From an uncultured virus (IMG/VR IMGVR_UViG_3300045923_000198) (Duplodnaviria; Heunggongvirae; Uroviricota; Caudoviricetes): a stretch of DNA of 64,000 bases. Each line of letters starts with the position of its first letter. The stretch's first letter is position 1. A program made the translations under genes and the position numbers. This document shows, piece after piece, positions 1-64,000 of the stretch. The stretch lies in IMG/VR virus record IMGVR_UViG_3300045923_000198; one strand, written 5' to 3'. A model generated the notes under the pieces. The model worked only from the letters and a program-made list of their open reading frames with translations, was not told where the DNA came from and made no database searches.

Positions 1-732
1 TCAGTCCTTCGAGCTGGACGAGATGCTGAGGAGGCGCACGAAGATGTTGAACACGTCGAGGAACAGGTTGAGAGCGTCCCCGATGGCGTCGTCCCCGTTG
101 CTCTTCTTCAGGATCTGCTGCGTGTCGTAGACGATGTACCCGCAGAAGAGCAGGATGACCACGCTGTCCACGGCCAGGATGAACGGCCGCGAGCCGGTAA
201 AGATCGAGATGCAGGTCGCGATGAGGGTGACCCACAGGCCCGTCCAGAGCATCCCGGCCATCCAGGAGAAGTCCCTCTTGCTCGTCCAGGAGTAGGCGGT
301 CAGTCCGAGGAAGGCGCCGAGCGTGAGCAGGAACGAATCTCGGATCGGGTTCGCGCTCAAGGTTACGTGCTGCGCGGCCTTGTACTGCGCGTAGAAAAGC
401 GCCGGACCCGCGATGACGCCCATCACCCCGGTGAAGACGAAGTAGAACACGGCCGAGAGGCCGCGTACCTTGCGAAAGACCGTGGCGCAGATGACCAGGA
501 CGATGGACAGGATGAACGAGATCCAGAAGTGCTCCGTGGCCCACGCGACGATGGCGGGCGCCAGAACATCCGGGTGTCCGGTTTCCATGGTCACGTACGT
601 CAGGGTGCCGACGTTGAGCGAGAGCCATGCCGTGCCAGATGCGACGAGCAGCCCGACGACCAGCCAGAGGTAGACCTGGCGCACGTAGGTCATGTCGCGA
701 GAGTCGGAGAAGTCGAACGTTGTGGTCTTCAC
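1..732 (-). CDS. Bax inhibitor-1/YccA family membrane protein
   Basis: About 7 hydrophobic segments; C-terminal YIVYDTQQI...ALNLFLDVFNIF signature; GTG start overlaps upstream stop (GTGA). Confidence 0.9.
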   Translation of the reverse strand: MKTTTFDFSDSRDMTYVRQVYLWLVVGLLVASGTAWLSLNVGTLTYVTMETGHPDVLAPAIVAWATEHFWISFILSIVLVICATVFRKVRGLSAVFYFVFTGVMGVIAGPALFYAQYKAAQHVTLSANPIRDSFLLTLGAFLGLTAYSWTSKRDFSWMAGMLWTGLWVTLIATCISIFTGSRPFILAVDSVVILLFCGYIVYDTQQILKKSNGDDAIGDALNLFLDVFNIFVRLLSISSSSKD

Positions 733-1025
733 GATTGCCTCTTCTTGTAGCCTCGCACTTCGAGGTTCTGCTCGAACGAGGTCCAAAACGCATCCTTTTC
801 GTCTTGCGGCGTGCCGTTCAGGGGCCACGGCTTCCCGGTGATCTTGCGTCCGAGGAACTGCGCGATCGTCTCGCGGGCCACGGTGTCGAAGTCGATCGTG
901 ACCATGCTGCGGACATACGGGTCCGCAAGGATCTCGTCCACTTGCGCTGGAGTCAGGTCGATTCCGATATAGTCGGAAACGGTGTCCTGGACGTGTTGCC
1001 TGGCCTCGGAGCTGTTCGGATCCAC
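729..1025 (-). CDS. hypothetical protein
   Basis: 98 aa ORF; GGTGTA motif 10 nt upstream. Confidence 0.7.
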   Translation of the reverse strand: MDPNSSEARQHVQDTVSDYIGIDLTPAQVDEILADPYVRSMVTIDFDTVARETIAQFLGRKITGKPWPLNGTPQDEKDAFWTSFEQNLEVRGYKKRQS

Positions 1026-1034
1026 GACCTACTA

Positions 1035-1550
1035 CTACACCGCGGATCGGGCCTTGCGCACGTGGACGTACGGGCAATCGAGAATTCGCAGGGCTTCCTC
1101 GACGTTGGCCTTGGTCAGCCCGTATTGAGGGTTCACGTGGACGAACCTGTCGGTTAGGTGGGCCATCTCCGTGTCATCGTCAAGGATGACGAAAGATTCG
1201 ACCTCGTAGCGTGTGGTGTCGAGCCACGCCTGGATCTCGTGGCCGCGCTGGTCGCGGCGGTACGGTTTGATCTCCGGGGTCTTGTCGAGGATCTTACCCT
1301 TGTACCCGCGCCCGTTGAGGATGTCGCAGAGCTGCGTGCGCATCCGGCCGATGCGCCAAGCTGAGCTGACGACCGCGTAAGCGTTGCCTCTGGTCACGAG
1401 GTCGTTGAGGAGCACAACCGCGATCGGATCGATGTCGTCGCGCTCGTGGACGTACCCAGGCTGCGACGTGTTGTTCTGAAGCAGGTACTCCGTGTTGTTC
1501 AACACGCCGTCGAAGTCGAGGAAGACCACCCGAACCTTTGTCGGGCGCAT
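1035..1550 (-). CDS. HAD-superfamily protein (Swiss Army Knife RNA-repair-like HAD domain)
   Basis: FLDFDGVLN, VVSSAWR, RGHEIQAWL, FVILDD motifs. Confidence 0.85.
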   Translation of the reverse strand: MRPTKVRVVFLDFDGVLNNTEYLLQNNTSQPGYVHERDDIDPIAVVLLNDLVTRGNAYAVVSSAWRIGRMRTQLCDILNGRGYKGKILDKTPEIKPYRRDQRGHEIQAWLDTTRYEVESFVILDDDTEMAHLTDRFVHVNPQYGLTKANVEEALRILDCPYVHVRKARSAV

Positions 1551-1553
1551 CAC

Positions 1554-2408
1554 TCACCGATCCGGTTTGCTGGCCTGCCGAACATGCAGCTCCCCTACAC
1601 CGAGGACGTCGAGCCTCACGGGCAGGCCCATGAAGTCGCGCAGGAACCGAGACTCGTGGGACTCCAACATCCGGTTGACGCTCACGAGCAGGTACTTCTT
1701 GCCGGAGGGTAGCGACGCCGGCTGCACGTCCACGAACCATGCACAAGCCGAGTAGAGTCTCTTGAAGACCTCCGCGGCGCGAGCTTCTGGGCGTTCGAGG
1801 GCCGAGATCGCAGCCTTGGGTTGCTTCTGAATGACCGGCTTGGGCTCCGACTTCTTCGTCTCCTCTCCGAGGATTTCACGCTGCTCCTCGGGGGGTTTCT
1901 TCGTCCACTCGTCGATCAAGATGCAGCGGCCAACGGAGCCAGCGTGCGGGTTGGTCTGGATCGCTCGGATGCACGCTTCGCAGAAGCGCTGCTTGCGCTT
2001 GACGGAGAACTTCGTCGCGGTGGCGTTGTTACAGCCCTGGCATTCGAGGCCGTCATCACGAGCCCGCATCATCTCCATCTCGTGGAGCATCTCCGCCCGC
2101 TCTTCCTGGTAGGTGAGGAACTCGCCGTACTCCTCGGCAGCGGCCACGTTCTCCATGGCGCCCTCGGGCAGGACGGTCACGCAGATCCGCTCACGGGTGC
2201 GCCTGTCCCGCTTCACGACGAACAGGATCTTGCGGGTCTTGTCGTTGGCAACCCAAAGCTCTTGCCCGCCCCTGGTCCGGGTCTTCTCCGGCCGGGCGCC
2301 CTCTGACAGAATGAGCAGCTCTTCCCGTGCCTGCTTGGAGGTCAGGTGGGGTGCCCACCTCTCCCGGTAGCGCTCGATGGCATGGGGCATGATGCTGAGC
2401 CGGCTCAT
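1554..2408 (-). CDS. hypothetical protein (N-terminal HAIERYRER motif, CxxC...CxxC)
   Basis: ORF; ATG 10 nt after GGTGTA motif. Confidence 0.7.
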   Translation of the reverse strand: MSRLSIMPHAIERYRERWAPHLTSKQAREELLILSEGARPEKTRTRGGQELWVANDKTRKILFVVKRDRRTRERICVTVLPEGAMENVAAAEEYGEFLTYQEERAEMLHEMEMMRARDDGLECQGCNNATATKFSVKRKQRFCEACIRAIQTNPHAGSVGRCILIDEWTKKPPEEQREILGEETKKSEPKPVIQKQPKAAISALERPEARAAEVFKRLYSACAWFVDVQPASLPSGKKYLLVSVNRMLESHESRFLRDFMGLPVRLDVLGVGELHVRQASKPDR

Positions 2409-2488
2409 TGTCACCACCTACACCGGACGCACTGCGCTACCCCAAAAAACGTAGGGTTTCCGCTCTTCTACATGGGGGTCTTTTCGGG

Positions 2489-2516
2489 TTGATTCTGGCC
2501 GATCTCGGGTTGTAGT
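2489..2516 (+). promoter_or_regulatory. putative promoter TTGATT-N15-TTGTAGT (copy 1)
   Basis: Near-identical to 58761-58788 and same spacing as 51774-51801(-). Confidence 0.7.
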
Positions 2517-2524
2517 CCCCTCAG

Positions 2525-2890
2525 GTGATGACCATGAGCGAGCTGCAACTCTACTACGACAACTTCCGCGCTGGCTGGTGGGCTTCGGAGAACGAGGACG
2601 AGTGCGCCTGCCATGGTAAGGGTTGGGCTCTGTCGGAGGTGGACACGTGGCACAAGTGCCCCGTGCACTTCCACGGTCAGCCTTCCCCCGAGGACTGCGA
2701 CGGCTTCGAGTCGGCTGAGGAGTACGAGACCTACCGTGACATCTGCCTGGTCACGTGGGCCGTCGAGCACGGCCTGGCCGAGTACACCCCCGCGGAGACC
2801 TCTCGCCGCGCCGCTGAGCGTGCCGAGGCTCTCAGCTACCTGCCCCCGGTCGTGGCGACCGAGGGCGACGACGCCGACATCCCCTTCTGA
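2525..2890 (+). CDS. small Cys/His-rich acidic protein with SSB-like C-terminal DDADIPF
   Basis: CACHG...WHKCPVH; ends EGDDADIPF. Confidence 0.75.
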   Translation: MMTMSELQLYYDNFRAGWWASENEDECACHGKGWALSEVDTWHKCPVHFHGQPSPEDCDGFESAEEYETYRDICLVTWAVEHGLAEYTPAETSRRAAERAEALSYLPPVVATEGDDADIPF

Positions 2891-2896
2891 GGCCCC

Positions 2897-3115
2897 ATGG
2901 ATACCAAGGTCAGCATCGAAGAGACGATCGACGAAGCAGCGCTCGAAGCCGAGGATACCGCCAGGAAGTCCAAGTGGTTCTCCTCGCTGCCTACCCTGCC
3001 GCAGCGCCAGGACTCGCTCCTGGACCAGCTCCGCGACCTCCAGGCCGTCGCCAACCGGCTTGGCATGTACGACGCGGCCGACTTCCTCTCCACGACGTTG
3101 AGGAGGATCCCGTGA
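2897..3115 (+). CDS. hypothetical protein
   Basis: ORF coupled to neighbours. Confidence 0.65.
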   Translation: MDTKVSIEETIDEAALEAEDTARKSKWFSSLPTLPQRQDSLLDQLRDLQAVANRLGMYDAADFLSTTLRRIP

Positions 3116-3738
3116 CCGCCGAAGAAGACAAGGCCACATTCCCCGACTTCAAGACGAACGGGATGCCCAAGTTCCCCATGGTCGGGGAGGAGATCTACGT
3201 GCCCACGTGCACGGGGGTCAACTGCTACATCGTCGGCGGCCGCGCCAAGGTCAAGCAGATCCTTGGCCCGACCAAGATCGAACAAGGGGGACGCCCCTCG
3301 GCACGCAACTCGGTCAAGAACGCGAACATCGAGGTCGAGGAGCACCCTGGCCAGCTCTTCAAGTGGTCGGACCTCCGCGACACGCAGTACGCGCTCTGGA
3401 TGGAGTTCAAGTCGAACCGCACCCGGATGGCCACGATGGAGGAGGGCGAAGAGATCCGGCTGCGCGACCAGCGGCGAACGGAAGCGCTCAACGAGCTGCG
3501 GGTCGAGCGGGAAGAGGAATTCCGCGAACGGCCGTGGAGCGGTGACGGATCAGGTAAACCTTCTCCGCCCACACACAGCTTGAAAGTGCAAGAGGCCGGC
3601 AGCTCGTGGTGGGCGACCGTGGGCGCGGGGTGGCAGCGCACGGATGGGTCGTTTTACGTCAAGCTCAACCCCGGCACCGTGCTCTCTTGGAGGGACGACA
3701 TCAAGATCGGGCTGTTCCCACCGAAGCGCCGCTACTAG
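3112..3738 (+). CDS. hypothetical protein; C-terminal WWATVGAGWQRTDGSFYVKL module
   Basis: GTG start overlapping upstream TGA, AGGAGG SD. Confidence 0.7.
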   Translation: MTAEEDKATFPDFKTNGMPKFPMVGEEIYVPTCTGVNCYIVGGRAKVKQILGPTKIEQGGRPSARNSVKNANIEVEEHPGQLFKWSDLRDTQYALWMEFKSNRTRMATMEEGEEIRLRDQRRTEALNELRVEREEEFRERPWSGDGSGKPSPPTHSLKVQEAGSSWWATVGAGWQRTDGSFYVKLNPGTVLSWRDDIKIGLFPPKRRY

Positions 3739-3754
3739 AACCAAAGGACCGATC

Positions 3755-4057
3755 GTGCCCCTCAAGATCAAGTCACTCTCCCCGAAGAGCCCCACCCACG
3801 AGTCACTGAAGGAGCACGCCGAGGCCATCGCGCACGCGCTCAATCTCACCGCCGAGCAGGGCGGGATCCTCTCGCACGAGATCCGCAACGCCATCACTCC
3901 GCTTGCGATGTTGTCGCCGGAAGACGACTACGAGGAGGTCTTGCGGGACGTGCAAATTGCCGTCCGGCGCATCATCGCCCTGTGCGACGTGTTCAATCCG
4001 CCCCTGACGGCAGGACAGTCACCCGCGAGACGGCCTTCAGGTGGACAGGGCGGTTGA
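3755..4057 (+). CDS. small protein with HisKA H-box-like motif
   Basis: LSHEIRNAITPL; AAGGA SD before GTG. Confidence 0.55.
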   Translation: MPLKIKSLSPKSPTHESLKEHAEAIAHALNLTAEQGGILSHEIRNAITPLAMLSPEDDYEEVLRDVQIAVRRIIALCDVFNPPLTAGQSPARRPSGGQGG

Positions 4058-4217
4058 GGGCCATCCCTTCCCGTGTGCTGCGGATGGGGAGAACGACCAG
4101 TTCATCCTGTAGAACCTGATCGACGACCGCCTCAGTGACCCAACTCGACGGCCCCATGTGGCTCGCATAGATGAGCTTCGAGCCGACCTTGATCGAAGTG
4201 CCGCGCCAGTCCTTCAT
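3993..4217 (-). CDS. hypothetical protein
   Basis: GGTGTA motif 10 nt upstream. Confidence 0.7.
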   Translation of the reverse strand: MKDWRGTSIKVGSKLIYASHMGPSSWVTEAVVDQVLQDELVVLPIRSTREGMALNRPVHLKAVSRVTVLPSGAD

Positions 4218-4227
4218 GGGGCGCCCC

Positions 4228-4241
4228 TACACCGTGGTGTA
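4228..4241. promoter_or_regulatory. back-to-back GGTGTA motifs for divergent genes
   Basis: TACACC-gt-GGTGTA, each 10 nt from a start codon (4217 -, 4252 +). Confidence 0.75.
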
Positions 4242-4251
4242 ACAGTAGGGG

Positions 4252-4668
4252 GTGAGCCTCAAAGAGAAGATCCGAAAGATCGCGGCCGAGAAGAACGGCC
4301 CGTCCATCTCGGTCCCCGTGCTGAACGATCCGACGAAGGCGCTCTCGCTGCCGGAGAGCTACCGCGACGAGCTGCTCCTGGCCTACAGCATCAAGCTCGA
4401 AGACCTCACGGGCGAGTCGCCCTTCCACATGGTCTTCGTGCGTGAGGGCGTCGCGTTCTGCATGCTGAGCAAGCACGATGGCGGTGGGATGCGCACGGTC
4501 ATCCACGGAGTGGACCTGCGACCGGGCGAGGACGCCAACATCTACATGGTGGGCTCCGAGGTCTACGAGATCTGGAAGGCGTTCGAGCCCGATCAGCTCA
4601 TGACCTACGAGCAGCTCACGAAGAACTACGACAAGCTCCCCCGTACGCTTCAGAAGCGCTTCAACTGA
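4252..4668 (+). CDS. hypothetical protein
   Basis: 138 aa ORF. Confidence 0.75.
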   Translation: MSLKEKIRKIAAEKNGPSISVPVLNDPTKALSLPESYRDELLLAYSIKLEDLTGESPFHMVFVREGVAFCMLSKHDGGGMRTVIHGVDLRPGEDANIYMVGSEVYEIWKAFEPDQLMTYEQLTKNYDKLPRTLQKRFN

Positions 4669-4670
4669 AC

Positions 4671-5189
4671 GTGGACACGACAGGCTTCAACGACGAGGAG
4701 CACGCGAACGTCCGAGAGATGTTCTCGTCAATCCTAGACCTGGTCTTGGGTTACAGCGACCGCCTAGACCTTCTCGTGCACTTCGTGGAAGAGCGACTGG
4801 ACGCGAGGGAGTGCAAGTTCGGCACGTTGATCCCGGTCCCCACTCTGACGTTCTCCTTCACGAAGGGGATCTCCACGCCCATCCCGGTGATCATGGTGCC
4901 GTTCGATTGGAACATGCAGGGCCTCCTTGCCGACATCCTGGATGCGATCCGCGTCTGTTCACAGATGACCGACTACTTCCACGGCGTGTTCATCGGACAG
5001 ACGGACCTCTCGGCTCTTCGTGCAGAGGCGTATCAAGCCGAGTGGGTCAAAACCACAGTGCACTTCGGCGCTGAAGCGAGAAACCCTCGTATGCTGGACC
5101 TGATCCAGAGATACCCAGAAGGTTTGGACTCGCCGCACATCAAGCACTTGGTCTACATCCTCAAACCGTACATTTCGCTGAATGACTGA
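4671..5189 (+). CDS. hypothetical protein
   Basis: 172 aa ORF abutting previous gene. Confidence 0.7.
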   Translation: MDTTGFNDEEHANVREMFSSILDLVLGYSDRLDLLVHFVEERLDARECKFGTLIPVPTLTFSFTKGISTPIPVIMVPFDWNMQGLLADILDAIRVCSQMTDYFHGVFIGQTDLSALRAEAYQAEWVKTTVHFGAEARNPRMLDLIQRYPEGLDSPHIKHLVYILKPYISLND

Positions 5190-5214
5190 CCCCAGCGGTG
5201 TAGGTACTGCCACG

Positions 5215-5514
5215 ATGGCAGACTTGAAACCTGGGAGATCGGATCGCCAGACGCTTTCGGCGCTTCTGCTCTCTGGCAAGCTGACCCCTTCCGAAGAGAA
5301 GGCGTTCCGGTCCATGTACAACTCGCTGGAGACCGGCCAGATACGACTCACCCCGCCACAACGCATGTGGGCCGACGAGGTCTACAAGAAGCTCAAGCTC
5401 GACACGGCGGAGCCCTCGCGCTTCAAGAAGCTGCCGGCTGGCGCGCCGATGCCAGAGCATCCGTACGACAAAATGAAGGCGAGTTTGCCTCTGAAGCCTC
5501 CGGGAAAGAAATGA
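5215..5514 (+). CDS. hypothetical protein
   Basis: ATG 12 nt after GGTGTA. Confidence 0.7.
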   Translation: MADLKPGRSDRQTLSALLLSGKLTPSEEKAFRSMYNSLETGQIRLTPPQRMWADEVYKKLKLDTAEPSRFKKLPAGAPMPEHPYDKMKASLPLKPPGKK

Positions 5515-5744
5515 GCACCGTGCGAACCGAAGAGGTGACGCTGGTCCTCATCCCGAAGCTCCAGCCGCAGCGCACGCAGCGCATGGAGTTGAAGTACAAG
5601 AGGGGCAAGTCAGAGCACCTCGCTCTCGTGTGTCAGACGGCCGAAGATGGCACTGGCTACGTGAGCACCACCAGCACACACTTGGGCAAAGACGACATCG
5701 AAGAGCTGATCGAAAGGCTCATCGAAGCAAGAGGAGAGATGTGA
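5511..5744 (+). CDS. hypothetical protein
   Basis: ATGA overlap with upstream gene. Confidence 0.6.
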   Translation: MSTVRTEEVTLVLIPKLQPQRTQRMELKYKRGKSEHLALVCQTAEDGTGYVSTTSTHLGKDDIEELIERLIEARGEM

Positions 5745-6004
5745 TGCCTGCGAATCGAGTCCATCCGCGTACGTTCACGAAGTGCGGGCACAAGGGCCTC
5801 GGGGCCTACTGTCATCGTTGCGCGGAGGGGGACCGACTCATCGCAATCGGCAAGGGCGAGGCCAAGCCCGCAGCGCCGGGCAAGAACCGCCGCGTCGAGT
5901 CCTTCAAGGGCTGGTCCAAGGACGCCTTTCTCAAGGAGGGCGCTCGCCTGAAAGCCCCTCGGGTGAGAGAGAACACGTTCACTCCCACCACCGAAGGCGG
6001 TTGA
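5744..6004 (+). CDS. small basic Cys-containing protein
   Basis: CGH...YCHRC; TGATG coupling. Confidence 0.6.
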   Translation: MPANRVHPRTFTKCGHKGLGAYCHRCAEGDRLIAIGKGEAKPAAPGKNRRVESFKGWSKDAFLKEGARLKAPRVRENTFTPTTEGG

Positions 6005-6035
6005 CGGCTGTCCTATTGCTCGGTACGCCGAGACG

Positions 6036-6449
6036 ATGCCAAGTGAGACGTTCGAATCCCGCCAGGAGATGGACAGGCGGGCCCAGTCCCTTCAAGAGCA
6101 AGGCGACCGTGTGCTTGTGGACGATGACCCCGACTCGGGTGTTCTCGGCTACAACGTGCTGGCCATCGCAGGTCGCGAGAGCACCAAGCTTCGGCACTAC
6201 TTGTTCGGGTTCGGGCTGACGCCCACCGTGCAGGTAGCCGAATCCGTCGAGGAGTTCCTCACCTGGATTCAGAGGCACGAGAAGCACTTCCGCATCCGGT
6301 CGAACGCTTCTCGCGAACGACAGATCGGCATCGTGTGCTTCTGTGAGGCTTTTCAGCGCCGGTCCCTGGTCTTCCGGCTCGCGGTAGAGAAAACCCGTCA
6401 GGCGCCCCCTGGGGCACTGGCAGAACTCGTCCGCCTCACGTCGGTCTAG
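6036..6449 (+). CDS. hypothetical protein
   Basis: 137 aa ORF. Confidence 0.65.
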   Translation: MPSETFESRQEMDRRAQSLQEQGDRVLVDDDPDSGVLGYNVLAIAGRESTKLRHYLFGFGLTPTVQVAESVEEFLTWIQRHEKHFRIRSNASRERQIGIVCFCEAFQRRSLVFRLAVEKTRQAPPGALAELVRLTSV

Positions 6450-6982
6450 TCGTCGTCATCCGTGGACATGAGCCGCTTCCAGGCGGTGTCCTTGGGCTCG
6501 GACCGTTTCCTGGTCTCGTTCGGGAGCGACTCCTGCGCCTCCGGATCGTAGTGCCTGTGCAGAAGCACGGTTCCCCCGAACTCGACGATCTCGCCCATCA
6601 AGAAGTGCTGGACGGCGCTCTCGTTGTACGGCCCCACGAACACGAACGAGTTGGGCGACGAGTGCTTGACCACGACAAGGATCATCCGCTTGTGCTTCAT
6701 GAGCACCGTGTCGAACATCGGCGCGATGTAGCAGAAGAACTCCTCGTTGCGCCGGCGATTTGGCGACAAGCGTGTCTGCCGCATGATCGAGCCGTGACCA
6801 GAGTCCCACTCGACTGCGGGGTCTTGCTTGTCCCGAAGGACAGGACGAGAGGAACTTCCGAGCCCAACCCGGATGACGAAAGGCTCCGTAGACTCCATCG
6901 GCCGCACGGTCGTGAGGACGATGGACTTCGGCAGCGTGTCGTAGTCGATGTGCGGGCCAGAGCCTACGAGGTGGATGATCAT
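6446..6982 (-). CDS. hypothetical protein with C-terminal TAWKRLMSTDDDD tag
   Basis: ATGA coupling; shared C-terminal motif. Confidence 0.75.
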   Translation of the reverse strand: MIIHLVGSGPHIDYDTLPKSIVLTTVRPMESTEPFVIRVGLGSSSRPVLRDKQDPAVEWDSGHGSIMRQTRLSPNRRRNEEFFCYIAPMFDTVLMKHKRMILVVVKHSSPNSFVFVGPYNESAVQHFLMGEIVEFGGTVLLHRHYDPEAQESLPNETRKRSEPKDTAWKRLMSTDDDD

Positions 6983-7215
6983 TCGTCGTCCCCGTCCATG
7001 GTTGGGGCGAGGTCCATTTGGCGGCGACGCTCCGCCTCGAAGAGAACGCCAAGGGCCTTCACTTCGGCCGTCGTCATCCACTCTGACTTGCACTTGGAGC
7101 AGGTGCGGATCGGGAAGGTCTCCGGGACCGTGCATAGGACCCCGCGGTACTTCCGCGTACGGCCGGCGACGCAGACCACGGTGATCTCACCGCCGCATTC
7201 TGCGCAGGACTTCAT
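6979..7215 (-). CDS. YgiT/MqsA-type zinc-finger protein
   Basis: MKSCAECGG...RTCSKCKSEWMT. Confidence 0.65.
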   Translation of the reverse strand: MKSCAECGGEITVVCVAGRTRKYRGVLCTVPETFPIRTCSKCKSEWMTTAEVKALGVLFEAERRRQMDLAPTMDGDDE

Positions 7216-7685
7216 CACGCCTCTGCGACCTGGCGCTGCGGCCGGCGGTTGATGTGCTCTAGCCACCACGTGAGCTTCTTCGTGTTGCGGTCCCAGAAGT
7301 ACCAGGTGCGCCGGGGTTTCATCGCGAAGAAGAGCGTCCAGGCGCGGTCCTTGAGCAAGTCCACCCTGTGGTAGTCCTCGCCCTTGATGAAGTTCAGCGA
7401 GAAGGGGAGCACGGGTCGGGTCACTACCCGCGAGCCGAACCGCCGCTCCTCGATGTAGCCGCCCGTCAGGATGAGCGAGACCGATGTCTCCCACGGGTGG
7501 CTGTGCAGCTCTGGTTCGGCGTCCCCGCTCACGAACAGGTGGAGGAACAGGTTGTACGGGCGGTCCTCCCGACCGAGGAGGTAGTACCGGACGAGATACG
7601 GCTCACCGTCAGGTCGAGGAATGACCTTCTTGGGGAACCTCGCCGCCACCCTCTCGCAGATCGCTTCGATCAACCGCCCGATCAT
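7215..7685 (-). CDS. cupin-like phage protein
   Basis: LHLF...LHSHPW...SLILTGGYIEE...YHRVDL...WTLFF. Confidence 0.75.
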   Translation of the reverse strand: MIGRLIEAICERVAARFPKKVIPRPDGEPYLVRYYLLGREDRPYNLFLHLFVSGDAEPELHSHPWETSVSLILTGGYIEERRFGSRVVTRPVLPFSLNFIKGEDYHRVDLLKDRAWTLFFAMKPRRTWYFWDRNTKKLTWWLEHINRRPQRQVAEA

Positions 7686-7878
7686 GCCCGTCATCTACAC
7701 CGGACACGCACGCATCACAGACCACCATGCCGGAAAGTCCTAGCCCGACCGCTTCGACCTCGATCGCGATGGCCGTTCCGTCCGTGAAGAAGAACCGCCA
7801 GACGTTGACGGCGCGGGTGTCGATGCGCTTGATGGTCTTGCCGACGAAGTCTCGCGGCTTGGGGTTACGATGTGACAT
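7609..7878 (-). CDS. hypothetical protein
   Basis: AAGGAG SD; 3' end overlaps next gene. Confidence 0.55.
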   Translation of the reverse strand: MSHRNPKPRDFVGKTIKRIDTRAVNVWRFFFTDGTAIAIEVEAVGLGLSGMVVCDACVSGVDDGHDRAVDRSDLREGGGEVPQEGHSST

Positions 7879-7887
7879 GGGGCTCCT

Positions 7888-8730
7888 TCATGGCGTCCGG
7901 GGTTCGACCTTCGTAGCCCACCACTGGTAGGCTGCGTTCGCCCACGCATCGAGCGCTTCAGGTACGTCATCGAGGCCGGGGTAGGCGTTGACTTCCAGAA
8001 GGTGCGCTGTGTCCCCGTGCATGAGGAAGTCCACGCCAGCGATCTGGAGGTCGAGCCTTTGCAGAAGCGCGCTGGTCCGCTCGATGAGGTCGGGTGTGAA
8101 GTCGTTGGCGAGCTTCAGCACCTTCGTCGTCCGGACGTTCTTGCGCCAGTCCTCGCTCTCGTAGCGAAGGTGGTAGAAGTGCCCGCCGATGATGAGGATG
8201 CGTTCGCTGCGACCCTCGAAGAAGGGCTCCACGATCCCCTCGAAGGTTCCCCGCAGCACGTCCCCGTTGCCCCCTTCGCGGAAGTCCAGAAGAGAGACGC
8301 CTTCTCCGCAATGCACGGCGCCTTCCTTGACGACCACGCGGTCCTTCAGGCCGAAGTCCTCGCCCTTGGGAATGAAACCCCGCCGAACCACGTCCAGCTT
8401 GCGCGGGCGGTCGGCGGCCATCGCCATCGCCAGCGACACCGCACGGTCATCGTGGGGCAGCGTACGGCGAACATCGGGGAACGTCGGGGTGTCCGACAAC
8501 GCGAGAGCCCGGCGTGCGGCGGGCACGTGATCGTTGAAGTAGTAACCGTGGTAGATGATACCATCCGGCTTGAGCCAGTGGTTCATGATCCGGGCGCTCT
8601 CCACGTATGTCTGGCCCCCGTGCGAGAGGATGCGTGGAACGTTGGGGTAGACGGTGAAGTTCGCGTCGATCCTGCCCCGAAGACGTTCGAGCAGGGGGTC
8701 CTCGATCCCGATCACGATGAGCTGGCGCAT
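7888..8730 (-). CDS. ATP-grasp (RimK-like) protein
   Basis: VVVKEG..HCGEG, WRKNV, IAGVDFL...LLEVNAYPGL. Confidence 0.8.
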   Translation of the reverse strand: MRQLIVIGIEDPLLERLRGRIDANFTVYPNVPRILSHGGQTYVESARIMNHWLKPDGIIYHGYYFNDHVPAARRALALSDTPTFPDVRRTLPHDDRAVSLAMAMAADRPRKLDVVRRGFIPKGEDFGLKDRVVVKEGAVHCGEGVSLLDFREGGNGDVLRGTFEGIVEPFFEGRSERILIIGGHFYHLRYESEDWRKNVRTTKVLKLANDFTPDLIERTSALLQRLDLQIAGVDFLMHGDTAHLLEVNAYPGLDDVPEALDAWANAAYQWWATKVEPRTP

Positions 8731-8785
8731 TGTACCTAACTAGTACACCGACTCGGTGTACTAGAACAAGAGGAGACCAACCCCC

Positions 8786-9628
8786 ATGTGCTGCACGCTC
8801 GAACCCGCGAAGCTCTCGAAGACCATCCTGTACGCAGGCGACACGACCATCGACGGTCAGTACCGCCACGTTCTCGGCTACCAGAACAAGGCCGAGAACC
8901 TCTTCACGGGGCCGAACGCGATGATTCTGCCCTTCCCGTCAGCGGAACGGATGGGACCGGACAACGTCATCGACGTGGGCGAAAACAAGACGGTCCTGGC
9001 GGACATGGCTGAAGCGCTCGAACGTCGCGACCGCCGCTTTGCCAAGGGCATGAGGAGCCTCAGCATGGGCGAGGATGCGCTTCTCGGCAGCTATGTCGAG
9101 GTGTTCGACTCCGGCGATTACACGGTGGTTCTGGCCGCCGACGCCCGCGACATTCCACAAGTTCTCAACAGGGTGCCGGAGAACAAGCGCCCGCGCATCA
9201 ACCGGGAGATCTTCGCGGCGTACGCGCAGTGGTACCCGAATTGGCCCATCGCGCTTTGCTGCTTCGAGGCGAAGAAGGCCGTGGAGAACCAGCCCATGCT
9301 CTGGTGGTACCTGCCGACCTCGCACGACACCCTCTTCCTGCCGGGGCTCGACGGCCACTCCGGGCACGTTCCGAACCTGAAGGAGAAGGTGGACCGCGAG
9401 CACTCAATCGTGGTCGGGACGACCGCGAAGACCGCGCAGCTTACCTCGCAGGGCAGCAAGGTGATCTATGGCAGCACCCTCAGCACGGACCTCAAGAAGT
9501 TCGTGCCGGAGTATGTCGTCGGAGGCAAGATGCACCTGCCCACGCCCAATGGTGACTTCCAGGTGCGCACCGCCAAAGTCCACGAGGCCCGCTACGGCTT
9601 CGACACCGTGGCCCCTCCGGGAGCGTGA
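8786..9628 (+). CDS. conserved hypothetical protein
   Basis: 280 aa; AAGGAG SD; HVLGYQN...GPNAMILPFP. Confidence 0.8.
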   Translation: MCCTLEPAKLSKTILYAGDTTIDGQYRHVLGYQNKAENLFTGPNAMILPFPSAERMGPDNVIDVGENKTVLADMAEALERRDRRFAKGMRSLSMGEDALLGSYVEVFDSGDYTVVLAADARDIPQVLNRVPENKRPRINREIFAAYAQWYPNWPIALCCFEAKKAVENQPMLWWYLPTSHDTLFLPGLDGHSGHVPNLKEKVDREHSIVVGTTAKTAQLTSQGSKVIYGSTLSTDLKKFVPEYVVGGKMHLPTPNGDFQVRTAKVHEARYGFDTVAPPGA

Positions 9629-10029
9629 TGGAGCCTAGCAGCGTCGTCGCCCTGCTCTCGCGCGTCAACCAGTTCGGGACGCGCGAGGTGTGCTGTACGA
9701 CCAGGCGTAACGAGCCCGAGAACCTGTCGCTGCCCGGTGGCGGCATCAAGCCGGGGGAAGACCCGGTCATCGCGTTGGTTCGCGAGTGCGGTGAGGAACT
9801 CGGCAGGGGTCTACGGATCCTCGCTCTGCGGTTCGTCTACGAGCGCGTGGATCCCGTGGACCAAAAGGTGGCGTGGGTCTTCGAGATCACGCAGTGGGAG
9901 GGCGAGCCCCAACAGAACGAAGAAGGCATCGGCGTGTCCTGGCAGAAGCCAGAGCGCCTTCTCTGGGAGGGGTGCACCTTCCGCGAGTACAACCGTGGCC
10001 TCTTCAAGGCGGTAGGGCTGATCCCGTGA
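9628..10029 (+). CDS. Nudix hydrolase
   Basis: Nudix box LPGGGIKPGEDPVIALVRECGEELG. Confidence 0.85.
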   Translation: MEPSSVVALLSRVNQFGTREVCCTTRRNEPENLSLPGGGIKPGEDPVIALVRECGEELGRGLRILALRFVYERVDPVDQKVAWVFEITQWEGEPQQNEEGIGVSWQKPERLLWEGCTFREYNRGLFKAVGLIP

Positions 10030-10595
10030 CTCTCATGTGGCTCGAAACGAAGCGGCTTCTCACGCCTGGACGCGTGGATGCCGACCTGCGCACGGTCTTG
10101 GATCGCAGGTTCAAGACCGTGTCGCTGGCGCGGCAGGGACTTCAAGCTGGGGAACTCGGCTCTTGGCGCGTCATCTACCCGAGGCACCCCACTTTCGGCG
10201 GAGCGGTGGTCCTGCGGCGCAACGGCCACCGCATCGTCTTCCGAACGGAGTGTGAGAACGACTGGTCGGCCTGGTGTTGCTATGTCATGTGCTCGGAACT
10301 CGCTGTCCTGTACCAGGCGGAGTGCGGCGAAGAAGGCGTCGATGTCACGTGGACAGCCGATCTCTCGAAGTGGCCTCGGTTCGAAGACTTCGTACGAACG
10401 GTGTATCGACGCACGAACGAACAGACTATCCAGTCACATCTTGATGAAGTTCCTGTCGCGCTGCTAGGAGAGCCGCATGAGAAAGATCGAAGCCCCGATC
10501 GTCACGCTGACCTGCAAGTTCGGCGAGACCACTCTGACCGTGACGCGCATGCGGAACGGCAAGCCGCCAGTCGCCAAGCTCCAGCGCGAAGGTGA
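10026..10595 (+). CDS. hypothetical protein
   Basis: GTGA coupling; 3' end overlaps next ORF. Confidence 0.55.
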   Translation: MTLMWLETKRLLTPGRVDADLRTVLDRRFKTVSLARQGLQAGELGSWRVIYPRHPTFGGAVVLRRNGHRIVFRTECENDWSAWCCYVMCSELAVLYQAECGEEGVDVTWTADLSKWPRFEDFVRTVYRRTNEQTIQSHLDEVPVALLGEPHEKDRSPDRHADLQVRRDHSDRDAHAERQAASRQAPARR

Positions 10596-10785
10596 AGAGC
10601 CCATCGAGGCTCCCCTCATCTACGGCGAGCCTTTGGCAGGGTTCGACGAGGAGGAGAGTCGCGCGGCCTTCACCATCTCGGACAGCCTCTCAAGCGTGCA
10701 CGCGAACCTCGCGAACAGCGAGTCCATGCATGCCGAGATCGAGCGTGCCCGTGAGCGCCGTCGCTCCGAGCGTCCGCACGCTTAG
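10477..10785 (+). CDS. hypothetical protein
   Basis: AGGAG SD, 102 aa. Confidence 0.65.
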   Translation: MRKIEAPIVTLTCKFGETTLTVTRMRNGKPPVAKLQREGEEPIEAPLIYGEPLAGFDEEESRAAFTISDSLSSVHANLANSESMHAEIERARERRRSERPHA

Positions 10786-11231
10786 GGGTTCGCCCGCAGA
10801 TCGGCGCGCAGCTCCATGAGCAGGCGGCCTAGCCAGTTCTCTCCCTGGCCGTTGACCTGCCCCCAGAACACGTCGCCCCAGGTGTTGCCCTCGATCAGCT
10901 CCGCATCGCCGGTATCCAGGAGCCTCTCCTTGAGGTGCTCGTTCTGAACCGACGTGAACTTGGAGCGGAGGACCTGGCGCATGACGTCAATCCGCATCTC
11001 GTTCCAGCCGTCACGGAGCCGGATGGGTCCCTTCTTCCCGGCGTACTTCTTCGCCTCTCCCGGCGTCAGGAGATCTCGGATCTCCTCGCGCTGCGCTTGA
11101 ATCAGCGTCTTGGCTGCCTGAAAGGCGTGCTCACTGGTCCGGTAGAGAATGCCCTCGTAGAGCGTGGGCGCCGAGTAGAAGTTGCTGAGGAATCGGTACT
11201 CGCCGTTAAACTCGGAGATGACGTTCACCAT
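10782..11231 (-). CDS. NADAR (YbiA-like) family protein
   Basis: FLSNFY, TSEHAFQAAK, LLDTGDAELIEGNTWGDVFWG...GENWLGRLLMELR. Confidence 0.92.
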   Translation of the reverse strand: MVNVISEFNGEYRFLSNFYSAPTLYEGILYRTSEHAFQAAKTLIQAQREEIRDLLTPGEAKKYAGKKGPIRLRDGWNEMRIDVMRQVLRSKFTSVQNEHLKERLLDTGDAELIEGNTWGDVFWGQVNGQGENWLGRLLMELRADLRANP

Positions 11232-11234
11232 GCT

Positions 11235-11744
11235 CTACTCCGTGTCGAAGTCGTAGACGTGGACTTGCTGCCCTTGAAGCGCCTTCTCCAGGAGCGGTTC
11301 GATCTCCTCCCACTTGCCGCCCGCGAGCCCGGTTCCGATCCGCGGCATGTGGACGGTGGCCCCGAGGATGTTCGAGAGAGGTACGAGCTTGTCGAGGCAG
11401 AGAGCGAGAGAGGGGTAGCGGATGGGGGGTCCGTTGCTGCCCGTGCCGATGCCGTGTTGGGCGACCATGTTCACGACGAAGATGTCCTCCTCGACCACCT
11501 CGATGAGCTGCACCTCGCCAAGCTTGCAAGGGCCCGTCATGAGCAGACGCGAACCCATGGTCTGGTCGTTCTTCGCGCGTCCCGAGTACCAATCGAGATA
11601 GTGCGACCTGGTCTTCGGCCACTTCTTCGACACGGCCATCACGAAGCCCTTGCCCCATTTGCCGATGTCGTTGCAGATGTGCGCGATGATCTTGGGACCC
11701 TTGACGGACGGTGATGTCGCGTCTCCGTGTACGTACGTGATCAT
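11235..11744 (-). CDS. macrodomain protein (Poa1p/DarG-like)
   Basis: ITYVHGDAT, IIAHICNDIGKWGKGF, HMPRIGTGLAGGKW. Confidence 0.9.
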   Translation of the reverse strand: MITYVHGDATSPSVKGPKIIAHICNDIGKWGKGFVMAVSKKWPKTRSHYLDWYSGRAKNDQTMGSRLLMTGPCKLGEVQLIEVVEEDIFVVNMVAQHGIGTGSNGPPIRYPSLALCLDKLVPLSNILGATVHMPRIGTGLAGGKWEEIEPLLEKALQGQQVHVYDFDTE

Positions 11745-11807
11745 CGTGTCCTCCCTACACCACCCGAAAGGTCGCCCAGGTGATGCTTTTTATGCACCCT
11801 CAAAGGC

Positions 11808-11963
11808 ATGGGGATCGGGAAGAAGCACTTTCTCGGAGTGGACTTTCGGAAGCGCACCACCCCGATCGTCCGCACCTACCTCTTCATCCGGAAGCCCAAG
11901 AGCAAGGTCGTCATCGCCATCGTGGAATACACGAAGGGCGCCGTACGGATCATCGCTTCCTGA
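11808..11963 (+). CDS. small basic hypothetical protein (51 aa, below ORF-track cut-off)
   Basis: MGIGKKHFLGVDFRKR...; TTTTAT motif 14 nt upstream. Confidence 0.4.
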   Translation: MGIGKKHFLGVDFRKRTTPIVRTYLFIRKPKSKVVIAIVEYTKGAVRIIAS

Positions 11964-12195
11964 CGTCGTACTCGTTCTGACGACGCAGCCAGAAGTCGGA
12001 GCTGACGTTGAGGATGTGCTCGAAGCGCTCCGCATGCTCGGGCCGGATCGCCGTCTTGCCTGCGAGGATGCTGAGGATGTCCTCGTGCGGGATGCCAGTA
12101 GCCAGGGCGAACGCTTCTGCGTGAAGACCCCGAGCGTGGAGCATCTCGCGCAACGTCTCCCCCGGCGGAGTTACCGTGACGGGGTGATTGTTCAT
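11950..12195 (-). CDS. HigA-like HTH antitoxin
   Basis: TPPGETLREML...ILAGKTAIRPEHAERFE..L.VSSDFWLRRQNEYD. Confidence 0.85.
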   Translation of the reverse strand: MNNHPVTVTPPGETLREMLHARGLHAEAFALATGIPHEDILSILAGKTAIRPEHAERFEHILNVSSDFWLRRQNEYDVRKR

Positions 12196-12241
12196 CTCCT
12201 CTCTTACACCGGACGGTCCTGAAGACGGTGTACTTCTTTCC

Positions 12242-12571
12242 ATGCGACGTGAGCCTCCGACTCTGGCAGAGCTGAAGCAGGCACCCCCTGCTCGCTGCCC
12301 CCTCTGCAAGCGGCCCAACTACCACCCCACCGACCACCATCTGGTCCCCAAGTCTCGCGGTGGGGAGGATACCGAGACCCTCTGCCGCGACTGCCACAAG
12401 GCCATCCACGCGACGTTCAGCAACAAGGAGCTGGAACGGGCCTACAACACGGTGGAAGCGCTCATGGCGCACGAGGGGTTCGCCAAGCAGGTCCGCTTCA
12501 TCTCGAAGCAGGACGGGCGTGTCAACATCAAACTGGCCAAGAACCAGCAGCGGCGCGGGCGCAACGGTTGA
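12242..12571 (+). CDS. small HNH endonuclease-like protein
   Basis: CPLC...HHLVPKSRGG...LCRDCHKAIH. Confidence 0.85.
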   Translation: MRREPPTLAELKQAPPARCPLCKRPNYHPTDHHLVPKSRGGEDTETLCRDCHKAIHATFSNKELERAYNTVEALMAHEGFAKQVRFISKQDGRVNIKLAKNQQRRGRNG

Positions 12572-12613
12572 AATTCCCCAAGAGATTCCGTCTCCCGGTG
12601 TACGTGTCTCTTC

Positions 12614-13447
12614 GTGGCGGTCTTGACTACCAGAAAGAAGGTGCTTGAGCACCGCCGTGACCGTGAGGTCACCCGCAAGGCCCTGTCGCGATTCCTGTCC
12701 GTCCTCTCTCCCGTGACCGCGATCCAGCTCTTCACCGGGCCGGAGAACAAGCCGCTCGATGCAAGGTACGCGGGTCTGCCGCCTTACGGCCGGCGCGCCC
12801 TCGAACGCCTGCGTGATGAGGGCATCATCACCCTCCAGCGTCCCTTCTATAGGCTCGCGGACGACGGTAAGAAGAAGCTGGAGGAGATCCTCAGCGACGA
12901 CAAGAAGCTCGACCTCTTCCACCTCGCGGACAAGTACCTGCCCAAGTCCAAGACAGACTCGGATGATTCCGAGGATCTGGCCAGTGTGTTCGAACAGCTC
13001 GATCAGGCGGCGGCCGCTGTGGGTGGCTCGGACATCGAGGACGTTCTCGACAAGGCTGCCGAGAACGTCCAGGGACTCGACCCCAAGACCACGCCTCTGG
13101 AGTTCGCGACTCCGTTCGACCCCTCTGCGCCGCAGGCCGAGCCGGAACCCAAGGAAGGAGACGAGGTCCCCTTCCCGTTTTACGTCGCTGCCCGCTTCGA
13201 CCATCTACAGGAGCAGTTCACGGATCTCGCGGAGATTGTTCCCGTAGACACGAAGGACCGGCTCGACGCTCTCGGAGCCGGTATCCAGGCCGTACGCAAG
13301 GACTTCGAGGCGCTCGCCGAGATGTTCCTCAAGACGGCCCTCGCGGTCGAGCAGATCGTGGACATCACGAAGCAAGACCACGAGTTCCTCATGAGCCTAC
13401 GTGAATCCCTCAAGCCCAAGGTCCCAACGAACCATGTCCAACCGTAG
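12614..13447 (+). CDS. hypothetical protein
   Basis: GTG 11 nt after GGTGTA; 277 aa. Confidence 0.75.
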   Translation: MAVLTTRKKVLEHRRDREVTRKALSRFLSVLSPVTAIQLFTGPENKPLDARYAGLPPYGRRALERLRDEGIITLQRPFYRLADDGKKKLEEILSDDKKLDLFHLADKYLPKSKTDSDDSEDLASVFEQLDQAAAAVGGSDIEDVLDKAAENVQGLDPKTTPLEFATPFDPSAPQAEPEPKEGDEVPFPFYVAARFDHLQEQFTDLAEIVPVDTKDRLDALGAGIQAVRKDFEALAEMFLKTALAVEQIVDITKQDHEFLMSLRESLKPKVPTNHVQP

Positions 13448-14414
13448 CCTCGAAGACCTCGTGCGGGAGTACCGCAGCGGCACGCTCAACGAGCGCGAGA
13501 AGGCCGAGTACGAGCAGGCCATCTACACGCAAGCGACGATGGAGAAGGCTCGCGAGCCGGGGGAAGATCGCGTCGCGTTCCTCTATCGTGCGCTCGGTGT
13601 CCCGAAGTACGAGAGCGTGAACCGGCAGGCGCTCCTCACCCGCGGGGACAACGTTGACCTGCTCTGGGAGCGCGTCATGCGCGATTCCCTGCCCGTCACT
13701 TCTGCGGTGCACTTCGCCAGGCAGGCGCAGACGATTTGCTACAACGAGCACATCGCCTTTCCCGAGGCTCTGAAGCGCGTGCTCGATGAGTACGATGCCC
13801 GGCCTGGCGTTACCGCGTTGAAGAGCGGCAAGATCGTCAAGAAGTCCGCGCCGAACAGGCTGCGCAAGCTGGAAGTCAAGATGAAGCCGGAGGCCAAGAC
13901 TTCGCCCAAGCTGCCGGCAGCGCCCACCGTGCCCCTGCTCGAAGAACCTCCGGTCGCGAAGAACGCTCGCGACACATGGCGCGTCATCCGGCAGATCACG
14001 GAGAACATGCTCAACGAGCGGATGGCCGGCTGCGACCCTGTCTTCATCGAGACCATGCTCCGAGACTTCCGTCACGATCTGGAAGCGCTCATCGAGAGCT
14101 ACCAGAGCCGCATCAACCGCGTCGGTGCTGCTCACCGGGGAGAGACCCTCCTGCCAGTCGAGAATCAGAAGGACGAGATCAACGACGCCTGCCGTGAGCT
14201 GAGCCTCGACGAGATCGAGAACATCGGCGACGTCATCGACATCATCCAGGCGCGCAAGAACGCAAGATCGTTCCTCGCCAAGTTCCACCCGGACAAGAAC
14301 CCGGGCAAAGAGAAGCTGTTCACCACGAAGTACAGGGCTGTCCAAGAGGCCCTTACGACGCTGGAAACCTACAACGATGTACATGGAGTGAAGGCCAATG
14401 CCGGAAGCAACTGA
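13434..14414 (+). CDS. protein with C-terminal J-domain
   Basis: LAKFHPDKNPG...YRAVQEA. Confidence 0.7.
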   Translation: MSNRSLEDLVREYRSGTLNEREKAEYEQAIYTQATMEKAREPGEDRVAFLYRALGVPKYESVNRQALLTRGDNVDLLWERVMRDSLPVTSAVHFARQAQTICYNEHIAFPEALKRVLDEYDARPGVTALKSGKIVKKSAPNRLRKLEVKMKPEAKTSPKLPAAPTVPLLEEPPVAKNARDTWRVIRQITENMLNERMAGCDPVFIETMLRDFRHDLEALIESYQSRINRVGAAHRGETLLPVENQKDEINDACRELSLDEIENIGDVIDIIQARKNARSFLAKFHPDKNPGKEKLFTTKYRAVQEALTTLETYNDVHGVKANAGSN

Positions 14415-15012
14415 GACCACCACAACCCGTCGCCGGCGTGCCGGCACATCCAAGAACGTCCTCACGGCCATCGGCCAGGGGGAGTTCGACTTCGACGAGT
14501 CGCTCTCGTACCCAAAGCGCGCAGCCGCCATCCTCATCGAGGCCGCCAAGCGCTACCCGCTGGAGACCATCCCGTGGAGGTACCTCTTCAAGGCCATCAC
14601 CGGCCTCGATCGTCTGCTCACGAACGAGTCGCCTCAGGTGCTCGACCTCGCGAAGCGCTCGCAGGCGATCCGTGACGAGCTGGAGAAGCACCCGCACTGC
14701 GGCCTGGTCAACGAGGAGACCGGAGTCCGCTGCACGACCAACGACGCCGACTACGCCGAGCACGTCGCTCTGCCCACGGCGAAGCGGTGGGCAGCCGCGG
14801 GGCGCAAGCTCCAGCAGCGCTCGCAGAACTTCAACCCGAGCGCGATCCCGGCGAGCCACACGATGAAGCGCTTCGGTCACGCCGTCGCGAACGTCGCCAA
14901 GGAGCTGCGGGCGGCCGACTTCGAGACCAAGCTCCGTCTGCCCCCGAAGCCGGAGCGCCGCAAGGCTCCGACGACGCAGACCACGAACGGACGCGAGCCC
15001 GGCAGCGCGTGA
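14398..15012 (+). CDS. hypothetical protein
   Basis: 204 aa ORF in operon. Confidence 0.7.
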   Translation: MPEATETTTTRRRRAGTSKNVLTAIGQGEFDFDESLSYPKRAAAILIEAAKRYPLETIPWRYLFKAITGLDRLLTNESPQVLDLAKRSQAIRDELEKHPHCGLVNEETGVRCTTNDADYAEHVALPTAKRWAAAGRKLQQRSQNFNPSAIPASHTMKRFGHAVANVAKELRAADFETKLRLPPKPERRKAPTTQTTNGREPGSA

Positions 15013-15064
15013 TGGTCGCCCTCGACACGCGAGGCCCCTTCACCGGGGCCTCGCGGAAGAGCGG

Positions 15065-15331
15065 CTAGACTCCGGACCCCGGGTGGAAGGTCTTGAGCGT
15101 GAGCCACAAGAGGTAGACGAACTCGTGGGTGCACGACTCGAAGCCCTCCGCAAGGGCGTCCTCGATCACCTTGTCGGCGATGGCCACAAGTTGAAGGTGC
15201 TGGTTGAGGTCGAAGTCCTCGGGATCCAGCTTCGCATCTCTCACCCGTTCAACGAGGCGCCCGCCAGCGAAGACCGAGAGAGCCATCTCCGGTCCGGCGT
15301 GCTCCATGAGCAGCTTGAGGTCGTCTCGCAC
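15065..15331 (-). CDS. hypothetical protein
   Basis: ORF following 15334 gene; start uncertain. Confidence 0.55.
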   Translation of the reverse strand: MRDDLKLLMEHAGPEMALSVFAGGRLVERVRDAKLDPEDFDLNQHLQLVAIADKVIEDALAEGFESCTHEFVYLLWLTLKTFHPGSGV

Positions 15332-15333
15332 GG

Positions 15334-15672
15334 TCAGCTCCGTAGGCGCGGTCGAGGAACTGTCACGTCGTGGATCCAGAGCCCGAGCTTCGGCTTGCCG
15401 AACCAGGCGCACACCTGCATGAGCGGGTGACCCACGAGGTTGTGGACCGTCCAGGCATGACGCACGAAGCGGAAGCGGCGTCCCTCGAAGACCTTCGGGC
15501 AGAGACGCATGAGCAAGTCCACCGTGTCCGCGTTGTGCAACTCGACGGGAGGGCCACCATCCGCAATGTGCACGGTCACACGCAGCTCGTCGAGCCTCCG
15601 CATGTCGATTGTGCGGATAGAGCTGCGGGCGACGACCATCTCCCCGACCTGTACCAGCTCGTTGGGGATCAT
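15334..15672 (-). CDS. hypothetical phage protein
   Basis: WTVHNLVGHPLMQ...WIHDVTVP; coupled start. Confidence 0.7.
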   Translation of the reverse strand: MIPNELVQVGEMVVARSSIRTIDMRRLDELRVTVHIADGGPPVELHNADTVDLLMRLCPKVFEGRRFRFVRHAWTVHNLVGHPLMQVCAWFGKPKLGLWIHDVTVPRPRLRS

Positions 15673-16019
15673 GCTCGTGGTCCCCTCATGATCTCGGACA
15701 GGGTATCGGCGAAGTAACGCGAGCGCTCCGGCCCATCGAGGTCTTTCAGCGTCCGCTCGACGTTCTCGATGAACTCCTGGCGGGCGCGGGCAATCTCGTG
15801 GCGCAGACGGTAGTAGCGCACGTCGATCAGAAGCCTCGAAACGCTCTTGTAGATGACGAACACTTGGAGAGCGCTGATCACGACAGCGATTCCGTAGGTG
15901 CCATGCCAGATGAGCACCCCCGAGGCGAAGAGGAGCAGGGCACTGAGCAGGAGCGGCAGGCAGCTCCCGAAGATGATGTGCGTGAGCCGCACGATCGGCA
16001 TGTTGTGGGTCGCACGCAT
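15669..16019 (-). CDS. membrane protein (2 TM)
   Basis: Two hydrophobic segments. Confidence 0.65.
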   Translation of the reverse strand: MRATHNMPIVRLTHIIFGSCLPLLLSALLLFASGVLIWHGTYGIAVVISALQVFVIYKSVSRLLIDVRYYRLRHEIARARQEFIENVERTLKDLDGPERSRYFADTLSEIMRGPRA

Positions 16020-16022
16020 GAC

Positions 16023-17342
16023 TTACAGGCTGGCGAGCACCGGAGCGGGGAGACGCATCGCGGCGGGGACCTCGATGGTCAGGTTGTCGGTCCTGCCCTT
16101 GAGGTTGAAGTTGTCGTCGATGAACTTGATGACGTCGTCAGCGTTGATGTTCTTCGGGAACACGATGTTCGGCCCGTGCTTGTCGAGCATGACCGCGTAG
16201 ATCCGGCCGCTCGGCAGATCGAACGCCTTGAGCCCCTGGCTGGTGTTGCGGCCACACTGGTGAGAACCGCACTCGTACGGGCGCTGCGATGCCTCTGGCA
16301 CCACTGAACCCGGCTTCTTCGGGCAGTGGAAGTGGACGATGCAGTCCGCACCCGGGTGCTCACGGAAGATGATGCGCTGGCTCTGGCCGCCGACCGAGGG
16401 CTTGAAGCCGTACGCCTTGACCTGGTTGTTGTCCTTGGCCTCGACGAGCACGAGACCCGTCTTGTACAGGTCGTTGAAGTTCGACTTGCGGATCGACGTG
16501 AGGAACCGGCCGTTGCCGATGTTGACCGCGAAGTGGCCCACCGTGGAGCCCAGGAACGGCTTGTACGCGCCTTCCATGCGGCAGTGGTCCACCACCCGCC
16601 GCAGAGACTCCGGCACGTCCTGCGACTCCCACGACACGGAGGCGCCGCCTTCGACGACCGTTGAACGGGTGAAGGTCCCGTTGATGTGCCGCAGGACCGT
16701 CATCTCGATGAGGCCGTGGAGCGCCTCGATGCGGTCGGTCGTCTCGTGGTAGCGCGCCTGCTCGGGCGTGATGACCATGTTGAGCTTCGTCTCGCCGTCG
16801 TTGGCCAGCACGAGGTTGCAGGAGGACTTCTTGAGGAGCTTGAGCCCTTCGAGGTACTGCTCGTCAGGGGTACGTCCGAACGTCTGCTTGAAGCCCACGA
16901 GGAAGACGTCCTTACGAGTCTTGCGGATCTTCTGGATGACCTTGGGCAAAGGCTCCAGCGTCATGGTCTTGGTCCCTTCGTCCGTCCGCAGCCGGGTCTT
17001 CCGCTGGCCGAAGTTGTCGGTGAAGTGCCCGCCCATCACCTTGCCGTCGAAGTCCACCATCGCGCAGCTCATGAAGATGATCTTCGTGAGCGGGTCGGCG
17101 AGCACCTCGTCGAGCTTCTTGGACACGTCGTCCGGCGTGACCAGCTTGGAGAGCGGGTCACCCTGCCGCGTCAAGTGCACTTGGATCGAGTACCCGTCCA
17201 GAGGGTTGTGCGAGCCGTGGTAGAATTCGTCCCTGATCTGCAACGCGGTCTTGCCGGTCCCGCGTGCCGCGAGGGAAAGATGGGGGGCCACGTCGATGAA
17301 GGTCCCGCCGCCGAAGATGTGGACGATGCCTCGTGTTTCCAT
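16023..17342 (-). CDS. CoaB/Dfp-like (PPC synthetase-like) domain fused to class II aldolase-like domain
   Basis: FGGGT...GTGKTA, FMSCAMVDF, FLVGFK, CNLVLAND; C-terminal KPSVG..SQ, IVHFHCP, KHGP. Confidence 0.7.
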   Translation of the reverse strand: METRGIVHIFGGGTFIDVAPHLSLAARGTGKTALQIRDEFYHGSHNPLDGYSIQVHLTRQGDPLSKLVTPDDVSKKLDEVLADPLTKIIFMSCAMVDFDGKVMGGHFTDNFGQRKTRLRTDEGTKTMTLEPLPKVIQKIRKTRKDVFLVGFKQTFGRTPDEQYLEGLKLLKKSSCNLVLANDGETKLNMVITPEQARYHETTDRIEALHGLIEMTVLRHINGTFTRSTVVEGGASVSWESQDVPESLRRVVDHCRMEGAYKPFLGSTVGHFAVNIGNGRFLTSIRKSNFNDLYKTGLVLVEAKDNNQVKAYGFKPSVGGQSQRIIFREHPGADCIVHFHCPKKPGSVVPEASQRPYECGSHQCGRNTSQGLKAFDLPSGRIYAVMLDKHGPNIVFPKNINADDVIKFIDDNFNLKGRTDNLTIEVPAAMRLPAPVLASL

Positions 17343-17425
17343 GCTGTTTCTTCTACACCTCCAGGGCCGTCGAGTCCCCAAGAAAAGTTCCCTTACTAGG
17401 TGAAGCGGCGGTGTATAAGTAGGAC

Positions 17426-17665
17426 ATGCCCACGATGACGGCTGAAGAGAAGGCACGGGAGGTCGAACGGCTCAAGGACCCTCGCCAGTGGCCCCTCTAC
17501 CCACGGATCCCTGTGAAGCGTTTCCGGAAGGACGAGAGCTACGAGTTCGGGATCGTGCTCGCCAACGGCGACGAGCCCGTGCCGGTCGTGTTCAACGAAG
17601 GCGTGCACGAGGCCAAGTTCGAGTCCATCGAGGCCATGGTGGACGCCGGCTGGATGGTGGACTGA
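17426..17665 (+). CDS. hypothetical protein
   Basis: ATG 10 nt after GGTGTA. Confidence 0.7.
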   Translation: MPTMTAEEKAREVERLKDPRQWPLYPRIPVKRFRKDESYEFGIVLANGDEPVPVVFNEGVHEAKFESIEAMVDAGWMVD

Positions 17666-17668
17666 AAC

Positions 17669-18352
17669 ATGAGCAGGTTCAACATCTGGGGGTACAAGGG
17701 TGAGGTACGAGACAGCCTGCCCATCCGCATCGTGGGTGACTTCGAAGAGGCGAAGCGGGACACGGACGACTCGTTCGACCAGGGCAAGCACACGAAGATC
17801 CTCGTGATTGACAATGCCGTGGGCAAGGTCGTCTATGCCCGCGAGGTCCAGTACGGTGCCCACTGCACCTACTGCGGCAAGCCGATGGGGGAGCAGAGCT
17901 GGCCGAAGAAGTGCCCTAGCCCGACCTGCGGACACCTCATGTACCTCAACCCGGTGCCTGTTGTTGTCACGCTCGTGCCCGTGGAAGTGTGGACGGGCTC
18001 CGTTGGACTGCTCATCATCCAACGAGGCATCCAGCCTGGTCGTGGGCTGTGGGCGCTCCCGGGCGGGTACATGGACGCCAAGGAGCAGTGGCAGGACGCC
18101 AGCGCCCGCGAGGTCTTCGAGGAAGTGAAGCTCCGGGTCCATCCGGACAAGATGAAGCTGTCCCACCTCGTCACGTCTTCGAACGGCCGGCTTCTCGTGT
18201 TCGGCGTGACGGAGACCGTGCCCTTCTCGGCGCTTCAGGACTTCCGGGCGAACGAGGAAGTCCTTGACATCAAAGTGATTCACCAGGCGATCCCGCTGGT
18301 CTTCCCGCTCCACACGGAGGCTGCCGAGCGCTTCTTCAGGTCCGCTGCGTGA
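17669..18352 (+). CDS. Nudix hydrolase with zinc ribbon
   Basis: HCTYCG...CGHLMYLNPVPVV; WALPGGYMDAKEQWQDASAREVFEEV. Confidence 0.88.
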   Translation: MSRFNIWGYKGEVRDSLPIRIVGDFEEAKRDTDDSFDQGKHTKILVIDNAVGKVVYAREVQYGAHCTYCGKPMGEQSWPKKCPSPTCGHLMYLNPVPVVVTLVPVEVWTGSVGLLIIQRGIQPGRGLWALPGGYMDAKEQWQDASAREVFEEVKLRVHPDKMKLSHLVTSSNGRLLVFGVTETVPFSALQDFRANEEVLDIKVIHQAIPLVFPLHTEAAERFFRSAA

Positions 18353-18370
18353 CCCGTGGACCTTCAGCCC

Positions 18371-18931
18371 TCAGTTCAGCGAGAGACGGCCCGTGCGGAG
18401 GGCGGAGACCTTCGCACGCAAGAGCTTGTTCCACTGGTCTCGGAAGGTCTCGTCCGGGGAGATGCCCCCTTCGAGGATCTCTCGGATGGCGGAGAGGCAG
18501 AGCTGCTCGGCCTGAGCGTCGTCGATGCCGTGGAACTGCTCGATGACGTCAGGAGGGTGCAGGTAGGTGTAGCCGTCGTCCACGAAGTCCGGGTCCGGTG
18601 CCGGGAAGTGGTCGGGATCGATGGTGAGGATCTGGAATTCGTAGGCCGCTTCAGGGTAGATGCGAGCGGCCGGAGCGAGCCCCTGGACGTCGCGCAGGCA
18701 GACCACCGTGACGATCCACCACTCCCACCACGGGTGCGCTCCGGGGCGGTTCAGGAGCCACGAGGAGACCGTAGCCTCCTGCTCCGGCCCCTCATCCGTA
18801 GGGCGGAGCAGCCAGGCCCTTCCTGCCGGTCCTTCTTCGTCGGGCGCTCGCAAAGGTTCCTCGTCGTTCCACCTCTGCGAGTCAATCAAAACGTCTTCGA
18901 TGCGGGACCGAGGATTCGAGCTGGTGGTCAT
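18371..18931 (-). CDS. hypothetical protein
   Basis: 186 aa ORF with SD. Confidence 0.7.
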   Translation of the reverse strand: MTTSSNPRSRIEDVLIDSQRWNDEEPLRAPDEEGPAGRAWLLRPTDEGPEQEATVSSWLLNRPGAHPWWEWWIVTVVCLRDVQGLAPAARIYPEAAYEFQILTIDPDHFPAPDPDFVDDGYTYLHPPDVIEQFHGIDDAQAEQLCLSAIREILEGGISPDETFRDQWNKLLRAKVSALRTGRLSLN

Positions 18932-18940
18932 GAGGCTTCC

Positions 18941-20182
18941 TTAGAGGATTACACCGTTCGCCTTCGATTCCGCGGGGGTAGCCGATGGTGCGGTCGCCTT
19001 CTCGTTGCGCGCCTTCTCCGCCTTCTCGGCTTTCTTGAGCAGCTCGATCATGTGCGCGATGGTTTTGGAGACGTGCTCCACCTCGTCGTACTTGAGTTCG
19101 AGGGCGATGCCTCGGACGTAGTCCTGCGAGAGCCCATCGGTCATCTCGATGAACGCTTCCAGCTTCAGCGGGTCGAGCGTGACCTTGTGCTCGTCGAGGT
19201 AGCGCGTGAAGAGCACGCGCCGCTGGTCTGTGTTGGGGAGTCCGAACTTGACCCACGTGTCGATGCGGCCTGGTCGCAGCATCCCGGGGTCGAAGCCATC
19301 GGTCTTGTTCGCCGTCATGAGCACGCTGACGTGCGGGTGATCGGTCTTGAAACGCTGAAGGATGTCGAGGAGCGTCGGCAGACCCTTGCCTGGATCGGCC
19401 TTGTCCACGTCGTCGATCATCAGGAAGTCTGGCGCGAGGTGGGTCAGCAAGAAGGTGATGTCGCGCACGTGCACGTGACCGAGGCTCGACGCGTCCAGCT
19501 TCAGCGTGCGATGCCCGAGCTTCTCCGCGAAGGCGATCACGAAGCTCGATTTGCCCGTCCCCGCGTCGCCATAGAACATGTAGCTGCGGGGAACCTTGTC
19601 CATCGCGAACCGTCGATGGCGGCCGACCAGGTGATCGAAGTCCGCCTGCGTGTCGCCGAACATGGGGTTCGGGATCTCGCTGAAGGTCGCGAACTCGGAC
19701 TTCGTTCCCGAGCCCCACTGGCCAGGCCCGATCGTCACGTGCAAGCGGCCTTCGTAGCCGTCCCACAAACCCTTGAGGATCTCGGAAAAGTCGATCCCCT
19801 TCGTGTGGTAGAAGCTCTCCTCCGGACCGTTGTTCGAGTAGGTGTACTCGACGAAGAAGAGCGAGCCCATGTTCTTGTGGGACGCCTGGATGACGTCCAT
19901 GTACTCGGTCAGCGAGAACCTCCGGATGGTGAACTGCTCGTAGAGGTTCGTGCCGAAGAAGAGCGAGACGAACTGCTCGTTGCGGGTCTCTTCGAGTCCC
20001 AACCGCTCAATGAGCTGTTCCAGAGCGTTGCGCTTGGCCGGGGCGTAGATCCCCTCGATCGAGTCCACGATGGACAGCGCCTTGACAGCGACTTGAAGGA
20101 GCGTGTCCCCTCGGGCGGGGAGCTTCGGAACGATGTCGCTAGCGAGCTTCAAGGTGAGCTTGACGCTCTTGGGGATCATCAT
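18941..20182 (-). CDS. AAA+ ATPase
   Basis: Walker A GDAGTGKS, Walker B FLMIDD, SRH FDPGMLRPGRID. Confidence 0.9.
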   Translation of the reverse strand: MMIPKSVKLTLKLASDIVPKLPARGDTLLQVAVKALSIVDSIEGIYAPAKRNALEQLIERLGLEETRNEQFVSLFFGTNLYEQFTIRRFSLTEYMDVIQASHKNMGSLFFVEYTYSNNGPEESFYHTKGIDFSEILKGLWDGYEGRLHVTIGPGQWGSGTKSEFATFSEIPNPMFGDTQADFDHLVGRHRRFAMDKVPRSYMFYGDAGTGKSSFVIAFAEKLGHRTLKLDASSLGHVHVRDITFLLTHLAPDFLMIDDVDKADPGKGLPTLLDILQRFKTDHPHVSVLMTANKTDGFDPGMLRPGRIDTWVKFGLPNTDQRRVLFTRYLDEHKVTLDPLKLEAFIEMTDGLSQDYVRGIALELKYDEVEHVSKTIAHMIELLKKAEKAEKARNEKATAPSATPAESKANGVIL

Positions 20183-20192
20183 GCGCAACCAG

Positions 20193-20206
20193 TACACCGC
20201 GGTGTA
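20193..20206. promoter_or_regulatory. palindromic TACACCGCGGTGTA, divergent GGTGTA motifs
   Basis: 10 nt to ATG 20182(-), 11 nt to ATG 20218(+). Confidence 0.75.
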
Positions 20207-20217
20207 GGAGTACCTAG

Positions 20218-21351
20218 ATGGATCAGCCCTTCGCCGAGATACTTGGGGCGGCGGCCGCACGGACAGCGGAGACAGAGTTCCAACCCACGGCCGAGACGTT
20301 CCTTCGGCTGAGGGCAGCTCTGGACGCCTACGAGGCCGTGGCTCGCTGCCAGGGTGAAGCTCAGGTCATGGAGCGGGTGTTCGGGGCGCTCAATGCCGAG
20401 GTGCCAGCGAATCTCGTCAAGGTGACCAAGGAACAGGTCAACATCACGGTCATCGAGCTGAGGAACGCGCTGAACGCAGTCCTTGAGCATCTCGGCCCCG
20501 TGACAGCGAAGACCAACGGCGTGCACGTTTCTGCTCCAGTCCCGCCCCCACCTGCCCCGCTCACGGCGCCCGTTCTGACGGCCAGCACACTCATCAAGCG
20601 GGCAGCCAAAACTCCTCTGACGAAGGATGTGGAAGGCGCGAGGCGCGTGCTCAAGGAGATCGGTGACCTTCGTCGCACGGGTGTGGGCGACATGAGCCCC
20701 CTTCGCCTTCTGCCTCTCCTCCAGGCGATAGCGGCAGAGGCGAGGTACCTGGTCGAGCAGCTCCCAGAGAACGACCCCCTGCACAGGATGCTCGTCAACG
20801 AGTTTCGCCAGATCGTCAAGTTCAAGGAGGACGCGAACATCTCGGACTTCATCAACGGGCTGTCCCATGGAGCCCGAGGGGATTGGACCGAGATCGCTCG
20901 TGAGAACCGAGCCGCTGTCGCACGGTTCGACAAGGCGCTGGCCAAGGTCGAGAAGGAAGCGGCACCAGAGCTTCCCAAGGTGGAGACCACGGTCGCGTCC
21001 GTGCGCTTCCCCAAGCTCCTGAGGCTCATCCAGGAGAGCGGCAAGCTCCCGATCATCGGCGGCTTGGAGATCAAAGAGCGGCTCGACCACATCAAGAACG
21101 AGCTTGGCATCGAGGCGACGTGGTACGAGTGCGAGAAGAAGAGCCCCCGCCAGCTCGATACCATCGTGGCCAGATTGTCGAGCGGCAAGACACCTGCGGT
21201 GGTCTTGCTTGAGCACTTCATCTCAAGCACCGCCATCCGGACGATCATGAAGGCGTGCGAGACGGCTCACGTCCAGTACGTGACCGCAGGCAGGGGCGGC
21301 ACCGGAGCCCTCGAACTCGCGTTCATGGCCCTCGAAGGCCGGTTGCAGTAG
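20218..21351 (+). CDS. hypothetical protein with DUF2325-like C-terminal domain
   Basis: IIGG...VVLLEHFISS..IMKACETAHVQYV. Confidence 0.7.
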   Translation: MDQPFAEILGAAAARTAETEFQPTAETFLRLRAALDAYEAVARCQGEAQVMERVFGALNAEVPANLVKVTKEQVNITVIELRNALNAVLEHLGPVTAKTNGVHVSAPVPPPPAPLTAPVLTASTLIKRAAKTPLTKDVEGARRVLKEIGDLRRTGVGDMSPLRLLPLLQAIAAEARYLVEQLPENDPLHRMLVNEFRQIVKFKEDANISDFINGLSHGARGDWTEIARENRAAVARFDKALAKVEKEAAPELPKVETTVASVRFPKLLRLIQESGKLPIIGGLEIKERLDHIKNELGIEATWYECEKKSPRQLDTIVARLSSGKTPAVVLLEHFISSTAIRTIMKACETAHVQYVTAGRGGTGALELAFMALEGRLQ

Positions 21352-21424
21352 CGCTCCCGGCAGGATTTGAACCCGCGACATCCGACACTAGAGGGCCGGC
21401 GCTCTGCCACTGAGCTACGGGAGC
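21352..21424 (-). tRNA. atypical tRNA with 8-nt anticodon loop CCUCUAGU (CUA suppressor-like or UCU Arg-like)
   Basis: Acceptor GCTCCCG/CGGGAGC, D GCTC/GAGC, AC stem CCGGC/GTCGG, T-loop TTCAAAT; no encoded CCA. Confidence 0.8.
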
Positions 21425-21430
21425 AATGAG

Positions 21431-21503
21431 TGGGGCTTACGGGGTTCGAACCCGTGCTGACCGGAGGTTAGAAGTCCGCGCTCTGCCGCTGAGCTAAAGC
21501 CCC
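21431..21503 (-). tRNA. tRNA with anticodon CUA (amber suppressor-like)
   Basis: Acceptor GGGGCTT/AAGCCCC, D GCTC/GAGC, loop TT-CTA-AC with C31-C39 mismatch, T-loop TTCGAAC. Confidence 0.8.
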
Positions 21504-22253
21504 AAGAGACTTGAGATGCTCGTACCGTCGTACTGTGTTGTCGATGAACTCCTGGTAGGTTTGCGTGCCCTTCTCCTTGTTGCAAGGGAAGCAACAAGGC
21601 AGGCAGTTGTCAAGATCGTAGCCCCTGTTGTTGTCTCTGCGATCGATCCCACCCTTCTTCACCCCCATTTCCCGGAGCTGAAGAACATGGGGGTCGGCAC
21701 TTGGAGCCCGATTGCAATAGTGGCACGGGCTTGTGACCAGAACCCTGAACTGCTCTGGGGTCAGCGGTACAGACCTGTTAGCACGGCGCATTGCAGACCT
21801 GTATGCTGAAAGCTCTGGTACCCATGGGTTAGGGTTTCTTGTAGCTCTGGTTCTGGAGGACGTAAGCTCTCGTGCCAAGCACCCACAAGATTGTGAGCCC
21901 CCTCGTCGCAGGAGGTGCCCCGTGATCACCTTGATCGTGCCGCAATCGCATCGGCATTCCCAGCGATATGTCCTGTTCTTGCTCCTGGCGACCTTTTGCA
22001 AGACCACCAGACGGCCGAATCTTTGACCTGTCAGGTCAGACACCTTGGCCCGCATCCTCTGGCTGGCCAGTTCCTTCGAGAGACAACCACACGACTGCGT
22101 TGCTCCCGAAGTCAGGTGATTGCGGCGTACCATACGCGATACCCCGCAATCACAGCGGCACCACAAACGCACGTGGCGTCCGTACTCAGGAGTATCCCCT
22201 GTTACAGTGAGACGTCCGAATTTCCGACCTACAAGTTCCCGCTGGTCTTGCAC
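21468..22253 (-). CDS. HNH-type homing endonuclease-like protein
   Basis: Two G.[KR]FGRL.V...C.CDCG...L..G..QSCGC repeats; CHYC...GIDRRDNNRGY..NCLPCC..CN; looks less GC-rich than flanks. Confidence 0.85.
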   Translation of the reverse strand: MQDQRELVGRKFGRLTVTGDTPEYGRHVRLWCRCDCGVSRMVRRNHLTSGATQSCGCLSKELASQRMRAKVSDLTGQRFGRLVVLQKVARSKNRTYRWECRCDCGTIKVITGHLLRRGGSQSCGCLARELTSSRTRATRNPNPWVPELSAYRSAMRRANRSVPLTPEQFRVLVTSPCHYCNRAPSADPHVLQLREMGVKKGGIDRRDNNRGYDLDNCLPCCFPCNKEKGTQTYQEFIDNTVRRYEHLKSLGALAQRQSADF

Positions 22254-22621
22254 GCTCTAGGTGACGTACAAGTGGATTCTTGTCCAGAAGGCGTGCGAGA
22301 GTGACAGAGGGCCAAGGGTAGTCTCTGAACGAGCCTCTTACCCCCAGACCCCACCACGATGGCGGTCATCGAATCACCGAGATCCGGCTCTCGAAATCGG
22401 ACTACGGGAACGTCGGCATCCTCGGCACGATAGTACAGAGCGCGCAGGTGCTTCTCTGTTGGCACGGACAAGAACGCCAAGATGTTCGACTCGGAGTACC
22501 AGGACTTGGTGTCGAGATGGTGTGCCAGGCAGTATTCAACAACGGCATGCATTCCTTGCACTGCCTGCTGACCTGGGGGCAGGTCTGCCCGCACGATCAC
22601 GAATAGCTTACGTGCCTGCAT
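22229..22621 (-). CDS. peptidyl-tRNA hydrolase type II (PTH2)-like protein
   Basis: KLFVIVRADL..GQQAVQGMHA...FREPDLGDSMTAI. Confidence 0.8.
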   Translation of the reverse strand: MQARKLFVIVRADLPPGQQAVQGMHAVVEYCLAHHLDTKSWYSESNILAFLSVPTEKHLRALYYRAEDADVPVVRFREPDLGDSMTAIVVGSGGKRLVQRLPLALCHSRTPSGQESTCTSPRACKTSGNL

Positions 22622-22835
22622 CGTCCTTCTCCATCTGCGCATCGTAGGCGTCGTCCAAGGAGAAGACCTCGGTCGTCTCCTTCTTGACACAGCACCCGCA
22701 CCCGTGGCGGCATTCGCGCACGCGCGTGAAGCCCTCCTTGATCCACTCGTCCCCGCTGTAGCGAAGATGCCAGCCCTTCATCGTGAGGTAGCTGACCATG
22801 TGCACTTCACGCATCGACAGACCGCAGCACGTCAT
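22608..22835 (-). CDS. small Cys-rich hypothetical protein
   Basis: Coupled start; CRHGCGCC. Confidence 0.55.
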   Translation of the reverse strand: MTCCGLSMREVHMVSYLTMKGWHLRYSGDEWIKEGFTRVRECRHGCGCCVKKETTEVFSLDDAYDAQMEKDDAGT

Positions 22836-23008
22836 CACTTCTCTCCGTCGTCGTTGGTCAGGGGCTTCGCGCACCTGCACTTGTGTTCGTCGCACGTCTT
22901 CGCGCCTACGAACGGAACGCATGAAACCCAGCGGGCCTGCTTATCGCAGACCCCCTGAGTCTGGATGGCGTTGCCGTCTTCGTCCTCACGCCATGTCTGG
23001 CAGTTCAT
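22835..23008 (-). CDS. small Cys-rich hypothetical protein
   Basis: MNCQTW...CDEHKCRC; ATGA coupling. Confidence 0.55.
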   Translation of the reverse strand: MNCQTWREDEDGNAIQTQGVCDKQARWVSCVPFVGAKTCDEHKCRCAKPLTNDDGEK

Positions 23009-23298
23009 GGGATGTAGACCGTGTCCTCTCCGCGCTCCTCCGCGAGGGTGTTCTCCACGCGAAGAAACGCGCGGGTCTCCTCGATGAGCGCCATGCGCTT
23101 GCAGCCTGCTTCGTGTTCGCCTGCTGTTCGGTCGGCCCCAAAGTTCGAATGCCGGTACTGAAGCGCCTCGCACTCGGGGCAACACGAAGCGTACTCCGCG
23201 TGACAGTGGCAGGCCGTGTTGACCTGCCCCGACCACTCGCCATCGAGGGCGAGCTGGAGCAGGTCGGCCATGATCTGGTTGGTCGAGCGGGGGTCCAT
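23005..23298 (-). CDS. small Cys-rich hypothetical protein
   Basis: CHCH...CCPEC. Confidence 0.6.
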   Translation of the reverse strand: MDPRSTNQIMADLLQLALDGEWSGQVNTACHCHAEYASCCPECEALQYRHSNFGADRTAGEHEAGCKRMALIEETRAFLRVENTLAEERGEDTVYIP

Positions 23299-23300
23299 GT

Positions 23301-23744
23301 TCAGGCTGTCTTCCCGAACAGGCGAGCAAGGAGCCCAGGCTTGCTGACCGCGACCGCCGGCGCGACCACGGGGACGGGCTCGGACTTGGGGGCCTCCTGA
23401 ACGACCGCTGCGGGCGCTGGTTCCGAAGCCAGCCACGCCTTGACGTTCGCCAGCTCCAGCTTGAAGCCGTGGGCCATCGCCACATTGCAGATGCCGGAAG
23501 CGGAGGGCATGTTGAACTCGCCGCACTTCGGCTCGCACGCGATGTACGGCTTACCGCGCAGCATCGCGTAAGCGAGGAGCAGGAGCCTCGTCTCGTCGCC
23601 GTAGTCGCGCTTCTCGACCCACGCCTGCCAGCGATCCATGCCGGCTGCGTCGCGGATTGCTCCACGCAGGACCGTGCGGCTCACGTGCTCGCGGTCACAA
23701 AGGCTCTTCTTGATCTCGGGGTACTTCACGTTTTTCTTGCTCAT
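23301..23744 (-). CDS. hypothetical protein, first gene of the PTH2/tRNA operon
   Basis: GGAG SD; LLLAYAMLRGKPY..CE. Confidence 0.75.
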   Translation of the reverse strand: MSKKNVKYPEIKKSLCDREHVSRTVLRGAIRDAAGMDRWQAWVEKRDYGDETRLLLLAYAMLRGKPYIACEPKCGEFNMPSASGICNVAMAHGFKLELANVKAWLASEPAPAAVVQEAPKSEPVPVVAPAVAVSKPGLLARLFGKTA

Positions 23745-23860
23745 GACACTCTCCGTTTTCGTTGGGTTGCTCGACCTGGTTGGAGGGAGCATCGCCACGG
23801 AGGGCCACGAGCGCGCTGCGGGTGCAGCTACGTGAAACCGCTGATGTACAGCTAGAGCAT
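23741..23860 (-). promoter_or_regulatory. leaderless uORF ML*LYISGFT*LHPQRARGPPW...VS(TGA) with two in-frame TAGs and an RGPP motif
   Basis: ATG 7 nt after the -10; 40 codons ending in ATGA overlap with the next gene; CTCCGT complementary to SD region ACGGAG. Confidence 0.6.
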
Positions 23861-23867
23861 GGGAGGC

Positions 23868-23896
23868 ATTCTGCGGCCCATGGCCGGGGATGTCAA
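23868..23896 (-). promoter_or_regulatory. sigma70-type promoter TTGACA-N17-CAGAAT
   Basis: Consensus -35, 17-nt spacer, 4/6 -10. Confidence 0.75.
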
Positions 23897-23911
23897 GAGC
23901 TTCGCTGACGG

Positions 23912-24916
23912 CTAGACGCTCTCGCCGCGGGGGACGCAGAACTTGTCGTCGTCCATGACGGCGTTCATCTCGGCCACGGACATGATGCGCTTCTCGGGGA
24001 AGAGGACGTCGTTGATGACCCTCGTCAGCTCCTCGGGGGTGAGTTTGCTACCGCCGACACGAGGGCTGCCGCCAACGGTGTTGGAACCGCCCCAGCAATC
24101 CAGGGCATCCTTCCCCTCCTCCGCGTTGAAGCGCTTGAAGAGTGCCTGAAGGTTGAACGGAATGAAGGGCGACATGCGTCCAAGCACATACGTGTACTTG
24201 CCGTCCGGCCTCTCACGCACGCTCACGTAGGCGCGGATGCCTTCGGCGAACATTCCGGTTCTGGCCTGCGCTCCGGTCTCCTTGACCATCTTCCAGCCCT
24301 TGCCGCCCCCGATGACCTCGAAGCGTGTGTCAAGGTGCCTCCGGTCACCGTTGCCCACGAGGTGATGACCGATGCGGTTGGCCACGTCTTCGATGATGGA
24401 TCGGTAGGCGTGGGGCTGCTTCTTGTCGATCTCCCCTGACAAGCGGAACTGCCTGTAGGGCTCGAAGATCCACGCCAGCTCTTGCAAGACCGGCAAGTCA
24501 ACGGGAAAAGGGTAAGCGCCCGCAGTTGCGTCGAGCGCGTCCTCCATGGCGACCAGCCTGTTGAGCAGGGGGTTCATCGTCTGCTCCGACCAGTGGTGGT
24601 TCTTGAGCAGGAACCAGGAAAGGCACACGTCCTCGTCGCAGTCGTTGACGTAGACGTTGGCCTTCGGCCCTTCGTTCGTCCGAAACAGCTCGAAGAGACC
24701 CTGGCGAATCACCATGAGGGTCTGCGCACACGTCGCGCGAGTGGCCAGTCGGTCCACCTCTTCGTGGTGGTTGATGTTCAGAGCGACACGCCTCTCGTTG
24801 AACTGCGGGCCGCCATAGACGAACCCGTCGAGTGCGATGGCGTACGGGCCAGCTTTCGCCACGAACTCGTCCCACTGCATCGGAGGTAGCTGAGGTTCGA
24901 CCATGAGCTTGATCAT
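23912..24916 (-). CDS. hypothetical protein, possibly DHH-phosphoesterase-like
   Basis: IALDG, NINHH, VNDCDED, WGGSNTVGGSPR. Confidence 0.6.
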   Translation of the reverse strand: MIKLMVEPQLPPMQWDEFVAKAGPYAIALDGFVYGGPQFNERRVALNINHHEEVDRLATRATCAQTLMVIRQGLFELFRTNEGPKANVYVNDCDEDVCLSWFLLKNHHWSEQTMNPLLNRLVAMEDALDATAGAYPFPVDLPVLQELAWIFEPYRQFRLSGEIDKKQPHAYRSIIEDVANRIGHHLVGNGDRRHLDTRFEVIGGGKGWKMVKETGAQARTGMFAEGIRAYVSVRERPDGKYTYVLGRMSPFIPFNLQALFKRFNAEEGKDALDCWGGSNTVGGSPRVGGSKLTPEELTRVINDVLFPEKRIMSVAEMNAVMDDDKFCVPRGESV

Positions 24917-24931
24917 GGCCGGATCATACAC

Positions 24932-25735
24932 CTACCCGGTGCGGTCTGCGATCCAGCGACCGTAGGCAGCGGATTCCCCAATCGGAACGCTCGTGTACTG
25001 GAGCAAGTCCAACACAACCTTCGGGTTGCAGTCGTAGATCCCCGATCCGAAGAGAGGGTTTGCTTCGATGACTGCCCAGCCTCGGTCTCGGATCCATCCC
25101 ACGTCGATCACCACGGGGAGGTCGCTCTCGATCTGTCGGTGAGACAGAACATCCGCCATGAAGCGCTGCATGGACTTCATCTCCGCTTCCTTGGAGATCC
25201 ATTGCACGCACTTGCCATCGTCAAGACGGCTGTAGCAGGCGCTCGTGCGCACCGTGCTGGCCATGACGAAGTTGCGGAACTCCGACTCGAACACCACTGG
25301 CTCGGACATGAGCACGGGAGTGGAGTTGGGCAGCAACCGCGTCTGGTCTTGGAAGTCGAGCGCGGATCCGTAGACCTTCGCCGGGAAGCACTTCTCGTCC
25401 GCTGGCTTGATGAATGACCTGCCGGGTAGGATCCGGGCGTCCTTGAGCGTCAAGAACTGGACGCTCCTCTTCAGGAAGTCGCTCGGCACGCGCGTGAGCC
25501 AGTCGAAAGGCGGCTCGATGAGCACCCTGTCGAACCGTTCCGCGACACCAGCGCAAAACAGGGGCTCACCGTAGATGGCGAGCCCCGTGTTTGCGTGCCA
25601 GGTTTCCTTGACCTCGTCCGGTACACGCCAGGTACGCAGGCGGTAGACGTCCCATGCTGGGGACAGTTTCACTGCCGCTCTCCACAGAGCGTTGGTGTCC
25701 TGCGTGAAGCGCGGTGTCAGGACGAGGAGCGGCAA
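24932..25735 (-). CDS. ATP-grasp domain protein (DUF4343/R2K-like)
   Basis: FLKRSV, FIKP..EKCF, SEPV.FESEFRNFV, VIDVG...GWAVIEANP..GSGIY. Confidence 0.82.
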   Translation of the reverse strand: MPLLVLTPRFTQDTNALWRAAVKLSPAWDVYRLRTWRVPDEVKETWHANTGLAIYGEPLFCAGVAERFDRVLIEPPFDWLTRVPSDFLKRSVQFLTLKDARILPGRSFIKPADEKCFPAKVYGSALDFQDQTRLLPNSTPVLMSEPVVFESEFRNFVMASTVRTSACYSRLDDGKCVQWISKEAEMKSMQRFMADVLSHRQIESDLPVVIDVGWIRDRGWAVIEANPLFGSGIYDCNPKVVLDLLQYTSVPIGESAAYGRWIADRTG

Positions 25736-26074
25736 TCAGTCCTCGCTGTCGTAGCCCCTGGAGCCGCGCTTGCCCGCTGGCTCATCGTGCCGACGCCGAC
25801 CCTTGCCGGCCGGCTTGCGCTGATCGGCGACCTCGACGTAGCTCGTGACCTGGGCCGAACCGCCCATCGAGCTGCCGCCTTGCGGGGCGGGCGCTCCGCC
25901 TCCGTTCTGCATGTCCTTCTGCGCCTTGCGGGCCTGACGGCACGGCTTGCAGCGCGTCGGAGAGGTGAAGCCCTTCTCGGCGAAGAAGGCTTGCTCGCCA
26001 GCCTCGAAGAGGAAGGGTTGCTTGCAGTCGCGGCAGTTGAGGGTCTGGTCCTGAAACGGGTTCACGTTGTTCAT
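25736..26074 (-). CDS. zinc-ribbon domain protein (zf-trcl-like)
   Basis: DQTLNCRDCKQPFLFEAGEQAFFAEKGF..PTRCKPCR. Confidence 0.85.
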   Translation of the reverse strand: MNNVNPFQDQTLNCRDCKQPFLFEAGEQAFFAEKGFTSPTRCKPCRQARKAQKDMQNGGGAPAPQGGSSMGGSAQVTSYVEVADQRKPAGKGRRRHDEPAGKRGSRGYDSED

Positions 26075-26103
26075 CACTCGATCCTTGCGGTTACACTGAG
26101 CAG

Positions 26104-26433
26104 TTACGCCTGCCCCACGGTTTGGGTGCCCCCGAAGATGGTGTCCCATCCTGATTTGTAGGCGGCACTGTTGACCATCGCTGGGCCGCCCTTGTGGACG
26201 ACCTCATCGACTCTGTACAAGTTATCTTGAAGGTGACTGATACGAAGAACGTCACTGACGTCGTCGGGCTTGTCCTCCGGGGGGCCTTCGGGCAGCACAC
26301 GCATGGTGCCGCTCTCGATGACCGTCCCCGTGTCCTCTTCCCGTTGACGGACGAAGGTGATGTCCCCGTTCGGCAGAACAGGTCCGACCGCGATCACGTC
26401 GCTATGGTTGTCGGTCTTCTTCTCGTCCGCCAC
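26104..26433 (-). CDS. hypothetical protein
   Basis: GTG 9 nt after GGTGTA. Confidence 0.7.
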   Translation of the reverse strand: MADEKKTDNHSDVIAVGPVLPNGDITFVRQREEDTGTVIESGTMRVLPEGPPEDKPDDVSDVLRISHLQDNLYRVDEVVHKGGPAMVNSAAYKSGWDTIFGGTQTVGQA

Positions 26434-26439
26434 GACAGC

Positions 26440-26856
26440 CTATACACCGTTTCGTTGCTTGCGGAGGTTGATGGTGATGGGCACCCTCACCACGCCTATC
26501 TCAGGGCGACTACCCGGGTTTACCCAGCTCACCCCGATGTACGAAGGGCTGACAACCGGATAAGGGGCCTGCGGCTTGGGAGGCGGTGGCGGCTGGATCT
26601 GGACCTTGTCCAGCGCGGACTTCACGAGGACGAGCATCTTGAAGCGCTCGGTCTTGACCGTGTCTCCGCCGTTCCTGTCCGGGTGTAGCTCCAGGCACAG
26701 CCGGCGGAAGTTGTGCTTCGCCCGTTCCTTCAGACTGGCCAGCGTCTCTTGAGCCCTCTCGAAGGGCATCCTGTCGCAGGCTTGCAGCTCGGCAACCGAG
26801 ATGCCCAGATCGCTCAAACCTCGTGTCATCGTTACAGGATCTACGGCTGGGGTCAT
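26440..26856 (-). CDS. J-domain-like protein
   Basis: FRRLCLELHPDRNGGD...ERFK. Confidence 0.7.
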   Translation of the reverse strand: MTPAVDPVTMTRGLSDLGISVAELQACDRMPFERAQETLASLKERAKHNFRRLCLELHPDRNGGDTVKTERFKMLVLVKSALDKVQIQPPPPPKPQAPYPVVSPSYIGVSWVNPGSRPEIGVVRVPITINLRKQRNGV

Positions 26857-26916
26857 GACACGACGGTGTATCGTTTTAACGAGCGCACTGATGCGCCGAC
26901 ATAGGAAGAACCTCGA

Positions 26917-28413
26917 ATGCCTCAAGATCGTCCGGCCATTGGTGAGACTTGGGAGATCCCCGATCCCTACGGAAGGGTCACGAGGGGAATCGTCTCGGAG
27001 GTCACCCCGACGATGGTTGTCCTCGTAGCCCTCACGGGTGCGCGCCTGCGCGTGCCCGCTGGACGCTTTCCAACTCAGTGGCGTTTCGCTGCTTCTCCCC
27101 CAGTGACGAGCATCAACTGTCGCTGCGGACGGCCTGGCATCCTGCGCTACACGCGAGGCGTGAGCCCGGACTTCGTGTGCCCGAAGCACCTTCCCGTGGG
27201 GGAGATCGCGACGCTGCACACCCCAGGGACACCAGTCACAGAACGTGCTGCACCCCCAAAGAACATTATCCAGTGCCCTCAGTGCGGCAACGCGGATCCT
27301 GTCGAGGATGCACGCATCCGGCACATCGGGACTCTGGAGCGCGGCGAGACCGGATGGTGGACTTGCACCATGTGCAGCTCACGCTGGGGTCTCATCGCCG
27401 AGCCGGCCAACGAGACGGACAATCGAACGCGCTGGTACTACGAGGCGCTTCGAGACCTCCACCACACGATGGACGAGCACAACGTCGAGATCACCACCAT
27501 CGAGATGAGCCGCTCCGCCTGGAACGCGATCTCGGCCCTCGTCTCCCCCGACTTCACGACCAACGGCGAAGAGCCCAACTCCGGGATGGAGATCGCTCGC
27601 CTGTTCGACATCCCGGTCAAGATGATCGCCTCGCTCATGGACGGGGCGATTCTCCTTCGCGCCCGCAACGCCCCCGCAGGGAGCGTCGTCTCTCCGGGTC
27701 GCAAGCCCGTCCAGAAGATCGGCGGCGTTGGGGGTCGTGCAGGGGTCGTAGGGGAGAGCACGCGGCCTCGCGACCAAACGATGCTCGGGGCGCTTGAACG
27801 CCTCTACGAGACCGACCGGGTGTCCCGAAGGACGCTTCTTGACGCGATGCGTCTACCGGAAGCGCCCCCTCCCGAGGTTCTGCCCACACCTACCCCTATC
27901 CCCGTGGAACCGCCGCCCGTGCTCCTCGAAAAGGTGTCGAACGCCGTGCGTGACCAGCGAAAGCCCAAGGCCGGTGACCGCTTCACGAGTCGCAGGACGG
28001 GCAAGACCGTCGATGTTCTGCGCATCGAGGAGAGGGACGGAATGTGGGCCGTCGCGCTCCAGGAGTCCTCGTACGGCAAGGACACCCTACCAAACTCCCC
28101 GACCATCCTGTGGGCCAACGACTTCGTAGCCGAGTACGTCCCCTTCGGATCGAGCGCTCGTCAACCAGAGCCCGAACCCGTGGCCCCGCTCAACATCAAC
28201 GTGTCTGCCGGCGAGGAATGGTACAGCGCGGAGCACAACGAGTACGTGACCGTGGAGAGCCTCGACCTGCGCAAGATGAAGGCGGTCGCCCGCGGTGCCT
28301 CGACGGGCAAGCTGCGCAACATCCACCTGGACGACTTCAACGACGAGACCAAGTGCAAGCGCATCGTGCGCACCACCGCCCATCGGCGGCTCATGGGTGA
28401 CGACGAATACTGA
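26917..28413 (+). CDS. multidomain protein (Zn ribbons, SH3/KOW-like modules) with C-terminal TAHRRLMGDDEY tag
   Basis: 498 aa; CPQCG/CTMC; GETWE, GDRF, GEEW modules. Confidence 0.8.
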   Translation: MPQDRPAIGETWEIPDPYGRVTRGIVSEVTPTMVVLVALTGARLRVPAGRFPTQWRFAASPPVTSINCRCGRPGILRYTRGVSPDFVCPKHLPVGEIATLHTPGTPVTERAAPPKNIIQCPQCGNADPVEDARIRHIGTLERGETGWWTCTMCSSRWGLIAEPANETDNRTRWYYEALRDLHHTMDEHNVEITTIEMSRSAWNAISALVSPDFTTNGEEPNSGMEIARLFDIPVKMIASLMDGAILLRARNAPAGSVVSPGRKPVQKIGGVGGRAGVVGESTRPRDQTMLGALERLYETDRVSRRTLLDAMRLPEAPPPEVLPTPTPIPVEPPPVLLEKVSNAVRDQRKPKAGDRFTSRRTGKTVDVLRIEERDGMWAVALQESSYGKDTLPNSPTILWANDFVAEYVPFGSSARQPEPEPVAPLNINVSAGEEWYSAEHNEYVTVESLDLRKMKAVARGASTGKLRNIHLDDFNDETKCKRIVRTTAHRRLMGDDEY

Positions 28414-28570
28414 CTCAGCTATACAGCGGGATGCTGAAGCGCTCCCTCCCGTTCCGCAAGACCCACGCCAGCGGCACCCCCTTGAAAAAGCATAGGAAAA
28501 GAGCGATAAAGGGTGGCCTGCCGACGAACCACCAGGACTAGGGGGCGCTGATCGGTGTAAGTACGGATCG

Positions 28571-28984
28571 ATGGCGGACTCCGTGGGAACAGTGAAGAAA
28601 ATCCAGCAGAAGCCGAAGCGCAGCAAGAGCGTGACCCGTCACTTTGGGCTTGCGCTCCGGAAAATGCGCGAGGCCAAAGGAATGCGCCTGCTCGACCTGG
28701 CCGAGCACTTGGACGTGAGCTTGCCATACCTCTCGGACGTCGAGCGCGGAAGACGTGAGCCTCTCTCCAATGACCGCATCAAGCTAGCGGCGCTGCACCT
28801 CGAAGGCGACGCCCTCTTGCTCATCGAGGAAGCGATCCGCGACCGTGGCTTCGTCACCCTCCCGATCGACGACCGCGACAACTTGCGGGTCAAGGCCGCG
28901 ATGATGCTCGTCGTCGCCCTGCCGGATGCCGGCGATGACGTCGTGCGCAAGATCATCAACACGCTGAAGGCTTCCACCGCCTAG
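28571..28984 (+). CDS. XRE-family HTH regulator
   Basis: FGLALRKMREAKGMRLLDLAEHLDVSLPYLSDVERGRR. Confidence 0.88.
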   Translation: MADSVGTVKKIQQKPKRSKSVTRHFGLALRKMREAKGMRLLDLAEHLDVSLPYLSDVERGRREPLSNDRIKLAALHLEGDALLLIEEAIRDRGFVTLPIDDRDNLRVKAAMMLVVALPDAGDDVVRKIINTLKASTA

Positions 28985-29775
28985 AACGTGAGCACGTCGG
29001 TCACGCGCGGGTACCCGTACGCCGCGTGACCCGTGCGGACGAGCAGGTTCGGTGACCGTTCGTAGCGCCCTGCGCTGTGCGTGTGTCCGCAGAAGACCGT
29101 GAACTCCACATCGGGGTTCGCGCCCGTGACCTCGTCGAGCATCTCGCCCATCGAGCGGTTGCTCATCCAGGGCAAGAAGTTTTTGTCGGACATCTGCCCC
29201 TGGTGCCAGGTCGCTTGCGCGTACGGGGGCACGTGCGTGGCGAAGAGGATGCGCTTGTAGCCTTGAGCGACCGCCGCTTCGAGTAGAATGCGGGCCTCCT
29301 CTGTGAACGCGTCAGCGATCTCCCGCACTGTCGTGATGATCTCCTCCTGCGAGCATCCGAGCAGCTCTCGAATCGTCATGAAGTCGCTCAGCACGACATT
29401 CGACCGCTTGGGGTCGCCGAGCCGAGCATCGTACCACCCGTCGTGCCCCACGAGCGCGACGCCCGGTGCCAGCTCCACGGTCCCGGCCTTGGGCAGCCAG
29501 CGGGCCTTGCCCGCCATCTCCTCGGCCTTCACCCGCATGCCCACGATCGAGCCCCTGTACGCGTCGTGGTTGCCGAGGACGAAGTAGACCGGCGCGCCCA
29601 CCCCTTCGGCGAACGACTCGATGAGCGTGTTGAAGTCCGGATACTCCCCAATGTCGCCGGTCACGAGCACAGCACCAAGGTCAGGGATCGCCTCTCGGAC
29701 CTTCAGTCCGAAGTCCCTGGGGCCTTCAGTGTCCAGGAAGTTGAGGTGCGGGTCAGTAATCCAGGGAAGTTGCAT
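28981..29775 (-). CDS. calcineurin-like metallophosphoesterase
   Basis: DPH, TGDIGE, GNHD, THVPP, GHTH. Confidence 0.9.
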   Translation of the reverse strand: MQLPWITDPHLNFLDTEGPRDFGLKVREAIPDLGAVLVTGDIGEYPDFNTLIESFAEGVGAPVYFVLGNHDAYRGSIVGMRVKAEEMAGKARWLPKAGTVELAPGVALVGHDGWYDARLGDPKRSNVVLSDFMTIRELLGCSQEEIITTVREIADAFTEEARILLEAAVAQGYKRILFATHVPPYAQATWHQGQMSDKNFLPWMSNRSMGEMLDEVTGANPDVEFTVFCGHTHSAGRYERSPNLLVRTGHAAYGYPRVTDVLTF

Positions 29776-29928
29776 GGCAATTCCCCCTACACCGCTGGGC
29801 GAAGATCGTGTATTGTCCGACTATCGCCTTTTTGTCGCACAACGTCTGACGCGCCGCATGAGGGTGGCTCTACGATGATCGTGCGCTATGGTGGAAGTGC
29901 CCGCAGGTCTGAATAAGGACGGTTCCGG

Positions 29929-30267
29929 ATGCCTAAGCAGCAACACATCAAGCAACCGGCTCAACGCCCAGCGGTCCCAGCGTGGAAGGCGATCGACAGC
30001 CTGGGGTACAAGGCGTCGCTCTACCTCGCTTCAGCCGACAAGCAGCGCGGTGTCGTTCTCCTCAAGTGTCCTTTGCGGCCATCCCTGACAGGGGTCGCAT
30101 GGTGGCAGGGCTCCGAATGGGAAGACCCCGCACGACTGCGAGCGCAGATCCAGTGGAGCCCTTCAACGCTGAGCCTCCTCGCCTGGGCAGCCGAGCATCC
30201 GACCGTCAGCGAGTTCGACACGCTTCTGCACCTTCTGACGCTTCAAGTCCAGCGCACATCGAATTGA
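29929..30267 (+). CDS. hypothetical protein
   Basis: 112 aa ORF with AAGGA SD. Confidence 0.6.
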   Translation: MPKQQHIKQPAQRPAVPAWKAIDSLGYKASLYLASADKQRGVVLLKCPLRPSLTGVAWWQGSEWEDPARLRAQIQWSPSTLSLLAWAAEHPTVSEFDTLLHLLTLQVQRTSN

Positions 30268-30286
30268 GCGGTGTAGGGGCGCCGCA

Positions 30287-30853
30287 ATGGCGACCCAAGG
30301 CTACGACCCTCTTCTCAAGCTGGCACAGATCTTCTGGGGCACAGGAACACTCACGCCAGAGCAGATCGATCTAGCACGCATCTCGGTCATGGAATCCACG
30401 AGGGTCAACGATCCCTTGCAGAACTACCGTGAGCCGGAGCTGGATCAGCCCCCGCTCGGCCGCTTCATGAAGGAGCAGGAGAGAGTTACTGGTAGGCACG
30501 GCCTCACCCTCGTTGAGGCGGACCTGGCACACGGTCTCCTCATCTGCATTCAAACCGGCGCCTACCACGATTCCCACCACCCGCCGCCGCTGGGGATCTA
30601 CGACCACTTCAAGGGAGGCGTCTACCTCATCACGGGGTACTCTCGATGGGCGAGCGGCAACGGCGAGCCGGTCATCGAGTACCTCTCGATGCTCTTCGGC
30701 ACGAAGCACACTCGTCTCCTCGATCAATGGATCGAGGTCGTGAAGTGGCCGGATGGCCGCTACCGCAGTCGCTTCATCTACCGCGGCGCCAACCTCACGG
30801 TAGCGGAACCGTCCTTCAAGGTCCCAAGCCCCACTCATCCGCCCGAGGGGTGA
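30287..30853 (+). CDS. protein with DUF1653-like C-terminal domain
   Basis: GIYDHFKGGVY...VIEY...R...W...RF. Confidence 0.7.
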   Translation: MATQGYDPLLKLAQIFWGTGTLTPEQIDLARISVMESTRVNDPLQNYREPELDQPPLGRFMKEQERVTGRHGLTLVEADLAHGLLICIQTGAYHDSHHPPPLGIYDHFKGGVYLITGYSRWASGNGEPVIEYLSMLFGTKHTRLLDQWIEVVKWPDGRYRSRFIYRGANLTVAEPSFKVPSPTHPPEG

Positions 30854-31584
30854 TGTACGGCGCGGCCATCCTTACCAATCCGGCCCCCGGGTGGTCCTTT
30901 CGGGTTGCCGAAGAAGTCCTGCCCGGCGCGGCCATCATTGCCTTCGGCAACGACTTCGTGGGCATCGAAGGACGACTTGCGGATCTTGAGGTACGGGACA
31001 CGTTCGTGGTCTTGGCGCCGCGAGCGTTCTGTTTCGCGTTCTTCTTCCGCAAGCCGCTCAGCGAGCCGACCGTGACCGACCAGTTGTCCGCGACGAGCAC
31101 GGGCGCTGTCGCTATCGACGAGTGCCGAGTGCATCCCGTTTCGGGAGACGACTACGGCCGCAGTTCCCGCAACGCCAAGGGTACCAACAACGCCCACCAG
31201 GGGTTCAAAGGCAAGGCGTTCAAAATCAAGGAGCGCCACGAGGACTACGCTCACAGCGACGGACGCTGGCCGCCGAACCTGTTGCTCATGCACGGACAGG
31301 ACTGTGGGACCGTCTGTACATCGGACTGCCCCGTGAAACTCCTTGACACACAGAGCGGGGAGTTGACGAGCGGCATGATGGTGCCCGGACAGAAGCGCGT
31401 GCAGACCAACGGCGCTGGGGGCTATCACGGCGGCTTCGACGAGACCGCCTCGCTTCGGGGGTCATATGGGGACACGGGAGGGGCCAGCCGCTTCTTCCCG
31501 CAGTTCTACAACGAGTCCGAGGTACTCGACTGGTTCCGCACCCTGGTCTTGCCGCCGGGCCTGACTCTGTACGAGGGCACATGA
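30853..31584 (+). CDS. DNA methylase-derived protein lacking catalytic motifs (paralog 1)
   Basis: TGAVAIDECRV, GRWPPNL, YGDTGGASRFF; no DPPY or FxGxG seen. Confidence 0.65.
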   Translation: MYGAAILTNPAPGWSFRVAEEVLPGAAIIAFGNDFVGIEGRLADLEVRDTFVVLAPRAFCFAFFFRKPLSEPTVTDQLSATSTGAVAIDECRVHPVSGDDYGRSSRNAKGTNNAHQGFKGKAFKIKERHEDYAHSDGRWPPNLLLMHGQDCGTVCTSDCPVKLLDTQSGELTSGMMVPGQKRVQTNGAGGYHGGFDETASLRGSYGDTGGASRFFPQFYNESEVLDWFRTLVLPPGLTLYEGT

Positions 31585-32276
31585 TCTTCTCCGGAGCGAT
31601 CCTCAAGGGGAGCTGGCAGCCGGTCGATGTCCTGCCCGGCTCCTACGTGGCGCTACTCACGTCCGACGAAAGGGCGTCCATCGAGGCCAGGACTGCGGGC
31701 CTTCATCTGCGGGACACGATGCTGCTCCTCGGACCAGCGCAATCCGTGAGCTTCGCCTTCCTCTTCCGAGCCCCCATGTTGAGCACCGTGGTGGAGAACG
31801 TCATCGCCCACGGGACGGGAGCGCTGCACATTGACGCTTGCCGCATCGCCGGGGACATGAGCGAGTTCTTCTCGAAGACCGGCAAGCCGAGGTCTGGCAT
31901 GGGCCACGCGAAGGGCTACGGCATGGGGGATGGCTATGGGGGCGACCGGGCCAATCCGCCACACAGCGCCGGACGGTGGCCCTCGAACCTGGCGTTCATC
32001 CAATCGACCGAATACACGGCCTCTCTTGACCAACAGAGCGGCGATAGGCCCTCAACCCTCACGGGAAGGGCTGACCCACTGGCCGCCCATGGGCACCCCT
32101 CACAGGCCGTGACCGACTCTTGGTTCAGCGGAGGCGCCGCAAAGGACACCCTCGTGTATGCGGACGCTGGGGGCGCCTCTCGCTTTTTCTTGCAGTTCGC
32201 CAACGAGGTCGAGTTTCTCTCCTGGCTGCGGTGCCTTCTCGTGCCCGAGGGTGCCCCTATCTTCGAGGTGCCGTGA
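31581..32276 (+). CDS. DNA methylase-derived protein lacking catalytic motifs (paralog 2)
   Basis: HGTGALHIDACRI, GRWPSNL, YADAGGASRFF. Confidence 0.65.
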   Translation: MIFSGAILKGSWQPVDVLPGSYVALLTSDERASIEARTAGLHLRDTMLLLGPAQSVSFAFLFRAPMLSTVVENVIAHGTGALHIDACRIAGDMSEFFSKTGKPRSGMGHAKGYGMGDGYGGDRANPPHSAGRWPSNLAFIQSTEYTASLDQQSGDRPSTLTGRADPLAAHGHPSQAVTDSWFSGGAAKDTLVYADAGGASRFFLQFANEVEFLSWLRCLLVPEGAPIFEVP

Positions 32277-32986
32277 TGTCTACCCGCTGGAACATCGGAA
32301 CCTGTACCATCATCGCCGTGCAAGGGGCCATGGATGGGTTGGCCCCCTTCAACCGCTGCCAACCCATCGTGCAGAGCACGGACAAGCCGGGCTTGTACGG
32401 CATCGTCAACGCCACCTGGGGCGACTTCGCCATCGTCTCGGAGATCGAGGAGCCGATGCTCCAGGAGGCACTCTCGGGAAAGGCGTGGACACAGGTCGGC
32501 CCGCTGCCGCTCACCCCTTACGCTGACGTCTGGATGCTTCGTCCGTGCTTCCCCTTTCGCGAGGATGCGCTTGCCGAGATCAAGGCAGTCCACGGACCGG
32601 AGGCCAGCGGAGACACGCAGTGGGCCATCGTTAGGATGGACGCTGACGCAGAGGCTCTCTTGCGCGACTGGTGCGATCGAGCCGAAGTCGAGGCGGTACG
32701 GGACTGCGCCGCAGGCAACTCCGAGCGAGCCCTCCTGTGCGCCAACCTCGTGATCAGCCTGTGCAACGCCCCCGAGAAGTGTGGGCTCTACATGGCGATC
32801 CTCGAAGAGACGGGACACATTGCCGAGCACAACAAGGCTCTTCAACAGTTCGAAGCTGGGCGCGGTCCCGCTTTCACCATCGCGGTCATGCACTGCAAGC
32901 AGAAGACGTTGACCGACCTCTACAAGCAGCGTTGCGCTCTCCTGGAAGAGAAGCTTAAACGTCTGATTCCAGAGCAAGGGGGATGA
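32276..32986 (+). CDS. hypothetical protein
   Basis: TGATG coupling, 236 aa. Confidence 0.7.
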   Translation: MSTRWNIGTCTIIAVQGAMDGLAPFNRCQPIVQSTDKPGLYGIVNATWGDFAIVSEIEEPMLQEALSGKAWTQVGPLPLTPYADVWMLRPCFPFREDALAEIKAVHGPEASGDTQWAIVRMDADAEALLRDWCDRAEVEAVRDCAAGNSERALLCANLVISLCNAPEKCGLYMAILEETGHIAEHNKALQQFEAGRGPAFTIAVMHCKQKTLTDLYKQRCALLEEKLKRLIPEQGG

Positions 32987-33162
32987 ACCTCGTGCTCACC
33001 CTTCTTCACGACGCCGGCGTCAACATCACAGACCGGGACCTGCGGAACCGCAAGCCCCATGAGCTGTCCCTCGCCGAGAAGTGGGCCGTCGAGACGGTTC
33101 AGCCGGGAACGTTCCCGGGGGCGCGCCTGCCCGCGTGGCTCCGTCCGTACTTGAGGGTCTGA
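32983..33162 (+). CDS. small hypothetical protein (59 aa, below ORF-track cut-off)
   Basis: MNLVLTLLHDAG...; ATGA overlap, fills the gap to the next gene. Confidence 0.5.
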   Translation: MNLVLTLLHDAGVNITDRDLRNRKPHELSLAEKWAVETVQPGTFPGARLPAWLRPYLRV

Positions 33163-33165
33163 GTC

Positions 33166-33771
33166 ATGCCCACCGGGATCCCAATGCCGCTGTACGTCCT
33201 ACCTTCGGCAAGCGTCGGACTAAGGACACAAGCACCCGCCGCCGGGCACGCGTGGAAGCTCTACTACCCGATGGGGGACGACCAGATGGTGCAGCGCTAC
33301 CGGCTTCACTACGAGTCCCTCCGCAGTGACCCACACGTCGAACGAGTCGATTGCTACGACGAGGTGGAGCACTTGCCGGGTGTGGCGATCCTGTCCGTGC
33401 TGTTCAAGGGCGGGTGGTGTGAGCCGGAACAGATTGGACTGCGCCATCTGAACCTGGTCTACAAGGAGCCGCGCCTCCACATCGAGCCCGCCGCTCGACG
33501 TCTTCAGATGCGCACCACTCCCGCTCTCCCGCACGCCCCCGAGTGGGTCAAGACCGGGTCCTGGGTGCGGAACATCGCCGGTACGGTCTTCGAGATCCTT
33601 GGGGTCGAGCGCAGCGTAGGGGAGATCCCGGTGGTCATGCTCCGGGAGAACCACGAGACACAAGTGCTCACCCTGCTCCTGGACGCGGTTCTCGCCAGCT
33701 TCAGTCCGGCCCCCAAGCCCAAGGGACCGCTGACCGCGCATCAACGTCTCATGAGCGACGACGAATACTGA
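33166..33771 (+). CDS. hypothetical protein with C-terminal TAHQRLMSDDEY tag
   Basis: 201 aa; SH3/KOW-like WVKTGSWVR module before tag. Confidence 0.75.
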   Translation: MPTGIPMPLYVLPSASVGLRTQAPAAGHAWKLYYPMGDDQMVQRYRLHYESLRSDPHVERVDCYDEVEHLPGVAILSVLFKGGWCEPEQIGLRHLNLVYKEPRLHIEPAARRLQMRTTPALPHAPEWVKTGSWVRNIAGTVFEILGVERSVGEIPVVMLRENHETQVLTLLLDAVLASFSPAPKPKGPLTAHQRLMSDDEY

Positions 33772-33889
33772 CGGCGCGTCCTCTTCAGACGGTGTAAGAA
33801 CCGTGTGGCCCATTGAGCAAGTGGGCCCAAGCCTCAGCGGCACGGGAAGTGTCCCGGACGTTGGAGAGGCGTGAGGAAGGAGAACGCAC

Positions 33890-34738
33890 ATGTCAGATCG
33901 CATCTTGGAAGGGTCCAACTCGGTCCTGGTACGCACGCTCACGGACGCGGCCGCGGGGCTGCTTGCGAAGAGCGGCCAACTCGACGAGTTCATCGACGTG
34001 TTCCGCAAGAACATGATGACTCAGCCTGAGGTTCTGAGGAACCCTAAGTACGCCCGGCACATGTCCGAGGTCATCGACCGGCTTACGCTGCGAGCCGAAA
34101 TCAACGGGGCTCAGCTCGACCCAAACTACACGGTGATCTCCAATCATGGGCCAAGCCCCAAGACCAACGGCAAGAGTCAGCACGACTTCGACGACTTGCT
34201 CGACCTCATCGACCCGCCCGCGACCGAAGACGTGTCGCTGGAGGACGAGCCGGACACGATCGACGACATCTTGGACGGGACCTCGAAGGCGAGCGCGGTG
34301 GATGTTCTCTCTTTGATTCTGCGAAAGTGCGCCGTGGACTTCGCAGAGAGTAGGCAGCACCCGTTCGTGCGGGCGTTCGATGACGGCTCGCATTCGCCCC
34401 ACGCGTCGGGACGCTATGTCGTGGTCGGGACGTGCGTCGGCCGCTCGAAGAAGAACCCGAGGGCCGAGTTCAACGCCAACTGCACGACACAGAACTTCCG
34501 CAAGATCAAGGACGCTTCGGACGACATCCTCGTGTACCGTGACGGACGACCCATGTCCGTTTGCCACGAGGCGACGGACGGGGGCCGCTTCTTCGTCTGG
34601 CTGCTCCACCACAAGCCGGGTCTGGAGCTGCGTTTCTGGGTCAACGTCAACGAGCCCGGCAAGCCCCGCTCGGACATCGACAGCGGGAACGTTCGCGTCC
34701 GGCTGACCGATGACGAGCAGGGCTGGAAGCGCGCCTAG
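33890..34738 (+). CDS. hypothetical protein
   Basis: AAGGAG SD, 282 aa. Confidence 0.75.
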   Translation: MSDRILEGSNSVLVRTLTDAAAGLLAKSGQLDEFIDVFRKNMMTQPEVLRNPKYARHMSEVIDRLTLRAEINGAQLDPNYTVISNHGPSPKTNGKSQHDFDDLLDLIDPPATEDVSLEDEPDTIDDILDGTSKASAVDVLSLILRKCAVDFAESRQHPFVRAFDDGSHSPHASGRYVVVGTCVGRSKKNPRAEFNANCTTQNFRKIKDASDDILVYRDGRPMSVCHEATDGGRFFVWLLHHKPGLELRFWVNVNEPGKPRSDIDSGNVRVRLTDDEQGWKRA

Positions 34739-35046
34739 TCGTCGAAGACCGAGGCGATGGCCCGTGCCGTCGCCTCGTCAATCTCCAGGTCCACGATCCC
34801 GGCCTTGAGGCGCATCTCGATCTGTGCGATGCGCCCCGAGGGCTTGCGGGTGATGCTGACGACCTTCATGAGCTTGGTCGTCTCCTGCGTCACCCGCTCG
34901 GGCTCCACCTTGGCCTCGATGACCTCTCCTTCGTGCAGCTTCTTGCGGATGACTTTGGCCTTGCCGTTTCCCATGGTGGGCGGCTTGGGGGCGAGCGCTG
35001 CGTCGTCCATGAACTCCTCGGGGGTGGGATCGTCGGCGGGAATCAT
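34735..35046 (-). CDS. hypothetical protein
   Basis: ATGA coupling. Confidence 0.65.
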   Translation of the reverse strand: MIPADDPTPEEFMDDAALAPKPPTMGNGKAKVIRKKLHEGEVIEAKVEPERVTQETTKLMKVVSITRKPSGRIAQIEMRLKAGIVDLEIDEATARAIASVFDD

Positions 35047-35537
35047 TCGGTCTCCATGAGCGCTTGCCAGATGGTGCGGGCGTCTACCGGAGGCAGGGGC
35101 ACCTCAGGACTAATACACAAGTCGCCCTTGAGTGTCACGGGGCGCCATGTGTTGTTTGGGTACTCGCGCAACCAGTCGCTGAAGAGCACCCGTTCGAACT
35201 GCATTCTTCTGTCCGGCCACCACACGTAGTCGATCTCTCGATCCACTTCGTTCAGGCATTCGCCAAGAGCGTCGGGATCAGCCCCCGCAGCTTCCATGAT
35301 CCAGAGCATGCCCTTGCCCCCGGTCCAGGGACCAGACCAGGTCGTGATCGTGTAGAGGGCGGCACCGTTGACCAAGATCTGACGGCCGCACCATCGTGCT
35401 CGACCGAGCAGCTTGTCCGCGCTGTTCAACATCCCTCGGGCTTCAGCTTCATCCCTCGCGAGCACCAGCGAATGCGTGCCGTCTTGCGATGCTTCGATCG
35501 CTGCGGCAATGACTTTCCCCACGTAATCGCGCGTCAT
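35043..35537 (-). CDS. hypothetical protein with C-terminal TIWQALMETE tag variant
   Basis: 164 aa, coupled. Confidence 0.7.
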   Translation of the reverse strand: MTRDYVGKVIAAAIEASQDGTHSLVLARDEAEARGMLNSADKLLGRARWCGRQILVNGAALYTITTWSGPWTGGKGMLWIMEAAGADPDALGECLNEVDREIDYVWWPDRRMQFERVLFSDWLREYPNNTWRPVTLKGDLCISPEVPLPPVDARTIWQALMETE

Positions 35538-35984
35538 CTAGTCGTCCTCGGTCTCCATGAGACGGCTCCACGCGCTCTTGGGCTCCGCGTCGGCCTTCGG
35601 TGTGATCTCTTGCACCGTGGGGATGACCTGCGTGGTCCTCCAGCGCAGGTACGGCACCTTCTCGTACTGCCCCCTCTTGTTGGAAGCGTAGACGTACGAC
35701 GGGTTGCCCACGTCGTCGTTGGGCTTCAGGTCAGGCTCGGGGAAAAAGAACACCCATCCCCTCGACTTCAAGCGCACCTGCCACGGGTTGGGGCTGGCGA
35801 GGATGAAGCTCTGTGCCTCGTGCGTGGTGACCCCCGCGTTACGCACGAGGTTCTCCACGGTCATGAGCTTGGCTCGCGAGACGATGGCGTCCGTTTCGCT
35901 GGCCAAGGGCGTGATCACGAGCACACCCTTGCCTTCGGCGGCGTCCGCCATGGCTGCGATGATGGTCTCGTCGGGGATCGGCAT
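35538..35984 (-). CDS. hypothetical protein with C-terminal SAWSRLMETEDD tag
   Basis: 148 aa, coupled. Confidence 0.72.
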   Translation of the reverse strand: MPIPDETIIAAMADAAEGKGVLVITPLASETDAIVSRAKLMTVENLVRNAGVTTHEAQSFILASPNPWQVRLKSRGWVFFFPEPDLKPNDDVGNPSYVYASNKRGQYEKVPYLRWRTTQVIPTVQEITPKADAEPKSAWSRLMETEDD

Positions 35985-35986
35985 CT

Positions 35987-36451
35987 TCAGGCTTTCTTGC
36001 CGCCGTGAAGGGTGGGGCGGTGCTTGTTGAAGGCGTGCTTGACGGCGACGGCCTTCGCGACGTTGACGTTGTATGCCTCGGCCTTGTCGAGCGCGCGGAT
36101 GATCTCGTCGGCGATCTCCTCTTCGGCGCACGTGAGGCCCTGGAGACCGAGATCCTCCATTTTCTTGGCCTTGTCGCAGGGGCTGTGTAGGTTGCCCTTA
36201 CGGAACGCTTCCCAGAACTCGCTCGTCTCGCCGTGCTGGTTGGCCGTGTAGGTTGCTGCCTTGACCAACTGCCCGATGGGGCCTGCGATCTGCTCCGGAG
36301 TCAGTGACTCCACCATCTGGTCTCGGAATTTCTTGTCCTTGGCGTTCCTCGCGATGTCGTCGCGGAGGGTGTTGAGGAAGGCAAGCTTCTCCGGGGTGAT
36401 GTCAGAGTCGTCCTGCTTGAGGATGGCGAGCGAGTCGGGGTGGATTTCCAT
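35987..36451 (-). CDS. hypothetical protein
   Basis: ATG 10 nt after GGTGTA. Confidence 0.72.
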   Translation of the reverse strand: MEIHPDSLAILKQDDSDITPEKLAFLNTLRDDIARNAKDKKFRDQMVESLTPEQIAGPIGQLVKAATYTANQHGETSEFWEAFRKGNLHSPCDKAKKMEDLGLQGLTCAEEEIADEIIRALDKAEAYNVNVAKAVAVKHAFNKHRPTLHGGKKA

Positions 36452-36487
36452 AGTCGTCTGCTACACCAGTGATACGAGGGACCCAGC

Positions 36488-36847
36488 ATGCCGAACGACA
36501 AGGTGACTTGCCCGAGCTGCGGAGATGTTCACGACGATCTGTTCTCTGATGAGCTGGTCGCCCTCTGGCGTAAGGTCCAGAAGACCGAAGACGAGCAGAC
36601 CCGGTTCGAGCTGATGGTCAAGCTTGCGGGGCAGTTCGTCGAGGACATCTCGGACACCGACGAGGGGGTCGGCGAGACCCTTCACGGTCTCATCGCCAAC
36701 GTCATCGAGAGCCGCTTGGCCTTCGAGAAGAACTCCCTCGCTCTTGCGCGCGTGCTCATGCGCTCTCTGCCCCACCTCGTCACGGAGGGGGATGGAGATG
36801 AGCCGACCACACATCGGACCCCTGCTACGAAGGCGAAGGCGAACTAG
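36488..36847 (+). CDS. hypothetical protein
   Basis: GAGG SD; CPSCG. Confidence 0.7.
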   Translation: MPNDKVTCPSCGDVHDDLFSDELVALWRKVQKTEDEQTRFELMVKLAGQFVEDISDTDEGVGETLHGLIANVIESRLAFEKNSLALARVLMRSLPHLVTEGDGDEPTTHRTPATKAKAN

Positions 36848-37824
36848 CCTTCGTCGTCGTCTCGAAGGTGATCCCAAGCACTCGGCTTGCTCGCGTACTC
36901 GGTTGCGCGAGCAAGAGCCGAAGGGCGAACCTCGACAGGAGCGGGACGTCCGGCCGCCTGACGTTCGGCCACCTGCTCACGGAAGCTCGGGGGAAGGCGG
37001 CTCTGCGCGATCTGTCGGGCTTCTTCCCGAGACATCATCTGACGCGCTGGACGAGGAGCCTCGGTCACGACCGGGTAGCGCCCCGCCTGTCCGACCTGGA
37101 TACGAGGTCCCCCGATGGGGGCACGCTGCGGGGGACGGTACCCCGCCAGCTCGGCATCCATCTCGTTGTCGAAGCTGATCTCGTTGTTCGAGGCCATGCG
37201 AGACATGCCCATGGCCGCCATGACCTGGCGCTCCTCGGCTGCTTCCTGCGCCCAGATCGAGTCGAGGTTACCACTGGACGATCCGTAGCTCGGGTCGAGC
37301 AGCTCTTCGGCACCCTCTGTGTTCCAGAGTCCCTGAAGCGACTCGACCGCGAGGCCGCCACCCTGCGAGGCAACGCGAGAGGTGCCGGGCGTCGGATCCG
37401 CAAGCATCTGCTCGATGTCCGCGTCAATGGACGCCGAGTTGCCCCAGAAGTCCATGTCGATCTCGAACTGACCCCGTGCCGGCTGCCGCGGTGCAGGCGC
37501 ACTGGCCATGCGCTGTTGGACCGGAGCAGGTCGCTGCGGAGGAAGCGCGATGCGTTGCTGTTGCTGGACCGGGGCTGGCCTCTGCACGGGCGCCAGCGGG
37601 TTGTTGACCCGAAGGCCACCCTGGACGGGTCGAGGCGCTACAGGGGCGGCAGGGGGCAGACCCGCTGCCTGCCGGATGGTCATGGGCTGTGGCCGCTTCG
37701 GCGCACGGCTTGCCGCGAGCAGTTGCTTCAACTGGCCCTCGGGGCAACCGCAAGCGCCGGGCACACCATCCACATCGTAAACGGCGGCAGTACAGGTACG
37801 GCAGTAGTCGATCTGGACAGGCAT
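36844..37824 (-). CDS. Pro/Gln-rich low-complexity protein with C-terminal SAWDHLRDDDEG tag
   Basis: 326 aa; N-terminal CxxC...CxC. Confidence 0.72.
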   Translation of the reverse strand: MPVQIDYCRTCTAAVYDVDGVPGACGCPEGQLKQLLAASRAPKRPQPMTIRQAAGLPPAAPVAPRPVQGGLRVNNPLAPVQRPAPVQQQQRIALPPQRPAPVQQRMASAPAPRQPARGQFEIDMDFWGNSASIDADIEQMLADPTPGTSRVASQGGGLAVESLQGLWNTEGAEELLDPSYGSSSGNLDSIWAQEAAEERQVMAAMGMSRMASNNEISFDNEMDAELAGYRPPQRAPIGGPRIQVGQAGRYPVVTEAPRPARQMMSREEARQIAQSRLPPSFREQVAERQAAGRPAPVEVRPSALARATEYASKPSAWDHLRDDDEG

Positions 37825-37902
37825 AACAGTTCCCTCTAAGGAGGGTTGATAAGCGGTTTCGTCGGTGTAAAGGGGCTACATGCGCACCCCCAAGAGGAGC
37901 TG

Positions 37903-38193
37903 ATGGACGAGACCAGGGCGCCGCCGCTCTCGGATCCCCGTTGGAAGGAGTGGTCGCAACCGCTTCTCGACTTCCTCCAGACCCCTCGGAACTGGAAGCA
38001 GCTCAACGCGTGGTGCCGCGAGACGAAGTTCAACGGGGCCAAGCTGCGCCACTGCTTGGCGTGGTTGGAGACGTTCGGGCACATCTACTCTCTCGACCAG
38101 GAAGGCGTCCTCTTTTGGGTCGCCTCGGTCATCCGTGTCGGAGAGGTGACCAGCGAATTCGGGCCGCCGGGTGAACCTTCTATGCAAAACTGA
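37903..38193 (+). CDS. hypothetical protein
   Basis: AGGAG SD; start overlaps the stop of a 7-codon uORF. Confidence 0.6.
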   Translation: MDETRAPPLSDPRWKEWSQPLLDFLQTPRNWKQLNAWCRETKFNGAKLRHCLAWLETFGHIYSLDQEGVLFWVASVIRVGEVTSEFGPPGEPSMQN

Positions 38194-38197
38194 GAGC

Positions 38198-39370
38198 GTG
38201 AGCTACCGCGTAGCCCTCCGTTTTCTACTCGCTCGGGCGCAACTCGCCCCGGCGCTTGACCAGGTCGAGCACCTCGTCAAGGCGCAGAAGTGGCGCGAGG
38301 CTCTCGATGCCATCCGGGAGTTCGGCAAGACCCTCGGAGTGTTCTTCACGGGCGACAGCTACCGAGTCAGCACCGAGTGGTTCAGCGGTCTTGACCGCGA
38401 GGACAAGGACATGTTCCTGTCCTTCGTGAAGATCCTGCACAACCTGTTCGAGATGGTCCACCCGTTCTCGGTCAACGCTCCGTGGGCCAAGGAAGACGAC
38501 CGCTGGTACGCGTGGGTTGAGTCTCTTCGTCGGGACCTGCCGCAGGTGCAGGATCTCATGCGTGACGAGAGCGATGCCTTCAAGCACGGCAAGTTCCAGA
38601 TCCTCCCGCTGAAGGGAGTGACGAACACGGACGAAGCCGTCAAGACACTCGATGAGGCATCGGGCCACATCCAGAGCAAGTTTCCGCAGGTGCTCTACGG
38701 CAAGGTCTACATCCGCAAGGACCTGCATCCCAAGGGCAGCTACGAGGCGCGACCTGGGGCGGCGAGCGGCGGTCAGGTCGCGGGCGCGTACCAGGGCACT
38801 ACGGACACGATCACGTTGAGCATGTACGCGACGCCCGAGCGCAACAGCGTCATGACCCTCATCCACGAGTTCGGGCACCGCTACCACACACGCTTCTTGC
38901 ACGGCGACTTGCGGGAGAAGTTCATCCAGCTCTCGACCGTGGGCGACATCGTGGAAGAGCACTTCTCGCTGTCCGAGCGTGAGAAGTTCGCCGACGAGTA
39001 CATCGCCCGCAAGAAGGGCTTCCGGGATGACGAGAGCTTCGGGATGGACGGTCCCGTGCACCTGTCACCGCGGGCCGACTTCTTCTTCGACAACTTCCCG
39101 CGCGACGAGTTCAAGGCGCAGGTCATCCCTATCATGCGCAAGTTCGACGACGGGGACGACTCGGTTATCCCAGCCTTTAGGAAGGCCCTCGCGCGGTCGC
39201 AGTTCGGCGGCAACCTCGGGGTCGTCAAGGACCCCGATAACGTCAAGCCGGTCTACGCGTCCACCTACGGTGAGACCTCGTGGGAAGAGAACTTCGCCGA
39301 GAGCTTCCTTGCCTTCTGCATGCACAAGGTGCTGCCCGAGCCTCTTCAGCGTTTCATGGAGTCGCTCTGA
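38198..39370 (+). CDS. zincin-like metallopeptidase domain protein with N-terminal RVALRF motif
   Basis: TLIHEFGHRYH...STYGETSWEENFAESF. Confidence 0.8.
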   Translation: MSYRVALRFLLARAQLAPALDQVEHLVKAQKWREALDAIREFGKTLGVFFTGDSYRVSTEWFSGLDREDKDMFLSFVKILHNLFEMVHPFSVNAPWAKEDDRWYAWVESLRRDLPQVQDLMRDESDAFKHGKFQILPLKGVTNTDEAVKTLDEASGHIQSKFPQVLYGKVYIRKDLHPKGSYEARPGAASGGQVAGAYQGTTDTITLSMYATPERNSVMTLIHEFGHRYHTRFLHGDLREKFIQLSTVGDIVEEHFSLSEREKFADEYIARKKGFRDDESFGMDGPVHLSPRADFFFDNFPRDEFKAQVIPIMRKFDDGDDSVIPAFRKALARSQFGGNLGVVKDPDNVKPVYASTYGETSWEENFAESFLAFCMHKVLPEPLQRFMESL

Positions 39371-40373
39371 GGGTACCCGGCAAGGGCTGGGGCTTCCAAC
39401 CGACGAGGCGATGGTTCAGATCCTTGATCCAGTCCTCGTAGTTCCGGATCTTCTGCTCGCGTCCCTCGGCGTCGAGTGGGATCTGCTCCTTCCTGCGGGT
39501 CAAAAGTTCGATGAACGACTTGGTGCCCTCGGGGCTGACCTCGAAAGGCACAAGGCCGGTACCGAAGCACGGACCTGAGTGCCAGCTCTGGTTCCAGACA
39601 CCCTTCTGTCGGTCGCCGCCTACCTGCCAGCCGTGCCGCATGAGGACGCCGCCCCCGACGAGCTTCACGTTCTTGAAGCAGCACGGGCAGGTGCCTGTGT
39701 TCTCGATGTCACGCACGGTGGACGGGCGCAAAGCGCGGTCCACGACTTCGGCGCCGACCGAGGAGAGCACTTGCGCGGCGCTTTCCTTCAAGCCGTTCTT
39801 GTAGAGGAAGGTCCAGAGCCTAGCTTGAGGCAGCTCACCGTGCGCATCCGGGGCGAACTGCAACACCTGTCCCGCCGCCGCGAGCGTCCAACCTTCCTTG
39901 CCGATCCACGCCTTCTTCATCGCGATCGTCCACTTGTGGCCAGCGCCAGAAGGGACTGGTTCCTCGTGAGGGGCCTTGCTGAGGCCCGAGACGTAGACGA
40001 TGCCAGGCTCGGGATTGCTCGGCTCGGAGGAGACCTCCGTGAACTTGTGGCGCGTGTCGTGGAGAAGCTGCTTGGCGACGTCCTCGGACATGAGCCAGAG
40101 GCGATCGTTGTAGACGTGGCTGTTGCGGAAGATGTCGGGCGAGGTGAAGGGAGCCTTCTCCCAAAAGTCGTCTTGGGAGAGCTTGACCGCGATGGGGTGG
40201 GCGGTGAGGGTCCAACCGAGGAGCGGTGCGACCTCGGAGATGACCTCCAACGAGAGCCCAGTGCCCTTGATACCCTTGGCGGCCTTGGTCAGAAAGGCGA
40301 GCGCCTCACGACTGAGGCTGGAAGCCTGGCGGTCGAGGAAACGTGAGAGCACCCTGTCGGAGATGGGGGTCAC
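39354..40373 (-). CDS. hypothetical protein with N-terminal RVLSRF motif
   Basis: GTCPCC...MRHGW...CFGTGLVPFEVS C-terminal module. Confidence 0.75.
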   Translation of the reverse strand: MTPISDRVLSRFLDRQASSLSREALAFLTKAAKGIKGTGLSLEVISEVAPLLGWTLTAHPIAVKLSQDDFWEKAPFTSPDIFRNSHVYNDRLWLMSEDVAKQLLHDTRHKFTEVSSEPSNPEPGIVYVSGLSKAPHEEPVPSGAGHKWTIAMKKAWIGKEGWTLAAAGQVLQFAPDAHGELPQARLWTFLYKNGLKESAAQVLSSVGAEVVDRALRPSTVRDIENTGTCPCCFKNVKLVGGGVLMRHGWQVGGDRQKGVWNQSWHSGPCFGTGLVPFEVSPEGTKSFIELLTRRKEQIPLDAEGREQKIRNYEDWIKDLNHRLVGWKPQPLPGTLRATP

Positions 40374-40404
40374 GTTCTGAGGGTACTACAAGAGAATCCG
40401 TGTG

Positions 40405-41856
40405 TCACCGGCTCTGGGAGAACTGCTTCAAGTGCTCGGGAAGCTCCGGTTTTTCGGCCACGCCTCCGGACATGATCTTCTCGAAGCGCTCCGTGATCTT
40501 GGGGTCCCAAGTCGTGTGCGCGGATGTGATGCCGAAGTTCGTCAACGCGAACAACTCCGCGAACTGCTCCGAGAGTGCTCCGAAGCCATCCTTGGCGCTG
40601 TACGGAGTCGTGTTCCACTCAGACCGGGCGAAGTCCACGGGGACGTGATGCTTGTGGTCGTAGCGGTGCCCCAGCTCGTGGACGATGATGTACTCGAAGC
40701 TACCGTACGACTTGCCCGAACGCGAAAGCACAGCAGGGGTTGCGCGAACGAGCAACGTGTCCGAGTCCGACTTGTACTTGCCGCTTGCGTGCGAGCCGCC
40801 GAAGTCCGCAGGGCTCGCGAGGACTACCTTGAGGCCGCCCGTGAGGGCTCCCTTGCGCCAGCCCTTCAAGTCCTTGAAGATCGCATCGAGGCGTCCAGCG
40901 TACAGGGCGAGCTTCTTCTCGTCGAAGCCGACGCTGTTGATGAAGACGTTGCCGTCGAGCTTCAGTTCTTTCGGAACGACCTTGCCGCCCTCGGAAGAGA
41001 AGTAGCGCGTGAGGGCGTCGAGCTGCGGTTCGATCTTCGACCATGCAGCCTCAATGGTGTCCCGAACACCCTTCTCTCGCTCGGGCGTGGCCATGTCGTG
41101 CATGTTGATGCCGGACTTGAGCCACCAGTGCAGCTTGAGCATCTCCTCCTTGAGCGCCTTCTGACCCTTCGGAGTCTTGGACGAGAGGATGGCGAAGTTG
41201 TCGGTCATCCAGTCCGCGATCTCAGTGCCTTTGGCTACCTGCAACGGGGAGTCCGCGAACAGTTCCTTCATCTTGCGCTGGAAGTCGTTGGCAAGAGAGG
41301 CGGTCACATAGCTTCGTGCCGCAACGCGCAGGGACAACGTCTCGTCTTCCTGCTCCGCCTCCAGGGGCAGCTTGACCACGATACGGTTCGCCCCCTTGTC
41401 GCCGCCCCAGACCACGATCTCATCGACGGTCCAGGTGACGGGGTCGATGGGTTGGTCAGCCGGCTGAGGTCCGCTGTCCTCGTACGCAAGGGTCACGTGC
41501 GGGCGGTACTCCGGGTACTTCTTGCTGTACTCAATGCCGGCGGCGTCGAAGGCAGCGCAGAGGTTCTTGCGGAACTCGTGCAGCGCCGGGGACTCGATGA
41601 GGGCGACGATAGGCACACCATCGTCCCCGGACTTGAAGGACGAGATGACCTTCGTGCTCACCTGGAACGGAGCTGTCCTACGAGCCGTGACGTATGCCAC
41701 GATGGCCGCCTGCGCCACCTGTTCGATGGGCACGTCCTTGCCAAGGTGGTGGATCGTGACGTGGTGGTGGTCCTCAGGCTCTAGCTTGCCTGGCACCTCG
41801 TACTGACCGAGGACATCACTGACCTCGGTAGGAACCTTGAGCCCGATGAACGCCAC
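40405..41856 (-). CDS. 2H phosphoesterase domain fused to zincin-like domain
   Basis: HVTI...YRPHVTL; linker LSLRVAARSY; IIVHELGHRYD...SEQFAELF. Confidence 0.82.
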   Translation of the reverse strand: MAFIGLKVPTEVSDVLGQYEVPGKLEPEDHHHVTIHHLGKDVPIEQVAQAAIVAYVTARRTAPFQVSTKVISSFKSGDDGVPIVALIESPALHEFRKNLCAAFDAAGIEYSKKYPEYRPHVTLAYEDSGPQPADQPIDPVTWTVDEIVVWGGDKGANRIVVKLPLEAEQEDETLSLRVAARSYVTASLANDFQRKMKELFADSPLQVAKGTEIADWMTDNFAILSSKTPKGQKALKEEMLKLHWWLKSGINMHDMATPEREKGVRDTIEAAWSKIEPQLDALTRYFSSEGGKVVPKELKLDGNVFINSVGFDEKKLALYAGRLDAIFKDLKGWRKGALTGGLKVVLASPADFGGSHASGKYKSDSDTLLVRATPAVLSRSGKSYGSFEYIIVHELGHRYDHKHHVPVDFARSEWNTTPYSAKDGFGALSEQFAELFALTNFGITSAHTTWDPKITERFEKIMSGGVAEKPELPEHLKQFSQSR

Positions 41857-41989
41857 GCTCCTACCGGCACACAAGAAGGCTAGTAGCGGCGGCCTCCACG
41901 GCATACGCCACGGATGTAGCTGGGATTTTACGGGACATGCTGGACCCCCAATACACCGGGCCAGGATTTCCTTTTACCCCCACTGGGCT

Positions 41990-42241
41990 GTGGAAGCACT
42001 GACTCGACTCTGTGAAGCTGTACGAACGCTCTCCCCTCAGGGAGAAGTGCGGTTCAGGGGTGTCCCTGATCGCGAAGACTATTGGGTGTGCAACGTGTGG
42101 GTCAGCGACGTGATCCTGTTTCAGTCGGCCGCCGGCCCGTTGGACGAGGTCATCGACCAGGTTCTCTCGAAGATTAAGGCCATGTCGCAGCGGGCTCTTC
42201 GTATTCTGGGACCTGACGGCAACCCACCCGACACGGTGTAA
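41990..42241 (+). CDS. hypothetical protein
   Basis: GTG start; 83 aa. Confidence 0.55.
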   Translation: MEALTRLCEAVRTLSPQGEVRFRGVPDREDYWVCNVWVSDVILFQSAAGPLDEVIDQVLSKIKAMSQRALRILGPDGNPPDTV

Positions 42242-42253
42242 GATCCGGCGCCG

Positions 42254-42589
42254 ATGGCGCCAACCGATCCTCCGGAACCGTTCATCATCATCCATGGCCG
42301 CCGTTCAGGCATGAGCGCCATGAGTGCCCTGATCAATGGCGCGCTGCGCGAGTTCACAGACGCGTTGAGCCTCGGCCCGTGGTGGAACGAGTCGTTCAGC
42401 TCGAATGAGATCCGTGTCCTTCACAAGGTCTTGCAACCACCCGCCAAGCACAAGAAGAAGCCGAAGAGGCGTCGTAGACGCAACAACCCGCGACCGAATC
42501 GCCGGCGCAAGGCACAGAAGCTACGCGCTGCGAAACAGCGCCCGACGTGGTATCAACACATCACAGATGGGGATGAAGGCCATGAGTGA
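42254..42589 (+). CDS. basic protein with C-terminal TWYQHITDGDEGHE tag variant
   Basis: K/R-rich stretch; ATG 13 nt after GGTGTA. Confidence 0.65.
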   Translation: MAPTDPPEPFIIIHGRRSGMSAMSALINGALREFTDALSLGPWWNESFSSNEIRVLHKVLQPPAKHKKKPKRRRRRNNPRPNRRRKAQKLRAAKQRPTWYQHITDGDEGHE

Positions 42590-43025
42590 CGACGACCAGA
42601 GACTTCCAGAAGGACGACCGGGTGAACTGGTCATCGGCACATCACCTGAGCGCATCCTCGTCCGCATCGCTGCCGATGGCACGTTGACCTACGGCCCCGA
42701 GTACACGCCCGACGAAGCCGCACAGGTCTTCTGGCAGGCTCTCGCTCGTCAGCGTGAGGGCGGCGAGGAGAAGATGGTGCTGCTCGCCCACGTCGAGAAG
42801 CTACTTGCACGCATCGGGGAGCAAGACTTGCGGACCGAGACGGCTCGGATGCAGGCCAGCGAGACCAAGAGCGCGCACGACGAGTTCCAGGCAGAACGCG
42901 CCACGGGCCAGCTCGAAGTTCTCGTACACGAGCTGATCGAACTGGCCCGTGGCATCGCCCTTCGTGACCGGGACAATGCCAAGGCTGCACCGCCCAAGGG
43001 CGCTCCACCGAGCACCCTGAACTAG
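42582..43025 (+). CDS. hypothetical protein
   Basis: YTPDEAAQVFW motif; coupled. Confidence 0.7.
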   Translation: MSDDDQRLPEGRPGELVIGTSPERILVRIAADGTLTYGPEYTPDEAAQVFWQALARQREGGEEKMVLLAHVEKLLARIGEQDLRTETARMQASETKSAHDEFQAERATGQLEVLVHELIELARGIALRDRDNAKAAPPKGAPPSTLN

Positions 43026-43486
43026 TATTCGTCGTCGCCCATAAGGCGCCGCCAGGCCGTGAGGATGATGCCCTCCTTGAGCCTGGCCTTCGCGTGCTTG
43101 ATGACGCGTTCGCAAGTCTTGACGTCGAAGCGGCCGATGTGCGCGGTCTCCTTCGTCATCCCGAGCTTCTGTGCGAGCCACTTGTAGGCGTCGTCCCGGC
43201 TCATCTTCCCGGTCTTCCAGAGCTGGTCGAAGATCTCGTGAGCGCGCATGCGGGCCTCACGTGTGAGCGTGTCCCCCGGGGTGCCCATCGGCGAACCGTC
43301 CGGGTGTGCCCCGTGTGTTCCACGGCACGTCGGGTAGCGTGCGCACCCGTAGAAGTGGCCGGTAGGCAGAGCGATGAGGCGCATCTTGGACATGCCGCAC
43401 TCGCCGCAGGTGAGGTCATCCCTTTCGCCAGGGAACCGCGGTCCGACGTCTTCGAACCCGATGTCCTCGATCATCCCGGGGAGCAT
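43022..43486 (-). CDS. zinc-finger protein (DUF3268/topoisomerase C4-like) with C-terminal TAWRRLMGDDEY tag
   Basis: CGECG...FYGCARYPTC..HGAHPDG.PMGTP...AH..FD.LW...AYKWLA...HIGRFD..C. Confidence 0.8.
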   Translation of the reverse strand: MLPGMIEDIGFEDVGPRFPGERDDLTCGECGMSKMRLIALPTGHFYGCARYPTCRGTHGAHPDGSPMGTPGDTLTREARMRAHEIFDQLWKTGKMSRDDAYKWLAQKLGMTKETAHIGRFDVKTCERVIKHAKARLKEGIILTAWRRLMGDDEY

Positions 43487-43488
43487 GG

Positions 43489-43932
43489 TCAGAGCTGCGC
43501 GGGGATCGTGACCTTGTCCGTCTTCGACGACTGGTAGACGTCCTCTGCCGTGACCCACGAGCACGGCGTTGGCGTGGGGTCGAGAACGATGGAGATGGTG
43601 TCATCGGTCTCACCCTTGACGAGCGAGAACTCGTACAGCCTGGGCTGCTTGCGACGCGTGAAGCATTGGATGCGGTAGTGGCCGTACCCGGTGAGGTCCC
43701 GCTCCCGGACGCGCATCTCGACAGCCTGGGAGCTGGTTGGCGTGCGGATGGTCGTGCGTTGTGTGGCCGAAGCAGCGATGGGGATGGCCACCGGCTTGTC
43801 GTCGGTGCCGTTCGCACGGAAGATCACGAGATCTTCCTCGTCGGCGGTTGTCATGGTCTCGATGCGCACGAAGCCTTCGCCGTCGATCGTCTCGACCTCC
43901 GGCGCATCATCGGTGAGGGTCATACGGATCAT
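43489..43932 (-). CDS. hypothetical protein
   Basis: ATG 10 nt after GGTGTA. Confidence 0.7.
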   Translation of the reverse strand: MIRMTLTDDAPEVETIDGEGFVRIETMTTADEEDLVIFRANGTDDKPVAIPIAASATQRTTIRTPTSSQAVEMRVRERDLTGYGHYRIQCFTRRKQPRLYEFSLVKGETDDTISIVLDPTPTPCSWVTAEDVYQSSKTDKVTIPAQL

Positions 43933-43960
43933 GTCCGGCAATTACACCGAACAGCGTCCC

Positions 43961-44971
43961 TCAGGCGTCGTTCTCCGCCGTCCAGGCCAGGCCGTCCTCG
44001 ACACGCGAGGCGAGCTTGGGGTGGTGCTCCCGGAGCAGAGCCCTGTTCCTGGCCGTGTCAGCGAAGCCGACCAGAACTCCGACCGGACAACCGCCCGGCA
44101 CCTTGATCCACCGCTCGACGGCATCGACGAAGTGGTTGAGCCCTCGAAGGAGCTTCTGGCGCTGCGGGTGTTCGAGCGCCCGCTCCAGGCTGTCAAAGGT
44201 GAGGACGATGCGGTTCACGAGACTGTTCTGCGCCGCGAGCGTCATGACCATGCAGAGCATCTCGGCTTGCTGCGCGGTCGTCTCCACCTTGGTAGTCACG
44301 CCGACCGTGGCGATGAGCTTCTCTTGCGCTTCCGAAAGGGGCTTGCCTCCCGCCCAAAGAAGCGCGGCGTCGAAGACCTCCTGCGCGGGGGTGAGGTTGA
44401 CGCTGTTCTCCTTGACGCGGAACCGTGCCTCCCACAGGAGCCGGTAGAGGTCGTGAGCGAGAAAGCCTTGCTGGTCTACCATTGTGGCCAGCGGCTCCTG
44501 GATGACGAGATCCTCGACGCCGATCAGACCCCAAAGCAGCTCCCACACGCCCTTGCGTGGCGGGCACCACACGGGCAGCACATCACGGCAGTCCGCCGGG
44601 ATCGAAGCCTCGCTGAGACGGGCCGTTGCATCCTCGATCACACCGACGTCGAGCCAGTGGGTCGTGTGCGGACCGTACACGTCTTCGACCGTTCCGACGC
44701 GGAACCTCTCCCACTTGGGCGAGAGGTAGCGCTGGAAGTAGAAGCGGCGGTCTTCTCGGCTCGGTCCGGGTATGACGAACATCGGCAAGCGGTCTTCCGA
44801 ATGAAACGTGAGGGTCCAGCGAACGACGCGGTCTATTGGTAGCGAGAATGTGTCCGAGATGAAAGAGGGTCGCGTCGATGACGACGGAGACACCTCCTCG
44901 TCATCGTCCACAGGTTTTGCAGGTACTCGGGGATGGCGTTTCACGGGACGGCCCTTCAGACGGACCCCCAA
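43961..44971 (-). CDS. hypothetical protein
   Basis: TTG 11 nt after GGTGTA; start uncertain. Confidence 0.7.
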   Translation of the reverse strand: MGVRLKGRPVKRHPRVPAKPVDDDEEVSPSSSTRPSFISDTFSLPIDRVVRWTLTFHSEDRLPMFVIPGPSREDRRFYFQRYLSPKWERFRVGTVEDVYGPHTTHWLDVGVIEDATARLSEASIPADCRDVLPVWCPPRKGVWELLWGLIGVEDLVIQEPLATMVDQQGFLAHDLYRLLWEARFRVKENSVNLTPAQEVFDAALLWAGGKPLSEAQEKLIATVGVTTKVETTAQQAEMLCMVMTLAAQNSLVNRIVLTFDSLERALEHPQRQKLLRGLNHFVDAVERWIKVPGGCPVGVLVGFADTARNRALLREHHPKLASRVEDGLAWTAENDA

Positions 44972-45063
44972 CCTTGGGGATCTACACCGAGAGCATCGCC
45001 TTTTTTGGGGGTAAACGCCAGGCACCGCATCTGAATCGGTGGTCGTCCTGGATTTTCCGGCAC

Positions 45064-45519
45064 TTACGGGACGGCGAGCAGGGCTGTCCGCATCCATTCG
45101 GGCACGGGACCCGCCTGATCGAAGCCGAAAGCCGCCCACCGATCCGGCACGTTTCGGAGCTGAAGAACACGGCTCCCCGAGACGACGCTCTGGATCAGGA
45201 GCGCGAGCATCTTCGCGCCCGCGACGCTTTTCTTCTTCTTCAGGACGCCGAACATCTTGGTCGCCGACGCCCCGACCTGCTCACCGCTCCACGCAGACAT
45301 CGACGCGGGCACGAAGAGGTAGCTCTTGACAAGCTCCTCACCCTGCTTCGCGGGAAACGTCTGCACGATCGCGAGAACGAGGGTGGCTTCGAAGAGCGCC
45401 GGATCCTTCTCCTGGAACGAGAAGCCGCGCATCGCGGGGAAGGAGCTGTAAAGGAGGCGCTGCTTCTCGTTCGGTTCTTCGCCGAGGAAGACACGGTGGA
45501 ACTTGTTGGGATCACTCAC
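45064..45519 (-). CDS. hypothetical protein
   Basis: GTG 11 nt after GGTGTA. Confidence 0.65.
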   Translation of the reverse strand: MSDPNKFHRVFLGEEPNEKQRLLYSSFPAMRGFSFQEKDPALFEATLVLAIVQTFPAKQGEELVKSYLFVPASMSAWSGEQVGASATKMFGVLKKKKSVAGAKMLALLIQSVVSGSRVLQLRNVPDRWAAFGFDQAGPVPEWMRTALLAVP

Positions 45520-45895
45520 GACCAGGGACATACACCAGCAAGGCGCAGAAAAAAGTCCGTAGGAAGTTGGCCCGTGCGGTGTACTCCAGGTCTCATGCCC
45601 TCGCTGGGGGTTCGTCCACAAGTTTCCGGTAGTTCTCTTGTAGACGAACCCTCCAAGTCACCGAAGCGAACCCCCGCCCCATCCCCAAAGCGCATGGAAC
45701 TTCTTGCAGTCTGGCCCGAGCGTGACTATCTATCGACGATCTTGTCGAAGGTCAGCTCCCTCGTGCGGCCGGACTCTGTGTCAAATCTCCACGAAATTGC
45801 AGCACTCTGCGCCCCTCGAAGTTTGGGGGACGTGGCTGACGGACGGTCTCATTGCTCGGTTCGCCGAGACAGGACCGCCCGCTATCGGAGGCAAG

Positions 45896-46909
45896 ATGAA
45901 CCAGGTCAATCAAAGGGTCGAGGGGACACCGGCACGCAGCATTCCGCCGGCAAAGATGGGTCGAGGCCACGGCCTCACTCTCTTCGCGTCCTCTCTCGTC
46001 GTTGGCACCGCACTGGTGTTCGCTTGGGCGATTCCCGCCCGGTCGAGCATCAATCCGCCAGTGCCGGCGTCCCCCGTTCTCCAGGGAGCCACTCTCGCTT
46101 CCGTTGAGGAGAACAGGGTTCCCCCGCTGGAACTGGAAGAGCGACCCGTCGCAGACGTGAAGCTCTCGAAGTACCTCGCGGACTCCGCCCTCACGTGGGT
46201 GCAGAAGGCTCGCTCGTGGAACGAGTGGCCGGATTGCAGTGGCGTCGTGGGCACACGTGAGCACGAGCGGCTCTGCGCCAACTACGAGAAAGTGGAGCAC
46301 GAGACGACCAACGACACGCGCAAGCGCATCGAAAGCATCGCGCACGATGTCGCTACAGCGGCGACCGTCGAGTACGGTGCGTGGCCCAACGATCCGGGCA
46401 ACGCTCGGATGGCGGTGCTCGTGCTCGGGCTCGGCTTCGAGGAGACGCTCTTCCGCGGATACGTGGACGACGGCCGCTGCAATAGCAAGAGCTGGCAGTC
46501 CACGCCCGAGGGCATCAACCTCACCCGTATCGGCGGCACCTGCGACGGCACGCTCGCGCACTCGGTCTGGCAGATCCACACGGGAGACGGCATCCTGCTC
46601 TTGAACAACAAGGGCAAGGGCCAGGACTGGATGCACGTCATCGAGACGGTCCCCCAGCGAATCCTCGACGAGGATGCAAAGACCCCCATGGGGCTGCGCC
46701 AGTACGTGGACGGTGAGAACATCATCACCGACCGCCTGCTCGCCGCACGCACCGCATGGCGCATCGCCAGGCAGGCGCTCCGCATCGGGAAGTTCCAGAG
46801 CCTCTGCGCGTACACGGGCGAGTTGAACGGTGTCTGCCCCAAGGGGGACATCCGCCTCAACTTCGCGAACGGCTGGTGGCAGAACCACCCGTTCTCTCCC
46901 ACCAACTGA
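45896..46909 (+). CDS. membrane-anchored/secreted protein, possible lytic transglycosylase-like fold
   Basis: N-terminal TM; GFEETLF...DGTLAHSVWQIH resembles SLT E-S...GLxQ pattern. Confidence 0.55.
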   Translation: MNQVNQRVEGTPARSIPPAKMGRGHGLTLFASSLVVGTALVFAWAIPARSSINPPVPASPVLQGATLASVEENRVPPLELEERPVADVKLSKYLADSALTWVQKARSWNEWPDCSGVVGTREHERLCANYEKVEHETTNDTRKRIESIAHDVATAATVEYGAWPNDPGNARMAVLVLGLGFEETLFRGYVDDGRCNSKSWQSTPEGINLTRIGGTCDGTLAHSVWQIHTGDGILLLNNKGKGQDWMHVIETVPQRILDEDAKTPMGLRQYVDGENIITDRLLAARTAWRIARQALRIGKFQSLCAYTGELNGVCPKGDIRLNFANGWWQNHPFSPTN

Positions 46910-46936
46910 GCTTCCTCTTATTCCCTCAGTGAGGGT

Positions 46937-47326
46937 ATGACTGGTCAGGAACTCAGCGATCTCAAGGCCCGTATGTGGCAGGCGCACCACTACCACTGGA
47001 AGGTTGGCAAGGCCAACGAAGTGGCAGAGGAACTTGCAGCGATGGGCGCAACGATGCCGAAGGGTGTCGAGGCGCCCACCGCTCTGCACCTGCTCAAGAT
47101 GATCGAGCAGATCGAGGGTGGGGCTCCGGCTCCGAAGCCTGTGGTCTCGCCCCCGAAGCCCAAGGCGGAACCGCCGATGGTCAAGGTGGAGCCCAAGGTG
47201 GAAGCACCCCCGCCGCCCGCCCCCAAGGCCGAAGAGCCCCCGCAGGTCGAGTCGCACGAAGCTGGCGATGAAGACCTGGCCGAGATGCTCAACGTGCTCG
47301 GCAACCAGGAAATCAAGACGTCCTGA
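46937..47326 (+). CDS. Pro-rich hypothetical protein
   Basis: GAGG SD; TCTTAT motif 15 nt upstream. Confidence 0.7.
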   Translation: MTGQELSDLKARMWQAHHYHWKVGKANEVAEELAAMGATMPKGVEAPTALHLLKMIEQIEGGAPAPKPVVSPPKPKAEPPMVKVEPKVEAPPPPAPKAEEPPQVESHEAGDEDLAEMLNVLGNQEIKTS

Positions 47327-47625
47327 GCTGAGCCTCTCGGATCATCTCGATGAGTGCGCGCATTCGTTGCAGTGAGAGCCACTGCCGGTCGCGGATGCGG
47401 TACGCCCTGTAGATGACGAACTTCTTGGCCTCAAGCGCCAACTGTTCGAGCAATTTCGTCGAGATGGCGCTGTCAGACAAGGCTACAGGCTTGCCTGACA
47501 TTGCGTCTGCAAGCTGCCGGATCGCGATGAACCCTTGACGAAGACCCTGCACAGTCGGGGTACCGTAAAGGGAGAAACGTGCGGCCGCTCTCCTTATGTG
47601 GTTGAAAAAGCTCTTGTCTGGGCCC

Positions 47626-49134
47626 ATGAGCGAGGAACCGATGCGTAGCCTTGCCGATTCGCTGACCTTGCGCGTGCTTCGCCGGGCTGTCGGTGCGAAC
47701 TCGACAAAGCCGATGGTTCTCAATGTCGTGGCGCGCTATCGGCAGGCCATGGAGTTCTCGTCGCCCGAGACGATGAAGGAATACCTTCACGAACACCCGG
47801 GTGCCGATCCGGGCAATCACTGGGTCAAAACCCCGGGTGAGCACGAGAAGAAGCCCGAGGGCGAGAAGAAGGAAGAGAAGCCCGAAAGTGAGGGCGAGAG
47901 CGAAGGCAAGGAGAAGAGCAAGCCGAAGCTCGAAGTCCCCAAGTCGAAGCCCATGGCGAGGCCGAAGGAGCAGGCTCGTGTCGGCGTTGCTGGCAACGAT
48001 GTGCCGCCCCCGCCCAAGCAGCTTCCGCGTCTGGCGAACCTTCGCGAGGACGAGAAGAAGTACGAAGAGCGGATGAACGACGCCTTCGAGAAGAACCCCG
48101 AGGGAGCAGCGAAGGCGTTCCTGGAGTCGTGCGAGAAGAACAACTGGGTCTTCGAGACTGACGCTGCGAAGAACCTACTCCCCGAGTGGTCTCGTCCGGA
48201 CCTCCCCAAGGACGAGAAGACAGTCCATCCCGAGCGTGCCGAGTTCCGAGGCAAGTACAACGCCGTTCTCCACCAAGCGGCCAACGCCATCGCGAAGCGG
48301 GCGTTCGTCAGCCGTCTGGACGAGATCGCGAAGATGCCCGAGGACAAGCGCAAGGTGCTCGTGACCTCGGGCGGTGTGGCGGCGGGCAAGGGGTCAGCGC
48401 TTGCTGCCCAGCCGGATCTCGCCAAGAGCGTTTCCGCAACGTGGGACGCGGCGGGAGAGCAGAACGCAACCGAGAACGAGTGGGTCCTCGAAGAGTGCAA
48501 GAAGCGCGGGATTCGACCCACCTTCCTTTTCGTCCACGCGGACCCGAAGCAGTCCTGGCCGGGCGTTGTCGAGCGGGCCAAGGGGATTGGCCGTATGGTG
48601 GACGCGCAGCTCTTCGCGGACTCCTACGCGGTGGGGTCGAAGAACTTCGCCGACTTCCACGACAAGAACAAGGACGAGGCGGACTTCGTGTTCGGCGTCT
48701 TCCAAGGACGCGGCAAGCCCGCGAAGATCACCGACAGCATGCCTGAAGAAGCGCTCAAGCTCGATGCCGACGACATCTACGAGCACGCCTCGAAGTACAT
48801 CGACGAGAAGAAGGACGACCTTCCGAGCTACATCTACGACGGTGCCACGATCGGGCGTAGGGCGTTCAAGAACGTCTCGGACAAGAACGCCAGCTACCCC
48901 GAGCTTACCTTCCGCGTCGCTGCCAAGCACATCAGAGGCCGAGCAATCATGGCAAACCCCAAGATGCCCCCGCAGGACAAGAAAGAGCTGGACCGGATTC
49001 GGAAGCTCTTCGAACAAGGTCTGTCTGAAGCCTCGAAGGATCCGAAGAAGATGGAAGAGCTTCGGATCAAGCAGGAACAGTTGATCAAGCCGTGGGAAGA
49101 CTACATCAAGGGCTGGAAGGCTCCGAAGGGTTGA
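47626..49134 (+). CDS. zeta-toxin-like P-loop kinase domain protein
   Basis: LVTSGGVAAGKGS, WD, FVHADP...VVERA...GRMV; start uncertain (47626 or 47641). Confidence 0.72.
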   Translation: MSEEPMRSLADSLTLRVLRRAVGANSTKPMVLNVVARYRQAMEFSSPETMKEYLHEHPGADPGNHWVKTPGEHEKKPEGEKKEEKPESEGESEGKEKSKPKLEVPKSKPMARPKEQARVGVAGNDVPPPPKQLPRLANLREDEKKYEERMNDAFEKNPEGAAKAFLESCEKNNWVFETDAAKNLLPEWSRPDLPKDEKTVHPERAEFRGKYNAVLHQAANAIAKRAFVSRLDEIAKMPEDKRKVLVTSGGVAAGKGSALAAQPDLAKSVSATWDAAGEQNATENEWVLEECKKRGIRPTFLFVHADPKQSWPGVVERAKGIGRMVDAQLFADSYAVGSKNFADFHDKNKDEADFVFGVFQGRGKPAKITDSMPEEALKLDADDIYEHASKYIDEKKDDLPSYIYDGATIGRRAFKNVSDKNASYPELTFRVAAKHIRGRAIMANPKMPPQDKKELDRIRKLFEQGLSEASKDPKKMEELRIKQEQLIKPWEDYIKGWKAPKG

Positions 49135-49159
49135 ACGAGGCGGTGTAGGAGAGCCCTAC

Positions 49160-49888
49160 ATGACCTCCACGTTCGTGATCCAAGAGGGGGACGCTCTCCT
49201 GCATTACGCGAACTGGCCCAAGCCGGCCGTCATCATCTCCGATGGTGTCTACGGAACGAGCGCGTGGCCGGGGGACCTCGACAACCCCAACGGGATCATC
49301 GACTGGTACGAGCCCCACATCGAAGCGTGGACGTCCTACGCCGGCGAGCAGACGAGTCTATGGTTGTGGTGCAGCGAGGTTGGTTGGGCAACCCTGCACC
49401 ACATTCTGTCCGAGTACGACTGGACGTTCCGCGGATGCAACGTCTGGGACAAGGGTCTCGCGCACGCGATCCCGAGCGAGGCTGGTGCTCTGGCCTTCCC
49501 CTCCGTGACCGAGCTGTGCGTGCACTACGTGCGTGACCCGGACAAGGCGAAGTTCAACCTCCCCTCCGCGACCACGAACACCTGGCGTGAGCCGACCGTG
49601 CGAGGTGCTGAGCGTGTGAGTCGCGCCAAGGTCGGGCAGAAACCGCTCCGCCTCATGAACCTCATCATCCAGGCGTCCAGCGACCCCGAGGACATCATCT
49701 GGGAGCCTTTCGCAGGCGTGGGCTCGGCGAGCGTGGCGGCCTTCCAGAGTGGCCGTAAGAGCTACGGTGCCGAGATCAATCCGGCTACCTTCGAGATGGC
49801 TCAGGCTCGCATCGAAGCGGTCACTGACGCGGAGGGGGCTCTCCGTCGTCAGATGGAGCTGTTTGCCCACGCGCAGACAATCGAGTAG
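49160..49888 (+). CDS. DNA methyltransferase (N4/N6, beta-type order)
   Basis: IISDGVY in DPPY position, VWDKG, QKPL, IWEPFAGVGS, GAEIN. Confidence 0.82.
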   Translation: MTSTFVIQEGDALLHYANWPKPAVIISDGVYGTSAWPGDLDNPNGIIDWYEPHIEAWTSYAGEQTSLWLWCSEVGWATLHHILSEYDWTFRGCNVWDKGLAHAIPSEAGALAFPSVTELCVHYVRDPDKAKFNLPSATTNTWREPTVRGAERVSRAKVGQKPLRLMNLIIQASSDPEDIIWEPFAGVGSASVAAFQSGRKSYGAEINPATFEMAQARIEAVTDAEGALRRQMELFAHAQTIE

Positions 49889-50030
49889 TCGTCCGCTTGA
49901 GGTGCCTTGCGATGGCACACGCAAGCTGCCACCTGTTCTTCGTGCCAACAGGCACTCCGAGGTACATGGCCAGGCGTCGGAGGTCTTCGATCTTGCCCTT
50001 GTAGAGGGTGTCAGCCGAGATGTACCTCAT
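49821..50030 (-). CDS. hypothetical protein
   Basis: MRYISADTL...; overlaps the MTase end. Confidence 0.4.
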   Translation of the reverse strand: MRYISADTLYKGKIEDLRRLAMYLGVPVGTKNRWQLACAIARHLKRTTTRLSARGQTAPSDDGEPPPRQ

Positions 50031-50178
50031 CCTCGGACTCCTCTTCCACGAAGGGTCCAGGTCCCTCGGCACCTTCGTCCCAACCAATGCCACACGGGCA
50101 AGAGAAGTGCCCACAGCCTGGGCAGCACTCCTTCATCGCCGAGTGGTCGCAGAAGACGGCTTCGTAGACGTACGTCAC
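50011..50178 (-). CDS. small Cys-rich protein
   Basis: CDH...CCPGCGHFSCPCG; GTG 11 nt after GGTGTA. Confidence 0.55.
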   Translation of the reverse strand: MTYVYEAVFCDHSAMKECCPGCGHFSCPCGIGWDEGAEGPGPFVEEESEDEVHLG

Positions 50179-50188
50179 AACCTCTAGT

Positions 50189-50917
50189 CTACACCAAGCC
50201 CAACGTCTCGACCAGACCCCCAACGGCCGCTTCGAGAACGTCCAGGCTCTCGGAGTGGTTGAGCAGGTGATAGTCGAAGAGGGAGTCCGGGATCGCGTTC
50301 TGTTCCGTTTCGCTCTGGTGCTTCGCCGATGCGCCCACGAGGCCCGAGTTCTTGCGGACGATGCGTACGACCTTGCCGCCGGCTGCCGAGACTGCATCGA
50401 CCTCGTTGCGGAAGCGAACGTCACTGATCACGACCCCCTTGGGCTTTGGACCCACCGGGACATTCGTGACTGCGAGCCCGCCCTTGGCGTTGTACGAGTA
50501 GTGGACGCTGCGGAGGATGCCGCTCTTGTGCAGGAGATTGTCTGCCACACGCAGCGCGTAGTCCACCCACACGTTCTGGTAGCAGTCCCGCCCCCACTCG
50601 CTGCCCAAGAGCTGCAAGGCGAGCCGAGGAGTGAGGAAGCACGCCTTGTTGTCCGCCTCCTCGTAGGAGACGTTGCAGCACCCGCAGGCCATCCCCTCCT
50701 CGTAGATCGAGTGTGCCCGAGGATAGCGCTCGTCGGCGGCGTTGCGCATCGCGCTTGGCCCCCAGAGCTGCTCGTCGGTGAAGTTGAAGACATCCTTGCA
50801 GATGCGCTTGAGCGGGTCAGCGAAGGCCACCTTGACGAACCCGTGATTCTTCACGAGGAAGTCGGCGACCGTATCCTTGCCTGAGCCCGCGACACCACAT
50901 AGACCGACGACGTTCAT
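50189..50917 (-). CDS. deoxynucleoside monophosphate kinase
   Basis: GLCGVAGSGKDT, FADPLK, TPR..LQLLGSEWGR, VISDVRFRNE, HQSE. Confidence 0.9.
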   Translation of the reverse strand: MNVVGLCGVAGSGKDTVADFLVKNHGFVKVAFADPLKRICKDVFNFTDEQLWGPSAMRNAADERYPRAHSIYEEGMACGCCNVSYEEADNKACFLTPRLALQLLGSEWGRDCYQNVWVDYALRVADNLLHKSGILRSVHYSYNAKGGLAVTNVPVGPKPKGVVISDVRFRNEVDAVSAAGGKVVRIVRKNSGLVGASAKHQSETEQNAIPDSLFDYHLLNHSESLDVLEAAVGGLVETLGLV

Positions 50918-50984
50918 GCGCCTCCACGTGAGCCGTATGGGCCCAGCGTGGCCGTCCCTACACCACTTGTGGCCGTGCCATCAT

Positions 50985-51458
50985 GTGGAGCCGATCAGCA
51001 AACGGGTAGCCCTACGGTACGCGGCCAAAGCTGCCGAGACCGCGGAGTCCTTCGCGGCCGCTTTCTTCGCCAAGCACCCGCATTTGCAGAGGTTCGCGCC
51101 TCGACGTGTGCTGGACAAGGCGGCAGGAGGCTCCGGCTCCCATCCCGAAGCTCGCCAGAGCGGCAACGAGATCTGGCTCTTCCCCAAGTTCTGGCACCTC
51201 GACGACAAGATGCGCGACTTCGTGTTCGCCCACGAGCTTGGGCACTACACGCAGAGCGAGACTCTACCCGGGTCGAAGTTCATCGACGCGTGCAAGGAAC
51301 TTGACATCGACCCGTGGGACACGTCGAGCCTTCCGTTCGGACAGGGCAACATGGACGAGGCGTTCGCGGACAGCTTCGCAACCTACTTCCTCGATCACGG
51401 GGACCTGCACCACCGCTACCCCAAGTGGGAGACCCTGGTACATCGTGTCGTGGGTTGA
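50985..51458 (+). CDS. small zincin-like protein with N-terminal RVALRY motif
   Basis: FVFAHELGH...DEAFADSFATY. Confidence 0.75.
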   Translation: MEPISKRVALRYAAKAAETAESFAAAFFAKHPHLQRFAPRRVLDKAAGGSGSHPEARQSGNEIWLFPKFWHLDDKMRDFVFAHELGHYTQSETLPGSKFIDACKELDIDPWDTSSLPFGQGNMDEAFADSFATYFLDHGDLHHRYPKWETLVHRVVG

Positions 51459-51596
51459 ACGCTGCACCGGAGACCTTGGGGCTTTCACGGGTCTCCCCAC
51501 ACCTGGCAGCCTTTTGACCCCAACTCGCACGCGCGTACGAGTATCGGTATCTGCTCAGTTGGTACTGTCGTCTCCGATGCAGCGTCCAACACACGA

Positions 51597-51768
51597 TGGA
51601 AGCCCCCACCGGGATTCGACCCGGGTCTCCGACTTTATAGGTCGGCGTGTTCATCCTCGGCCCACGAGCCGATCGTATCTCGTGGTACCTGCCCGCCCTG
51701 GCGCCAGAGAGCGCAGGTTTTTCCGGTGGATGCGCGGTCGAGCTGCTCCGCCTACTACTATGGGGACC
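51597..51768 (-). ncRNA. tRNA-like RNA with ~100-nt insertion in the D arm; anticodon loop CU-AUA-AA; encoded CCA
   Basis: GGTCCCCA/TGGGGGCT acceptor + TCCA; CCGAC/GTCGG anticodon stem; CCGGG-TCGAAT-CCCGG T arm. Confidence 0.7.
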
Positions 51769-51773
51769 CCCAA

Positions 51774-51801
51774 ACTACAACCCCAGCGAGCGCGGAATCA
51801 A
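51774..51801 (-). promoter_or_regulatory. putative promoter TTGATT-N15-TTGTAGT (copy 2)
   Basis: Ends 5 nt before the 5' end of the tRNA-like RNA. Confidence 0.7.
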
Positions 51802-51824
51802 CTTGTCGAGCGAGATAGGTTGTG

Positions 51825-52100
51825 ATGGTGGGATCAGCCTGGGAGAACTTGGGAGCGTTGATCACGGCAACGGCCGCAGGCGTAGCTTGGGGGGCCTACC
51901 AGGCGATGCAGTGGGGCGACCTTGGCATGTCCTCTGGCGTCATGTTGTTCGGGCTCCTCATAGCCTACCTGGGGTTCCGTGGGCGCATGAACGCACAGGT
52001 CGAGGAGAAGCGCCTCGAAGTCATGCTGGAAGAACTCAGGGCGCCACGTCGGAGTCTTGTGTCATCGTCAGGACATCGGGATCCAAGCTCCCACGATTGA
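51825..52100 (+). CDS. small membrane protein (2 TM)
   Basis: Two hydrophobic helices. Confidence 0.55.
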   Translation: MVGSAWENLGALITATAAGVAWGAYQAMQWGDLGMSSGVMLFGLLIAYLGFRGRMNAQVEEKRLEVMLEELRAPRRSLVSSSGHRDPSSHD

Positions 52101-53769
52101 CCAGCGTGCGCATGAGCGACGCCACCCGCTTCATGGTCGCATCGTTCGGGGGCGGCGCCTTGCTCGGGTGTGGAAGCAACATCGCGAGGTAGAACGCCTC
52201 CTGCGCGGTCAGCTCGCTCGGCTTCTTGTGGAAGTAGGTCTGCGTCGCGTTGCCGATGCCGTAAAGGTTGGGGCCGTACTGCACCACGTTGAGGTACAGC
52301 TCCATGATCTGGTCCTTCGAGAGGCAACTCTCCAGCGCCATCGTCAGGAACGCCTCCTGGACCTTGCGCCCGATGGTCTTGGACCGCGTCAGGAAGACGT
52401 TCTTCGCGAGCTGCATCGAGATGGTCGAGCCGCCACGAATGAAGCGCCCCTTTTCCACGTCCGCCTTGAGGGAGTTCTCCAGCGCGGCGGGCACGAACCC
52501 GTGATGCGTGGGGAACGCCTTGTCCTCCATGTTGATGACCGCCATAGGCATCACCGGAGAGATGTCCTTGAGCGGCGTCCAGCCCTGCGTCCCGGGACCC
52601 GCGACGGCGACGGCAACATCGTCCCCCTCCCCGTAGTCCACGTAGATCGTGTGCTCGAACGGCTTCTTGAGCGCCTCGATGGACTTCACGGGGCAGACCG
52701 CCTTGCAGGTGTTGGTCATCGAGACCTTCACCTCCGGCTTGAAGTGCACGTCGAACCCGAGGCGGCCGGTGAAGCGCAGGCCATCGAACGCCTTGGCCTT
52801 CAATTCCTTCGGCAGCGTCTTCAACCAGTCGTTGCACTCATTGTCACCGGAGACGCCATACGTCTTCGGGTCGAGAACGAGTGAGGTGCTCCCCACCTGA
52901 ACCGTGAGGGTCTGCTCGCGCACATGCTCGGGGTTGAATGACGTGCGGATCCCCTCAATGGTCAACGGCTGGTCGAAGACACGGTTGGCGAGAAACGACA
53001 GGCTGTTGGCGTTCACGTCCACACGTGAAGGCTTGCCTTCCATCGCCCAGTAGTTCAGACGCACCTGGTCCAAGGTCGTCTGTCCTGAGCTGATCTCCTT
53101 GACCGTGACGACCCTGGAGTTGGATGCTTCCCGGTCGTCCGTGTAGTCCACGTCCTCGAAGAAGACGTTGTCCGGCTCCATGTCGTCCGGGATGAGGGAG
53201 GCGACCTTGCTGCCCATCCCGGGGATCGATGACAGCATGATGCGGACGATCCCCAGATGAGCGTGCCGCTTGTCACGCGACACGCACCCGGGACGCTCCC
53301 CCCACGCGAAGACACCGTTGTCGTCGTGGTAGGCTTGGAAGCTCTCGAAGCAAGCTTCGCTGTCGTTCACGCGCAGCCCGTCGATGGCGACGGAGTAGTC
53401 CCCCTTGTGGACCGTTCCGGAGAGCCCGCTGGCTTCGATGCGGTGCTTCTCGGCGCCTTCGCTGCTGCTCCCCTGGCCCTCTCCGAGAACGTAGTCGAAC
53501 TTGCCACCCTCGATCTTGACGGACTCGTCATTGATCGAGACCGTCACGAGCGGGAAGGTACCGTGAAGGTTCGCCTTCTCCACGAGGACGTCGTGCAAGA
53601 CCACCTCGTGACGGTGCACCTCGATGGCACCGCGCACGTGGACGTAAGGCGCCCGCTCCGCGATCTTGTTCCGCACGTACGTGGGCGCGTAGCGGTACAG
53701 CCCGTAGGCGCTCAACCCGAGGACGGCGACGGACGCCCCTGCGATCACGAGACCCTTGCGCAGCTTCAT
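52036..53769 (-). CDS. monofunctional peptidoglycan glycosyltransferase (GT51, MtgA-like)
   Basis: EDKAFPTHHGF, RGGSTISMQLAKN, RKVQE, LYLNVVQYG; N-terminal TM. Confidence 0.9.
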   Translation of the reverse strand: MKLRKGLVIAGASVAVLGLSAYGLYRYAPTYVRNKIAERAPYVHVRGAIEVHRHEVVLHDVLVEKANLHGTFPLVTVSINDESVKIEGGKFDYVLGEGQGSSSEGAEKHRIEASGLSGTVHKGDYSVAIDGLRVNDSEACFESFQAYHDDNGVFAWGERPGCVSRDKRHAHLGIVRIMLSSIPGMGSKVASLIPDDMEPDNVFFEDVDYTDDREASNSRVVTVKEISSGQTTLDQVRLNYWAMEGKPSRVDVNANSLSFLANRVFDQPLTIEGIRTSFNPEHVREQTLTVQVGSTSLVLDPKTYGVSGDNECNDWLKTLPKELKAKAFDGLRFTGRLGFDVHFKPEVKVSMTNTCKAVCPVKSIEALKKPFEHTIYVDYGEGDDVAVAVAGPGTQGWTPLKDISPVMPMAVINMEDKAFPTHHGFVPAALENSLKADVEKGRFIRGGSTISMQLAKNVFLTRSKTIGRKVQEAFLTMALESCLSKDQIMELYLNVVQYGPNLYGIGNATQTYFHKKPSELTAQEAFYLAMLLPHPSKAPPPNDATMKRVASLMRTLVNRGSLDPDVLTMTQDSDVAP

Positions 53770-53809
53770 CGCACGAGGGTGCCTCTATCTCGACCGTTTC
53801 GTCAAGTAG

Positions 53810-54463
53810 TCAGGGAACGAGTTGACCGAGAGATCGCCTGAGATTTTCGCGCGCCCGCACCTCGAAGATCGACCTGAAGCGGGATGTCACGTAGATGTGC
53901 GAACGTGCCAGGAAGTCATTGAGGATCTTGCCTCGCCCGAGCCTGTACTGCTCCCACGGGACGAACTCGTACTCGGCGCGGATGTCCTTCTCGTACTGGT
54001 CAAAGACCTCCGGGGTCTCCCCGAGAATCGAGAGGTCGATGTCCACCATGTACTGGTAACGGTCGGCCATGGTCTCGACGCTGGCCGCGTGCTTCGTGTA
54101 CCCAATCATGTCCGCGACCTCTGCGAGAAGCTTCTCGTTGAGCCCCATCCGACGCCCCGCCCGGTGCATCGCGAAAGTGCTCTCTTCCTCGTTGTTCGAG
54201 CGGCCAGGAATGTAGACGTAATCGTGCCACCAGAGCGCCAATTCCACGTGGTTCAAGTCCGCTCCCACGGGCACGTGAGCGTCCAGGAGGTCCAGGCACG
54301 CCTTGATGTGCACGAGCGAGTGGTAGTGCCGGACAGGCCCGTAGTACGCCTTCACGAGGTCCGTGTAGACTTCGTCCGCGACGTCCATGTCCGCGCCGAG
54401 ACGCTTGGCGAAGAGCATCCAGCGGGTTTCTAGCTGCTCGGAAAGCATCGTCTCGGTGGTCAT
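53810..54463 (-). CDS. HD-superfamily phosphohydrolase
   Basis: RHYHSLVHI, WWHDYVY, NEEES, DIDLSILG, IRAEY. Confidence 0.85.
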   Translation of the reverse strand: MTTETMLSEQLETRWMLFAKRLGADMDVADEVYTDLVKAYYGPVRHYHSLVHIKACLDLLDAHVPVGADLNHVELALWWHDYVYIPGRSNNEEESTFAMHRAGRRMGLNEKLLAEVADMIGYTKHAASVETMADRYQYMVDIDLSILGETPEVFDQYEKDIRAEYEFVPWEQYRLGRGKILNDFLARSHIYVTSRFRSIFEVRARENLRRSLGQLVP

Positions 54464-55092
54464 CACTTGGTCTCCTTGGGGTCGTCCAGGAGCTTCTTCA
54501 AGCCGCGGGGGTTGATGATACCACCATGACCCCCGGGTCTTGGCGTACGACCGTCGATGTACGCGCTCACGTCGGCTCCGTAGCGGCAACCGATGAGCCC
54601 TACGTCCACCTCCTGGTCGATCTTGCGGATGATGCCTGTCGGATCGATGTGAACCGTCACGCGCCAGGACATCGAGTCGCAAGTCATCTCCCCGGTGGTC
54701 ACACGGATGGAGGACGGTCGCAGCGCGTGCACGACGTTGAGTGCCGCGTTGTTCCATGGCCTCCCGTTGAGGAACTCCAAGACCGGGATGACCGTGCCGC
54801 CCCAACGGTCCAACTTCTGAGGCTGCACACTCCAGGTGGAGCGGTACTTGTCGGATTCGTCAGTCTCCGTCCAACGGTGGGGTTGCAGCTCCTTGTCCCA
54901 CTCTTCGGCCTCCGGACTGCCGGAGACGACCTCGTAGCACTTCCAGCCGATAGGGACCTGCTTCGGGTCATCCCCGGGCAGGACCGTGACGCCTTCTCGT
55001 CGTGGAATCACGATGTCCGGTTTGGGGGCATCGACCGTCAGTCTAAGCTGCGCGGGATCCGTGATGAGACGGTTCTTCCAGTCGTCACTCAT
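54463..55092 (-). CDS. hypothetical protein with peptidase inhibitor I78-like C-terminal region
   Basis: RPSSIRV..GEMTCD...RVTVHID. Confidence 0.6.
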   Translation of the reverse strand: MSDDWKNRLITDPAQLRLTVDAPKPDIVIPRREGVTVLPGDDPKQVPIGWKCYEVVSGSPEAEEWDKELQPHRWTETDESDKYRSTWSVQPQKLDRWGGTVIPVLEFLNGRPWNNAALNVVHALRPSSIRVTTGEMTCDSMSWRVTVHIDPTGIIRKIDQEVDVGLIGCRYGADVSAYIDGRTPRPGGHGGIINPRGLKKLLDDPKETK

Positions 55093-55108
55093 GCTCGGCA
55101 CTACACCG

Positions 55109-56218
55109 TCAGTCGAAGACCGAGGACACAGAACCGAGCATGACACGGATGCGGTGTCGGCTGCCAAGTTGGTAGGTCTCGAACTCGCTGTAGCTCTTCG
55201 GCGTGTACGGCCAGGAGTCGCCCTTGCGGCCCGTGAACGTGACCGTGTAGCTCTCCTCGCGACCGGACTCACGCTCCTGCTCCCCATCCTGCAAGGGCGG
55301 CGGAGTCGTGTCGGGCCACCTGACATCGGACGTGGTGCCGTTCGCCATGGCGTCTCGGTTGTGCCCCCAACCCCAGAAGTCCCACTCGTAGAAGTCCGCG
55401 TAGATCGGCAGGTCTGCGTAGTCGTTCACGCTGCATGTCTTCGGGTCGCAGATCGTGGAGCAGACAGGGTCCGCCTGCGTGCAGCTCTTGAAGCCGTTGT
55501 TCAGCTTCGTGCACACGGGCTTGGGCGTCGTGCAACTGCTCCTGTCCGTGCGGCAGTTTTTCGTGCCACAGAGGGACGCGTCGGTCACACGGTGATGGCC
55601 GACCAGGACATGGTAGTTCCACCCGTTCTGACGCTGCCCGTCGTTGACGAGGTTCAGCGCACCCGAGGGCACGGTGAAGCCGCTGTCATGCCGCAGCGAG
55701 TAGCGGTCGATGTGGATGGTGCGCTGCCAGGCGAGAGCCGTGACCGTGCCGTGCAGGTCGAGGGGCTTGAAGAGGAAGTAGCCGCCGATGATGAGCGCCA
55801 GGACGATCGGGATAGCGATGGCCCACCATGGCAGGCCCTTGGAACGACGGCGCGTTTCCAAGATGGGAGGGGGAGCGTAAGACGACATGGTCTTCCGCCC
55901 TTCAGGCCGGGTCGGAGCTTCAGAGGAGAATGAGCGTGCGCGGGGAGTCTCCCCCTGGTCCTGCGAAACGCCGCACTGCACGCACTCCCCGCTGTCCCGA
56001 CGCTCGGCCGAGCCGCAGAAACGACACTTCCAGTCCACCCCCGCAGCCGCCTGCTCGACGAAGGACTCGTCGGCCACGGGCGTCAGACCGCCGTCGTCGA
56101 TGTCCCCATCCACGTCTGTCTTCGGCTTCCCGCAGACCTCGCAGACCTTGAGGTGGCCCTCGTTGAGGTGCTTGTTCTCACACTCCCACTTCAACTCGAC
56201 GAAGAACTGACGCGACAT
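55109..56218 (-). CDS. membrane protein with N-terminal Zn ribbons and Cys-rich extracytoplasmic region
   Basis: WECEN, CEVCG, WKCRFCG, CVQCG; one TM; NGFKSC. Confidence 0.8.
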   Translation of the reverse strand: MSRQFFVELKWECENKHLNEGHLKVCEVCGKPKTDVDGDIDDGGLTPVADESFVEQAAAGVDWKCRFCGSAERRDSGECVQCGVSQDQGETPRARSFSSEAPTRPEGRKTMSSYAPPPILETRRRSKGLPWWAIAIPIVLALIIGGYFLFKPLDLHGTVTALAWQRTIHIDRYSLRHDSGFTVPSGALNLVNDGQRQNGWNYHVLVGHHRVTDASLCGTKNCRTDRSSCTTPKPVCTKLNNGFKSCTQADPVCSTICDPKTCSVNDYADLPIYADFYEWDFWGWGHNRDAMANGTTSDVRWPDTTPPPLQDGEQERESGREESYTVTFTGRKGDSWPYTPKSYSEFETYQLGSRHRIRVMLGSVSSVFD

Positions 56219-56229
56219 GCCCCTATTCT

Positions 56230-56245
56230 TACACCAGGTGGTGTA
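56230..56245. promoter_or_regulatory. divergent GGTGTA motifs
   Basis: 11 nt to ATG 56218(-) and 11 nt to ATG 56257(+). Confidence 0.75.
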
Positions 56246-56256
56246 TCGTGGGCACC

Positions 56257-56529
56257 ATGTCCGAGCTAACGGGATGGACGAAGGTTGGGGACAAGATCGA
56301 AGGCAAGGGCAAGTGGGTCGTCTACCGCCTGAAGAAGGGGTTACTGCCCACGCCCACCATCGTTGGCGAGGAGTTCGAGCCGACCGATGCGAAGAAGGCC
56401 CTGCGTGAGTATCAGAAGCGCGCCACGGAGATGACCACGAGCAACCGCAGCGGGGGTCTCTGGCTCGTGAACCCGGAAGGCGTGGTCGCCAGCGTCGTCT
56501 TCATCGCCCCGCAAATGCGCTTCTATTGA
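56257..56529 (+). CDS. hypothetical protein
   Basis: ATG 11 nt after GGTGTA. Confidence 0.65.
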   Translation: MSELTGWTKVGDKIEGKGKWVVYRLKKGLLPTPTIVGEEFEPTDAKKALREYQKRATEMTTSNRSGGLWLVNPEGVVASVVFIAPQMRFY

Positions 56530-58729
56530 GCCTCGTCAGGAACCTGTCGAGCACGCGCTGCGCGATGATCTTCCGGTCCTTCATGGCCGCGAACAGCTTG
56601 TCGTAGAGCGGCATGATCTCCTTCTCGAAGCGTGCCTGCTCGATGTACTTGGGGTCGTCGTACTGGAGCCACGTGAGCCAGGGGTTGCTCACGCCCTGCC
56701 GTGCGAGCTTCGTGTAGACGTACTGCTCGGTCACGCGCGCCCAGACCTCTGTGGCGCTGTGGTAGTACGTGAGCTTGCGGTTGTCGCCGTCCATCATCTG
56801 CGTGTACCGCTTGGTCGCCTCGGCAAGCAGCTCCGGAGGCACCTCGGACTTGTACTGCGCGTCCAGAGCCTTCGCGTACGGGTGATCCTTGGGCAAGTCG
56901 TAGCGGCTCTTGCCCGTGAGCGTCTCAACGGCCTTGTCCCCGGTGAACTCCATCAAGTTCCCAAGCATGTCCTCCCACCGCTTGTAGTCGGGGGTGTTGC
57001 GGATCGCTTTGAGAACGTCTGACAGCTCGGGAAGAGTCTTGTCGATGTACGCGCGGTTGGACTTGTCGGTCACGTAGTCGAGGGGAACGCCTGTGTTGGC
57101 GACGCCACCTGGACCCGAGTACACGCCAAATTCACGCTTCATCTTCTCCACGTGCTCGGGGTTGTCGCGCGCCGCGAGGTCACGTGACACCATGTCGTCC
57201 AGATAGTGGCTCAGCTCGTGCGCCAGCACACCCTCGTAGTCCTCACCGAACGTCACCCTCGGCTGCCACGTACGGCGATCGTCCCACTGGAAGTAGTGGG
57301 CCTTGGCCATGAAGCTCGATGACCCGCCGAAGTTGAACGCCAGCTTCTTTCCGTGCTTGCCACAGAAGCCCTTGCCGAAGACCGTCTCCAGATCGCTCAC
57401 CGCGCGAGAGACCCGCCCAAGAAGCTCGTGCCGCTTCTCCTCCGGGATGTCATCCGAGAACTCGATCGGCCCCGTGTCATGCCGCGCCTGGAACTCTTCA
57501 GGGGTCGTTGGCTGCCAGGTGAGGGGGACGAGCGGGATGCCCTCTTTGATGGCGATGTTCTTCTGCGCCTCGTCGATCATCCGCTTGATGTCGGTCACGG
57601 CGTCGCCGGTCAGGATGCGGCGGTTCACCGCTTCCTGGATGATGCGCAGGAGCGTGTCGAACGAGCGCGACTTCTCGATGAGCGTCAGGAGTTTCTTGTA
57701 CTCCATCGGCACGCTCTTGGGCTTCACCGGCTTGTCGTCAGGCTTGTTGTCCCTGCGCTTCCGTGATGGTCCCTTGGTACGCTGTACCGCGTACTCAGCG
57801 GACCTGCGTACGTAGTCCGAGACCTGCTTGAGGATCCACTCAGTTGGGCCGTCAGGGTCGTTCTTGGACTCGCGCTTGAGCACCACATCCAGGGGCTCTT
57901 CTTGAGCGGCTCCGGCCGGTGTTCCAGAGCGGCGGATGGTCTCGACGTTGACGCCAGCCTCTCGCTGGACCTTCGCAAGAGCTGCCGCGTTCTCCTTGTA
58001 GAGCTTCGAGCGCGTATCGGCATCGGTCGTCTGCCACGCGTTCATGATCTCGGCACGTTCAGCGGTGAGGCGCTCGACTTCTGCACGCAAGGCGGCCTTC
58101 TGACCCTCGTCCATCTCGAAGAACGCGCCGGGCGTGGTTTCCTCGTGCGGTTCTTCCGAGACCTCCGAAGAGGGCAGCTTGAGGATCTTGCGCAGTAGCG
58201 TTCGAATCGGCGCGGGTACGACCTCAAGACGGATGACGTCCTTGAGCATCTCCTCACGCTCGCGAGACCGCCAACCGTACTGGTCGTCCTCGGAAGGGTT
58301 GTCCTCCCCGATCACGTAGATCGCGTGGCGAATCAGACGGAACACCCTCGCGTCCACGTCCGTGTGCTTCAAGTGCTTCAAGCCGCGCAGGATGCGCACG
58401 ACCGCAACAAGAGCCTGTCGATCTTGCGTGGGACTCAGATGCTCGATCGCCCGGAGCCCTGGCGCTGCAGGCTTTGCACCGGCTCCCAGAGTGCCGTCAT
58501 CGATCGCCTCGCCAAGCACCTTGCAGGCAGCAACGAACTGGCCGTGAAACTGACGGCGCAGAGCGAGGAACTTCCGGATCTCTTTCTCGTCGAAGAAGGG
58601 CGCTGCGACGATCTTGCTCTGCGCGATCACAAGAGCGATGCCGGCTGTGACCGTGGAGACCGCATCGTCCAGGCTCATAGCGGCAGAGGGCTCGTCGGCG
58701 GCCCATCTGTGGTCGTAGGTGTAGTCCAC
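56501..58729 (-). CDS. large protein with zincin/LPD1-like C-terminal domain and terminal RVLDRF motif
   Basis: LAHELSHYLD...YYHSATEVWARVTEQYV; start uncertain. Confidence 0.78.
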   Translation of the reverse strand: MDYTYDHRWAADEPSAAMSLDDAVSTVTAGIALVIAQSKIVAAPFFDEKEIRKFLALRRQFHGQFVAACKVLGEAIDDGTLGAGAKPAAPGLRAIEHLSPTQDRQALVAVVRILRGLKHLKHTDVDARVFRLIRHAIYVIGEDNPSEDDQYGWRSREREEMLKDVIRLEVVPAPIRTLLRKILKLPSSEVSEEPHEETTPGAFFEMDEGQKAALRAEVERLTAERAEIMNAWQTTDADTRSKLYKENAAALAKVQREAGVNVETIRRSGTPAGAAQEEPLDVVLKRESKNDPDGPTEWILKQVSDYVRRSAEYAVQRTKGPSRKRRDNKPDDKPVKPKSVPMEYKKLLTLIEKSRSFDTLLRIIQEAVNRRILTGDAVTDIKRMIDEAQKNIAIKEGIPLVPLTWQPTTPEEFQARHDTGPIEFSDDIPEEKRHELLGRVSRAVSDLETVFGKGFCGKHGKKLAFNFGGSSSFMAKAHYFQWDDRRTWQPRVTFGEDYEGVLAHELSHYLDDMVSRDLAARDNPEHVEKMKREFGVYSGPGGVANTGVPLDYVTDKSNRAYIDKTLPELSDVLKAIRNTPDYKRWEDMLGNLMEFTGDKAVETLTGKSRYDLPKDHPYAKALDAQYKSEVPPELLAEATKRYTQMMDGDNRKLTYYHSATEVWARVTEQYVYTKLARQGVSNPWLTWLQYDDPKYIEQARFEKEIMPLYDKLFAAMKDRKIIAQRVLDRFLTRLNRSAFAGR

Positions 58730-58760
58730 GCCTCTGTAGGTTGAAAAACGGACCACCGGG

Positions 58761-58788
58761 TTGATTCTGGTCGGGCTCGGGTTGTAGT
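58761..58788 (+). promoter_or_regulatory. putative promoter TTGATT-N15-TTGTAGT (copy 3)
   Basis: Part of an imperfect ~37-nt direct repeat of 2485-2521. Confidence 0.7.
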
Positions 58789-58993
58789 CCCCTGTGAAGG
58801 ACCACTAACCCACCCAAAGAAGGAGTTTTCCGGGCTTTTTCGTGGGTCCCCTATGCGGGACCTGCGTAACAGACTGGGCCCCGCATGGGCCAGAAGAGGC
58901 CGCCCACCTCCAGAAGCGCTTGCCCCCCTAAGACGAGGGTGTTACCACCACTAGGTGAACTTGCTTAGCCAACCCCCAAACAACAGGAACCAG

Positions 58994-59887
58994 ATGAACA
59001 CCTCGAACGCAGTCACTCAGATCCGTGAGGCCGCCCGCAGCGTGCAGGCGAGCAAGCAGGCGCTCAACGCGAGCACCACCGCCTTCACGCTGGCCGTCAC
59101 CGAAGCCGCCAAGGACCCGAACGTCATGGCGTCCCTCATGCTCAGCATGCTGCTCGGCGAAGACCCCGCAGCGGCGGTCAACGTCTCGACGCCGACGAAC
59201 GGCGAGACCGCTGTCACCGCTCCCGTCATCAGCAACGTCGGCCGCAACGCGACCGTCGCTCGCGAAGATCCGGGCACGCTCCCGGTGCGCCTCGCCTTCA
59301 TCCTCGCCGATGCTGGCGTCGGCAACTCGCTCACCGTCGATCAGGTCATCGAGCAGCTCAAGGTCCGCGGCTGGAAGCCCAAGTCGAAGGATCTGCGCAA
59401 GTACATCGGCGTGATGCTGCCGCACCTGAGCGCCGAGAAGAGCAAGGCCGGCAAGGACATCGCCATCCTGCGCGACAACGGCAGCTACACCATCAACCCC
59501 GACGCGGTGATCTCGATGGGCCGCAAGGGCAACCGCGTCACCGTGACCGTCAAGGATCTCCTCAAGGGAGCGTCCATGCCGAACGCGGCGGCGGTCGCCG
59601 AAGCTCGCGCGGAGGCCACTGCATCGGCCCCGGCCGAGCCGAAGCGCAAGATCGACGTCAAGGGTCGTGCGCTCAAGGCGCTCAAGGGCATGCGCAAGCC
59701 GGTCAGCTTCACGGACATCACCACGGCCGCGAAGGTCGAGTCCAAGAGCTTCCAGATGATCGGCATGGGCTTCATCCGCACCGGCCTGCTCAAGAAGACC
59801 CGCAAGACCGACGAGGCGGGGCGCAAGCTGTTCGAGGTCGTCCACCCGAAGGTCAACGCGGCCATCAAGAAGGTCGCCGCTTCCTGA
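58994..59887 (+). CDS. basic Ala/Lys-rich protein, possible winged-helix DNA-binding domains
   Basis: LTVDQVIEQLKVRGWKPKSKDLRKYI; strong codon bias; AGGA SD. Confidence 0.75.
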   Translation: MNTSNAVTQIREAARSVQASKQALNASTTAFTLAVTEAAKDPNVMASLMLSMLLGEDPAAAVNVSTPTNGETAVTAPVISNVGRNATVAREDPGTLPVRLAFILADAGVGNSLTVDQVIEQLKVRGWKPKSKDLRKYIGVMLPHLSAEKSKAGKDIAILRDNGSYTINPDAVISMGRKGNRVTVTVKDLLKGASMPNAAAVAEARAEATASAPAEPKRKIDVKGRALKALKGMRKPVSFTDITTAAKVESKSFQMIGMGFIRTGLLKKTRKTDEAGRKLFEVVHPKVNAAIKKVAAS

Positions 59888-59911
59888 GCGGCGGACCACT
59901 AGAAGGTCGCG

Positions 59912-60232
59912 ATGGAAGGCATCCGCATCGCACCGGGCCAAGTCTTCGTTGACGTAGACAAGCGCAACGTCGGCTTCCGCCTCGTGCAGTTCGAGCGCAC
60001 CTTCTTCGGCCTCGACCGCTACGGCGAGCGCGTCACATACGCTGCCTGCCGTATCCTCACAGCCGGGGGTCGTCCGTGTGACTTCACGGACACCCCCTGG
60101 CTCAAGGGAACAGGTGCGGTCGGACAGATCACGTACATCCGTCTGGATCGTCTCTTGACGCTCCGGTTTTACATCCCGGCTCCGCAGCCGTCGTTCGAGA
60201 TGTTCGAGCAGTTCCACCCACTGGCAGCCTGA
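59912..60232 (+). CDS. hypothetical protein
   Basis: 106 aa ORF. Confidence 0.65.
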   Translation: MEGIRIAPGQVFVDVDKRNVGFRLVQFERTFFGLDRYGERVTYAACRILTAGGRPCDFTDTPWLKGTGAVGQITYIRLDRLLTLRFYIPAPQPSFEMFEQFHPLAA

Positions 60233-60241
60233 CGTGAACCC

Positions 60242-61126
60242 ATGAGCGAGACCGTGAAACGAGGAACCATCCACTGGTACGGCACGATGCCGGAGTCCCG
60301 TGGGGCAGCATCGGCCCCCGCCTCAGGGGTGGTGGAAATCGGCCACTACCCGAGCGGGGAGCCTGTCATCAACTTCCCCAACCGGGGAGTCCAGGTCAAG
60401 AGACTTCTCCTGCGTCCCATGTCGATGCTCGACCTCATGGGAGGACTGTTCTTCGCCGATGCGCTCCAGGAACGGGGGCAGAGGTTGATCGAACTGGTCC
60501 TGCCGTTCGTCCCCGGCGCGCGGCAGGACAGGATGAACTCCGAAGGGGACTACCTCTTCACGGCGAAGTCCGTCGCGAAGGACATCAACGCCCGGACCTT
60601 TCGCAAGGTCACAGTCCTCGACCCGCATTCGGAGGTGATCTCCGGCATGATCAACCGCTGCTCCATCGTCCACGCCGACGAGTGCGTGCGCTACGGCTTG
60701 GGGCACGGCCTCGTCACCGCCTCGCGCTACACGGCGGTCGTCTCGCCGGACTCGGGTGCCGAGAAGAGGGCTGGCGCCGTCGCGAGGATGCTCTCACTGC
60801 CGATGATCCACGGGTGGAAGACGCGCGACGTCTCCAACGGCAAGATCACCGGCTTCGGACTCGAACGGGCGGACATCTCCGGGCACGTCCTGGTCGTGGA
60901 CGACATCTGCGACGGCGGCGGGACCTTCGTCGGTCTCGCGTCGATCCTGAAGGAGCGGAACCTGAAGGCGGACCTCTACGTCACGCACGGGATCTTCTCG
61001 CAGGGCACCGCGAGGCTCCTGGAACACTACGAGCAAGTGATTTGCACGGACTCCTTGGAGGTAGTTCCCTCGACTGGTGTAGTAGTCCTTCCCGTGAGCC
61101 AGAACCTCTTCGAAGGGACGACCTAA
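60242..61126 (+). CDS. ribose-phosphate pyrophosphokinase-like protein (candidate Adps of NARP1)
   Basis: YPSGE, LPFVPGARQDR, LDPHS, VSPDSGAEKRA, LVVDDICDGGGTF, LYVTHGIFS. Confidence 0.9.
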   Translation: MSETVKRGTIHWYGTMPESRGAASAPASGVVEIGHYPSGEPVINFPNRGVQVKRLLLRPMSMLDLMGGLFFADALQERGQRLIELVLPFVPGARQDRMNSEGDYLFTAKSVAKDINARTFRKVTVLDPHSEVISGMINRCSIVHADECVRYGLGHGLVTASRYTAVVSPDSGAEKRAGAVARMLSLPMIHGWKTRDVSNGKITGFGLERADISGHVLVVDDICDGGGTFVGLASILKERNLKADLYVTHGIFSQGTARLLEHYEQVICTDSLEVVPSTGVVVLPVSQNLFEGTT

Positions 61127-61129
61127 ACC

Positions 61130-62647
61130 ATGCGTAGCTGCCTCATTCCCGGAACGTTCGTGCCCGATCCGATGACCCTCATCGACGGGTACAAGTTCGA
61201 CCACCGCCGTCAGTACCCGCCGGGCACGAGCCTGGTCAGCTCGAACTGGACCCCTCGCAGCTCGCGCGTACCGGGGCACAAGAAGGTCGTCTACGCAGGC
61301 GGGCAGTATTTCCGCCAGAAGATCCTCGTCGAAGCCTTCCGTGAGTTCTTCGGCGACAGCGAGAACGCTGCGGCCAAGCGCTACGAGCGGCGCACCAACG
61401 GCTATCTCGGCCCCAACACCATCGGATCGGATCACATCCGGCAGCTTCACCGGCTCGGGTACATCCCGCTCCTGTTCCGTGCCGTCCCCGAAGGCACTGC
61501 GGTGCCCCTGCGTGTGCCGATGGTCACCATCGAGAACACGCACCCGGACTTCGCGTGGATGCCCAACTACTTCGAGACGATCATGTCGTGCGAGCAGTGG
61601 ATCCCCTGCACGTCAGCGACGACTGCTCTCGGGTTCCGGCGCCTCCTCGAAGCGGCGGCCAAGAAGACCGGCAGCCCTCCCGAGTTCGTGGACTGGCAGG
61701 CGCACGACTTCTCCTTCCGGGGCTTGCCTGGCCTCGAAGCCGCGATGCTCTCGGGTCTCGGTCACCTGCTCTACTTCACGGGCACGGACACGGTCCCTGC
61801 ACTCGATCTGATCGAGGACTACTACGGCGTCCCCGATGGGTACCTCATCGGGGGGTCGGTCAACGCCACGGAGCACTCTGTCATGTGCGCTGGCGGCGAG
61901 GGCAACGAGCGGGAGACGATTCTTCGCCTGCTCGACCTCTATCCCGAAGGCATTCTGTCCGTCGTCTCCGACACGTGGGACCTCTGGCATGTCCTCACGA
62001 AGATCCTGCCCGACCCCGAGGTCAAGGCCAAGATCATGAACCGCAACGGCAAGTACGTCACCCGGCCCGACTCGGGCAATCCGGCCAGCATCCTGTGCGG
62101 GATCCCGGGCTCGTACCGCAGCGACTACAACAAAACTCCCGCCGAGAAGGGCGTCATCGAGTTGCTGTGGGAGACCTTCGGCGGCACCGTGACTTCAACG
62201 GGGCACCGCTTGCTCGACTCCCACGTGGGGGCCATCTACGGGGACTCGATCACCCGGGAGCGTGGACAGGAGATCACTAGCCGCCTCGATGAGCAGAGGT
62301 TCGCTTCGGCCAACGTCGTCTACGGCATCGGCTCGTACACGTACCAGTACGTCACTCGCGATACCTACGGTTTCGCGATGAAGGCTACGTACGTCGAGAT
62401 CAACGGCAAGGGCAAGGACATCTTCAAGAGCCCCAAGACCGACGACGGGGTGAAGCACTCCGCCCGCGGTCGCCTCGCTGTGCTCCGGGGCTCGGACGGC
62501 GAGATGCACCTCGTCGAACAGGCGACGCCCGAGCAGGAGGCGATGTCCCTTCTGCGCCCCGTCTGGAAGGACGGCAAGCCGCTCCTGCACGAGACCTTCG
62601 ACATGGTACGCGCAACCGCCAGGCTCGCCCTGGCAGAACCGGCCTGA
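61130..62647 (+). CDS. nicotinamide phosphoribosyltransferase-like protein (candidate Namat of NARP1)
   Basis: IDGYKFDH..QYP, HDFSFRG, ATEHSVMC, SVVSDTWD, RPDSG, IYGDSIT, GIGSYTYQYVTRDT. Confidence 0.93.
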   Translation: MRSCLIPGTFVPDPMTLIDGYKFDHRRQYPPGTSLVSSNWTPRSSRVPGHKKVVYAGGQYFRQKILVEAFREFFGDSENAAAKRYERRTNGYLGPNTIGSDHIRQLHRLGYIPLLFRAVPEGTAVPLRVPMVTIENTHPDFAWMPNYFETIMSCEQWIPCTSATTALGFRRLLEAAAKKTGSPPEFVDWQAHDFSFRGLPGLEAAMLSGLGHLLYFTGTDTVPALDLIEDYYGVPDGYLIGGSVNATEHSVMCAGGEGNERETILRLLDLYPEGILSVVSDTWDLWHVLTKILPDPEVKAKIMNRNGKYVTRPDSGNPASILCGIPGSYRSDYNKTPAEKGVIELLWETFGGTVTSTGHRLLDSHVGAIYGDSITRERGQEITSRLDEQRFASANVVYGIGSYTYQYVTRDTYGFAMKATYVEINGKGKDIFKSPKTDDGVKHSARGRLAVLRGSDGEMHLVEQATPEQEAMSLLRPVWKDGKPLLHETFDMVRATARLALAEPA

Positions 62648-62648
62648 C

Positions 62649-63290
62649 ATGCCCCACATTGTCCCTCACGAAGAGACGAACGAGCAGCGGTACAAGCGCC
62701 AGAACAAAGAGCGCGAGGACCGCATCGCCGCCTGCCCCATCAAGGAGACCAACCTCCTGTCGATCAGCCGGGGCACGGACAAGTGCATCTCGTACGTCAC
62801 CCTCGATTGGGGAGATAACGACGACCGCATCACCTGGCTCACGTTCGGTGAGGCGTCCCTTCGCACGAACGATCGCCGGGATGGTCGGTGGAACCTCGAA
62901 GCCCGCATGGGCCTCGGCGCCACGGACCCTGAGCACGACACCGCGTTCGCACTTCGGTTGCCGCTCATCGGCGTCGAGTTCGAATGGGCTGATCACCACC
63001 AGTTCCGGTTCCACGGGTTCGTGGACCCTAGCGCTGGGGAAGGGCGCCACCCGACCTTTCACGTCCCGCTGCCCGGATACAACCCGACCAAGCATCCCAA
63101 GGCCGAGATGTGCGACGGGATCTACAACGAAAAGGCGGGGAAGTATTGCAAGTGGAACGACAAGAAGAAGCACGTCATCGTGCCGGAGGGCTTCTACGTC
63201 CCACCGTTCAACGCTGACCTGTTCAAGCTCGTGGCGGGCCTGCGGGTCTCGATCATCATGGGCAAGAACCACGACAAGGACGACGAGTAG
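62649..63290 (+). CDS. hypothetical protein
   Basis: 213 aa ORF abutting the Nampt-like gene. Confidence 0.7.
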   Translation: MPHIVPHEETNEQRYKRQNKEREDRIAACPIKETNLLSISRGTDKCISYVTLDWGDNDDRITWLTFGEASLRTNDRRDGRWNLEARMGLGATDPEHDTAFALRLPLIGVEFEWADHHQFRFHGFVDPSAGEGRHPTFHVPLPGYNPTKHPKAEMCDGIYNEKAGKYCKWNDKKKHVIVPEGFYVPPFNADLFKLVAGLRVSIIMGKNHDKDDE

Positions 63291-63332
63291 GAAATTTGGC
63301 CCTCGAAACCTGAAGCCCGTACGCTCGGGGGC

Positions 63333-63572
63333 ATGAAGGTCACATTCGCTGTCGAACTAGACGTAGACGAAGAACTCCCGGCGTCCGAAGCCCACGACCG
63401 CATGACCGCCCTGCGTGTGCTCGTTCACGTGGCCGCCAAGTCTTGCTTCCAGGGCGTAACTGTGCGACCCATTCAAGCTCAACTGTCCGCTAGGGGAAAC
63501 CATGCTGAAGATCATCCGCGTCCTGCCTCTTGTCCTGTTCACCCTCCTCTTCTCCGGGCTCGGGCAGGCTGA
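63333..63572 (+). CDS. hypothetical protein
   Basis: 79 aa ORF, overlaps next. Confidence 0.45.
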   Translation: MKVTFAVELDVDEELPASEAHDRMTALRVLVHVAAKSCFQGVTVRPIQAQLSARGNHAEDHPRPASCPVHPPLLRARAG

Positions 63573-63873
63573 CAACAGCTCCGCGATCCTCAAGGCCATC
63601 TCGGAGTGCTTCCACCCGCTCTCGGACTACGTGGACGGGTACATCGGGAGCCCCTACCCGGTGGGCGAGCACACGCGGGCCATGGACGGAAGCCTCCGCT
63701 ACCGTCAGCTCGACAACCACGTGAAGCGGATGCCCTTCCAGCTTCAAGTGCGTGACGTGGACGGAGAGCGCATGTGGCGCGTCGTGCCCGACGACGAGGG
63801 TGACAACGGCCAGTTCGGACCCAGCGCCTCATGCAACATGCGGCAGTGGCATAGCAGCGGATCGGGAAACTGA
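63502..63873 (+). CDS. secreted protein (signal peptide)
   Basis: MLKIIRVLPLVLFTLLFSGLGQA. Confidence 0.7.
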   Translation: MLKIIRVLPLVLFTLLFSGLGQADNSSAILKAISECFHPLSDYVDGYIGSPYPVGEHTRAMDGSLRYRQLDNHVKRMPFQLQVRDVDGERMWRVVPDDEGDNGQFGPSASCNMRQWHSSGSGN

Positions 63874-64000
63874 CTGACCTGCTCGATGAACAACTACCTC
63901 GAACGCCGCGAGTTCCGCAGGTACGACCAGAGTACCGGGACTCTCAATCCGCCGCGCACCACAGCCCCGTGCTTCGTCGGACGGCATGACAGGTGTAAAG

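Follow-up and report, generated by a model that had tools for sequence, protein, structure and literature searches.

A portable terminal peptide on unrelated proteins of a huge phage: a candidate address for loading into the virus head

The window analysed here, the first 64 kb of an uncultured phage's contig of 362,937 bp, contains a group of genes whose products carry a short peptide resembling RVxxR[FY], mostly close to one end of the protein. The initial annotation proposed that these genes form a regulon with its own upstream motif, and that their products are packaged in the virion and injected to counter defences. The locus raises the question of whether the peptide is a genuine common signal and, if so, what it directs proteins to do. 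The original observation was confirmed and holds more widely than first described; its interpretation is, overall, partly supported.

The tag and its carriers

Every peptide listed in the initial annotation was found where it had been placed. SYRVALRFL lies at the N-terminus of a 390-aa zincin-like protein (HEFGH ... EENFAESF; 38198..39370, plus strand; RVALRF at aa 4–9, nt 38207–38224), for which fold and HMM comparisons both gave no more than weak matches, the gluzincins matched including collagenases and lethal factor. SDRVLSRFL occupies the N-terminus of a 339-aa protein with a C-terminal CxxC Zn-ribbon region (39354..40373, minus strand; RVLSRF at aa 7–12, nt 40338–40355); no family was found for it in Pfam or NCBIfam, and it is a paralogue of the product of 318883–320085 (BLAST E=9e-14, tags masked). 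The variant RVAARS-Y (aa 177–183, nt 41311–41328; SLRVAARSY spans aa 175–183) separates the two domains of a 483-aa fusion of a 2H phosphoesterase (aa ~18–153) and a zincin-like domain (HELGH at aa 393; 40405..41856, minus strand). The 2H domain matches PF13563 (E=1.1e-12), PF02834 and PF23474 (Acb1; E=9e-7), with a TIGR02258 match below its cut-off. SKRVALRYA is N-terminal in a small, 157-aa zincin-like protein (HELGH ... DEAFADSF; 50985..51458, plus strand; RVALRY at aa 7–12, nt 51003–51020), the start of which is ambiguous: alternatives reach up to 42 aa upstream and the gene caller took 51108. Finally, AQRVLDRFL lies 20 aa from the C-terminus (RVLDRF at aa 725–730, nt 56540–56557) of a 742-aa protein with HELSH and an LPD1 domain (aa 650–718; PF18796, 27.2 bits against a cut-off of 27; 56501..58729, minus strand), which also bears a second type of terminal motif, YTYDHR, at aa 3–8.

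These zincin-like HExxH, 2H (PF13563) and LPD1-bearing proteins bear out the claim that the cargo domains are typical of polyvalent proteins. The 'zeta-like kinase' is not supported, the PF06414 match (E=0.0046, 16.9 bits) falling below its cut-off of 22.3. This ~500-aa P-loop protein (47626..49134, plus strand), with its weak Zeta_toxin match, contains LNVVARYR (NVVARY at aa 33–38, nt 47722–47739), followed by an FSSPE..YLHEHPGAD module that it has in common with the product of 86699–87607 (72% identity over 36 aa). Its start is uncertain: the gene caller took 47674; begun at the ATG at 47713, the protein would have its tag at the N-terminus. TLRVLRRAV and TFRVAAKHI are also present in this protein, but as tag copies they are indistinguishable from chance. 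A 159-aa cupin-like protein (7215..7694, minus strand; RVAARF at aa 15–20) is a doubtful member, since its motif falls within a phrog_4786 'cysteine dioxygenase' match (aa 13–138).

Over the whole contig, the tag is a peptide of ~10 residues with the core R-V-A-x-R-F, at the extreme N- or C-terminus of ~16 otherwise unrelated proteins. In its consensus, h-x-x-[RK]-V-A-x-R-[FYWH]-[LA], the R, V, R and aromatic residue are almost invariant. Among the carriers are lethal-factor-like zincins, the 2H phosphoesterase–zincin fusion, a topoisomerase-IB-like protein, Zn-ribbon proteins, the kinase-like P-loop protein and small proteins. Most of their genes sit in accessory regions, outside the head module; a tagged gene of 126 aa (231810–232190) lies in the tightly packed operon 236572->229105, directly ahead of the TerS-like and TerL genes.

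The contig has a G+C content of 62.6%, which makes R, V and A common in its proteome. Tags were counted over 382 gene calls (106,911 aa), with expected values taken from composition. RV..R[FY] was observed 15 times (1.67 expected), RV[AL].R[FY] 12 times (0.29) and [ST].RV[AL].R[FY] five times (0.04). A generalised pattern, [RKQT][VI][AVLGW].R[FYWH], widened after the hits were known and with protein interiors as the control, gave 14 matches in the first 25 aa and two in the last 25 aa, each against 0.50 expected, and four in interiors against 4.56, so that there is no excess away from the ends. All possible ATG, GTG or TTG starts lie at most 17 aa ahead of the motif in 12 of the 14 N-terminal cases. 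Codons vary among the copies (Arg as AGG, CGC, CGT, CGG or CGA; Val as GTG, GTA or GTC), and such synonymous differences indicate selection on the peptide. With the tags of 20 carriers masked, BLAST similarity at E<=1e-3 was seen in only four pairs, and the carriers form at least 14 groups unrelated by BLAST; the paralogous pairs are 39354/318883, 71385/88026, 38198/322534 and 47674/86699. The tag is a genuine, terminal and portable peptide on unrelated proteins.

Its conservation extends over a clade of huge phages. The first 40 aa contain the tag in 42 of 68 homologues of the 38198 zincin and in 22 of 56 homologues of the Zn-ribbon family, against 0/68 and 0/56 for an internal control window, and some orthologues have two tandem copies. 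In LR745208.1, a relative of 485 kb that has 93 of the 382 proteins in common with this phage, RV[AL].R[FY] occurs five times (0.38 expected). There the tag of the Zn-ribbon orthologue is C-terminal, the 2H–zincin orthologue has a tag-like HKVARRAL at its N-terminus in place of the copy between the domains, and the gene for a C-tagged topoisomerase-IB-like protein adjoins the portal gene. No tag was found in cultured relatives; in Tunturi_5 the DNA pattern gave two matches against two for the control, both in ORFs of ~50 aa.

In AlphaFold models the tag is predicted to be a detached helix of low confidence, with pLDDT of 51–58 beside cores above 90; the model of the 38198..39370 product has a mean pLDDT of 88.4, only 51 over residues 1–10, and a helix at residues 2–13. 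The tags are strongly amphipathic, with a hydrophobic moment of 0.58 (proteome mean 0.28, 90th percentile 0.49). They often stand ahead of a 45-aa module that is widespread, FxSxEALxKYLxxHPxADxSKHxV: among the 150 best of 407 clusters, the tag precedes 49 of 129 copies. Two further terminal motifs occur in the same phage, N-terminal YxYDRR and C-terminal AWxRLMxDDEY.

The upstream DNA element

Five hexamers had been reported exactly 14 nt before a GTG, and all are there: TTCTAT (38178..38183, plus strand), a late-promoter-like pyrimidine-TAT element, before 38198; TCTTGT (40388..40393, minus strand) before 40373; TCTTGT again (41871..41876, minus strand; context CTAGCCTTCTTGTG) before 41856; ACTTGT (50965..50970, plus strand), the weakest match, overlapping TACACC, the reverse of GGTGTA, before 50985; and GTTTTT (58744..58749, minus strand), T-rich and without a TAT/TGT end, before 58729. 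The similar sites described elsewhere are also present, TCTTAT (46916..46921, plus strand) 15 nt before the ATG at 46937 of an untagged 129-aa protein, and TTTTAT (11788..11793, plus strand) 14 nt before the ATG at 11808 of a 51-aa ORF of doubtful gene status.

Over all genes, YYTRT peaks at 14–15 nt ahead of starts (13 genes, against about 0–4 at other offsets). It is found 13–16 nt upstream of 5 of 14 strictly tagged genes and 12 of 366 others (Fisher p=1.5e-4), although the test is partly circular, since three of those five genes had defined the motif. A simpler count, of hexamers with at least three T at offset 14/15, finds one before 10 of 16 tagged genes and before 52 of the 364 remaining genes (p=2.5e-5). 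For genes beyond the window alone, the figures are 5 of 11 and 44 of 281 (p=0.023). Tagged genes thus have the element more often than the rest. GGTGTA, which most of the tagged genes were said to lack, lies 9–14 nt upstream of 41 of 380 genes and of none of the 14 strictly or 19 loosely tagged ones, an absence which is not significant alone.

The motif is not, however, the set's own, and a separate regulon is not supported. Twelve of the 17 genes with YYTRT at 13–16 nt are not strictly tagged, and the 14-nt hexamer belongs to a pyrimidine-TAT element which is the most enriched intergenic word (TTTTAT 40 times, TCTTAT 24 times). Non-coding YYYTAT occurs within 50 nt upstream of 20 genes, ten of them in the 127–238 kb structural block, among these the genes for the portal and for a head fibre and the gene that heads the operon 236572->229105. 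Structural genes have the same element at 18–47 nt. Its presence before portal, head-fibre and terminase-operon genes makes it probably a late promoter, and late co-expression of the tagged genes with head genes is plausible. One tagged gene, 318883, stands behind a promoter of another class (class A, sigma70-like), which would act early.

What the tag may do

The best reading, to which we assign a probability of roughly 0.4, is that the tag is an address label that loads proteins into the virus head. It is favoured by the excess at termini only, the varied codons, the unrelated carriers, the portability, the conservation, the detached amphipathic helix and the upstream element that many tagged genes have in common with head and packaging genes. 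Three further observations point the same way: the 126-aa tagged gene ahead of the terminase genes, the gene for the C-tagged topoisomerase-IB-like protein beside the portal gene of LR745208.1, and tag-like internal copies in the head-module proteins 219030 and 220833. The tag would be a portable docking helix on the flexible N- or C-terminal end of varied accessory proteins, its two conserved arginines and Val/aromatic face binding one phage-encoded receptor inside the assembling procapsid; the scaffold, the HK97-type shell and the portal are candidates. Cargo would be packaged along with the DNA and so reach the next host on infection. Such a receptor, packaging and injection are inferred, and the cargo types match domains predicted to be packaged and injected in the part of Iyer et al. 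(2017, PMC5512222) used here. If this is true, the Acb1-like 2H phosphoesterase and others could act before any phage gene expression. The MCP is HK97-type (phrog_2522, E=3e-51) and extremely conserved, with 82% identity to that of LR745208.1 and the best 120 of 1974 homologues all at least 85% identical. No copy of the tag is present in MCP, scaffold, protease, portal or terminase; the scaffold ends in LSNLWSSAPDV..F, a different motif, and the tag is thus no simple scaffold mimic. Counting against loading into the head are, besides these untagged head proteins, the absence of the tag from cultured relatives, the location of most tagged genes in accessory regions, the promoter of 318883, the lack of a common, T4-like cleavage motif after the tags on reading the carrier sequences, and the clpX neighbourhood. 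Moreover, the two further terminal motifs imply that terminal peptides need not all mean 'capsid'.

The tag might instead be one of several sorting peptides that dock onto a hub other than the capsid, such as a filament of the actin-like (volactin-type) protein, a factory for replication or transcription, some other phage protein or, with the tag as an amphipathic anchor helix, the membrane; we consider this possible if unlikely. At least three distinct terminal motif families in the phage, two of them on the 56501–58729 protein, suggest a general use of short docking peptides. The position ahead of the 45-aa module was counted on the same side, strong amphipathicity fits such a hub or a membrane, and the 93 proteins common with LR745208.1, including the phage-encoded actin-like protein (52% identity), offer many candidate receptors. 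Membrane-targeting helices are usually without residue-by-residue conservation, however, and the near-fixed R, V, R and aromatic speak against an anchor; no test run singled out one hub, and the promoter link points to head genes. It is more doubtful that the tag docks an AAA+ unfoldase, phage or host ClpX, for timed ClpXP degradation or for unfolding and remodelling. The phage does encode a full ClpX (88778–90061; N-terminal zinc-binding domain, GYVG pore loop, LGF ClpP-docking loop) and a separate protein with the ClpX zinc finger alone (67431–67715). Directly behind clpX and in its orientation come the tagged genes 88026, 87604 and 86699, with 90662, a weak variant, upstream, but 88026 has its own late-type element and is therefore not simply co-transcribed with clpX. 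Degrons and adaptor tails, like the tag, occur at either terminus, and L-R-V in four copies resembles the ClpX-binding tail of SspB, LRVVK. Phage ClpX may also translocate unfolded proteins or aid virion assembly, according to the part of Iyer et al. (2021, PMC7824862) considered here. What weakens this explanation is LR745208.1, in which orthologues keep the tag and tblastn (E<=1e-3) found no ClpX homologue, while the same search recovered protease, TerL, sigma factor, GroEL and actin-like genes; host ClpX could still serve there. The tag is, furthermore, strictly conserved over 27–70% identity in the manner of a docking-type helix, and to our knowledge known degrons show less conservation than this.

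We think it improbable that the tag is a site at which a phage peptidase, the prohead protease or the zincin-like domains, trims leaders or splits fused domains. The motif does lie exactly between the 2H and zincin domains of 40405–41856, just N-terminal of the zincin domain in the 38198, 50985 and 88026 proteins and just C-terminal of it in 56501–58729; tag-like internal copies in the head-module proteins 219030 and 220833 were counted likewise, and zincin domains are predicted to process multidomain polypeptides in the part of Iyer et al. (2017, PMC5512222) used here. Yet most copies are 3–16 aa from an end or 2–18 aa from the C-terminus, where cutting frees nothing sizeable; a zincin domain is missing from roughly half of the carriers; and MCP, scaffold and portal are without the motif. 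That there is no common function at all, the peptide reflecting chance in an Arg/Val/Ala-rich proteome, descent of paralogues or a DNA element in 5' gene ends, is close to refuted. Proteome composition, some paralogous carriers and the 7215 hit inside a family domain agree with it, but not the 9- to 40-fold excess at termini only, the varied codons, the 14 or more unrelated groups, or a tag both conserved and shuffled in orthologues.

Comparison with known systems

The tag (S-x-R-V-x-x-R-F-L) resembles the twin-arginine (Tat) signal motif, S/T-R-R-x-F-L-K, in its N-terminal place and its Ser/Thr, Arg and F-L, but the arginines of the tag are four residues apart rather than adjacent, no hydrophobic h-region follows and C-terminal copies also occur. 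ClpX degrons and the SspB tail are likewise terminal, at either end, and clpX adjoins three tagged genes here; the tag differs in being kept in a relative without phage ClpX, and the likeness consists of L-R-V in four copies.

Encapsulin cargo-loading peptides are also short, found at either terminus and on diverse enzymes. They bind the inner face of an HK97-fold shell, and the phage MCP is of that type too, but they are Gly/Leu-rich and extended, whereas the tag is an Arg-rich helix with another consensus. The capsid targeting sequence (CTS) of the T4 internal proteins IPI–III and Alt is similarly a short terminal peptide on unrelated cargo of one phage; this cargo includes anti-defence and host-modifying enzymes, and its genes are expressed with head genes, as proposed here. 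The CTS is confined to the N-terminus, and the prohead protease cuts it off at a defined site, whereas the tag is N- or C-terminal, duplicable, unrelated in sequence and without a visible cleavage motif. Packaging has been demonstrated for the T4 cargo and is a prediction for the tagged proteins.

Polyvalent proteins, for which packaging in the capsid followed by injection is predicted (Iyer et al. 2017, PMC5512222), draw on the same vocabulary of domains: zincin-like (lethal-factor-like) metallopeptidase, 2H phosphoesterase and LPD1. No comparable tag was seen in the part of that account used here, in which the domains are strung together in one giant polypeptide. In our phage most of the domains occur on proteins of their own, with a terminal tag on each, the 2H–zincin and LPD1–zincin proteins being the only fused cases left.

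A portable peptide at protein ends

The initial annotation described a set of enzymes tagged with RVxxR[FY] peptides, and its eight peptides and all of its DNA hexamers were located exactly where it had placed them. Across the 382 proteins of the contig, the pattern RV..R[FY] was observed 15 times where composition predicts 1.67, and RV[AL].R[FY] 12 times where 0.29 is expected. Nine strict matches lie beyond the window, in genes 70657, 86699, 87604, 88026, 231810, 296695, 318883, 333285 and 350258 (named by contig coordinate), and thus the tagged set is genome-wide. A generalised pattern, [RKQT][VI][AVLGW].R[FYWH], which was widened only after variants had been seen, occurs 14 times in the first 25 residues of a protein (0.50 expected), twice in the last 25 (0.50 expected) and four times in the interior (4.56 expected), so that the excess is confined to protein ends. 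This placement is robust to the choice of start codon, since in 12 of the 14 N-terminal cases all possible starts lie at most 17 residues before the motif, the start-dependent exceptions being 50985 and 86699.

The codons of the motif vary freely from copy to copy, which places the constraint at the level of the peptide, not at that of DNA or RNA. Once the tags are masked, 20 carriers (the proteins bearing the tag) yield only four BLAST-similar pairs and fall into at least 14 BLAST-unrelated groups. As judged from such sequence comparisons, the tag is portable and is not inherited with a domain. The tag helix is strongly amphipathic, and in AlphaFold models of the HExxH protein 38198-39370 (the putative zincin; mean pLDDT 88.4) and of the Zn-ribbon protein 39354-40373 (91.2) it is predicted as an N-terminal helix with a pLDDT of 51-58, the cores exceeding 90. 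A text search of about 8.4 million papers and preprints found no occurrence of the tag strings.

On metagenomic contigs, which include some of 335-490 kb, 68 homologues of the zincin were found. The strict pattern is present in the first 40 residues of 42 of these and is absent from an internal control window; by eye, a recognisable tag was seen at the start of 31 of the 40 sequences inspected, in two tandem copies in three of them. When 30 homologues were aligned, conservation of R4 and R8 was 90% or more, a figure biased upward because the 30 were picked for complete N-termini. For the Zn-ribbon family (39354 and its paralogue 318883) there are 56 homologues; the tag is present in 22 and absent from 30, and the latter begin directly at the conserved core LDEKMKALLLKLRKG. 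The tag also changes ends. In the uncultured 485-kb relative LR745208.1, which was scanned whole and contains five RV[AL].R[FY] matches (0.38 expected), the Zn-ribbon orthologue has it at the C-terminus (..KVAMRHLASIVAKRHLAR), as does the topoisomerase-IB-like orthologue (..TVASRWQDRFLD), and the orthologue of 40405-41856, a 2H-zincin fusion, has it at the N-terminus (MHTLLVHKVARRAL). A further IMG/VR contig (L021, 407,634 bp) has tag-bearing ORFs at positions 434 and 9446; the ORF immediately upstream of its zincin orthologue starts MSTLSRVAQRYL and another ends ..SRRVAARYLETS, so that both ends are used there too.

No cultured phage bearing the tag was found among 50,697 phage records or in Tunturiibacter phage Tunturi_5, which was scanned for the tag DNA pattern, and a tblastn search of the same records with the zincin gave no match except LR745208.1. 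The DNA pattern MGNGTNGCNNNNMGNTWY gave 15 matches against two in the reversed control in this genome, five against five in LR745208.1, and two against two in Tunturi_5, where both lie in ORFs of about 50 amino acids.

Two other motifs occupy protein ends in this phage. Y.YD[RH]R directly after the initiator is found at seven N-termini (0.00 expected) and at no internal position; genes with Y-x-Y-D-[RH]-R are 56501-58729 (minus strand) in the window and 109887, 111574, 176928, 265627, 276537, 281914, 283413 and 314187 in the rest of the genome. The UvrD-like helicase 176928 of this set also ends in ..AYDRRPS. [WH]xRLM..DD is found at five C-termini (0.01 expected) and nowhere else, all five in the window (6446-6982, minus; 27160-28413, plus; 33271-33771, plus; 35538-35984, minus; 43022-43486, minus). 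These otherwise unrelated proteins share a C-terminal TA[WH]x-RLM-xx-DD[EY], for example ..TAWRRLMGDDEY, again with varying codons. We take this acidic-aromatic tail to be reminiscent of replisome or clamp-binding tails.

The phage and the proteins that bear the tag

The genome is a single contig of 362,937 bp with 62.6% G+C, the window being its first 64 kb, and gene calling by a codon-usage model, with the contig as its own training set, gave 382 genes covering 89% of the sequence. By its gene content in Pfam and PHROG profile scans it is a huge tailed phage, with an HK97-type major head protein (MCP; 214134-215015), a Q-rich scaffold-like protein, a head protease (217200-218711), a portal (224889-226745), a large terminase (229105-231129), a baseplate J protein, a bacterial-type replisome, sigma-region-4 proteins, GroEL, ribosomal protein L7/L12, RtcB, ClpX and numerous NAD- and nucleotide-related enzymes. 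By MCP identity the nearest records are LR745208.1 (82%), Tunturi_5 (46.7%) and Bacillus phage G (38%); the MCP family comprises 1974 proteins at E ≤ 1e-20, with at least 85% identity in all of the best 120, and the distinctive MCP occurs in peat and soil samples. The stretch 38000-42000 is without a blastn match among the 50,697 phage records.

A LAGLIDADG homing endonuclease gene (213056-213805, minus) adjoins the highly conserved MCP gene. Profile scans also detected several unusual families: an actin-like 'volactin' (PF25216, E = 2.5e-74), a multiubiquitin domain protein, ThiF-like E1 and JAB proteins and, in two giant proteins of the structural region, E1_FCCH domains; loci of this group are 186698-187711, 212805-213059, 292004-293316, 114295-118857 and 122174-124759, all on the minus strand. 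In the window, Pfam places genes of NAD-salvage and RNA-repair type (PRPP-synthetase-like, NAMPT-like, NADAR, Swiss-Army-Knife HAD domain and R2K ATP-grasp) at 60329-62647 (plus), 10782-11231 (minus), 1035-1529 (minus) and 24932-25735 (minus). The phage ClpX (88778-90061, minus) has a zinc-binding domain, GYVG and an LGF loop, and a separate 94-aa protein (67431-67715, plus) ends in a ClpX-type C4 zinc finger.

Among the proposed cargo were four HExxH zincins. HExxH with a downstream E-x-F-A-[ED]-x-F is indeed present in all four, namely 38198, 50985, the C-terminal half of 40405-41856 and 56501-58729, and beyond the window in 88026, 71385, 108532 and 322534; H223, E224, H227, E364 and E368 are invariant in the alignment of zincin homologues. 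Matches of the zincin to known structures are weak, and all are to gluzincins (lethal factor HMM, E = 0.09), and Foldseek with its model gave collagenases and lethal factor at E ≥ 5e-3 (collagenases E = 5e-3, TM about 0.2). Foldseek against the PDB gave nothing at E ≤ 1e-3 for the zincin or the Zn-ribbon model; the zincin has no Pfam, PHROG or NCBIfam match, and 39354-40373 has no usable match in the ESM Atlas. The weak gluzincin matches would agree with the zincin-like MPTase of Iyer et al. (2017, PMC5512222), which is there unified with lethal factor and is the commonest polyvalent-protein domain.

The 2H phosphoesterase, also proposed earlier, scores above the curated threshold (PF13563, 48.7 bits; cut-off 27), and its domain also matches the Acb1 family above threshold (PF23474, 29.1 bits; cut-off 27). 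The zeta-like kinase, on the other hand, falls below its cut-off (PF06414, 16.9 bits against 22.3; E = 0.0046), with a P-loop GGVAAGKGS visible in the sequence. An LPD1 match is at threshold, the C-terminally tagged 70657-71388 has a small topoisomerase-IB-like match, and for the other carriers none of Pfam, PHROGs and NCBIfam gave a family. A 45-residue module directly after the tag is common to 86699-87607 (minus; aa 12-58) and 47626-49134 (plus, in the window; aa ~30-75). Its consensus is FxSxEALxKYLxxHPxADxSKHxV (continuing KKPG), and it has no Pfam family. Among 1.84 billion representatives it was found in 407 clusters (E ≤ 1e-3), for the most part at the N-terminus and frequently as tandem repeats; in the best 150 of these clusters, an RV-type tag lies at most 16 residues before the module in 49 of 129 copies.

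Upstream elements

Three classes of upstream element stand out. Class A, GGTTGATTC-N14-GGGTTGTAGT-N6-ATG, is sigma70-like, with nine near-identical sites, all beyond the window (79189, 79511, 80105, 316640, 318883, 320590, 352977, 359011 and 359370). The expected start site is the ATG, a spacing from which mRNAs would be leaderless, and these genes are probably early. Class B, cGGTGTAg 9-14 nt before the start codon, precedes 41 of 380 genes, often as divergent palindromic pairs (TACACC..GGTGTA); examples in the window are at 4230-4241, 11754-11761, 12222-12232, 17405-17415 and 49137-49147. It precedes many replication and nucleotide-metabolism genes, as well as clpX, and may be a middle promoter giving near-leaderless mRNAs.

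Class C is a run of pyrimidines that ends in TAT or TGT, in many cases with TAG in front, and its hexamers TTTTAT (40x) and TCTTAT (24x) are the top-enriched intergenic ones. Non-coding YYYTAT lies within 50 nt upstream of 20 genes, 10 of them inside the 127-238 kb structural block. Among these 10 are the genes for the portal and for a gp80-like head fibre, and also 236572, the first gene of a tightly packed operon in which a tagged 126-aa gene is followed by the TerS-like and TerL genes. From this position ahead of structural-block genes, we infer that class C is a late promoter.

The hexamers described earlier as the tagged set's own motif are class C sites, and their fixed spacing of 14-15 nt holds. 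They are not private to the tagged genes: the untagged 11808, 46937, 84126, 263513 and 293479 share the element, 276537 and 281914 of the Y.YD[RH]R set also have a pyrimidine-TGT element at 14-15 nt, and the tagged 318883 sits behind a class A promoter. The sites at 50965-70 and 58744-49 are weak class C matches. A position-weight matrix of the element, when iterated, strayed into CTTCTTCTC coding antisense, and it was dropped in favour of a simple regex and a T-count. YYTRT at offsets 13-16 precedes 5 of 14 tagged genes and 12 of 366 others (Fisher p = 1.5e-4), and at least three T at offset 14/15 precede 10 of 16 and 52 of 364 (p = 2.5e-5). By the T-count, the co-occurrence of peptide and DNA element extends beyond the window (5/11 tagged against 44/281; p = 0.023). 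In the RNA-labelled run X2 the whole 20-kb stretch lies on one 42.7-kb contig, the same as in the DNA run X1.

What the tag may do

The leading explanation is that the tag would be a capsid-loading peptide. It is suggested by the class C link to head genes, by the tagged 126-aa gene inside the terminase operon, by the C-tagged topoisomerase-IB-like gene that adjoins the portal gene in LR745208.1, by tag-like internal copies in the head-module proteins 219030 and 220833, and by analogy with the T4 capsid-targeting sequence (CTS) and with encapsulin loading peptides, which bind to the inside of an HK97-fold shell. The cargo repertoire also matches the proteins predicted to be packaged and injected in PMC5512222. 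The main rival reader of the tag is ClpX, which picks its substrates by terminal peptides, and three of the tagged genes come immediately after a complete phage clpX. However, LR745208.1 retains tags with no ClpX homologue by tblastn at E ≤ 1e-3, so that tag and phage ClpX do not go together in this relative. The two readings could merge, since Iyer et al. (2021, PMC7824862) suggest that phage ClpX may serve in the translocation of unfolded proteins or help virions to assemble.

Alternatively, the tag might dock cargo to some other hub, a third possibility that gains weight from the two further terminal motifs. A wider reading, which we regard as rather unlikely, is that this huge-phage clade runs a protein-sorting code of several short terminal peptides, each with its own phage receptor and destination. 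At least three peptides (RVAxRF at either end, N-terminal YxYDRR and C-terminal AWxRLMxDDEY) would direct groups of unrelated enzymes to, for example, the capsid interior, the replisome or turnover, and during cargo exchange proteins would gain, lose or duplicate a tag or shift it to the other terminus. If true, bacterial viruses would have a modular form of addressing that has not been described in them.

If capsid loading is correct, sequence alone would define the proteins injected with the DNA by a whole uncultured huge-phage clade, among them an Acb1-like 2H phosphoesterase and many lethal-factor-like zincins. The tag would then be a simple, portable means of bringing foreign proteins into large capsids, and it lets a single peptide test what huge phages carry in their heads.

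Two other identities were rejected. As a mimic of the scaffold's C-terminal coat-binding motif the tag fails because the scaffold ends are conserved but different, and whereas a Tat signal peptide has adjacent twin arginines followed by a hydrophobic region, the arginines here are at i and i+4, a polar sequence follows and C-terminal copies exist. The kind to which the tag would belong is already known, that of capsid-targeting or cargo-loading peptides, of which it may be a variant; no such tag appears in the parts of the Iyer et al. papers (PMC5512222 and PMC7824862) used here. It is unusual in that it is independent of position, can be duplicated, is gained and lost among orthologues and coexists with the two further motifs at protein ends. 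In T4 the prohead protease cuts the peptide off at a consensus site; no shared cleavage motif was seen after the tags in the carrier sequences compared. The T4 cargo genes are expressed with head genes; here tagged genes share class C with the portal, head-fibre and terminase-operon genes, but the tagged 318883 is class A. As in T4, several unrelated proteins of a single phage have one short terminal peptide in common, and since it occurs at either terminus and is swapped among orthologues, it would exemplify a viral 'address label' more cleanly than the T4 paradigm does.
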